DNA of 34,364 bases, taken from Rhodoluna sp. Its GTDB lineage: Bacteria; Actinomycetota; Actinomycetes; Actinomycetales; Microbacteriaceae. Below are positions 1 to 34,364 of this stretch, piece after piece. Each line of letters starts with the position of its first letter. The stretch's first letter is position 1. The stretch lies in the NCBI GenBank assembly GCA_044345455.1, contig JBIJBA010000001.1, positions 1 through 34,364 of the forward strand. The letters are read 5' to 3'. Made by a program: the position numbers and the translations under genes. A model generated the notes under the pieces. The model saw nothing but the letters and a program-made list of their open reading frames with translations, was not told where the DNA came from and did not search any database.

Positions 1-54
1 ACCGAATGTAACAAAAAAAATCTTTGGAGATCTTGCGCCAGCAACTTCAAACAT
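1..54 (-). CDS. Possible N-terminal fragment of a gene running off the left edge (MFEVAGARSPKIFFVTFG...)
   Basis: ATG at 54 on the minus strand is open to base 1, with an in-frame TAG just upstream. KIFFVTFG resembles the first beta-strand of glycosyltransferase-like proteins. Only 18 codons are visible. Confidence 0.3.
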   Translation of the reverse strand, partial: MFEVAGARSPKIFFVTFG

Positions 55-355
55 CTCATTAGCCTAACTAAATAACCGTAAACGCTGCAAGACCTAGAGC
101 ATAAAGTACTAGCTGCTGCACTAGTGAATCTTCACACCTCGGCTCCATGGGTTGCTCTTGTTTGGAAAATTTACGAATAGCACGGCCAAAAATTGGACTC
201 GCTAAGTTACATCGTGAGGTATTTATGGAATCTCAAAATAGAATAATCCACATAAATAAATTTTTTCCGTAGCCGATAAAATAATGAAAGTACTTTGTTC
301 ATTCCTTAACGAATCGCGCACCACTAGGCACTAAATTAGAACTTAACTAGATTTT

Positions 356-1180
356 ATGGGAGCATTAGAAAATTTGAAAAAAACTTTCTCGAGAATCCTT
401 CGAAGAGCTCACGTAGCCCTCTTACGATTACAAGCACCGTATTTTAATTCGAACTGGTCTTTCACTGATGTGATGCTAAACATCGAGAATGAAAACAGCC
501 GGTATCGTTACTTCCTTTGGTACTTTAAGACCACCGTGTCGCAAGAAGTAGTGGCGCACCGTAGGTTTTTTCAACAGTCCAATCGAGCTTTTGGAGAGGA
601 TGCTTTCCACGCAATGTGGGAAAAGCTTTTGACCGAGTTCAGGCCAATGTCACTCCTTGAAATTGGGGTTTATCGTGGGCAGACAATTTCCTTGTGGAAC
701 GTCCTCTCGCTTGGCAGAGGAGACGTTCCAGATATTTGGGGCGTTTCTCCGCTGGATTCGCGAAGTGATTTAGTCAGCGACTACGTTGATCTCGACTATG
801 AAAAGGATATCAACGAATCGTTTAGTTATCTCGGGTTGCAACAACCAAACCTCTTTAAGGGATTATCACAGGACCCTAGAACTGTAAAATTCCTTCGTGG
901 ACGACTTTGGGATCTGATATACATCGACGGATCGCATGATCTTCTTGACGTCCAAGCTGATGTTGCTCTCGCCGGAGAAATCCTCACGCCTGGGGGAATT
1001 TTAGTCTTGGACGATGCGTCTCTTTACTCTTCCTATCGACCGGAATCTTTCAGTTTTGCAGGCCACCCAGGGCCTTCAGCAGTAGCTGCACTCTTGAGGG
1101 CTGGAGTCGAGTTTGAGGAAATAGGAACCTGTGGCCATAATCGCGTGTTCATGAAATCCGAGACAAAAGGTTCTGTCTAG
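356..1180 (+). CDS. Class I SAM-dependent methyltransferase (Methyltransf_24-like), probably glycan-associated
   Basis: Motif I LLEIGVYRGQT, then DLIYIDGSH and LTPGGILVLDD, typical of this family. AT-rich upstream region. Start codon uncertain. Confidence 0.8.
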   Translation: MGALENLKKTFSRILRRAHVALLRLQAPYFNSNWSFTDVMLNIENENSRYRYFLWYFKTTVSQEVVAHRRFFQQSNRAFGEDAFHAMWEKLLTEFRPMSLLEIGVYRGQTISLWNVLSLGRGDVPDIWGVSPLDSRSDLVSDYVDLDYEKDINESFSYLGLQQPNLFKGLSQDPRTVKFLRGRLWDLIYIDGSHDLLDVQADVALAGEILTPGGILVLDDASLYSSYRPESFSFAGHPGPSAVAALLRAGVEFEEIGTCGHNRVFMKSETKGSV

Positions 1181-1232
1181 AGCCCCTTTCAGGATAGCAA
1201 CTTTGCCCTTGCTGAATTAAAGTTTGCTGCAG

Positions 1233-1529
1233 TTAGTAGCGCTCCTGCCGCAACACTTCAACATCTGCCACCCACACGCTAACAGCGTAGTTTGGGAAGT
1301 AGTCGGATTGTAATCTTTCAATTATCTTTTCTAATATGACCTGATCAGTGACAACCTCCAGGCGAATGTTGCCACCCTCAAGATCACCATTTCTTTGGTT
1401 TCTTGGACCTGTTCCGTGCGCGTCTGTCACGGTGTAGCCTTTAGCGCCAAGAGCTAGCAGATCCTTTATTAGCCTGGACTCAAGAGCGCCTTCGCAAACA
1501 ACGGTGAGCAGTTTTCTTTGGGAAAACAT
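1233..1529 (-). CDS. sbtB: PII-like signalling protein SbtB
   Basis: 98 aa with KLLTVVCE, LGAKGYTV, HGTG T-loop, NIRLEVV and VEVLR. ATG at 1529 overlaps the sbtA stop (TGATG), consistent with translational coupling. Confidence 0.85.
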   Translation of the reverse strand: MFSQRKLLTVVCEGALESRLIKDLLALGAKGYTVTDAHGTGPRNQRNGDLEGGNIRLEVVTDQVILEKIIERLQSDYFPNYAVSVWVADVEVLRQERY

Positions 1530-2500
1530 CAAATACCCAAACCTTCCATAAATTGACCAATTGCAAACATGATTGGGATTCCAAAAATCAAATTGAACGG
1601 GAATGTAATTGCAAGCGATGCTGTCAGGTAAACACCAGGACTAGCCTCCGGCAAAGCCAGCCTCACCGCGGCTGGAGCTGCAATATACGAAGCTGAGGCC
1701 GCAAGAACACCCAAGATTACGCTTCCTCCAAGGCTCAACCCGGTCAGCTCTCCCACCAAAACACCAAGAGAACCAGAAAGTATCGGGAACCCGATACTGA
1801 AGACAACTAGGCCGAAGCCGGCTTTCTTAACATCAGGCAGTCTTCTTCCTGCAACAATTCCCATTTCAAGTAAGAACAGCGCAAGAACACCAGTGAAAAG
1901 ACCACCGAAGAGCGGCTCAATTCTTTCGTAGCCGCTGGCACCGGTAGCAAAACCTAGAGCTAAACCACCGGCTAGTAAAACAATTGATTTAGAAGTAACT
2001 ATTTCTCTAAGGGATTCTCCCCAGTTCAAACCTCGGTTTAGACCTTTGGATGCCAAAAGTAAACCAACCACGATGCCCGGGACCTCAAGAATTGCAAGCA
2101 GGGTCGTGACGTAGCCCTCGTAAGAAATGTTTTGTGATTCGACGAAGATTAAAGCTGCGGAGAAGGTAACCAACGAGGTAGATCCGTAGTGCGCAGCAAG
2201 TGCGCCCTTATTCACAGTGTCTAGTTTGGTGAGTGTTCCTAAAACAAAGAATGCAAGTAGTGGAATGACTACACCCAGAGCTAAGGTTCCCAAGATCGGC
2301 AACCACACCTCGGTTAGGTTGGCTTCAGATAAGGCAACACCACCTTTGATACCTATGCCTAGCAGTAGGTAAATTGATAGTCCTTGATAGACCGACTCAG
2401 GAAGTCGGAGATCAGACTTGATTGCAACTGCAAGAAGCCCTAGAACAAAAGCCAAAACAGGCGCAGAGGTTGCGTTAGTTAGAGCTGCTTCTAGAAACAT
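1529..2500 (-). CDS. sbtA: Sodium-dependent bicarbonate transporter family permease SbtA (short ~320 aa type)
   Basis: About 10 hydrophobic segments. Family motifs KSDL, SIYLLLGIGIKGG, AAHYGSTSLVTF, FLLEMG, ASASYIAAPAA and SLAITFPFN. Coupled to a PII-like gene. Confidence 0.92.
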   Translation of the reverse strand: MFLEAALTNATSAPVLAFVLGLLAVAIKSDLRLPESVYQGLSIYLLLGIGIKGGVALSEANLTEVWLPILGTLALGVVIPLLAFFVLGTLTKLDTVNKGALAAHYGSTSLVTFSAALIFVESQNISYEGYVTTLLAILEVPGIVVGLLLASKGLNRGLNWGESLREIVTSKSIVLLAGGLALGFATGASGYERIEPLFGGLFTGVLALFLLEMGIVAGRRLPDVKKAGFGLVVFSIGFPILSGSLGVLVGELTGLSLGGSVILGVLAASASYIAAPAAVRLALPEASPGVYLTASLAITFPFNLIFGIPIMFAIGQFMEGLGI

Positions 2501-2542
2501 AGTTTTCTACCTTCAACAAACTAAAACGCTATTGCCGTTCGC

Positions 2543-2603
2543 ACCAGTTTACTTTGCTGGCTCATAAACCGGCTATCTATTGCTCACTTCGGAGCAACAG
2601 ACA
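2543..2603 (-). promoter_or_regulatory. Two adjacent RNA hairpins between the GT4 stop and the sbtA start (candidate cis-regulatory leader or terminator)
   Basis: Minus-strand stems UGUCUGUUGCUC/GAGCAAUAGAUA (12 bp, loop CGAAGU) and GCCGGUUUAU/GUAAACUGGU (10 bp, 11-nt loop). All five non-Watson-Crick positions are G.U on the minus strand. Confidence 0.55.
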
Positions 2604-2617
2604 TTCTGCGACAAAAA

Positions 2618-3811
2618 CTACCTTGCCTGCTTTTCTGTAATCAGTTGTTTGTAAGTTTCGATCATCTTTCCAGTTATAGCGCTCTGTAGTAACCAGGTTG
2701 GGTCCTCTAACAAGTCTCGTTTATTGCTTCCCTCGGAGATGTCTTCAGCTGCTTTCTTGATGGTCTTTGAAAGACTTTTGATGGTTCCGGCCTTATCAAG
2801 CCAATATGTCTTCTTCGGAAGCTCCCCTGCAATCTTTGGGTCACACAGCAAAACTGGCGTTCCAACAGCCAGTGATTCGTAAACAGTCAACCCTTGGGTC
2901 TCAAAGCCAATGCTGGTTTGCATAACCACATCGGCATTAGCAAAAATCTGAAGGAGTTCTGAATGGGGAACACGGCCTCGGAAGGTAACTCGCTTAGTAA
3001 GAAGTCTTGCTCGAACGAGATTCTTCGCAACCTTCTCGAGTGGACCAAAACCATAAATAGTTAGGTGCGCCTTGACTTTGGACCTAGCAAAAGCCTCGAT
3101 GGTTTGAATTAGCCTTTTCTCGGGTTGCATCCTTGCAGCCCAGACAAAGCTAATAGGTCTATTTGGAACCGGAACGCTTCTTTTGATCTGTTCAATCTCA
3201 TCATCATCTACACCTGTGAAGCTGGCCTCTACGTTAGTTGCGGCACCTTTTTCTTCTAGCAGCGCCGCGTAATGCTTTGAAGGAGCAATAACAAGATCTG
3301 CCTGGGGCAGAATAAATTCTGCATAGTCAAAAGCGTCTACGACTCTTGGACTCTTCTTGATCTTTAGAAAGTGACCGTATTGCCAGGTAAAGAACTTCAA
3401 AAACAAGATCTTCATGGGTTTTCCAATTAGCTTGTTGGCCATAACGTCTACGTTGGTGTGTTCGGTGTGAACAAGCGGTAAGTTGAATCTCGTTGCTAGA
3501 GCGGCTCCTAGGCTGGCAGCCGCAAAGTCCCCCTGAACATGGACAATATCGAAACTTCGCTCTTTGTAAACCTCTTCGCAGAATTTGGCAGCTTTTCGAA
3601 GTGACCAAACGTTGGAATACTCTCTGCCGATAGGTAGGTAGCTAGAAGGAAGAACTTTGATGTTTGGATCCACTCGGGCTTTTTTTGATTTGGGGGCAAA
3701 GATGGTCACCTCTACGCCAGAGCGGTTTAGGTACTTAGTCTGAAGCATCACTGAGGTTTGAACCCCGCCAAGAGAGTGCGGGTGTTGATCCATGAATAAT
3801 GCGACGTGCAA
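2618..3811 (-). CDS. Glycosyltransferase family 4 (GT-B), resembling diacylglycerol glycosyltransferases
   Basis: N-terminal VALFMDQHPHSLGGVQTSV, DIVHVQ, LVHTEHT, ARMQPEK, and the E-x7-E motif ETQGLTVYE followed by GTPV. TTG start. Confidence 0.88.
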   Translation of the reverse strand: MHVALFMDQHPHSLGGVQTSVMLQTKYLNRSGVEVTIFAPKSKKARVDPNIKVLPSSYLPIGREYSNVWSLRKAAKFCEEVYKERSFDIVHVQGDFAAASLGAALATRFNLPLVHTEHTNVDVMANKLIGKPMKILFLKFFTWQYGHFLKIKKSPRVVDAFDYAEFILPQADLVIAPSKHYAALLEEKGAATNVEASFTGVDDDEIEQIKRSVPVPNRPISFVWAARMQPEKRLIQTIEAFARSKVKAHLTIYGFGPLEKVAKNLVRARLLTKRVTFRGRVPHSELLQIFANADVVMQTSIGFETQGLTVYESLAVGTPVLLCDPKIAGELPKKTYWLDKAGTIKSLSKTIKKAAEDISEGSNKRDLLEDPTWLLQSAITGKMIETYKQLITEKQAR

Positions 3812-3867
3812 GAGGACCTATTTCTAGTGAGCTTTATTGGGCTAGATAAATCTACCCGCTTCGGACG

Positions 3868-3879
3868 TAGAATCGAGAC
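3868..3879 (+). promoter_or_regulatory. Probable -10 element of a leaderless transcript for the peroxidase gene
   Basis: TAGAAT at 3868-3873, then 6 nt, then ATG at 3880. No strong Shine-Dalgarno sequence. Confidence 0.6.
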
Positions 3880-4362
3880 ATGAGCATTCAAGAAACCGAA
3901 CTCACCATGCTAGATGGCACTGTCGCTAGCTTTTCCCAGTTTTCCGGAAAGGTCGTGCTGGTTGTCAACGTAGCTTCAAGGTGTGGCCTGGCTCCGCAAT
4001 ACGAAGCTCTGGAAGCGCTGCAACAAAAATATGGCAGCCGAGGCTTCACGGTTCTTGGAATGCCCTCCAATCAGTTTTTGCAGGAACTAAAGAAGTCAGA
4101 AGATATAGCAGAGTACTGCTCAACTACTTGGGGAGTGAGTTTTCCAATGACCGAGAAGGTAAAGGTCAATGGAAAAGATAGGCACCCGCTTTATAAGGAG
4201 CTAGTCAAGACCGAAGACCAGTCCGGTAAGGCAGGACCGGTAGCTTGGAACTTTGAAAAGTTCCTAATTCTTCCAAACGGCCAAGTTCACCGCTTTAGAC
4301 CAACCGTAAAGCCAGATTTTTCTGACATTATTTCGCTGATCGAAGCCAACTTACCTAACTAA
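3880..4362 (+). CDS. Glutathione peroxidase family (Cys-type, BtuE/Gpx-like) thiol peroxidase
   Basis: GKVVLVVNVASRCG (peroxidatic Cys), PSNQF..QE, KVKVNG...HPLY and WNFEKFLI. Confidence 0.93.
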   Translation: MSIQETELTMLDGTVASFSQFSGKVVLVVNVASRCGLAPQYEALEALQQKYGSRGFTVLGMPSNQFLQELKKSEDIAEYCSTTWGVSFPMTEKVKVNGKDRHPLYKELVKTEDQSGKAGPVAWNFEKFLILPNGQVHRFRPTVKPDFSDIISLIEANLPN

Positions 4363-4378
4363 TCTACTTAGGCAAAAA

Positions 4379-5164
4379 ATGAACGCGACTTCCAAAGTAA
4401 CTGTTGAGCAAAAAGGTCACGTGCTTCTAATTGGCCTAAATCGGCCCGAAAAACTAAACGCTGCTGATATGGAAATGCTGCAAGAGTTGGCGCTTGCTTA
4501 CGGCAAATTAGATTCTGATCCAGAACTTCGAGTTGGTCTTGTTTTTGCTCACGGTGATCACTTCACTGCCGGGTTAGATCTTGCAGATGTTGCACCAAGA
4601 CTAAACGCCGATGGTCTAGCAATGGTTCCTGAAGGTGGATTAGATCCCTGGGGTATTCAATCAAAACCGGTTTCAAAACCAGTTGTGATTGCAATTCAAG
4701 GCACTTGTTTCACTCTTGGTGTTGAGCTTGCACTAAACAGTGAAGTTATAATTGCTTCTGAGAACGCAAAGTTTGCCCAACTAGAAGTCGCACGCGGAAT
4801 TTTGCCTTTTGGTGGAGCCACAAAAAGAATGCCAAGAACTGCTGGTTGGGCAAACGCAATGAGATACCTACTCACCGGAGACTCTTTTGATGCAGCAACT
4901 GCTTTGCGTCTTGGAATTGTGAATGAAGTTGTTCCAGTTGGAGCCGAAAAAGATCGTGCATTCGAGATCGCAGAAAAGATTGCTGCCCAAGCACCGCTTG
5001 CCGTGCAGGCAACTTTGGCTTCCGCTAGATCGGCGCTCTTAGATGAAAGCGCTGAAGATGCCTTTATTGGGAAACGCCTTGCCAGGTTGGCGGCATCTAA
5101 AGACGCTAGGCGCGCGATGGAGGCCTATCTTTCTAGGTCGCCAGTTACTTTTGAAGGAAATTGA
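4379..5164 (+). CDS. Enoyl-CoA hydratase / crotonase family protein
   Basis: LNRPEKLNA, FTAGLDL, KPVVIAIQG, GVELAL and QLEVARGILPFGG; both catalytic Glu positions are present. Confidence 0.92.
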   Translation: MNATSKVTVEQKGHVLLIGLNRPEKLNAADMEMLQELALAYGKLDSDPELRVGLVFAHGDHFTAGLDLADVAPRLNADGLAMVPEGGLDPWGIQSKPVSKPVVIAIQGTCFTLGVELALNSEVIIASENAKFAQLEVARGILPFGGATKRMPRTAGWANAMRYLLTGDSFDAATALRLGIVNEVVPVGAEKDRAFEIAEKIAAQAPLAVQATLASARSALLDESAEDAFIGKRLARLAASKDARRAMEAYLSRSPVTFEGN

Positions 5165-5187
5165 CCTTCCAAAAAAACACCTAGTTT

Positions 5188-5206
5188 TTTGTATGATTCA
5201 TACAAA
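5188..5206. promoter_or_regulatory. Perfect 19-bp palindrome, candidate operator upstream of the beta-oxidation operon
   Basis: TTTGTATGA-T-TCATACAAA. The 1-nt centre fits a dimeric DNA-binding site better than an RNA hairpin. Confidence 0.55.
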
Positions 5207-5316
5207 GAAGCAATCCTTGGATTTACTGGGGTTGTAGCTAATTACAGACTTTCAAGACCCGCAAATTCAATGATTTCCGTGGTGCTTACAATCAAAGCAA
5301 CACGAAGGAGTGTGCG

Positions 5317-7287
5317 ATGCAAAGCGAAATATTGCCAAAGATAGACACCACCCTTGTCGGGGACATGCTGTTGGGGAAGTGGAAAGACATTCGTCTACAC
5401 ACCCGCCGAATTTGCGAGCAGCCCGAAATGTGGCAAATCCCAGGACTTACTCACCACGAACATCGTGAGCGCGTCTTCGGTCAACTAAAGATCTTGGTGG
5501 AAAACGGTTCCACCGCTTATGGCTTTCCCGCTATCGCAGGTGGAACCGCTGATCCAGGTGGGTCACTAACGGTATTCGAGGAACTAATTCTTGCTGACCC
5601 TTCACTGCAGATCAAATACGGAGTCCAGTGGGGACTCTTTGGCGCCGCGATTCTATATCTCGGCACAGATTCTCACCACGCAGAACTACTTCCTTCGGTA
5701 GTCACTTTAGAAACCCCAGGCTCATTTGCAATGACCGAAACCGGTCACGGTTCCGATGTTGCAAACATCGGGACGACCGCAACCTATGACGAGGCAACAC
5801 AGGAGTTTGTAATTCACACTCCATCTCGTCACGCTTGGAAGGATTACATCGGTAACGCTGCAATTCACGCTAAGGCAGCTGTTGTTTTTGCGCAGCTGAT
5901 TTCCAAAGGTGAAAACCACGGTGTTCACGCTTTCTATGTTCCTATTCGAGACAACAGTGGAAATTTCTTAGCAGGTGTTGGCGGTGACGACGATGGAGTA
6001 AAAGGCGGTCTAAACGGCGTTGATAACGGAAGACTACACTTCACAAACGTTCGAATTCCTAGAAAATGGTTACTGAACCGCTACGGCAATGTTGCAGAGG
6101 ATGGAACATACAGCTCTCCAATTGAATCCAAGGGTAGAAGATTCTTCACGATGCTCGGAACGCTAGTTCAGGGAAGAGTTTCAATCACTGGCGGTGTTAC
6201 AAACGCTCAGAAGGTTGCGTTAACAATTGCTATTCGTTATGCCCACGAAAGAACTCAGTTCCCATCTCAGGATGGATCAGAGCATGTTTTGATGGACTAC
6301 GGTCGCCACCAAAGAAGATTGCTTCCAGCGCTTGCTAGAACTTACGCCCAAGCATTTGCACATCTGGAACTTCTAGAACAGTTCGATGAAGTCTTTAGCG
6401 GTCGTAACGAAACAGATTCCACCAGACAGGATCTAGAAACTGTTGCTGCAGCCTCTAAGGCTCTTTCAACCTGGAATGCGCTGGACATCATTCAGGTGTG
6501 CCGCGAGGCAACCGGAGGTCAAGGTTTCATGGCTGAGCACCGCATGGTTGGTTTGCGAGCAGATCTAGATGTCTATGCAACCTTTGAAGGTGACAACAAC
6601 GTGCTTCTGCAGCTTGTTGCCAAGAGACTTTTAAGTGACTACTCCAAGGCATTCGCTTTACCTGATTTTGGAACATTAGCTCAGTATGTTGTTGAGCAAG
6701 TCGGTGAAGTTGCAATCAACCGCGGTGGTCTTCGCGGAATTGCTCAGAAGTTCACCGACTTTGGTTCAACTGCTAGATCAATTGGCTTTGTTCGCGAGGA
6801 AGAGCACCAGCATCAACTTCTTACCGATCGCGTCCACACGATGATTGCAAAGCTTGCCAATGAACTACGTCACTCTGGAAAGAAGGACCCTATTGAATCA
6901 GAGCGGTTGTTTAACCGTCACCAAAATGATTTGATCATGGCCGCTAAGGCTCACGGTGAACTAATTCAGTGGGAAGCATTCACTTCTGCCCTAAACAAGA
7001 TTCAGGACCCTCAAACCAAGAAGGTTTTGACTTGGCTACGTGACCTATTTGGTTTTACGCTGTTGGAAGAGAACCTTTCTTGGTACATGATCAACGGAAG
7101 ATTGAGCTCTCACCGCGCTGAGGCAATAACCGACTACATCGATGGCAGATTACTTGGAAGGCTAAAGCCACACTCCTTAGACTTAGTTGACTGCTTCGGC
7201 TTAACTGAGGGTCTAATAAGGAGTGACCTGGCCTTTGGAGCGGAAGCTAGAAGACGCGAATCACTAAAGAAGGAAGCGACCAAATAA
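5317..7287 (+). CDS. Acyl-CoA oxidase / dehydrogenase family protein with ACOX-type C-terminal domain
   Basis: FAMTETGHGSDV, KDYIGN, KGGLNGVDNG, CREATGGQG, TFEGDNNVL and a long helical C-terminus ending LVDCFGL. SD AAGGAG and upstream TACAAT. Confidence 0.9.
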   Translation: MQSEILPKIDTTLVGDMLLGKWKDIRLHTRRICEQPEMWQIPGLTHHEHRERVFGQLKILVENGSTAYGFPAIAGGTADPGGSLTVFEELILADPSLQIKYGVQWGLFGAAILYLGTDSHHAELLPSVVTLETPGSFAMTETGHGSDVANIGTTATYDEATQEFVIHTPSRHAWKDYIGNAAIHAKAAVVFAQLISKGENHGVHAFYVPIRDNSGNFLAGVGGDDDGVKGGLNGVDNGRLHFTNVRIPRKWLLNRYGNVAEDGTYSSPIESKGRRFFTMLGTLVQGRVSITGGVTNAQKVALTIAIRYAHERTQFPSQDGSEHVLMDYGRHQRRLLPALARTYAQAFAHLELLEQFDEVFSGRNETDSTRQDLETVAAASKALSTWNALDIIQVCREATGGQGFMAEHRMVGLRADLDVYATFEGDNNVLLQLVAKRLLSDYSKAFALPDFGTLAQYVVEQVGEVAINRGGLRGIAQKFTDFGSTARSIGFVREEEHQHQLLTDRVHTMIAKLANELRHSGKKDPIESERLFNRHQNDLIMAAKAHGELIQWEAFTSALNKIQDPQTKKVLTWLRDLFGFTLLEENLSWYMINGRLSSHRAEAITDYIDGRLLGRLKPHSLDLVDCFGLTEGLIRSDLAFGAEARRRESLKKEATK

Positions 7288-8477
7288 TGCAGAACACCTA
7301 CTTCGTTGATGGAGTCCGAACACCATTCGGTAAGGCCGGAGAAAAAGGTGTTTACTGGAACACTCGCGCTGATGATCTAGTGGTGAAGGCCATGATTGGT
7401 TTGCTAGATAGAAATCAATCGGTACCTAAAGATGCAATCGATGATGTTGCTATCGCTGCCACCACCCAGGTTGGCGACCAGGGTCTAACCATTGGCCGCA
7501 CGGCGGCCATTTTGGCAGGATTACCAAACACAGTTCCTGGCTTTGCCGTAGACCGGATGTGTGCTGGGGCAATGACTGCTGTCACGATGACCGGCTCCGC
7601 TATTGGCATTGGCGCCTACGACCTAGTTCTTGCAGGAGGCGTTGAGCACATGGGTAGACACCCTATGGGCTTCGATGCTGATCCAAACCCACGCTTTGTT
7701 GCGGAAAAACTAGTGAACCCAGACGCCCTAAACATGGGTAACACCGCAGAGAAGATTCACGATCGCTTCCCGGTTCTAACCAAAGAGCGCGCGGACGCAT
7801 ACGCTGTGCAGAGCCAGAAGCGCGCTGCAGCAGCCTACGAAAAGAATTACATCCAGCAAGACCTGGTACCTGTTTCTGCAACCACACCTGAAGGATTGCG
7901 CGTAGTCGATAGGGACGAATTACTTCGCCCAGATTCAACAGTTGAGGGCATGAAAGAATTAAAGACCCCTTTCCGCCCTAGCGGTAGGGTAACTGCCGGT
8001 AACGCATCTCCATTGACTGACGGCGCCACCATTTCGCTTTTGGCTGGCGACCAGGCAGTCAAGCAGTATGGACTGAAGCCACGCATGAAGATGGTGACAT
8101 TTGCTTTCGCAGGTGTTGAGCCAGAGATCATGGGAATCGGACCAATTCCTGCAACCGAGAAGGCTTTGAAAAAAGCTGGACTATCTATCTCCGACATTGG
8201 ACTATTTGAAATCAACGAGGCATTTGCGGTTCAGGTTCTTTCGTTCTTGGAGCACTTCAAGATTGCAGATGATGACGCAAGAGTAAACGCTTGGGGTGGA
8301 GCAATTGCTTTTGGTCACCCATTGGCATCAAGTGGTGTTCGACTAATGAACCAACTGTCCCGTCAGTTTGAGATGCGACCAGATGTTCGTTATGGAATCA
8401 CTACCATGTGCATCGGTCTTGGTATGGGTGGAACCGTCATCTGGGAAAACGAGAATTACGACGGAAAGAATAGCTAA
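7287..8477 (+). CDS. fadA: Acetyl-CoA C-acyltransferase (3-ketoacyl-CoA thiolase)
   Basis: RTPFGK, DRMCAGA (nucleophilic Cys), EINEAFA, GHPLASSG and MCIGLGMG. TAATG coupling to both neighbours. Confidence 0.93.
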   Translation: MQNTYFVDGVRTPFGKAGEKGVYWNTRADDLVVKAMIGLLDRNQSVPKDAIDDVAIAATTQVGDQGLTIGRTAAILAGLPNTVPGFAVDRMCAGAMTAVTMTGSAIGIGAYDLVLAGGVEHMGRHPMGFDADPNPRFVAEKLVNPDALNMGNTAEKIHDRFPVLTKERADAYAVQSQKRAAAAYEKNYIQQDLVPVSATTPEGLRVVDRDELLRPDSTVEGMKELKTPFRPSGRVTAGNASPLTDGATISLLAGDQAVKQYGLKPRMKMVTFAFAGVEPEIMGIGPIPATEKALKKAGLSISDIGLFEINEAFAVQVLSFLEHFKIADDDARVNAWGGAIAFGHPLASSGVRLMNQLSRQFEMRPDVRYGITTMCIGLGMGGTVIWENENYDGKNS

Positions 8478-10600
8478 TGAAACTTGATCACTTCTCTGAG
8501 CTGTGGTCAAATACCGATGAGGTAATCACTCATTCGTATGTTCAGGATGTAAAGCTTCCCTCCGGAAAAGTCCTTGCCCTTATCACTCTCGATAACAACA
8601 AAGACCACACCAGACCATCAACTCTTGGCCCGCTGACTCTAAAGGAATTTTCTGAGGCCCTCGAGGCTCAAGAGCAGCGCGCCAAAAAAGGTGAGATACA
8701 TGGTTTGGCTGTAACAGGCAAGCCATATTTCTTAGCGGCAGGGGCAGACCTTTCCAAAGTGGGTTCAATCCCATCAACTCGCGCCGGAAGACTCGTAGTT
8801 GAACTGGGCCACTTTGCACTTGGCAAACTAGGAAGTTTCCCAGTTCCAACTTTTGTGTTTATCAACGGTTTGGCTCTTGGTGGTGGACTAGAGATTGCGC
8901 TCAACGCTAACTACCGAACCGTAAACTCTGCAGCTCCTGCCATTGCACTGCCAGAAGTATTTCTTGGATTGCTTCCTGGTTGGGGCGGGGCTTATTTACT
9001 TCCAAACCTGATTGGCATTAGAAACGCACTCAAAGTTGTTATTGAGAATCCACTAAAGCAAAATCGCATGCTAAGCCCTCAAGATGCCCTCAAGCTCGGA
9101 ATTGCGGACGTGATGTTTGAACCTCAGAGATTCATCGAAGATTCGGTTGTTTGGGCTGACAAAGTTCTTTCAGGCAAGAAAGTATCTCGCCCAAACAAAC
9201 CAGGTCTTTTTGAACGCTTAGTTATCTGGGGACCCGCGGTTTCAATCGCTAGAAAAATGGTGAAGCAAAACATTGGCTCTGTTCCTCTTGCACCTTACGC
9301 TGCCCTCGATCTTCTAGGTGAAGCCAAGTTCAGCTCCAAGGAGCAGGGCTTCAAGCGTGAAGACGAAGAGCTAGAAAAGCTAATTGCTTCTGATCAGTTC
9401 CGGGCCAGTATCTATGCTTTTAACTTGGTTCAAAAGCACGCCAAAAACCCACAGGGTGCTCCGGATCCAAAACTGGCAATCAAAGTTCAGAAAGTTGGTG
9501 TCGTTGGTGCTGGTCTAATGGCCAGCCAGTTTGCACTTCTATTCCTGAGACGATTGCAGGTACCGGTAATAATCACCGATGTGTCACAGGACCGCGTTGA
9601 CAAAGGTCTGGCTTACTGCCGAGCAGAGCTAGACAAGCTCGTTGAAAAAGGGCGCCTGTCAGTTGATGACCGCAACCGTTACAGCGCAAATCTAAGTGGA
9701 ACGCTTGATTTGAATGACTTCGCAAACTGCGACTGGGTCATCGAAGCAGTATTTGAAGAGCTAAAGGTCAAACACGATGTCTTTACTCGCGTTGAAGCCG
9801 TGGTTAGACCAGATGCAATCTTGGCGACCAACACATCTTCTTTGTCGGTTGATGAAATCGGGAAAGTGCTTAAGAACCCTGAGCGTCTAGTTGGTTTTCA
9901 CTTCTTCAACCCGGTAGCCGTTATGCCACTTGTTGAAGTAGTAAAAGCCGCCAAGAGCAACGATGTCTCGGTAGCAACCGCGATGCGGGTTGCAAAGGAT
10001 CTGAAGAAAACTGCCGTGATCACCTCTGACAGCACAGGATTTGTTGTGAACAGGTTGCTTGGGTATTTACTTGGTGAGGCCATGAAGGCAGTTGACGAGG
10101 GCATTCCATTTGAAGAGGTGGCAGACGCTATCGCTCCGCTTGGTTTGCCGATGAACCCGTTTGATCTACTTGAGCTAGTTGGGCTGCAGGTTGGAGCCCA
10201 TGTTCTGGATTCGATGTATGGCTTTGCGCCAGATCGCTTCTACAAGACCGATTCGCTGCACCAGCTAGCTAAATTGGGCCGAATCAGAACTAAGGACTCT
10301 AAGGGCAACAAGACTGGCTACGACCCAGAGGCAATCAAGATTGTTTCTGGTCGCACCAGAACAAGAACTAAGAACCAGGTTTTTGATGACCTAATTGTTG
10401 GACTCACCAAAGAAATCAAGCTCATGCTTGACGAGAAGGTAGTTTCCAGCGCCGAGGATATTGATTTGTGCATGATCATGGGTGCCGCCTGGCCATTCCA
10501 CCTTGGTGGAATCACACCTTACCTAGATCGAATTGGTGCTTCTCAGAAAGTCTTTGGAGCTACTTTTCACAACCCACCAATTAGGGGAGTTCGTAGCTAG
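8477..10600 (+). CDS. fadB: Multifunctional enoyl-CoA hydratase / 3-hydroxyacyl-CoA dehydrogenase
   Basis: N-terminal crotonase domain (AAGADL, GGGLE, LPEVFLGLLPGWGG). C-terminal HAD domain (VVGAGLMA, IEAVFE, TNTSSL, GFHFFNP, GFVVNRL). Confidence 0.93.
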   Translation: MKLDHFSELWSNTDEVITHSYVQDVKLPSGKVLALITLDNNKDHTRPSTLGPLTLKEFSEALEAQEQRAKKGEIHGLAVTGKPYFLAAGADLSKVGSIPSTRAGRLVVELGHFALGKLGSFPVPTFVFINGLALGGGLEIALNANYRTVNSAAPAIALPEVFLGLLPGWGGAYLLPNLIGIRNALKVVIENPLKQNRMLSPQDALKLGIADVMFEPQRFIEDSVVWADKVLSGKKVSRPNKPGLFERLVIWGPAVSIARKMVKQNIGSVPLAPYAALDLLGEAKFSSKEQGFKREDEELEKLIASDQFRASIYAFNLVQKHAKNPQGAPDPKLAIKVQKVGVVGAGLMASQFALLFLRRLQVPVIITDVSQDRVDKGLAYCRAELDKLVEKGRLSVDDRNRYSANLSGTLDLNDFANCDWVIEAVFEELKVKHDVFTRVEAVVRPDAILATNTSSLSVDEIGKVLKNPERLVGFHFFNPVAVMPLVEVVKAAKSNDVSVATAMRVAKDLKKTAVITSDSTGFVVNRLLGYLLGEAMKAVDEGIPFEEVADAIAPLGLPMNPFDLLELVGLQVGAHVLDSMYGFAPDRFYKTDSLHQLAKLGRIRTKDSKGNKTGYDPEAIKIVSGRTRTRTKNQVFDDLIVGLTKEIKLMLDEKVVSSAEDIDLCMIMGAAWPFHLGGITPYLDRIGASQKVFGATFHNPPIRGVRS

Positions 10601-11796
10601 ATTTCAAATTTAGTTCTATAGCTTTGGATTAAAGGCCTCATACCTATTCCACAAACCCCAACCAACTCGCCTTCGCGATAGTACTCAAATACACATTCAC
10701 CGGAAATCTCTCCCGATACAAGCTTGCTCTCATCGGCAAGATACGTCATGCCAAAAGACAAGATGTTCATCTCATACTGATCCGACCAAAATGACGGGAG
10801 CGGCCCAAAGGGTTTGGCAATAACTTCTTTGGCGTTGTCACCTTCTTGAGATGCCACAATCACCTCGGCTGCGCGCTTTGCGGTTTCGCTTGGTAGGTTC
10901 CAGTGTTCGACACGCCTAGGGATCTCATCAAATAGTGAATTCGGGTATCTTGCAACGTCGCCAATAGCAAAAACATTTTGTAAAGCGTTCCCTGATTCTT
11001 CGATAGCTCGCATTGCAGAGTCCACCAAAACACCATCATCTATATCGATCCCTGAATCGATAAGCCATTCAGTATTGGCAATTGATCCAATAGCCACAAC
11101 CAATACATCAGTGTCATAAATTACACCGGAATCTAGAATTACTCTCTCCAAGACCCCATCACCTATAAGCCCAAACACGGACGCTCCGCTGACGAACTCC
11201 ACGCCTTTTTCGATGTGTCGCTTTTTTATCTCAGCTGAAAGTGTTTTTCCGAGAGCGTGCTCAATTGGTTCGCGGTGGCGCGAAACTACTCTTACCTCGC
11301 ACCCCTTCTTTATTGCCGTGGCAGCAACCTCACATCCGATGAATCCCGCACCCAGAATTAGAACTCTCGCACCTTCGGTTAGAACTCCTCGAAGGCTTAT
11401 TGCATCATCAATTGTTCTTAGAACGTGAATTCCCGAAATACCATTTGAGTCAACCGGCAACGGTTTCGGTCTAAGGCCTGTAGCAATTACCAAATAGGAG
11501 TAGGGATGTTTTGTGCCAGAAAGATCGGTTACAACTTGGGCCTTAGTATCCACACTTGAAGCGGCAGTATTTAGCACCCATTCAACATCCGAAATCGAAT
11601 CTTTAAGGGGGAACAAAACCTCATCAATGCCCGAATCAGTAGATAGCAAATCTTTAGAAAGTGGCGGGCGGTTATAGGGAAGATGAGGCTCGTCACCAAT
11701 AATCTTTATTGGCCCTAGATATTTATTTCGCCTTAGAGCCTCAGCGCATCTCAGACCAGCTAAAGATGCACCGACAATAACTACAGGCTCGCCCAA
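10597..11796 (-). CDS. NAD(P)H:ferredoxin reductase (putidaredoxin-reductase-like, FAD-dependent)
   Basis: IVGASLAG, PYNRPPLSK, IATG, LGAGFIGCE, FAIGDVA, RVEHW and PSFWSDQY. Directly downstream of a ferredoxin. TTG start. Confidence 0.92.
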   Translation of the reverse strand: MGEPVVIVGASLAGLRCAEALRRNKYLGPIKIIGDEPHLPYNRPPLSKDLLSTDSGIDEVLFPLKDSISDVEWVLNTAASSVDTKAQVVTDLSGTKHPYSYLVIATGLRPKPLPVDSNGISGIHVLRTIDDAISLRGVLTEGARVLILGAGFIGCEVAATAIKKGCEVRVVSRHREPIEHALGKTLSAEIKKRHIEKGVEFVSGASVFGLIGDGVLERVILDSGVIYDTDVLVVAIGSIANTEWLIDSGIDIDDGVLVDSAMRAIEESGNALQNVFAIGDVARYPNSLFDEIPRRVEHWNLPSETAKRAAEVIVASQEGDNAKEVIAKPFGPLPSFWSDQYEMNILSFGMTYLADESKLVSGEISGECVFEYYREGELVGVCGIGMRPLIQSYRTKFEI

Positions 11797-11797
11797 T

Positions 11798-11989
11798 TTA
11801 CGAAACTATGCGAATAGCCTGCATAGGGCAAATGTCTACAGCCGCTTCCACGTTGTCAAGCTCGGAATCTTCTACCTCGCCGACATACTCCAGTTTGTCT
11901 TCTTCGTTGAGCTTGAAAACCTTAGGAGCCTCAAAAACGCACTGTCCATAGTGCTGGCACTTAGTCATGTCAACTTCAACCTTGATCAT
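11798..11989 (-). CDS. Small single-cluster ferredoxin, probably [3Fe-4S], P450-partner type
   Basis: 63 aa, acidic, with CQHYGQC...AP.VF and a distal ICPMQAI motif. Confidence 0.9.
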   Translation of the reverse strand: MIKVEVDMTKCQHYGQCVFEAPKVFKLNEEDKLEYVGEVEDSELDNVEAAVDICPMQAIRIVS

Positions 11990-12864
11990 TTTTTCTCCTC
12001 GATTCTTGAAGGGTAAAGGTCTTTTGATGGTGTGCGTATCCCTCTGAACTCCCAGTCCCCGCCTAGAGCCGTGGAGACCACTTCTTCGCTTTCCGTTGGC
12101 TGAGCGCCAACATCTGATCGAATCGGTGCAGGGCCATGAACAATTAGGTTGCTGAGTCGACCAAGTCCTTCGACTTCGACGTCAACGACATCGCCTGGCT
12201 TTACTGGGCGAGAGTTTGCTGGTGTCCCTGTGAAGATCATGTCCCCCGGCACCAAAGTAATTGTTCTGGCAAGATCGGCAACGAGATAGTTCATATCCCA
12301 TTCCATGTTCTTGGTGTTGTCTTCTTGCTTTAGTTCACCATTTACATAGGTTCGAATGTATTTGTTACGGAAATCCCAGTCGGTGACCATACCAGGGCCA
12401 ACTGGCGCAAGAGTGTCTGCTCCCTTGACTCGGAGCATTGAGCCGGCATCAGTGTCTCTAAAGTCATGAAGGCCGTAATCATTGCCAACAGAGTAACCAG
12501 CTATGTACTCGGATGCCTCGTCGGGAGAAATGTTCTTGCAAGTCTTTCCAATAATGATAACTATCTCGCCTTCATAGTTCAGCCAGTTACAGCGCTCAGG
12601 TCTTACGACGTGTCCGTTATGGGAATTCAAGGCGGTGATTGGCTTATGGAAGTAAGTCGGAGCATCCGGCAGCTTGGTCATGAACTCGTCACTTCGAGAC
12701 CGGTAATTTAGGTGCACCGCAAGAATTTTGGTTGGCTCAGAAGGCGCCAAGTGAATCGCTTCAGCGATCTTCACTCTGCGGCCATCGGCAACCACAAGCT
12801 CCTCGCCTTCGCGAATAACTTGAACGGCTGCACCCTCGAGCAGAATCCTTCTAAATTCAGTCAC
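11986..12864 (-). CDS. Fumarylacetoacetate hydrolase family isomerase/decarboxylase (HpaG/HpcE-like)
   Basis: KILAVHLNY, YFHKP, NYEGE, GYSVGND, TLVPGDMIFTGTP and VEVEGLGRL. Start reassigned to GTG 12864, which overlaps the upstream stop; the ORF-track start at 12996 lies deep inside the dioxygenase gene. Confidence 0.88.
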   Translation of the reverse strand: MTEFRRILLEGAAVQVIREGEELVVADGRRVKIAEAIHLAPSEPTKILAVHLNYRSRSDEFMTKLPDAPTYFHKPITALNSHNGHVVRPERCNWLNYEGEIVIIIGKTCKNISPDEASEYIAGYSVGNDYGLHDFRDTDAGSMLRVKGADTLAPVGPGMVTDWDFRNKYIRTYVNGELKQEDNTKNMEWDMNYLVADLARTITLVPGDMIFTGTPANSRPVKPGDVVDVEVEGLGRLSNLIVHGPAPIRSDVGAQPTESEEVVSTALGGDWEFRGIRTPSKDLYPSRIEEKK

Positions 12865-13765
12865 GGGATAGAACCAGGTCCTTAGGTCTTGGGAAGCCGC
12901 CTTCAGGCTCAGGGAAGTAAACGTGAACCTGTCCTGTGCCAATGGAGTTTTCGTATTCGGAGTACATAACGCCCTTAGCGGTGTTATCGCCCTCACCGGT
13001 TGCGCCAGCCATAGTCAACCAATGGCTGAAGTTTGCCTCAGGCTTGAACTTTTTGAAATCATCCATGGTATCCAAGATTCGAGCATGGTCACCCTGCTTC
13101 ATCCATTCAATGCGCTCAAGATCGGCAAGACGCGCACCTTCCGAATAGATGTGGCTAGGGTCGGATGATTCGTGCTTACGAAGCTCACGAAGTTTGTAGA
13201 AAGTGTGGGAAAGCGCACCGGAAGCTAGCAGCAAAACCTTGCGATCGGTGTCGCGAATTGCTTCCCCAAGTGCCCGACCGGCACGCAGGAAATCCTCAGC
13301 TGTTGCGGTCTGGCATACAGAAATAGAAACCCACTTCTTGTCGAGTCCGCGACCCAGGTAGTGCCACAGGTTTACGGTTGCGTAAAAAATTGGAAGATGC
13401 GGATCACTAATTGGTGTAATCCAGGTTCCGTTCTTTTCATCGTATTTCGCAGCCGCCATGGCCAGTTCTGGGTCACCTTTGAATGCATAAGGAACCTGAG
13501 ACATACCTCGAGGTAGTTCCTCGGAGGTGAACAGTCCAGAGCGTTCCGCTTGAGCAGTTATGACAAATTCAACAGTGGTAGCCCAGTGACTGTCGAGTAC
13601 AACTACTGTGTCGTAATCCAAAGTCTCCATTACTTCTTTGCGAAACTTCTTTAGACCTGGCACCAAGCTAATCTCATTGCCATCATTTAGGTCATAGCGA
13701 ACTTTTTCGGGCAGCATGATCGTTGGTACGTGAGCCAAAATTGCAGCCCCAACTACTTTTCCCAT
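12857..13765 (-). CDS. hpaD: Class III (LigB-family) extradiol dioxygenase, 3,4-dihydroxyphenylacetate 2,3-dioxygenase-like
   Basis: MGKVVGAAILAHVP, VVLDSHW, LASGALSH and C-terminal ENSIGTGQ parallel the E. coli HpaD motifs. Flanked by HpaE-like and HpaG-like genes. Exact substrate not proven. Confidence 0.8.
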   Translation of the reverse strand: MGKVVGAAILAHVPTIMLPEKVRYDLNDGNEISLVPGLKKFRKEVMETLDYDTVVVLDSHWATTVEFVITAQAERSGLFTSEELPRGMSQVPYAFKGDPELAMAAAKYDEKNGTWITPISDPHLPIFYATVNLWHYLGRGLDKKWVSISVCQTATAEDFLRAGRALGEAIRDTDRKVLLLASGALSHTFYKLRELRKHESSDPSHIYSEGARLADLERIEWMKQGDHARILDTMDDFKKFKPEANFSHWLTMAGATGEGDNTAKGVMYSEYENSIGTGQVHVYFPEPEGGFPRPKDLVLSRD

Positions 13766-13768
13766 TTC

Positions 13769-15235
13769 TTATTCCTTCCATCCATTAGGTGAAATTACTG
13801 TGTTTTTTACATCTGCATAAAAATCAAAGGACCAATTGCCACCCTCGCGGCCGATTCCGGATTTCTTGGAGCCACCGAAAGGAGCTTTTAGGTCTCGAAC
13901 AAAGAAGCAGTTCACCCAAATGGTCCCAGCAACAACCTCATCAGCAATTCGTTTTGCGTGCTCACGATTACCGGAAACGATAACAGCGGCCAAGCCAAAT
14001 TCGGTGTTGTTTGCCATCTCAATCAACTGCTCGTCTGTTTTGAAAGTCTGCATCGTGAGGACTGGTCCAAATATTTCGGAAGTCACGATTTCAGAGCCTA
14101 GTGGAGGGTTAGAAATCAGTGTTGGTCGGAAAAACAACCCACCTAATTCACTGTTTGGCTCCCCACCCATAACGACCTTGAGCCCTTCCTTCTTGGCGCG
14201 GTCTACGAACCCCTTGATTCTTTCAAAATGAACAGGGTGGATTTGGGGTCCGATGTCGGTAGCAGGGTCTCTGGGGTCACCTTGTTTGAGAGCTGAGGCT
14301 TTTTCCTGAAATTTCTTAGAGAACTCCTCGGCCACCGATTCATGCACCAGCAATCTGGTTCCAGACAGACACACCTGGCCTGCATTATCGTATTGCTCGA
14401 TCGCTAGCGTCGCGGCAAGATCAAGATCTGCATCATGCATCACAATTGTTGGTGACTTACCCCCAAGCTCGAAAGAAACAGGTGTTAGGTTATCCGCGGC
14501 TGCGTGTGCAATCTTTTTGGCAGTGGGAACAGAGCCAGTAAATGAGATTCTTGAGATACCTGGGTGGGAAACCAGTGCGTTACCTACCTCAGCTCCAAGA
14601 CCTTGCACTACATTGAACACCCCAGCTGGAAAACCAGCTTTTACTGTTAGGTCTGCGAAGAATGAAGCAGACAGTGGTGTCCACTCCGCTGGCTTTAGAA
14701 CAACTGTGTCTCCAGCAGCTAATGCAGGACCAATTTTCCAGGTTGCAAGCATAAGCGGTGCATTCCAGGGTGTGATCAACACCGCAACACCGGAGGGGTC
14801 CCAGGAAATGTTGTTAGTATGTCCCCGAGTTTCCCAACTGTCATGATGCAGATCATTGATTGCCCAGTCGGCAAAGAATCGAAGGTTTAGAGCAACTCTT
14901 GGCATAACCCCACGAATGTGAGATCTAAGCAATGATCCGTTGTCTAGAGTTTCAAGATTCGCTAGTGGCTCAAGATTTTCTTCCACCAAATCAGCTAATC
15001 GGTGTAGTAGTTCACCGCGCTTTTTAGGTCCCATTTTTGACCACTCGGGGAAAGCACCTCGAGCTGCCACTACCGCTAAGTCAGCCTCGTGCTGCCCACC
15101 TCTAGAAATCTTTGCAAGCAAAGTGCCATCGATTGGAGAAAAATCATCCAGCGTATCGGAAGAAGCTATTCGCTTGCCACCGATGAAGTGACGGGTGTCT
15201 ACCGTAAGGCCCGCCAGCTGAACAGTTTCAGTCAC
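13769..15235 (-). CDS. hpaE: Hydroxymuconic semialdehyde dehydrogenase family (5-carboxymethyl-2-hydroxymuconate semialdehyde dehydrogenase-like)
   Basis: ITPWNAPLML, FTGS, ELGGKS, GQVCLSG, EIFGPV and the HMSD-type WVNCFFVRDL.APFGG.K.SGIGREGG..SFDFY. GTG start with AAGGGG SD. Confidence 0.82.
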   Translation of the reverse strand: MTETVQLAGLTVDTRHFIGGKRIASSDTLDDFSPIDGTLLAKISRGGQHEADLAVVAARGAFPEWSKMGPKKRGELLHRLADLVEENLEPLANLETLDNGSLLRSHIRGVMPRVALNLRFFADWAINDLHHDSWETRGHTNNISWDPSGVAVLITPWNAPLMLATWKIGPALAAGDTVVLKPAEWTPLSASFFADLTVKAGFPAGVFNVVQGLGAEVGNALVSHPGISRISFTGSVPTAKKIAHAAADNLTPVSFELGGKSPTIVMHDADLDLAATLAIEQYDNAGQVCLSGTRLLVHESVAEEFSKKFQEKASALKQGDPRDPATDIGPQIHPVHFERIKGFVDRAKKEGLKVVMGGEPNSELGGLFFRPTLISNPPLGSEIVTSEIFGPVLTMQTFKTDEQLIEMANNTEFGLAAVIVSGNREHAKRIADEVVAGTIWVNCFFVRDLKAPFGGSKKSGIGREGGNWSFDFYADVKNTVISPNGWKE

Positions 15236-15251
15236 AATTGCCCCTTTGCAA

Positions 15252-15271
15252 TTCGTTCGGATACTAACAAT
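15252..15271. promoter_or_regulatory. Candidate MarR operator, copy 1 (upstream of the hpaE operon)
   Basis: TTCGTT-CGGATACT-AACAAT, 17 nt upstream of the hpaE start; matches three other copies in the island. Confidence 0.7.
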
Positions 15272-15327
15272 ACAATAAACTACCCGCAGCCCTTAGGCCA
15301 ACAGCAATTTGTAACGATCCGGTGACT

Positions 15328-15828
15328 CTAGTCCTGGGACTCGGTAAAGGAAGTTATTTTCCTGAGCGCTATCGTCAATTCCCTTTTTTCAGCCTTGTTA
15401 AACCCACTCAGAACCTTCTGCTCGTGGGCGTTGAAATCGGGAAAAAGCTTCTTCATGAGATTTCTACCCTTTGGGGTCAAGGTAACAATCACCAATCGTT
15501 TATCCCCAGAACCAGGGTCTCTCTTGAGGTAACCCTTGCCTTCAAGGGTTTGCAATACACCCGTAAGGGTAGCCTTCGAAAAGCCACCTTCTTGAGCGAT
15601 AACCCTTGTTTCTATGGGCTCCCAAATCCATGACACCCAAAGCACAACAAAGCCAGTCCAGGAAAGCCCATGAGGAGCAAGTACAGTCCTCTCCAAGTAG
15701 TTCCTAGTGGCATTGGCAGCGCGGAAGATGTTACTTACTGCAGCCATGGAGTCAAAGTCCAAGGTCATGCCCGAGAGCTTGTTTTCGACCTGCCGCTCCG
15801 TCTCATTGAGGGTGTGAGCTCCAGACAT
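15328..15828 (-). CDS. MarR family transcriptional regulator
   Basis: LAPHGLSW, helix SKATLTGVLQTLEGKGYLKR and wing DKRLVIVTLTPKG. ATG 15828 with a GGAG SD. Confidence 0.93.
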   Translation of the reverse strand: MSGAHTLNETERQVENKLSGMTLDFDSMAAVSNIFRAANATRNYLERTVLAPHGLSWTGFVVLWVSWIWEPIETRVIAQEGGFSKATLTGVLQTLEGKGYLKRDPGSGDKRLVIVTLTPKGRNLMKKLFPDFNAHEQKVLSGFNKAEKRELTIALRKITSFTESQD

Positions 15829-15939
15829 CAAATTCTCCGCATCGTTATTACCTATCTAGCTACGACAATAGCCGAGCAAGAGAAAGTTTTGCTCGTTACT
15901 TTTGGGTAATTTGTTTCAAAAGCTCAGCGCAATGTGTAG

Positions 15940-15959
15940 ATTATTAGCGTCCAAACAAT
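15940..15959. promoter_or_regulatory. Candidate MarR operator, copy 2 (marR/P450 divergent region)
   Basis: ATTATT-AGCGTCCA-AACAAT, overlapping a -10-like TAGATT at 15937-15942. Confidence 0.6.
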
Positions 15960-15982
15960 CTCTACTGAGAGTGAGCTCAACG

Positions 15983-17218
15983 ATGAGTTATAACTTTGCC
16001 GACCTTGATCTTTTCTCCAAAGGTGCCCCATGGGATGCGTTTGCTGATGTGAGGGCTACCGGAAAGCCACACTTTTCTGAAGAGGCTGCTCCCAACCATG
16101 GGTTTTGGTCAATCATGCGATACAACGACATTGTCAAAGTTTTGCGTGACTCCGAAACATTTACTTCAGAGCGATTCACAAACCTTGAAGAAGTTGACGC
16201 TGAACAAGAACAAGCTCGACGATCACTTCTTGAAACCGATGGACTTCGCCACCGTGCTCTAAGAAGAATGCTCCAAGGTGAATTCACTCCACAAGCGGTA
16301 AGTAAGTACGAGTCATTTCTAAGGGGACTAACTGCAACAACACTCGATAATGCATTTGCCAAAGGCGAATTTGATTTCGTGGAAGATGTCAGCGCAGACT
16401 TCCCAATCCGAGTCCTGGCTCGAATACTAGACGTTCCGGATGAAGACACTGGTCAACTAATTGACTGGGGAAACCGAATGATTGGTAACACCGACCCTGA
16501 GCACGCAGACGTATTAATGGAGGATCCAGAGTCGGAAAAGTATCGACTCGTTCCATTTAGGTCACCTGCCGCACTAGAGGTTTTCGCATACGGCCAGGCG
16601 CTAGCCGCTGAGCGTAGAGGCAAGGGTCGAAAAGATCTGGTTTCAGTTTTGGCAGATGGAGTTCCATCAGATGGCATTCCAATGTCTGAACGAGACTTCA
16701 ACACAAACTTCTTACTCTTGGTTGTTGCTGGAAACGAAACCACTCGCCACACGATTTCTCACACAATGAACAATCTGATAAAGAATCCAGATCAGCTTGC
16801 ATTACTTCAGGAGAAACCAGAATTGATTCCTTGGGCAGTCGAAGAATTCCTCAGGTTTGCGTCACCGGTTTATCACTTCCGCAGGACAACCACCAAGGAT
16901 GTTGAGATCAACGGTGTGAAAATCAAGGAGGGCCAGAAGGTACTACCTTGGTTTGCATCGGGAAACAGAGACTCAGAGATATTCTCTGACCCTAACAAGA
17001 TGGATGTCACCAGAAACCCAAATGAGCACATGACCTTTGGTCGCGGCGGACCTCACATGTGCCTTGGCAATGCTCTGGCACGAATCGAAATGCGGATTAT
17101 GTTTGAGGACCTAATTTCCAGAATTGACCGCGTGGAGTTAACTGGAGAAATTGATTACCTGAGATCAAACTTTGTGCACGGGATAAAGAGAATGCCGGTC
17201 AGGGTACATCTCAGATAA
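15983..17218 (+). CDS. Cytochrome P450
   Basis: I-helix VAGNETT, K-helix EEFLR, SGNRD and heme motif FGRGGPHMCLG. Start reassigned to ATG 15983 (411 aa). Confidence 0.96.
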   Translation: MSYNFADLDLFSKGAPWDAFADVRATGKPHFSEEAAPNHGFWSIMRYNDIVKVLRDSETFTSERFTNLEEVDAEQEQARRSLLETDGLRHRALRRMLQGEFTPQAVSKYESFLRGLTATTLDNAFAKGEFDFVEDVSADFPIRVLARILDVPDEDTGQLIDWGNRMIGNTDPEHADVLMEDPESEKYRLVPFRSPAALEVFAYGQALAAERRGKGRKDLVSVLADGVPSDGIPMSERDFNTNFLLLVVAGNETTRHTISHTMNNLIKNPDQLALLQEKPELIPWAVEEFLRFASPVYHFRRTTTKDVEINGVKIKEGQKVLPWFASGNRDSEIFSDPNKMDVTRNPNEHMTFGRGGPHMCLGNALARIEMRIMFEDLISRIDRVELTGEIDYLRSNFVHGIKRMPVRVHLR

Positions 17219-17918
17219 GCTTGGCAACTTTCGAAAGAAAGTTATCAACTAATTCAAATGTCCTTTGTTTAGCAGCCTCGTTTTCGGCGATTGTCTGCCT
17301 CATCATGACACTTGGGTCTTGGCCATCCTCTTCGACTTTTTTTGCTCCACCCCAGTCAAGCCAACCTTTTAGGCCAGCGGAATCGAGTTCCGGGTGAAAT
17401 TGGACGCCTAAAGTTTTATTCACAACAAAAGCTTGTGAGGAAACAGGGTTGCGTGCAATTTCTTTGACGCCGGCTGGCAGCAACCATTGGTCGTAGTGAA
17501 ATTGGAACCATGGACCGTTTGAAACAAGCCCGGGTTCTTCAGACCAAATGTAGGTCCAGCCGATTTCTGGCTTAGGTGCCCTAGTAACGGAGCCGCCAAG
17601 TGCTCTTGCAACCAGCTGTCCACCAAAGCAAATCCCTAGAACAGGCTTGTTCGACTCAACGGCATTTTTGATCCACGCCAACTCTGGTTGCAGCCAGTTA
17701 CCAATACAGGCGTCATCCCAAGCGCCCCAGGGCGCCCCAAGGGGAATTATCAGGTCGTAATTATCTATGTCTGGAAACTCGAAGGCAACGTTGGGGTTTT
17801 CAAAGCTGTCCTCAGGCACTACAAGCTGAGTCTCTATCTCAAAGCCATGTTGGGCCAGTCTCTCACCAACAGGTCCAATAGGGCTGACGTGATCGTGCTG
17901 AATGAATAGCGCCTTCAA
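17211..17918 (-). CDS. Class I glutamine amidotransferase-like protein, probable gamma-glutamyl amide hydrolase
   Basis: VLGICFGGQ nucleophile elbow and GVQFHPE complete the Cys-His-Glu triad. Stand-alone domain divergent from a GS-like gene. Confidence 0.88.
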   Translation of the reverse strand: MKALFIQHDHVSPIGPVGERLAQHGFEIETQLVVPEDSFENPNVAFEFPDIDNYDLIIPLGAPWGAWDDACIGNWLQPELAWIKNAVESNKPVLGICFGGQLVARALGGSVTRAPKPEIGWTYIWSEEPGLVSNGPWFQFHYDQWLLPAGVKEIARNPVSSQAFVVNKTLGVQFHPELDSAGLKGWLDWGGAKKVEEDGQDPSVMMRQTIAENEAAKQRTFELVDNFLSKVAKLI

Positions 17919-17983
17919 AATCAGACTCCCAAAAATAACGTTGAATTAAATGCTTCCGACTTTATGCTGGATGGCTCTAGTAT

Positions 17984-18003
17984 CTCATTAGATACCTAAC
18001 GAT
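17984..18003. promoter_or_regulatory. Candidate MarR operator, copy 3 (GATase/GS-like divergent region)
   Basis: CTCATT-AGATACCT-AACGAT, immediately downstream of a -10-like TAGTAT at 17978-17983. Confidence 0.65.
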
Positions 18004-18038
18004 TCAATCAAATAGTCATTGCCACAAAGGAGTATCAA

Positions 18039-19391
18039 ATGAGTAAGTCACTGGAGCAGCTTCAGAAAGAACTCAAAGTCGCCAACATCGATGTACTGAG
18101 GGTTGTGTACCTGGACATCATCGGATTAGTCCGAGCCAAGGACATATTGGTTTCCCAACTGGACCAGATTTCCCACGGTGGCCCAGCTTTCTGTCAGGGT
18201 ATCTGGGTTACCACAACAGGTGGTGATGTTTTAGATGCGCAAAACATAATTACTGACGGACTGCAAGACTTCATTTCTCAGATTGTTCCAGAATCTTGGC
18301 GAGAGCTTCCTTGGGAACCAGGCGTGGCTTATGTGGTCGCGGGAGCAAATAATCCGGACGGATCAAAGAACCTTTTGTCACCGAGAAACATCCTCGAACT
18401 CATGGTCCAGAAATATAAAGATCTCGGGCTCAACCCCATCGTCGGTCCGGAACTGGAGTTCTACATCGCGGAGAAGGATGAAAACGGCAAATACAAAAGA
18501 GCTATTGAGCGAACAGGTCAGGCTTACACCACAGGTTCTGTGACTGATCCTAAGGGGACCTTCCTGCACCTGCTGAGAATGCTTGACCAGATGAACATCG
18601 GAATCTTTGCTGGTAATCACGAATTCAGTCCAAGCCAATATGAAATTAACTTCTGGCACGGCCCAGCTCTTGACGCAGCAGATAGAACACTTCTGATGAA
18701 GACCACAATCAAAGAAGTCGTTGCTCGAGCCGGTCAGCATGCGACCTTCTGCGGTAAGCCTTGGAGCGATGAAGGTGGCAGCGGATTCCACCTGCACTTC
18801 TCAGTCGAAGACCTAAAGGGCAAGAACGTCATGCACGATGGCGGTGAGCACTTGAGCGCTGTTGGCAAGAACATGATTGCGGGTATCTTAAAACACGCTC
18901 ACGCCCTGACTGCAATTTGCAACCCAACAATCAATGCGTTCAAGCGCCTGGGTCCAGACACATTGGCTCCCTATCGGGCCAACTGGGGACTCGACAACCG
19001 TTCAGCATTGATTCGAATCCCGCCTGAGCGAGGATCTGGAACCAGGCTTGAAGTAAGAGTTGCCGATGGTGCCGCAAATCCCTATTTGATGACAGCTGCA
19101 ATTCTGGCTGCTGGTCTTGATGGAATTCTGAACAAGCTAGAAGCACCTGAGCCAGTTGTAGGTATGTCTTACGATAACGAGTCAGCACCAGTTCTTCCGA
19201 TGAGCCTGGAAGAAGCGCTTGATGCTTTGCAGAAAGATACTGTCCTAAGAGACATACTTCAAGGGCCAATTGTCGAAGTGTTTGATGTTCTAAAGCGAGA
19301 CGAAGTTCGTCGCTATAAAGAGGCCGTATCAGACCCAAACACCCGAGAGACTACCGATTGGGAAGTCAAAGAGTACATGTCTGATTTCTAA
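18039..19391 (+). CDS. Glutamine synthetase-like protein, probable gamma-glutamyl-amine ligase
   Basis: GPELEFY, HE...SQYEIN, GSGFHLHFS, NAFKRL, NRSALIRIP and RLEVR..DGAANPYL. Lacks the FDGSS motif and has PDTLAP in place of the PGYEAP flap of true GS. Confidence 0.9.
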   Translation: MSKSLEQLQKELKVANIDVLRVVYLDIIGLVRAKDILVSQLDQISHGGPAFCQGIWVTTTGGDVLDAQNIITDGLQDFISQIVPESWRELPWEPGVAYVVAGANNPDGSKNLLSPRNILELMVQKYKDLGLNPIVGPELEFYIAEKDENGKYKRAIERTGQAYTTGSVTDPKGTFLHLLRMLDQMNIGIFAGNHEFSPSQYEINFWHGPALDAADRTLLMKTTIKEVVARAGQHATFCGKPWSDEGGSGFHLHFSVEDLKGKNVMHDGGEHLSAVGKNMIAGILKHAHALTAICNPTINAFKRLGPDTLAPYRANWGLDNRSALIRIPPERGSGTRLEVRVADGAANPYLMTAAILAAGLDGILNKLEAPEPVVGMSYDNESAPVLPMSLEEALDALQKDTVLRDILQGPIVEVFDVLKRDEVRRYKEAVSDPNTRETTDWEVKEYMSDF

Positions 19392-19401
19392 AGCAAAAGC
19401 T

Positions 19402-20214
19402 TTATACGGTTGGATCAGAAAAGTCTGCTACTAAGTTTCCGCCTGCGAAAGTGACTCCAAGTTCGCGGTAGTAACCACCAAGGATTTTCTGAACTGGAAG
19501 AATTGAACCTAGTTCATCCCATTCAGAATCACCAAGAACTAGTTCAGCATCGCCGCTCCAGGTGACACCAATCTCAGCATCGCTTGAACCAAGAGAAACT
19601 AGTTGATCCAAAGAGTTTCCTTTTCCAGGAGTAATTGACGGCATCCAGCGGCTATGAAGCATCTTGTGACCGTTGACAAAACCGTTGCTGTCAGACTCCT
19701 GTCTCAAAGTAACAATCGCGCTCGCTAGTCTGTGGTCGTAGGCAGCAACGCTAGCTCCAAGTTTTGCGCCAGGCTCGAGTCTTGGTGTTGCCTTGCCGTT
19801 ATTGAAAACTCTAGTGACAGCGATGTTTCCAAGTTTTTTAGGGTAACCCTGGAACCAACCTCTGGCAATCGCAAAGTCTTTCGTGACCCAGATTGCAACA
19901 CAACGAGAATAAGTAACCTCCTGGTACTTGCAACGAATTACAACAAAAGTTTCTAGATACTGTGATCGCACTGGATCTAACAGTTCAGCCTTTGAAGTTG
20001 AACAGGACTGCCAATCAGCCCAAATGATTGCAACTGCACCGGGTTGCTCGTCTGCTATCTCGACGCCTTCTGGAAGAAGAGCGGCAACATTTTTCGGGTC
20101 GGTTAGGTACTCGACGGTAAGTAGGGTGCCCGAGTACAGCCAAGGCATCTCGGGAATAATGGCACTTTTTCCACTTGGGGTTTTGGGTGCTAGAAAACCT
20201 TTTAGTTCACTCAT
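19402..20214 (-). CDS. Acetoacetate decarboxylase-like superfamily protein (MppR/Sbi00515-type)
   Basis: PWLYSG, DWQS, DPVRSQY.E and the Schiff-base Lys motif ARGWFQGYPKKLG. ATG 20214 lies 7 nt after a -10-like TACCCT, suggesting a leaderless transcript; GTG 20220 is the alternative start. Confidence 0.88.
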   Translation of the reverse strand: MSELKGFLAPKTPSGKSAIIPEMPWLYSGTLLTVEYLTDPKNVAALLPEGVEIADEQPGAVAIIWADWQSCSTSKAELLDPVRSQYLETFVVIRCKYQEVTYSRCVAIWVTKDFAIARGWFQGYPKKLGNIAVTRVFNNGKATPRLEPGAKLGASVAAYDHRLASAIVTLRQESDSNGFVNGHKMLHSRWMPSITPGKGNSLDQLVSLGSSDAEIGVTWSGDAELVLGDSEWDELGSILPVQKILGGYYRELGVTFAGGNLVADFSDPTV

Positions 20215-20328
20215 GGACACTAGGGTACAGAGTCATTCGGGCACAAACGAGCCATTTTTACAATTTTTCGACAAAATTTGTAGGACTTAGAACTTGACCA
20301 AAGTCCCGATTAGGGCAAGATTAGTCAT

Positions 20329-20348
20329 ATCGTTTTGATACGAACGAT
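20329..20348. promoter_or_regulatory. Candidate MarR operator, copy 4 (upstream of the permease)
   Basis: Perfect arms ATCGTT-TTGATACG-AACGAT, just downstream of the promoter-like pair TTGACC(20294)-N17-AAGATT(20317). Confidence 0.72.
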
Positions 20349-20380
20349 TCACCATTCAATGAGGAAGGGGGCCATAACAA

Positions 20381-21868
20381 ATGGCCAAAGGATCAAACAA
20401 GTCCCTCAGCAAGGGGCGACTCGGTGTCGTTGGCATCGTTTTTTTTGTAGTCGCAGCTAGCGCTCCACTGGTCGGTATGACCGGTGCTGTGCCAGTAGCG
20501 ATGCTTCTAGGAAACGGCGCTGCAACACCGGGTGCCTATCTAGCAGTAGGACTAACACTTTTAGTCTTCTCAGTCGGTTATGCAGCTATGAGCAGCAAGG
20601 TAACTAATGCTGGAGCATTTTTTGCTTTTGTTGGAAAAGGACTCGGGCCTAAAGCCGGAGTTGCATCTGCCTATGCATCGATTATTGGGTACGTCACAAT
20701 TCAATTAGCTATTTATGGCTTCTTTGGTTTGGTGATTTCACTCACTGCAGCCGGATTTGGCCTCAGCCTCCCCTGGTGGGCATGGGCACTTATCGCTTGG
20801 GTTGTCGTAACGCTACTTTCGCTACTAAGTGTTGATATTGGAGCAAAAGTCCTAGGTGTTCTTCTGAGCGTCGAGCTACTTGCACTAATCATCACTGCGG
20901 TTGCAATTTTGGTAAACGGTGGACCAGAACCAATGGATATCAACGCTTCGTTTAACCCAGCGCTGGTGTTTGCTGGTGGTTTTGCAGGAACCGCGGGAAT
21001 CGCACTAGCGTTCGCTTTTGCATCCTTTATCGGTTTCGAAGCAACAGCAATTTACGGTGAGGAATCTAAAGATCCAAAGCGTGACGTTCCAAGAGCAACC
21101 TATTGGGCTATTGGAATCATTGCAGCACTATTCGCAGTAGTTTCATTTGCAATGGTGGTTGGTATGGGAAGCAGCCAGTTGATAGATCAGGTTGTTGAGC
21201 GCTCATCTGTCCTAGCGGATCCAGCCGCAGTCCTATTCAGCCTCGCGGCAGAATATGTCTCGCCAGAGATCGTGACAATCATGGCCCTGTTGGTTGTGAC
21301 GAGCCTGTTTGCTGGATTGCTTGCATTCCAGAACGCGGCAGCTCGTTACTTCTTTGCCATGGGTAGAGGTGGCGTTATGCCTTCTATGCTGGGCGAGACA
21401 AACAAGGTTGGTGCTCCACAAAACGGTGCACTTCTAACCTCCATAATTGCGGGTGCGGTAATTGTGCTCTTTGCAGCTGCAGGACTAGACCCATTCCTTA
21501 ACTTGTTCAGCTGGATGAGCGGTATCGCCGTTATTGCAGTTGTTGCGGTTGAGGTATTGGTCTCGATTGCTGTAATTGCTTACTTCAATAAAGCAGGCGG
21601 AGGAACTCTTTGGAATTCAAAGATTGCTCCTGCCGCATCAGTTGTTTTGATGCTTGCTGGTTTGTACCTACTAATGTCTAGGTTCAACTTGCTAGCCGGA
21701 ACATCTGCTGATGGGGTAGACCCATCGCTACCTGAATCAGCCTGGGCTCTCTCTGGCCTTGGTTGGTTCTTTGTACTGCTTCCATTCCTAGCGATGATCG
21801 TTGGGTATGTTGTTGCAGGAACCAGAAAAAACAAGAACGATGCCCTAGTTCGGGACTTCGCTTCTTAG
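20381..21868 (+). CDS. APC-superfamily amino acid / amine permease
   Basis: About 12 hydrophobic segments, with VAASAPL, NAGAFFAFV.KGLG, SFIGFEATAIYGEESKDP and ARYFFAMGR.G. Confidence 0.93.
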   Translation: MAKGSNKSLSKGRLGVVGIVFFVVAASAPLVGMTGAVPVAMLLGNGAATPGAYLAVGLTLLVFSVGYAAMSSKVTNAGAFFAFVGKGLGPKAGVASAYASIIGYVTIQLAIYGFFGLVISLTAAGFGLSLPWWAWALIAWVVVTLLSLLSVDIGAKVLGVLLSVELLALIITAVAILVNGGPEPMDINASFNPALVFAGGFAGTAGIALAFAFASFIGFEATAIYGEESKDPKRDVPRATYWAIGIIAALFAVVSFAMVVGMGSSQLIDQVVERSSVLADPAAVLFSLAAEYVSPEIVTIMALLVVTSLFAGLLAFQNAAARYFFAMGRGGVMPSMLGETNKVGAPQNGALLTSIIAGAVIVLFAAAGLDPFLNLFSWMSGIAVIAVVAVEVLVSIAVIAYFNKAGGGTLWNSKIAPAASVVLMLAGLYLLMSRFNLLAGTSADGVDPSLPESAWALSGLGWFFVLLPFLAMIVGYVVAGTRKNKNDALVRDFAS

Positions 21869-21886
21869 GAAAGCACTCATTGGGTT

Positions 21887-21915
21887 AGGTGGCCAAGGAA
21901 TATCCTTGGCCACCT
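21887..21915 (+). terminator. Strong 13-bp hairpin after the permease (U-less terminator or mRNA-stabilising stem)
   Basis: AGGTGGCCAAGGA-ATA-TCCTTGGCCACCT is a perfect inverted repeat starting 19 nt after the stop. No U-tract follows on either strand. Confidence 0.6.
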
Positions 21916-21940
21916 CCCCCTGGAAAAAAAGGCGATCATC

Positions 21941-22189
21941 ATGGATCAAGACTTCGATATCGATGTGACCTTCGAAGAGAGCGCTAACGAAAGCCTCATT
22001 GCCAGTCTCAGTAAAGCGGACCTAAAGAAAAAATGTGACTCCTTACCGCATGAATTGGTTGAAGCGGCAACGGCAATTTTGGTGGATAAGAGAACTTATT
22101 CAGATGTCTCACAAGCGCTAGGAATTCGCCAGCCAGAACTGGTGCGCGCCATACATCGTGCCAAGTTGATCATTTCTGGAGATAAATAG
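21941..22189 (+). CDS. Small protein resembling an isolated sigma-70 region 4 helix-turn-helix domain
   Basis: LPHELVEAATAILVDKRTYSDVSQALGIRQPELVRAIHRAK matches the LP...Y.E(I/V)A..LG(I)...V...(I/L)HRA pattern of ECF sigma region 4. Fills the gap between co-oriented genes and has an AAGG SD. Confidence 0.68.
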   Translation: MDQDFDIDVTFEESANESLIASLSKADLKKKCDSLPHELVEAATAILVDKRTYSDVSQALGIRQPELVRAIHRAKLIISGDK

Positions 22190-22192
22190 AGC

Positions 22193-23551
22193 TTGAGTTA
22201 CACGCTAATAAACCCATCAACCGAAGAGTCAATGGAAACCATTGAGCACCTCGATGTTGGCCAAACGGACGAAGCGATAAATAAAGCGGTAAAAGCTCAG
22301 GAGAAGTGGGCGGCTCTTGCGCCAAGCGATCGTGCAACGTTGCTCAGGAGATTTGCTCTGGCAGTTGATGCCGACAACGAAAACCTAGCCCAGCTAGAGG
22401 TTAGAAATTCTGGGCACCCAATCGACCAAGCACGGTACGAGGCCAATAACGTTCGAGACGTTTTGCATTATTACGCCGGAGCCCCTGAGAGGCTCATTGG
22501 TAAACAAATCCCGGTCGCAGGGGGGATTGCAGTTACATTCCATGAGCCAATAGGCGTTGTGGGAATGATTACCCCTTGGAACTATCCAATGCCCATCGCA
22601 GGCTGGGGGATGGCACCAGCTCTTGCGGCGGGTAATGCCGTGGTTCTAAAGCCTGCTGAGTGGACACCACTTACTTCAATCCGCTTAGCCGAGCTAGCAC
22701 TAGAAGCAGGATTACCAGAGAACTTATTTCAGGTGCTTAACGGAAAAGGAACTGTTGTTGGAGATCGCCTAGTCACCAACGAAAAAGTAGGGAAAATTGT
22801 TTTCACTGGTTCCACGGCAGTTGGAAAACACATCATGCGCGGTGCCGCCGATCAAATCAAACGCGTAACTCTAGAACTCGGTGGCAAAAGCGCCAACATT
22901 ATCTTTGAAGATTCCGATATCGAGAAGGCCGCAAGAAGTGCCCCCTACGCGGTCTTTGAAAATGCCGGTCAGGACTGCTGCGCACGTTCAAGAATTTTGG
23001 TGCAAAAATCTGTATTCGAAAAATTTATGGAAGCCTTAGAACCAGTAGTAAAGGCGGTCAAGGTCGGTGACCCTTCCCTAAGCGGGACTGAGGTTGGTCC
23101 TTTGGTGAGTAAACAACACCGCGAAAATGTGAGCAGTTTTCTAGAAGGTGCTGATGTTGCGTTTCGAGGAAGTGCCCCCACTGGCAAAGGTTTTTGGTTT
23201 GCTCCAACAGTCGTGCTCGCTAAGAGCCCAACGGATAAATGCATGGCGGAAGAGATTTTTGGGCCGGTGGTTACTGTTTACCCTTTCGAAACAGAACAGG
23301 AAGCTATTGAGCTGGCAAATGGAACAGAGTACGGTCTTTCTGGATCGATTTGGACTCGCGATTTAGGTCGGGGAATTCGGGTTTCGAGGGAAGTTCAAAG
23401 CGGCAACCTTTCAGTGAACTCTCATTCATCTCTTAGGTACCACACCCCATTCGGGGGAATGAAGCAGTCAGGCATGGGACGCGAGCTAGGCCCAGATGCC
23501 CCGCTTCACTTCACTGAAGAAAAGGTTGTTTTCTTCAATCAAGATAACTAG
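22193..23551 (+). CDS. Aldehyde dehydrogenase, AldC (Rv2858c)-like
   Basis: LINPSTEE, LEVRNSGHPI, PERLIGKQIPVAGG, ELGGKS, NAGQDCCARSR and GNLSVNSHSS. From recall, it closely follows the ALDH encoded near actinobacterial glnA4. Confidence 0.9.
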   Translation: MSYTLINPSTEESMETIEHLDVGQTDEAINKAVKAQEKWAALAPSDRATLLRRFALAVDADNENLAQLEVRNSGHPIDQARYEANNVRDVLHYYAGAPERLIGKQIPVAGGIAVTFHEPIGVVGMITPWNYPMPIAGWGMAPALAAGNAVVLKPAEWTPLTSIRLAELALEAGLPENLFQVLNGKGTVVGDRLVTNEKVGKIVFTGSTAVGKHIMRGAADQIKRVTLELGGKSANIIFEDSDIEKAARSAPYAVFENAGQDCCARSRILVQKSVFEKFMEALEPVVKAVKVGDPSLSGTEVGPLVSKQHRENVSSFLEGADVAFRGSAPTGKGFWFAPTVVLAKSPTDKCMAEEIFGPVVTVYPFETEQEAIELANGTEYGLSGSIWTRDLGRGIRVSREVQSGNLSVNSHSSLRYHTPFGGMKQSGMGRELGPDAPLHFTEEKVVFFNQDN

Positions 23552-24432
23552 CGACTGAGGAATCCGCTCGCTAGCTCCAAAACAGTTAGCGCACCTAGGC
23601 GAACAGTTCTACCATCAGCACTATCTGCCATTGCGTCGATCTCAGTGATGTCGACAGATTTCACTTGCTTTGCTTTTCCAATTTGAAAAGCGAACTGCCT
23701 TAGCTCATCTGCTGAAATTCCACCTGGGGCTGCAGCTGGGCAAGCAGGAACAAAAGACCGATCACAAACATCCATGTCTATATCCACATGCAATTTCTTG
23801 TCTCCAAGAAAATCAAGCGCTTCGCTAAAGACGCTTTCAACGGATCTGTTTCTTAGAGCAGATCTTGGAATTACATGAATTCCAAAATCTTTCGCCCGTT
23901 TGGCATAATCCGCAGAATTAGAAAAATCATTTATCCCAATTTGAACAACACTTGATCCCGGCAAACCTGCTTCAATCAATCTTCTAACCGGTGAACCGTT
24001 TGATACACCGTCTCGTAAATCGTGATGGGCATCGAGAGTAATCAGTCCCGCAGAAGAAAGATCTTCACCAAAAACTCCACTCATCACGGCATAGGTAATT
24101 GAGTTATCGCCACCGAGTGCAATTGATAAATCTGTTTGATTGGATACCTTGTTGGCGAGAGCCTTGGTTCTTTCTTCCCCATCTTTTGAATCTGGAGTTT
24201 CTGAGTCGCCAAAATCTAGAAAACTAAGCTGTCTTAGATCTTGGTTTTGGCTGTGGCTAAAGGTTGAGTATCTGGCTAGTGCGACTCTAATTTCGGCTGG
24301 GGTGGCATTGGCTCCGGTAGCAGAAATGGATGTCTCGGAGGCTAGAACCCCCAATAGTCCAATCTCAGCCCGCTCAGAGCCAGCTGGCGCTAGCCAGCTG
24401 GACGCTCTTGGCCACAGCGGATCTTCGCTCAT
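23548..24432 (-). CDS. hutG: Arginase/ureohydrolase family protein, probable formimidoylglutamase
   Basis: LGGDNS, DAHHD, DIDMDVCD, APGG and DITE; divergent from hutUIH. Start reassigned to ATG 24432 (GGAG SD). Confidence 0.8.
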   Translation of the reverse strand: MSEDPLWPRASSWLAPAGSERAEIGLLGVLASETSISATGANATPAEIRVALARYSTFSHSQNQDLRQLSFLDFGDSETPDSKDGEERTKALANKVSNQTDLSIALGGDNSITYAVMSGVFGEDLSSAGLITLDAHHDLRDGVSNGSPVRRLIEAGLPGSSVVQIGINDFSNSADYAKRAKDFGIHVIPRSALRNRSVESVFSEALDFLGDKKLHVDIDMDVCDRSFVPACPAAAPGGISADELRQFAFQIGKAKQVKSVDITEIDAMADSADGRTVRLGALTVLELASGFLSR

Positions 24433-24448
24433 TTCCGCTCCAATCCAG

Positions 24449-24516
24449 ACTGGGTAATACTCGAATTGATTTGAGATTACCCTGTTATCAGGCACAAGAA
24501 AACATCAAAGTTGATG
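24449..24516. promoter_or_regulatory. Inverted repeats in the hutG/hutU divergent region
   Basis: GGGTAAT-A-CTCGAATTGATTTGAG-ATTACCC (24452-24482), and CATCAA-AG-TTGATG (24503-24516) touching the GGAGG SD of hutU. Confidence 0.45.
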
Positions 24517-24526
24517 GAGGAACCAA

Positions 24527-26191
24527 ATGACCCAAGCAACACGTGGCGCACTGCACGCAGCCACCGGCTCAACCATGACCGCGAAGGGTTGGGGTCAAGA
24601 AGCAGCTATTCGCATGCTTCACAACAACCTAGATCCAGCTGTTGCTGAGTATCCAGAAGAACTTATTGTTTATGGCGGTAGCGGTAAAGCTGCCAGGAAC
24701 TGGGCCAGCTTTGATTCGATTGTTAAGACTCTCACCAACTTAGAAAACGACGAGACCATGCTGGTCCAGTCTGGAAAACCAGTTGGTGTTTTCAGAACTC
24801 ACGAGTGGGCCCCAAGGGTATTGCTTGCAAACTCCAATTTGGTCGGTGACTGGGCCAACTGGCCAGAGTTCAGAAGACTCGAGCATCTGGGTCTAACAAT
24901 GTATGGACAGATGACGGCAGGTTCTTGGATCTATATCGGAACCCAGGGAATCCTGCAGGGAACTTACGAGACCTTTGCAGCGGTTGCTGCAAAGAGATTT
25001 GGCGGCACTCTTGCTGGAACACTTACTTTGACTGGTGGTTGTGGCGGTATGGGCGGAGCACAGCCACTTGCTGTGACTATGAACGAAGGAACTTGCCTAA
25101 TTGTTGACGTTGACGAATCACGTCTTCGCAGAAGAATTCAAGATCGCTACCTAGATGAGCTTGCAGACAACTTAGACGATGCAATCGAACGAGTTGTCCG
25201 ATACAAATCTGAAAAGAAAGCAATTTCTGTTGGGCTATCCGGTAACGCAGCGACTATCTTTGCTGAGCTTCTAAAGCGCGATGTTCCAATCGATATCGTG
25301 ACCGACCAAACTTCTGCTCATGATCCCCTGTATTACATCCCTGAGGGGATCAGCGTTGAAGAATCCCGTGCCTATGCGGAACGTAGCCCTGAGGAATTCA
25401 CTCAGCGAGCTGAGGCGTCTATGGCAAAGCACGTAGAAGCCATGGTTGGCTTCATGGCCAAGGGAGCCGAAGTCTTTGACTACGGAAACTCCATTCGAGA
25501 CGAAGCTAGAAAAGGCGGTTACTCAAGCGCCTTCAAGTTCCCTGGTTTCATCCCCGCATACATCCGCCCATTGTTCTGCGAAGGCAAGGGACCATTTAGG
25601 TGGGTCGCACTTTCTGGAGACAAGAAAGATATCTACCGAACCGATCAGGCCATCCTGGAGCTGTTCCCAGAAAACGAACATCTACACCGCTGGATCAAGA
25701 TGGCCCAAGATCGGGTTCAGTTCCAAGGTCTTCCTGCAAGAATCTGCTGGCTCGGTTATGGCGAAAGAGACAAAGCCGGAGCTGTATTTAACGACCTAGT
25801 CAAAAAAGGTGAAGTTTCTGCTCCGATTGTTATCGGTCGCGACCATTTGGACTGTGGGTCGGTTGCAAGCCCATACCGTGAGTCAGAAGCGATGCTAGAT
25901 GGCTCTGATGCAATTGCTGACTGGCCACTACTAAATGCCATGATAAACATTGCTTCTGGAGCATCCTGGGTTTCAATTCACCACGGTGGTGGCGTGGGAA
26001 TTGGACGATCAATTCACGCTGGACAAGTCTCTGTTGCCGACGGAACAGATTTGGCAGCTGAAAAGCTTAACCGCGTTTTGACTAACGACCCTGGTATGGG
26101 TGTCATTAGACATGCAGATGCTGGTTACCCAGAAGCACAAGGCGTGGCAAGAGCAAAGCACGTGCACGTGCCCATGCTTGATACCGAATAG
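24527..26191 (+). CDS. hutU: Urocanate hydratase
   Basis: [62 protein letters not shown] and GRDHLD. Confidence 0.98.
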
Positions 26192-26195
26192 CTAA

Positions 26196-27374
26196 ATGTC
26201 TATTGGAATAACAAACATTGGCTCTTTGGTCACTAATGACCAAAGTCTTGGGTCAGGCATCCTCGGGGAAATCCAAAATGCCGCGTTAGTTATTGAGAAT
26301 GACAAAATCTCTTGGGTTGGAGTCACTAATGAAGTTCCAGACACCGACCAACAAATAGACGTAGCGGGCAAAGCCGTAACTCCAGGATTCGTTGATTCCC
26401 ATGCTCACCTACTCTTTGCCGGGGAACGCTCAAAAGAATTCCAAGCTCGAATGAAAGGCGAGAAGTATTCCGCCGGTGGAATTCAATCAACCGTTGTAGC
26501 TACCCGCGAAGCATCCAATGAGGCTCTAGAGCAAAACATGCTCAGGCTTGTAAGCGAAATGCAGCGTTCTGGAATCACAACTTATGAATCTAAATCTGGT
26601 TACGGGCTCACTACAGCCGATGAAACCAGAGCACTACAGATTGTAGCTAAGCAAACTCCCGAAACTACTTTTCTTGGAGCCCACGTTGTTCCAAGTGAGT
26701 ATGCAGGAAAGGAAGACAACTACGTCGACCTAGTAATCGGGGAGATGCTTGATTCAGTTTTGCCGCATGCCAAGTGGATTGACGTGTTTTGTGATCAAGG
26801 AGCATTTGATGTTGATCAAGCCAGGCAGATTTTGCAGGCAGGAATTGAAAAGGGTCTTCTGCCTCGTATCCACGCCAATCAACTAACGCAGGGCGGAGGA
26901 GTTCAGCTAGCTGTTGAGTTAGATTGCGCATCGGCCGATCACTGCACACATTTGTCAGATAAAGATATCGAGCTTCTTGCAGGATCAAATACTGTTGCCA
27001 CCTTGGTACCAGGAGCAGAGTTTTCAACCAGGGCAACCTATCCAAACGCAGCAAGATTGTTTGATGCCGGTGTGAATGTTGCTATAGCTACCGATTGCAA
27101 CCCAGGCTCTAGTTACACAACCTCGATGCCTTTTTGTATTGCGCTAGCAATTAGAGAAATGGGATTTAGCCCAGAGCAGGCTTTATGGTCGGCAACCATG
27201 GGTGGGGCTAAAGCGTTGCGAAGAACAGACGTCGGATCTCTTGCTGTTGGCCAAAGTGCAGACCTAGTGATTCTGAATGCACCAAGTTATCTGCACCTTG
27301 GCTACAGACCAGGTGTTGATCTAGTTAGTGAAGTCTTCAAATCAGGTAAATCTATCTATCAGGAGAAAAAGTGA
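26196..27374 (+). CDS. hutI: Imidazolonepropionase
   Basis: PGFVDSHAHL, GGIQSTV.ATR, ESKSGYGL, FLGAH, SADH and ATDCNPGSS. Confidence 0.96.
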   Translation: MSIGITNIGSLVTNDQSLGSGILGEIQNAALVIENDKISWVGVTNEVPDTDQQIDVAGKAVTPGFVDSHAHLLFAGERSKEFQARMKGEKYSAGGIQSTVVATREASNEALEQNMLRLVSEMQRSGITTYESKSGYGLTTADETRALQIVAKQTPETTFLGAHVVPSEYAGKEDNYVDLVIGEMLDSVLPHAKWIDVFCDQGAFDVDQARQILQAGIEKGLLPRIHANQLTQGGGVQLAVELDCASADHCTHLSDKDIELLAGSNTVATLVPGAEFSTRATYPNAARLFDAGVNVAIATDCNPGSSYTTSMPFCIALAIREMGFSPEQALWSATMGGAKALRRTDVGSLAVGQSADLVILNAPSYLHLGYRPGVDLVSEVFKSGKSIYQEKK

Positions 27375-28861
27375 GCGTAACGCTAAATTCAAGTGGTCTT
27401 TCAATGGACGAGGTAGTCCGGGTTGCAAGACACGGTGAGAAGCTTGAGATTTCCCAAGAGGCGCTCGAGAAGATGGCAGCTACCCGCGCACACATCGAAT
27501 CTTTAGCTGCAGCCGAAACTCCGGTTTATGGAATCTCTACCGGCTTTGGTGCACTTGCCAACAAGCACATCGCTCCAGAAGATCGAGTGCAACTTCAAAA
27601 GTCCCTGATTCGTTCTCATGCGGCAGGTATGGGCGACCCGGTTGAGAAAGAAGTTGTTCGCGCACTTATGCTGCTTCGAACTAAGACACTCGCTAGTGGC
27701 AGAACTGGAGTTAGACCAGTTGTTGCACAAACTTACGTTGATCTACTGAACTCCGGAATCACCCCCATCGTTCACGAGTATGGCTCCCTTGGTTGTAGTG
27801 GAGATCTTGCCCCACTAGCTCACTGCGCCATGGTCTTAATGGGCGAGGGAAGAGCAACCGGTAGTGACGGAGTTGAACGAGATGTTCCAACTCTTTTGAA
27901 AGAAGCTGGCATCAAGCCAATCGAATTACAGGAAAAAGAAGGCCTCGCACTTATCAATGGAACAGACGGCATGCTCGGCATGCTTATTCTTGCTCTTTCA
28001 GATTTAGAAAAACTATGCGATCAAGCAGATGTAATTGCTGCAATGAGTGTTGAGGCTCAAATGGGGACAGATCAGGTGTTTAGACCAGAGCTCCACGAAG
28101 CCCTGAGGCCTCATCCAGGACAGGCAAAGAGCGCTGCAAACATGTTTGCGGCTCTTGCTGGCTCAGAGGTTGTCGCGTCTCATCGAGAAGGTGATGACAA
28201 AGTTCAAGACGCATATTCTCTTCGCTGTGCCCCGCAAGTCGCAGGAGCGGTAAGAGACACCGTAACTCACGCAAGTCTTGTTGCAACCCGTGAGCTTGCA
28301 GCAACCATTGATAACCCAGTGGTTCTGGAATCTGGTGAAGTTACTTCGAATGGAAACTTCCACGGGGCACCGATAGGTTACGTGCTCGATTTCCTAGCTA
28401 TTGCAGCAACAGATTTGTCATCTATTTCTGAGCGAAGAACAGATCGCATGCTCGACAGGTATCGTTCGAGTGGCCTAAGTCCTTTCTTGGCAGGGGATGC
28501 TGGTGTTGATTCAGGTTTGATGATCGCTCAATACACCCAAGCAGCCCTTGTCTCTGAGAACAAACGACTCTCAGTTCCGGCAAGCGTTGATTCGATTCCT
28601 TCTTCTGCGATGCAAGAAGATCACGTCTCGATGGGCTGGCATGCGGGCAGAAAGCTTAGAAAAGTCTCAGACAATCTTCGTCGGGTTTTAGCTATTGAGC
28701 TTGTAACCGCAGCAAGAGCATTAGAAATGCGCGCTCCACTAAAGCCTGCCAAGGTAACTGGAGAGATGTTATCCAGGCTCAGAAAAGTAGTTCCAGGTGT
28801 TGGACCGGACAGATTCTTAGCTCCTGAGCTAGAAGCGGCTGAAACCCTTCTGCGATCTTAG
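27371..28861 (+). CDS. hutH: Histidine ammonia-lyase
   Basis: YGISTGFG, LIRSHAAG (His-specific SH), GSLGCSGDLAPL (MIO site), KEGLALING, QDAYSLRC, NFHG and QEDHVSMG. GTG start overlaps the hutI stop. Confidence 0.97.
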   Translation: MSVTLNSSGLSMDEVVRVARHGEKLEISQEALEKMAATRAHIESLAAAETPVYGISTGFGALANKHIAPEDRVQLQKSLIRSHAAGMGDPVEKEVVRALMLLRTKTLASGRTGVRPVVAQTYVDLLNSGITPIVHEYGSLGCSGDLAPLAHCAMVLMGEGRATGSDGVERDVPTLLKEAGIKPIELQEKEGLALINGTDGMLGMLILALSDLEKLCDQADVIAAMSVEAQMGTDQVFRPELHEALRPHPGQAKSAANMFAALAGSEVVASHREGDDKVQDAYSLRCAPQVAGAVRDTVTHASLVATRELAATIDNPVVLESGEVTSNGNFHGAPIGYVLDFLAIAATDLSSISERRTDRMLDRYRSSGLSPFLAGDAGVDSGLMIAQYTQAALVSENKRLSVPASVDSIPSSAMQEDHVSMGWHAGRKLRKVSDNLRRVLAIELVTAARALEMRAPLKPAKVTGEMLSRLRKVVPGVGPDRFLAPELEAAETLLRS

Positions 28862-28903
28862 TTTTCGCTCAAAAGTTATCTCGTCTCATGCCAGAATAGA
28901 GGG

Positions 28904-29434
28904 ATGACTACACATACACATGTTGCTTCAATCAAAACCAACCACGGCGAAATCAAGGTAAACCTTTTCGCCCTTCACGCGCCAAAGACAGTTGAAAACT
29001 TCGTAGGTCTCGCAACTGGAACCATCGACTGGGTTCACCCGAGTCGTGGCCCTCAGGCAAAAGGTACCCCGCTATACAACGGCGTAATCTTTCACCGCAT
29101 CATTCCTGATTTCATGATTCAGGGTGGAGACCCAACCGGAACTGGAATGGGCGGACCTGGCTACCAGTTCGGTGACGAGATTCACCCAGAACTAACTTTC
29201 AACGAGCCCTACAAGCTAGCTATGGCTAACGCCGGACCTGGCACCAACGGTTCACAATTTTTCATCACTACCGCACCAACCACATGGCTATACGGAAAGC
29301 ACACCATCTTTGGAGATGTTGTTGACGAAGCTAGCCGCAAGGTTGTGGACAAGATTCAAGCTGTTGACACCAATGCGTCTGACAAGCCCCTTGATGATGT
29401 GGTTATTGAGTCCATCTCAATCGAAACTCTCTAG
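28904..29434 (+). CDS. ppiA: Peptidyl-prolyl cis-trans isomerase (cyclophilin)
   Basis: APKTVENF, FHRIIPDFMIQGGDP, LAMANAGPGTNGSQFFIT and HTIFG. TGC-CAGAAT-N6-ATG suggests a leaderless promoter. Confidence 0.96.
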   Translation: MTTHTHVASIKTNHGEIKVNLFALHAPKTVENFVGLATGTIDWVHPSRGPQAKGTPLYNGVIFHRIIPDFMIQGGDPTGTGMGGPGYQFGDEIHPELTFNEPYKLAMANAGPGTNGSQFFITTAPTTWLYGKHTIFGDVVDEASRKVVDKIQAVDTNASDKPLDDVVIESISIETL

Positions 29435-29443
29435 AGTTTTCTC

Positions 29444-30097
29444 TTGGCAAGATTGAAATCGAGTCAGCCAAAAGTTACTGTTTGGCTGATCTCGATCAAT
29501 CTTCTTGTTTGGTTAGCTCAAGTCATTCCTGGCTCTGGTGTGACAAACACACTGCTGTATGCGCCGCTACTAACAACTATCGAACCGTGGCGAATGCTCA
29601 CCGCAGGATTTGTTCACTCGCCAGATAGTCCCTGGCACATTTTGATAAACATCTACTCGATTTATATATTTGGTCGAGTTATCGAACCAATGCTTGGCCC
29701 AGCTAGATTTTTAGCTCTTTATCTGATTTCAATCATCGGTGGGTCAGCGATGGTGTTGTGGCTTGGAAGCCCTGTTACCCCAGTTGTTGGAGCGTCAGGA
29801 GCGTTTTTTGGTTTGATGGGTGCATACTTCATCATGCTTAGAACAATCGGTGATAACAGCGGGCAGCTGCTTGCGCTGATTGCTGTGAACTTAGCGTTTG
29901 GGTTTTTCTTCCCAAACATCTCTTGGCAAGGTCACTTAGGTGGCTTACTTGCCGGCATGGCCGTAACGGCTGTTTATGCCAGAACAAGATACAAGTCAGC
30001 GCTAAGCCAAAAGATTCAGGTTCTGGGTGTGCTGGGATTGATTGTTGCTTTGATTGCAGTGGGAGTAGTTGTCCGGCTAGGACCGATGTTTTCCTAG
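29444..30097 (+). CDS. Rhomboid family intramembrane serine protease
   Basis: EPWRMLT, GFVH...WHILIN, catalytic GASG and HLGGLLAG; syntenic position after ppiA. Confidence 0.93.
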   Translation: MARLKSSQPKVTVWLISINLLVWLAQVIPGSGVTNTLLYAPLLTTIEPWRMLTAGFVHSPDSPWHILINIYSIYIFGRVIEPMLGPARFLALYLISIIGGSAMVLWLGSPVTPVVGASGAFFGLMGAYFIMLRTIGDNSGQLLALIAVNLAFGFFFPNISWQGHLGGLLAGMAVTAVYARTRYKSALSQKIQVLGVLGLIVALIAVGVVVRLGPMFS

Positions 30098-30101
30098 AGA
30101 G

Positions 30102-30419
30102 TTACTTCCAGCGAGTCGACATCATGAAGCCGACCATGGCAATTCCAAAACCAATCAAGATGTTCCAGTTGGAAAGATTCAATGGCGTTCCAGCCCCTAG
30201 TGGGAACTGTGCGCTGGTTACGTAGTAAGTTATGATCCAAAATAACCCAACAATCATGAAACCAAACATCACAGGCTTGAACCAAACCGGGTTTAGAGCA
30301 TCCTCGGAGTTTTTTGACTTGGCTACCTTATCAACCTTTGGTTTACGTTTAGGAAGCTTGGGGGAGCGCTTTTCTGGTAGCGAGGAGTCGTCTTCTGGGG
30401 TCGCAGTCAATTTAGGCAT
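30102..30419 (-). CDS. crgA: Cell division protein CrgA
   Basis: NPVWFKPVMFGFMIVGLFWIITYY and WNILIGFG...GFMMSTRWK. ATG 30419 lies 7 nt after TAGAAT (leaderless spacing); ATG 30425 is the alternative start. Confidence 0.95.
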   Translation of the reverse strand: MPKLTATPEDDSSLPEKRSPKLPKRKPKVDKVAKSKNSEDALNPVWFKPVMFGFMIVGLFWIITYYVTSAQFPLGAGTPLNLSNWNILIGFGIAMVGFMMSTRWK

Positions 30420-30451
30420 GGTCATAATTCTACAAGTAGGCTTTGATTAAG

Positions 30452-31087
30452 ATGACCAAGATTCTTGTGCTCGATAACTATGACAGCTTTGTCTATACGC
30501 TAGCTGGCTATTTACAGCAGCTTGGCGCCACAACCGACGTTATTAGAAACGATGCCATTAGCGCCAAAGAGCTCCCAGAGCTGATGAAAAAGTACGACGG
30601 AGTGCTGATAAGCCCAGGACCAGGAACCCCTAAGGATGCCGGGCTCAGCATCGATGTTGTTCAAATTGCCTTGGAAACGAATCAGTCGGTGTTTGGAGTT
30701 TGTCTCGGTCACCAAGCAATCGCAGAGGCTATGGGAGCAACCGTTACCAGCGCTGAAGAACTAATGCACGGTAAGACTAGCGATGTTGAACACGACAACA
30801 GCCTGGTATTCAAAGACGTCCCTAAATTCTTTAGGGCCACCAGATATCACTCACTAGCTGTTGTCGATAACACCGTTCCCAAAGATCTAGTTGTAACTAG
30901 TCGCACTAAAGGCGGCGTGATCATGGGATTACAGCACATCTCTAAACCAATTTACGGAGTTCAGTTCCACCCGGAAAGTGTGCTTACTGAGGGTGGTTAC
31001 CAAATGCTTGGAAACTGGCTTGAATCAATTGGACTCGAAGGAGCCGCCGCCAAAGCTAAAAAGCTAACGCCGATGATAAAGCTCTAG
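30452..31087 (+). CDS. trpG: Anthranilate / aminodeoxychorismate synthase component II (TrpG/PabA)
   Basis: ILVLDNYDSFVY, ISPGPGTP, GVCLGHQ, MHGKTS, TRYHSL and GVQFHPES; same position as Rv0013 next to pknB. Confidence 0.93.
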   Translation: MTKILVLDNYDSFVYTLAGYLQQLGATTDVIRNDAISAKELPELMKKYDGVLISPGPGTPKDAGLSIDVVQIALETNQSVFGVCLGHQAIAEAMGATVTSAEELMHGKTSDVEHDNSLVFKDVPKFFRATRYHSLAVVDNTVPKDLVVTSRTKGGVIMGLQHISKPIYGVQFHPESVLTEGGYQMLGNWLESIGLEGAAAKAKKLTPMIKL

Positions 31088-32944
31088 TTACTCGGACGAA
31101 GGCGGTGGTGACGAAGGCGGTGGTGACGAAGGCGGTGGTGACGAAGGCGGTGGTGTTGGGGTCGGAGTCGGGGTACCCGCAATACAGTTCAAAATCAAGG
31201 TAATGGTTTGCTTCTGTTCTGCAAGACCAGGCGGAATTGACTGAGAGGCAACTGTGGTTCCCGAGGTTCCTCCCCCAGAGATACAGGCAGCTGATGGCTG
31301 AACTAACACGTTAAAGCCAACGTCAGTTCCCTCCATCGCGCGCCTTGCATCGGTTGCCCCCATACCAACCACGGATGGCACCAGTACTTGACCGTCAGAT
31401 ACAAGAAGCTTTACCGCGGATCCTTCATCGACTTGTTCATTTGCCGCTGGGACAGATTCAATGACCTCACCTTTGGCAATTATGGCTGAGTTAACTGATG
31501 TGATTCCACCAAGAATTAGACCAGCTTTTTCTAAGGCTTTTTTGGCTTCTGCTTCCGTTAGACCCGACAAAAGCGGAACTGCCGACTCGGATTTGCCAGA
31601 TGAGACGAAGACTTCGATGGTGGTTCCAGCTGGAACTTTTCTACCACTCGGTGGATTAGTTCTGATGATTAGGCCTTCTCTCACAGAGTCGTTCACTTCT
31701 GCAACCCTTTGAACTACAAGACCTTGGTCTATTAGAGCCTTGCTTCCATCATCAAAAAGCTCACCAGCTACATCAGCCACCTCAACACCGGTTGCGTTGT
31801 TGGAAGGGATTGGAGAAAAAGCTCCACCGATAGCCACCAACCAAATAATCAATCCAACCAATGTCACGGCAACACCAGAGCCAACACCCCATAGCAATTT
31901 AGGGGAGGGCAGTTCCTTGGCCACTCGTTCGCGAACAGTGATTGACGTGGTGGGTTCACCTGAGGCGTATTCGATACCTACTTCTTTAAAGAAATCATCA
32001 GCACTTACCGAGTCAATAACTTCTGTTTGCGATGCCTGCTGCTCGCTGACAACGGTGGTCTGTGGGGTAAATCCGGTTTTGGGAAGGGACTCCCCGCGAA
32101 CGGCTGCCAGAAGGTGTTCGCGGAATTCTTCTGCAGTTTGAAAACGCTCTTCACGGTCTTTAGCCAAGGCGTTTAGAACAACCTGGTCTAGTTCAGGCGT
32201 GATTTCTGGATTGTGCTCGGAAGGAGCTGGCACTTTTTCACTCACGTGTTGGTATGCAACCGAAACCGCGGTATCACCTTTGAACGGGGGTCTTCCGGCC
32301 AACATTTCGTATAGCAAAACACCCATCGAATAAAGGTCAGTTCTAGAATCAACAACTTCTCCACGAGCTTGCTCCGGAGAGAAGTACTGAGCCGTTCCAA
32401 CAATTCCGGCGGTGTGTGCCTGAGTGTCGGAGGAATCGGCGATTGCCCTGGCAATTCCAAAGTCCATGACTTTGACTTGACCATCATTTGTGATCATGAT
32501 GTTTGAAGCTTTTATGTCCCGATGAATAACTCCGGCTTTGTGAGAAACCTCGAGAGCACTGAGAACTCCCTTGGCGAAGTCAACAGCTTCTTTTAGGCTT
32601 AACTTTTTCTCGTGCATAATATCGCGAAGCAATCGCCCGTTTACGTATTCCATGATTATGAAAGGAGTCCTAATCTGGCTTCCGTTTGTGTCGGTTGAAG
32701 ACTCCTCGCCGGCATCGTAAATGCGAACGATAGTTGGGTGTGCCATCTTGGCGGAGGCCTGGGCCTCTTTAGCAAATCGAGATTCGAAAGATTCGTCGCT
32801 AGCTAGATCCGACTTTAGAAGCTTGATAGCCACCTTGCGTCCGAGACGAAGGTCCAGGCCTTCAAAAACATCAGCCATACCTCCGCGCCCTATTAGCTCG
32901 CCGACTTTGTAGCGGCCAGCTAAAACACGCTCTTGCTCAGACAT
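31088..32944 (-). CDS. pknB: PASTA-domain Ser/Thr protein kinase PknB (Stk1 family)
   Basis: GRGGMADV, VAIK, HRDIK, DFGIAR, GTAQYFSPEQ, VSVAYQHV, one TM helix, about three PASTA repeats and a Pro/Ser tail. Confidence 0.95.
   Translation of the reverse strand: MSEQERVLAGRYKVGELIGRGGMADVFEGLDLRLGRKVAIKLLKSDLASDESFESRFAKEAQASAKMAHPTIVRIYDAGEESSTDTNGSQIRTPFIIMEYVNGRLLRDIMHEKKLSLKEAVDFAKGVLSALEVSHKAGVIHRDIKASNIMITNDGQVKVMDFGIARAIADSSDTQAHTAGIVGTAQYFSPEQARGEVVDSRTDLYSMGVLLYEMLAGRPPFKGDTAVSVAYQHVSEKVPAPSEHNPEITPELDQVVLNALAKDREERFQTAEEFREHLLAAVRGESLPKTGFTPQTTVVSEQQASQTEVIDSVSADDFFKEVGIEYASGEPTTSITVRERVAKELPSPKLLWGVGSGVAVTLVGLIIWLVAIGGAFSPIPSNNATGVEVADVAGELFDDGSKALIDQGLVVQRVAEVNDSVREGLIIRTNPPSGRKVPAGTTIEVFVSSGKSESAVPLLSGLTEAEAKKALEKAGLILGGITSVNSAIIAKGEVIESVPAANEQVDEGSAVKLLVSDGQVLVPSVVGMGATDARRAMEGTDVGFNVLVQPSAACISGGGTSGTTVASQSIPPGLAEQKQTITLILNCIAGTPTPTPTPPPSSPPPSSPPPSSPPPSSE
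31095..31154. repeat. Perfect 15-bp tandem repeat x4 encoding (PPPSS)4 at the PknB C-terminus
   Basis: GACGAAGGCGGTGGT at 31095, 31110, 31125 and 31140 with no mismatches. Confidence 0.97.
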
Positions 32945-32992
32945 TTATTTCTCCCCGAATCTCCTTATCCAACAATACCAAGTGGATTCTCA

Positions 32993-34363
32993 CTACTCGC
33001 CTCCGCTGGAACTTGGGCTAGGGCTTGGAGAAATAGAAGGACTAGGGCTTTGAGTAGCAGTCGGCGAGGGGCTAGGAATCGGCGCAGATTCTCCTTGGAT
33101 GTAGTAGAAAATTCTCACGGTCGAACCAACTGGTATCTGACCGAGCCCCTCGGCTTGGTAGACACCCAAAATTCTCGAATCAGTTGGGTCCAATGCCTCG
33201 CCTGGGACAGCCTCCACCAAAAGGCCCTTTTGAGTTAAAAATGCCGTTGCATCGATAACTTTCTTCCCCACAACATCCGCCAGAAAAACACTCACAGTGG
33301 CAATTGGTCTGTCGGGAGCAGGAGCTGTGGGTATCTTGGAAACTGAAATAGAAGAGGGGCTTGGAGAAGGGTTCTGCTCTGAAACCAGACTCACAATAAT
33401 TGCAATCATCACGCCACCAGCGGCTAACACCAAAACTCCAATGAGCGCCAGCCAAGGCCAAACAACCGGCAACTTGGCTAAGGGCTCAGTCTCTGGGGTG
33501 TTAGCTGTGTCGTTAACTCTTGTCACGGGAGCGCTTTGCGGGTCAAAGACTTCCGTGGCCGAAACTCCTTCAAGTTGCAACCTCAGCACTCTTGCTCTAT
33601 TTGATAAATCAAGAGCACTGCCAGGACGTTGATTTGGTTTTTTTGCCAAACAAGACAAGACAAGTTCTTGAACCCTTTTATCTATGTCGTCACCTATAGC
33701 GGGTGGCTTGTCATTTATTTGGGCCATCGCAATAACCATTTGAGACTCCCCAGTGAAGGGTCTTCTTCCAGTTAGCGCTTCATAGGCGACAATCCCGAGC
33801 GAGTAAATGTCAGTAGATGGCGTCGCAGGCTTTCCAGTTGCCTGCTCCGGGGATAAGTACTGAACTGTTCCCATGACTTGCCCGGTTGCGGTTAGAGCAA
33901 CTTGATCGGCAACCCTGGCAATACCAAAATCGGTGATCTTAACTTTTCCAGCAGGAGTAATAAGTAAGTTTCCAGGCTTGATGTCTCTGTGAACAAGCCC
34001 GTCCTCGTGAGCTGCGTGCAGCGCTTTAGCGGTTTGCTCAACAATGCTTAGAACTTCAATTTCAGTAAGACGAATACGCTTTTCAATGATTCGAGCAAGT
34101 GAGTCTCCAGCAACAATTTCCATCACCAAATAAGCCGAACCAGAACCCTCGCCGTAGTCGTAAACGTCGGCAATGCCAACGTGGTCCACTCGAGCGGCAT
34201 GACGAGCTTCAACGCGGAATCTTTCTAGAAAGCCTGGATCACCCATGAACTCAGGCTTCAGAATCTTTATTGCAACATCTCGGAGGATAACCTCGTCGTG
34301 CGCTCGCCAAACCTCGCCCATGCCCCCAATCGCAATGCGATCAACTAGTCGGTATCTATTTCC
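32993..34363 (-). CDS. pknA: Ser/Thr protein kinase PknA (5'-truncated by the window edge)
   Basis: The frame stays open beyond the ORF-track start ([19 protein letters not shown]) to the edge. [24 protein letters not shown] and a TM helix; directly upstream of pknB. Confidence 0.92.
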
Positions 34364-34364
34364 A

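Follow-up and report, generated by a model that had tools for sequence, protein, structure and literature searches.

A Rhodoluna gene block for the predicted breakdown of tyramine-type amines to GABA through a gamma-glutamyl cap, a P450 and meta-cleavage

The stretch analyzed here (the window) comprises 34,364 nucleotides of a Rhodoluna sp. genome (contig JBIJBA010000001.1). Within 10597-23551, every gene named in a preliminary description of this DNA is an intact ORF with its Pfam family over the cut-off, that is, a ferredoxin reductase, a ferredoxin, an FAH-family protein, a LigB-family dioxygenase, an HpaE-like aldehyde dehydrogenase (ALDH), a MarR, a P450, a class I GATase, a GS-like ligase, an APC permease and a second ALDH (table 1). 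An ADC/MppR-family gene, an 82-aa sigma-region-4-like ORF and five operator sites had been overlooked. Amine oxidase, aminotransferase, Rieske oxygenase and HpaBC had been called absent, and two profile scans, covering 30 and 29 ORFs of the window, found none of them. The likely start of the FAH-family gene, judged by start context, is a GTG at 12864, whereas the ORF finder runs on to 12996.

Table 1. Genes and sites of the block, with the scores and locus frequencies on which their naming is based
Feature	Position	Strand	Scores and frequency
Ferredoxin reductase, likely P450 electron donor	10597..11796	-	Pyr_redox_2 over cut-off, Reductase_C weak; 35/66 loci
Single-cluster ferredoxin	11798..11989	-	Fer4_15/Fer4_13; 36/66 loci
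FAH-family, HpaG-C-terminal-like, predicted decarboxylase/isomerase	11986..12864	-	TIGR02303 208 bits, cut-off 276; 50/66 loci
LigB-family Fe(II) extradiol dioxygenase, subfamily separate from HpaD	12857..13765	-	TIGR02298 133 bits, cut-off 316
HpaE-like, predicted ring-fission semialdehyde dehydrogenase	13769..15235	-	Best family TIGR02299, 494 bits, cut-off 638; 60/66 loci
Operator site ahead of ring-cleavage operon	15253..15270	.	23.0 bits; matrix trained without window and close kin
MarR-family regulator, likely operator binder	15328..15831	-	PF01047; 55/66 loci
Operator site, marR/P450 intergenic	15941..15958	.	16.4 bits, leave-out matrix
Cytochrome P450, uncharacterized family near CYP125/CYP124, predicted ring hydroxylase	15983..17218	+	Start ATG 15983
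Class I GATase-like, predicted gamma-glutamyl hydrolase	17211..17918	-	PF00117; PDB 7d54 E 8e-56; 51/66 loci
Operator site, GATase/ligase intergenic	17985..18002	.	17.2 bits, leave-out matrix
GS-like ligase, predicted gamma-glutamyl-amine ligase	18039..19391	+	64/66 loci
ADC/MppR-family Schiff-base enzyme, predicted hydratase-aldolase	19402..20220	-	PF06314; 60/66 loci
Operator site upstream of ADC gene	20233..20250	.	22.8 bits
Operator site upstream of permease	20330..20347	.	19.3 bits
APC amino-acid/amine permease	20381..21868	+	PF00324; an APC in 47/66 loci
Perfect hairpin 3' of permease, possible terminator or RNA stabilizer	21890..21912		
82-aa ORF, sigma-70 region 4-like features, accessory	21941..22189	+	ESM Atlas neighbors PF04545/PF08281 at 0.94-0.95
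AldC-type ALDH, lineage-specific addition, predicted (gamma-glutamyl-)aminoaldehyde dehydrogenase	22193..23551	+	

In one draw of 400 Actinomycetes genomes, 24 carried the P450 (E<=1e-125) and 25 the dioxygenase (E<=1e-60). All 24 P450 carriers were shared. This is about 6% of the sampled genomes of the class; in the host genus, 17 of the 36 genomes sampled are carriers. The block is conserved across Actinomycetota, with synteny between genera, and one form of it is carried by a Novosphingobium plasmid. The arrangement is not due to chance, because it recurs across genera in which the proteins are 44-80% identical. Locus counts in table 1 and below refer to 66 loci chosen by the P450; 54 of them contain the dioxygenase.

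The five window promoters carry a palindromic operator. When scored by a matrix built from 58 promoters of relatives that are at most 80% identical, they are the top five sites in the 870-kb assembly (16.4-23.0 bits, the next scoring 13.6). The MarR likely binds this operator, because locus L103, which has no MarR, has no sites either. The gene set has the operator in common, and the earlier view of a single conserved, likely co-regulated pathway where a tyramine- or dopamine-like amine is glutamylated, oxidized by the P450 and meta-cleaved is supported. The MarR would keep every promoter repressed as long as neither the substrate nor an intermediate is present.

In the ligase, E138, E140, E195, E202, H251, R303, R321, R326, E338 and R340 are invariant in 58/58 ORFs and presumably form the metal, ATP and glutamate sites. 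The replaced positions, which we take to be the canonical ammonium-site Asp and the flap Glu, hold Gln or Arg at the former and, in 57 of the 58 ORFs, Leu at the latter. Based on these replacements and on a TIGR00653 score of 266 bits (cut-off 429), a canonical GlnA was rejected. In PMC11335346, GS-like gamma-glutamyl organic-amine ligases (GoaS) are recognized by a GS fold that keeps its ATP, metal and glutamate residues while the amine pocket is altered; the protein shows this pattern and is predicted from its sequence to be a gamma-glutamyl-amine ligase acting on an organic amine. The GATase shows a C97-H175-E177 triad by reading of the sequence.

In the Atd, Tdn and Npa systems, a Rieske dioxygenase strips the tagged nitrogen to leave a catechol. 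The window has no Rieske aniline dioxygenase, the Rieske genes of nine relatives are VanA-like, and membership in the Atd/Tdn/Npa group was rejected. The likeness to these aniline and 1-naphthylamine systems (PMC11335346) is the glutamylation of an aromatic amine by a GS-like protein before oxygenation and meta-cleavage; the window differs in its P450 and in the nitrogen being on the side chain. An aniline-type arylamine that is glutamylated, ortho-hydroxylated by the P450 and then opened as a 2-aminophenol would agree with the GS-like plus GATase entry described there and with the dioxygenase fold, which also matches 2-aminophenol 1,6-dioxygenases (TM 0.76-0.80). Nevertheless, HpaD is the nearer match, an alpha subunit and an aminomuconate deaminase were not seen, and the permease, decarboxylases and GABA genes would be unaccounted for, making this highly improbable. 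Nor is the ligase closer to its aniline-type counterpart: 8wwu, presumably NpaA1, scores 169 bits and ordinary GS 209 bits.

Regarding ring cleavage, residues H12, H60, E243, Y128 and H187 of the dioxygenase are invariant in the alignment and correspond to those of PaDHPAO, so that the HpaD hallmark of a 2-His-1-Glu Fe site with second-sphere Tyr and His is present. The top fold match is 8iq8 (TM 0.83, 26% identity), and three annotated HpaD are 29-33% identical. The HpaD-, HpaE- and HpaG-like proteins are all under the NCBIfam equivalog cut-offs (table 1), and an HpaD equivalog was rejected on that score. The ADC/MppR-family protein matches MppR (4jm3) at E 9e-46, with Lys128 within a QGYPK motif; it was rejected as MppR itself, which also goes with an enduracididine context, at a TIGR04460 score of 175 bits (cut-off 380), having in common only the fold and the Schiff-base Lys.

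The hpa/hpc meta-cleavage pathway for homoprotocatechuate (4-hydroxyphenylacetate), known from E. coli and from Acinetobacter baumannii (PMC12718150), shares with the block a LigB-type Fe(II) dioxygenase whose five catalytic residues agree, an HpaE-like dehydrogenase, an FAH-family decarboxylase and a MarR, and its ring chemistry is predicted for the block as well. In contrast, the window has the ADC/MppR-family gene in place of HpaBC, CHMI, HpaH and HpaI, links ring cleavage to a glutamyl ligase and a P450, and is predicted to yield an amino-aldehyde, not succinic semialdehyde. HpaB, CHMI and HpaH over its cut-off were each found in 0/5 carrier genomes, an HpaI-like gene is near 1/66 loci, and the block was not placed in the classical hpa/hpc group. 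In A. baumannii, efficient decarboxylation requires a second subunit and is accelerated by CHMI (PMC12718150); both are absent here, which argues against a route ending in GABA.

The heme Cys and the I-helix E-T pair of the P450 are invariant (24/24 aligned). Its closest solved structure is an ancestral CYP125 (44% identity, TM 0.89), the 44% applying only to the reconstructed ancestor; natural CYP125/CYP124 are 31-32% identical. A CYP125 steroid C26-monooxygenase was rejected on this identity and on the missing sterol context, as no sterol genes occur among the recurrent neighbors of the P450 loci. CYP125 and CYP124 oxidize aliphatic methyl groups, not rings, and as the nearest solved P450s they speak against a ring hydroxylase. 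Methyl oxidation would fit this neighborhood if the substrate were methoxylated or of the benzylamine type (3-methoxytyramine, vanillylamine), with the P450 as an O-demethylase unmasking the catechol and the side chain leaving as GABA or beta-alanine. VanA-like Rieske genes (9/66 loci), the MMSDH and aminotransferase beside a PuuC-like gene in L103, and the Streptomyces canus additions (a second P450, a GcvT-like gene, purU and folD) are consistent with such a substrate. However, C1-handling genes accompany no more than five clusters (three stretches with purU and five with folD, two of the latter from one genome), the purU clusters pair with a different P450, and the decarboxylases imply ethylamines. 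Moreover, the VanA/VanB pair is confined to loci without ferredoxin and reductase (9/9), the VanB-like reductase replacing the ferredoxin reductase there, and VanB may simply supply the P450 with electrons. We consider this substrate class unlikely.

Ring hydroxylation was one of two tasks proposed earlier for the P450, and it is the one preferred here. The other, initially the main option, was hydroxylation of the N-adjacent carbon of gamma-Glu-dopamine, giving glutamine and an aryl-acetaldehyde which an ALDH would turn into DOPAC for ring cleavage. It would account for the missing amine oxidase, it suits the aliphatic hydroxylation of the P450's relatives, and actinobacterial PipA/MorA P450s are reported to hydroxylate N-heterocycles. 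But gamma-glutamyl hydrolases are retained in 56/66 loci, which disfavors a glutamine-releasing reaction, as it has no need for them, and with HpaB in 0/5 genomes the ring hydroxylase would be missing. A Streptomyces lunaelactis plasmid retains the ligase, ring-cleavage genes, PuuC/PuuD-like genes and a decarboxylase with no P450 orthologue on the plasmid, as expected if the P450 merely makes the catechol. Together with the ALDH evidence below, this makes alpha-hydroxylation very unlikely.

The AldC of the window was copied recently from a different cluster. It shares 74% identity with the ALDH encoded in a GS/C26/ALDH/SDR cluster of the host genome (G000, contig C47), is present in 9/10 of the closest loci and 0/56 others, and has no operator; its proposed role as the DOPAC-forming ALDH is not upheld. 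The host cluster is ordered similarly to the GlnA4 ethanolamine cluster of Streptomyces coelicolor (SCO1610-1615), where SCO1612 is a predicted gamma-glutamyl-aldehyde dehydrogenase (PMC6529630). The GlnA4 cluster has neither P450 nor ring cleavage, and the G000 cluster ligase is only 27% identical to that of the window.

Relatives carry extra genes, i.e., a PuuD-like hydrolase, PuuC-like or aminobutyraldehyde dehydrogenases, group II PLP decarboxylases and, in one case, gabT. Among 16 second ALDHs of relatives scored with NCBIfam, 4 pass the aminobutyraldehyde-dehydrogenase cut-off (one, L022, was left out because it sits in an ordinary polyamine locus), 9 are best as PuuC but below cut-off, 2 as succinate-semialdehyde dehydrogenase and 1 as MMSDH. 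StyD (phenylacetaldehyde dehydrogenase) is best for 0/16, contrary to the suggestion that the amine is removed first and an ALDH gives a dihydroxyphenylacetate-type acid. Sites of >=14 bits precede 5/12 PuuC-like and 25/44 PuuD-like genes, and in relative G478 a 23.2-bit site lies ahead of an aminobutyraldehyde dehydrogenase, gabT (over cut-off) and the GATase, all of this beside the P450. On the other hand, PuuC scores are 521-588 bits (cut-off 850) with StyD close behind, PuuC- and PuuD-like genes are both under family cut-offs, and a second ALDH or gabT is in just 28/66 loci, many being cut by contig ends. For the second ALDH on the Novosphingobium plasmid the best score is not PuuC, and the window itself has no PuuD-like gene or decarboxylase.

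Group II decarboxylases occur in 23/66 loci, in several lineages a mere 28-37% alike. They retain a catalytic-loop Tyr (22/22 aligned), and Tyr/Phe at this position is the amine-versus-aldehyde switch. Against their proposed role, none passes an NCBIfam cut-off, the top score is diaminobutyrate decarboxylase, Ruegeria THAF33 has a PLP decarboxylase downstream of a classical hpaD, and three close relatives have only a 29-30% homologue.

The five carrier genomes all have gabT and none has a Cu amine oxidase; flavin-oxidase-family proteins without an NCBIfam family name (two in G676, one in G009) and common class III aminotransferases count against a route that spares deamination. These aminotransferases would allow the cap to serve the P450 step only, gamma-Glu-dopamine being hydrolyzed, an unlinked transaminase or oxidase taking the nitrogen off dopamine, and DOPAC passing through a classical homoprotocatechuate-type route to succinic semialdehyde. 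The sequence of events would be that of Ipu (cap, P450, uncap), and SSADH-type genes are near 3/66 loci, one with an operator. Yet no deaminating enzyme is conserved within the cluster, SSADH is equally consistent with a GABA route, and the operator-linked PuuC/PuuD-like and aminobutyraldehyde dehydrogenase-gabT genes would be unaccounted for, so that we hold it to be quite unlikely.

The reading preferred here, which we find somewhat more probable than its negation from sequence, is a breakdown of tyramine- or dopamine-type arylethylamines with the nitrogen kept on under a cap and GABA as the end product. We infer the substrate, the P450 regiochemistry, the step order and the point of cap release. 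The amine would be taken up by the permease or, in many relatives, made from Tyr/DOPA by the PLP decarboxylase, and the ligase would cap it as a gamma-glutamyl amide. The P450, ferredoxin and reductase would add the second ring hydroxyl. Homoprotocatechuate-type chemistry by the dioxygenase, HpaE-like dehydrogenase, FAH decarboxylase and ADC hydratase-aldolase would follow, and retro-aldol cleavage after meta-cleavage and decarboxylation would free pyruvate. Owing to the aminoethyl side chain, the other product would be (gamma-glutamyl-)4-aminobutanal, not succinic semialdehyde; oxidation by a PuuC-like or an aminobutyraldehyde dehydrogenase, together with the action of a gamma-glutamyl hydrolase, would give glutamate and GABA, which would enter gabT/gabD. 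A more specific form, tentative and slightly less likely than not, is a widespread actinobacterial pathway where the cap stays on from the P450 ring hydroxylation through extradiol cleavage and decarboxylation to the retro-aldol step, and gamma-glutamyl-4-aminobutanal joins the Puu route without an amine oxidase. The cap would prevent the amine from cyclizing onto catechol and semialdehyde intermediates.

Known bacterial tyramine and dopamine routes take the nitrogen off first, and the catabolon of Pseudomonas putida U reportedly starts with oxidative deamination and has no glutamylation. The proposed substrates and type of ring cleavage are the same in that catabolon, which, by its title, runs through 3,4-dihydroxyphenylacetic acid (Arcos 2010). 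The permease, GS-like ligase, P450, ferredoxin, reductase and amidotransferase-type hydrolase form one cluster in the Ipu pathway of Pseudomonas sp. KIE171 as well; there the hydrolase acts on a gamma-glutamylated amine, and Ipu hydroxylates a small alkyl group without ring cleavage. The published description agrees with the logic ascribed to Ipu in the preliminary description. Two Ipu clusters are noted for Paenarthrobacter aurescens TC1 in PMC6776027; the 21 plasmid matches of the ligase at E<=1e-50 include none from Paenarthrobacter. With the gamma-glutamyl putrescine pathways Puu of E. coli and Pau of Pseudomonas (PMC10606097), the predicted common end is gamma-Glu-aminobutyraldehyde, a PuuC-like dehydrogenase, a PuuD-like hydrolase, GABA and gabT. 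Here the aldehyde would arise from ring and retro-aldol cleavage, and Puu membership was rejected, since the ligase scores 252 bits for PuuA (cut-off 650), the PuuC/PuuD-like proteins of relatives are under cut-off and no PuuB-like gene was seen in the Pfam scan of the window.

As the preliminary description supposed for this composition, no published account of a route from a tyramine-type amine to GABA via cap, P450 and meta-cleavage was found in the literature searched. If true, it would be a second tyramine/dopamine route of different logic, at the frequencies given above, and an aromatic amine would be a carbon and nitrogen source of streamlined lake bacteria. Four subfamilies that are now orphans, those of the P450, the ligase, the dioxygenase and the ADC protein, would each gain a reaction. 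In its cap-retaining form the pathway would also bring a tyramine 3-hydroxylase P450 family and an amine-catechol dioxygenase subfamily, both of them new, and it would be kept in freshwater genomes as small as 1.2-1.6 Mb. For catecholamine production, a bacterial P450 with 3-hydroxylase activity on capped tyramine could be of use. The cultured carriers S. canus, S. lunaelactis, Embleya and Novosphingobium EMRT-2 open the pathway to direct test.

The 82-aa ORF has no Pfam match and occurs in 20/66 loci, all from Rhodoluna-like freshwater groups.

The block is a real, conserved catabolic pathway and likely a co-regulated one, a novel arrangement of known enzyme families with no published description found. 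Every gene of the preliminary description proved to be an intact ORF of the expected Pfam family within the block, and the amine oxidase, aminotransferase, Rieske oxygenase and HpaBC that it had reported missing are absent from the scanned ORFs of the window (30 by NCBIfam, 29 by Pfam). Its view that no characterised pathway has this composition agrees with full-text literature searches, in which neither the cluster nor catabolism of gamma-glutamyl-tyramine or -dopamine was found described; most subscription journals lie outside their coverage. The HpaD-, HpaE- and HpaG-like proteins and AldC score below their NCBIfam cut-offs, as does the ligase (GlnA 266/429, PuuA 252/650). Two ORFs had been overlooked, namely an ADC/MppR-family gene and one of 82 aa (orf82) with features like those of sigma region 4. 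Contigs of four freshwater RNA libraries span most of the block, which says nothing of transcription, its level or co-transcription. The host assembly comprises 870 kb at 70% completeness, so that absences from it mean little.

Positions of the block, its operators, and observations around it and at other loci
Sequence	Position	Feature	Remark
Window	295-312	Low-scoring operator-like site	13.6-14.4 bits; 5' of methyltransferase ORF 356-1180
Window	1233-2500	SbtA-type Na+-dependent bicarbonate transporter and PII-like (SbtB-like) partner	Host is a heterotroph
Window	4379-10600	Ordinary beta-oxidation operon: crotonase, acyl-CoA oxidase, thiolase, FadB	FadB is convergent with the reductase and overlaps its stop
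Window	10597-23551	Block under study	
Window	15253, 15941, 17985, 20233, 20330	Operator sites	Top five in the assembly, retrained matrix
Window	19402-20220	ADC/MppR-family gene	
Window	23548-28861	hutG-like (minus strand), hutU, hutI, hutH	Adjoin AldC in the closest clade only
Window	28904-34321	ppiA, rhomboid, crgA, trpG/pabA, two Ser/Thr kinases	A block that actinobacteria typically have close to the origin
L123, host contig C47	1670-7975	Second glutamylation cluster of the host genome: APC, GS-like, C26 hydrolase, AldC paralogue, SDR	Its GATase shares 69% identity with that of the window; lacks operators
L140, Novosphingobium EMRT-2 plasmid	5408-24543	Proteobacterial version of the cluster	Adjoins CocE/NonD hydrolase, carboxylesterase, tannase/feruloyl esterase, TonB receptor
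L141, Streptomyces lunaelactis pSLUN1	2591-17255	Cluster with five operators; includes a tyrosine-decarboxylase-like gene	P450 orthologue lacking on the plasmid
L154, Sphingobium TomTYG64 plasmid	5567-16784	Different, ligase-free cluster: dioxygenase, hydroxyacid dehydrogenases, aminotransferase	Dioxygenase 37% identical to the window's
L105	18137-19681	515-aa protein 3' of reductase/decarboxylase	Also in L104, L106, L107, L143
G654, contig C1	333-1559	P450 orthologue	In-frame TAG within the match

The P450 was found in 17 of the 36 sampled genomes of the host genus and in 24/400 of the host class. Co-occurrence, which the preliminary description had proposed to check, is complete in the class sample: all 24 P450 carriers are among the 25 genomes with the dioxygenase, and in the remaining one the cluster ends at the contig end. 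For the same reason, genome G576 was dropped as a carrier without the P450. Among the closest named records with this P450 (94-100%), most carry the label Rhodoluna.

Flanks were collected from 17/19 relatives of a genus-level search, 17/17 loci of named records, 12/36 non-self matches of a further search, 20 more class-draw matches and two plasmid records. After merging of duplicates they gave 66 loci, the window counted, many of them incomplete and some from near-identical species. These contain GS (64), ADC (60), HpaE-like (60), MarR (55), dioxygenase (54), GATase (51), FAH (50), an APC (47), PuuD-like C26 hydrolase (41), ferredoxin (36), reductase (35), PLP decarboxylase (23) and VanA/B-like (9) genes. 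Gene order is rearranged between genera, which indicates selection for the gene set beyond inherited synteny alone. In the Novosphingobium plasmid version, the P450 and the dioxygenase are 39% and 57% identical to those of the window.

A palindrome with the consensus TCGTTNG-N4-CNAACGA was derived from 77 promoter regions. As the first matrix took in the window, it was retrained without it on 58 regions of relatives at most 80% identical, and its five best sites in the assembly lie at all promoters of the block's alternating layout, except that of orf82/AldC. First-order Markov controls gave 0-4 sites of at least 15 bits per genome length, and the support therefore lies in the position of the sites and not in their number. 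We infer that MarR binds the motif; locus L103 has neither MarR nor operator sites. The scan for sigma-70 promoters and terminators did no better than chance. The weak site near the window's start could be a chance match, and no operator of the regulon lies at the hut genes, whose relation to the block is unlikely.

In the ligase, the residues that we take to serve ATP, metal and glutamate are all retained in 58/58 ORFs, and the presumed ammonium-site Asp and flap Glu are lost. This is the pattern of ligases of organic amines (PMC11335346). The dioxygenase shares with HpaD the fold, the Fe triad and the second-sphere residues, at only 29-33% identity to three annotated HpaD. Its His-Arg versus His-Thr residues and YEN motif were rejected as substrate markers, since they do not set the amine clusters apart from others. 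The ADC protein retains the Schiff-base Lys. ADC-related proteins split unsaturated 2-oxo acids into pyruvate and an aldehyde, and the putative enzyme would stand in place of HpaH and HpaI. Predicted structures of the dioxygenase and the P450 (pLDDT 86.7 and 89.3) bear out the folds and do not confirm the substrates.

The P450, with a normal I-helix and the heme Cys, falls in an uncharacterised family close to CYP125/124. Solved relatives of this type oxidise methyl groups, and the reading of the P450 as an O-demethylase of a methoxylated amine is thus kept as a live alternative. A characterised HpaD requires two adjacent hydroxyls on its substrate (PMC5291488), so some enzyme must form the catechol. 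HpaB is absent from 5/5 carrier genomes, and the P450, as the sole oxygenase available, is the predicted ring hydroxylase. In L032, L033 and L116-L122, a VanB-like reductase and a VanA-like Rieske oxygenase replace ferredoxin and reductase, mostly right behind the P450. As evidence for a methoxy substrate this was discarded: all nine such loci lack ferredoxin and reductase, and VanB may be the P450 reductase. Four other loci (L109, L110, L111, L114) have two P450 paralogues per cluster (61-62% and 46-50%), with which phenethylamine lacking a hydroxyl might also enter the route.

The decarboxylases linked to the cluster are group II PLP enzymes from several lineages and retain the catalytic-loop Tyr in 22/22 cases. 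Their best PDB match is 4obu, which we take to be tryptophan decarboxylase, with DOPA, glutamate and diaminobutyrate decarboxylases close behind. Together with catechol cleavage, they would point to Tyr or DOPA, hence to tyramine or dopamine. Against this, they pass no family cut-off, and a PLP decarboxylase also flanks one classical hpaD. None of the ten loci of the window's clade has a linked decarboxylase (three genomes have a mere 29-30% homologue), and this clade would depend on amine uptake. The Novosphingobium version, with its hydrolase and esterase neighbours, might, speculatively, set tyramine free from hydroxycinnamoyl amides of plants.

Pyruvate and succinic semialdehyde are the end products of the homoprotocatechuate route (PMC12718150). 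The same ring chemistry on an aminoethyl side chain would give 4-aminobutanal or its gamma-glutamyl amide, the latter a Puu intermediate (PMC10606097). The accessory genes fit an exit via 4-aminobutanal. Among 16 second ALDHs scanned, four pass the aminobutyraldehyde-dehydrogenase cut-off and nine match PuuC best, two SSADH and one MMSDH; none matches phenylacetaldehyde dehydrogenase best. One of the four (L022) lies in an ordinary polyamine locus, as on host contig C17, and was excluded. In genome G478, an operator precedes aminobutyraldehyde dehydrogenase, gabT and the GATase, adjoining the P450. Operators also precede 5/12 PuuC-like and 25/44 PuuD-like genes, and six additional PuuD-like genes lie immediately 3' of a PuuC-like gene. 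The acox entries of this operator survey and the SSADH entry of L050 were disregarded as artefacts of slicing. In five Rhodoluna-group loci, aminobutyraldehyde dehydrogenase is the last gene of the ring-cleavage operon.

In the window's clade, the native C26 gene is gone and AldC has come in. The latter is 74% identical to the ALDH of the GS/C26/ALDH/SDR cluster elsewhere in the host genome; one close relative (L045) gained the C26-AldC pair as a unit. The corresponding gene of the like-ordered S. coelicolor cluster is predicted to encode a gamma-glutamyl-aldehyde dehydrogenase (PMC6529630). Thus, one slot is filled by three ALDH lineages, all of which point to an aliphatic amino-aldehyde. Cu amine oxidase is absent from 5/5 carrier genomes, and gabT is present in 5/5; six of the nine flavin "amine oxidase" matches are CrtI, HpnE or HemY and three are unnamed.

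Several points count against the proposed route. Genes of its GABA exit were seen in just 28/66 loci, the PuuC scores of the second ALDHs are below the cut-off with StyD close behind, and the second ALDH of the Novosphingobium plasmid is not PuuC-like. In Acinetobacter baumannii, CHMI and a second decarboxylase subunit are required for efficient flux (PMC12718150), and both are absent here. With moderate confidence, the mechanism would be glutamylation of the amine, ring hydroxylation by the P450, ring opening with the nitrogen attached and exit as GABA. That the gamma-glutamyl cap would be retained through ring cleavage and the retro-aldol step is a more tentative, somewhat doubtful proposal. 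The two hydrolases per cluster could take the cap off before ring cleavage, in which case GABA would remain the form in which the nitrogen exits, with the protecting-group story weakened.

The 515-aa protein matches no Pfam, NCBIfam or Atlas family and occurs in one actinobacterial family, with a 33% homologue on host contig C73. The Sphingobium plasmid cluster possibly serves catabolism of DOPA or dihydroxyphenyllactate.
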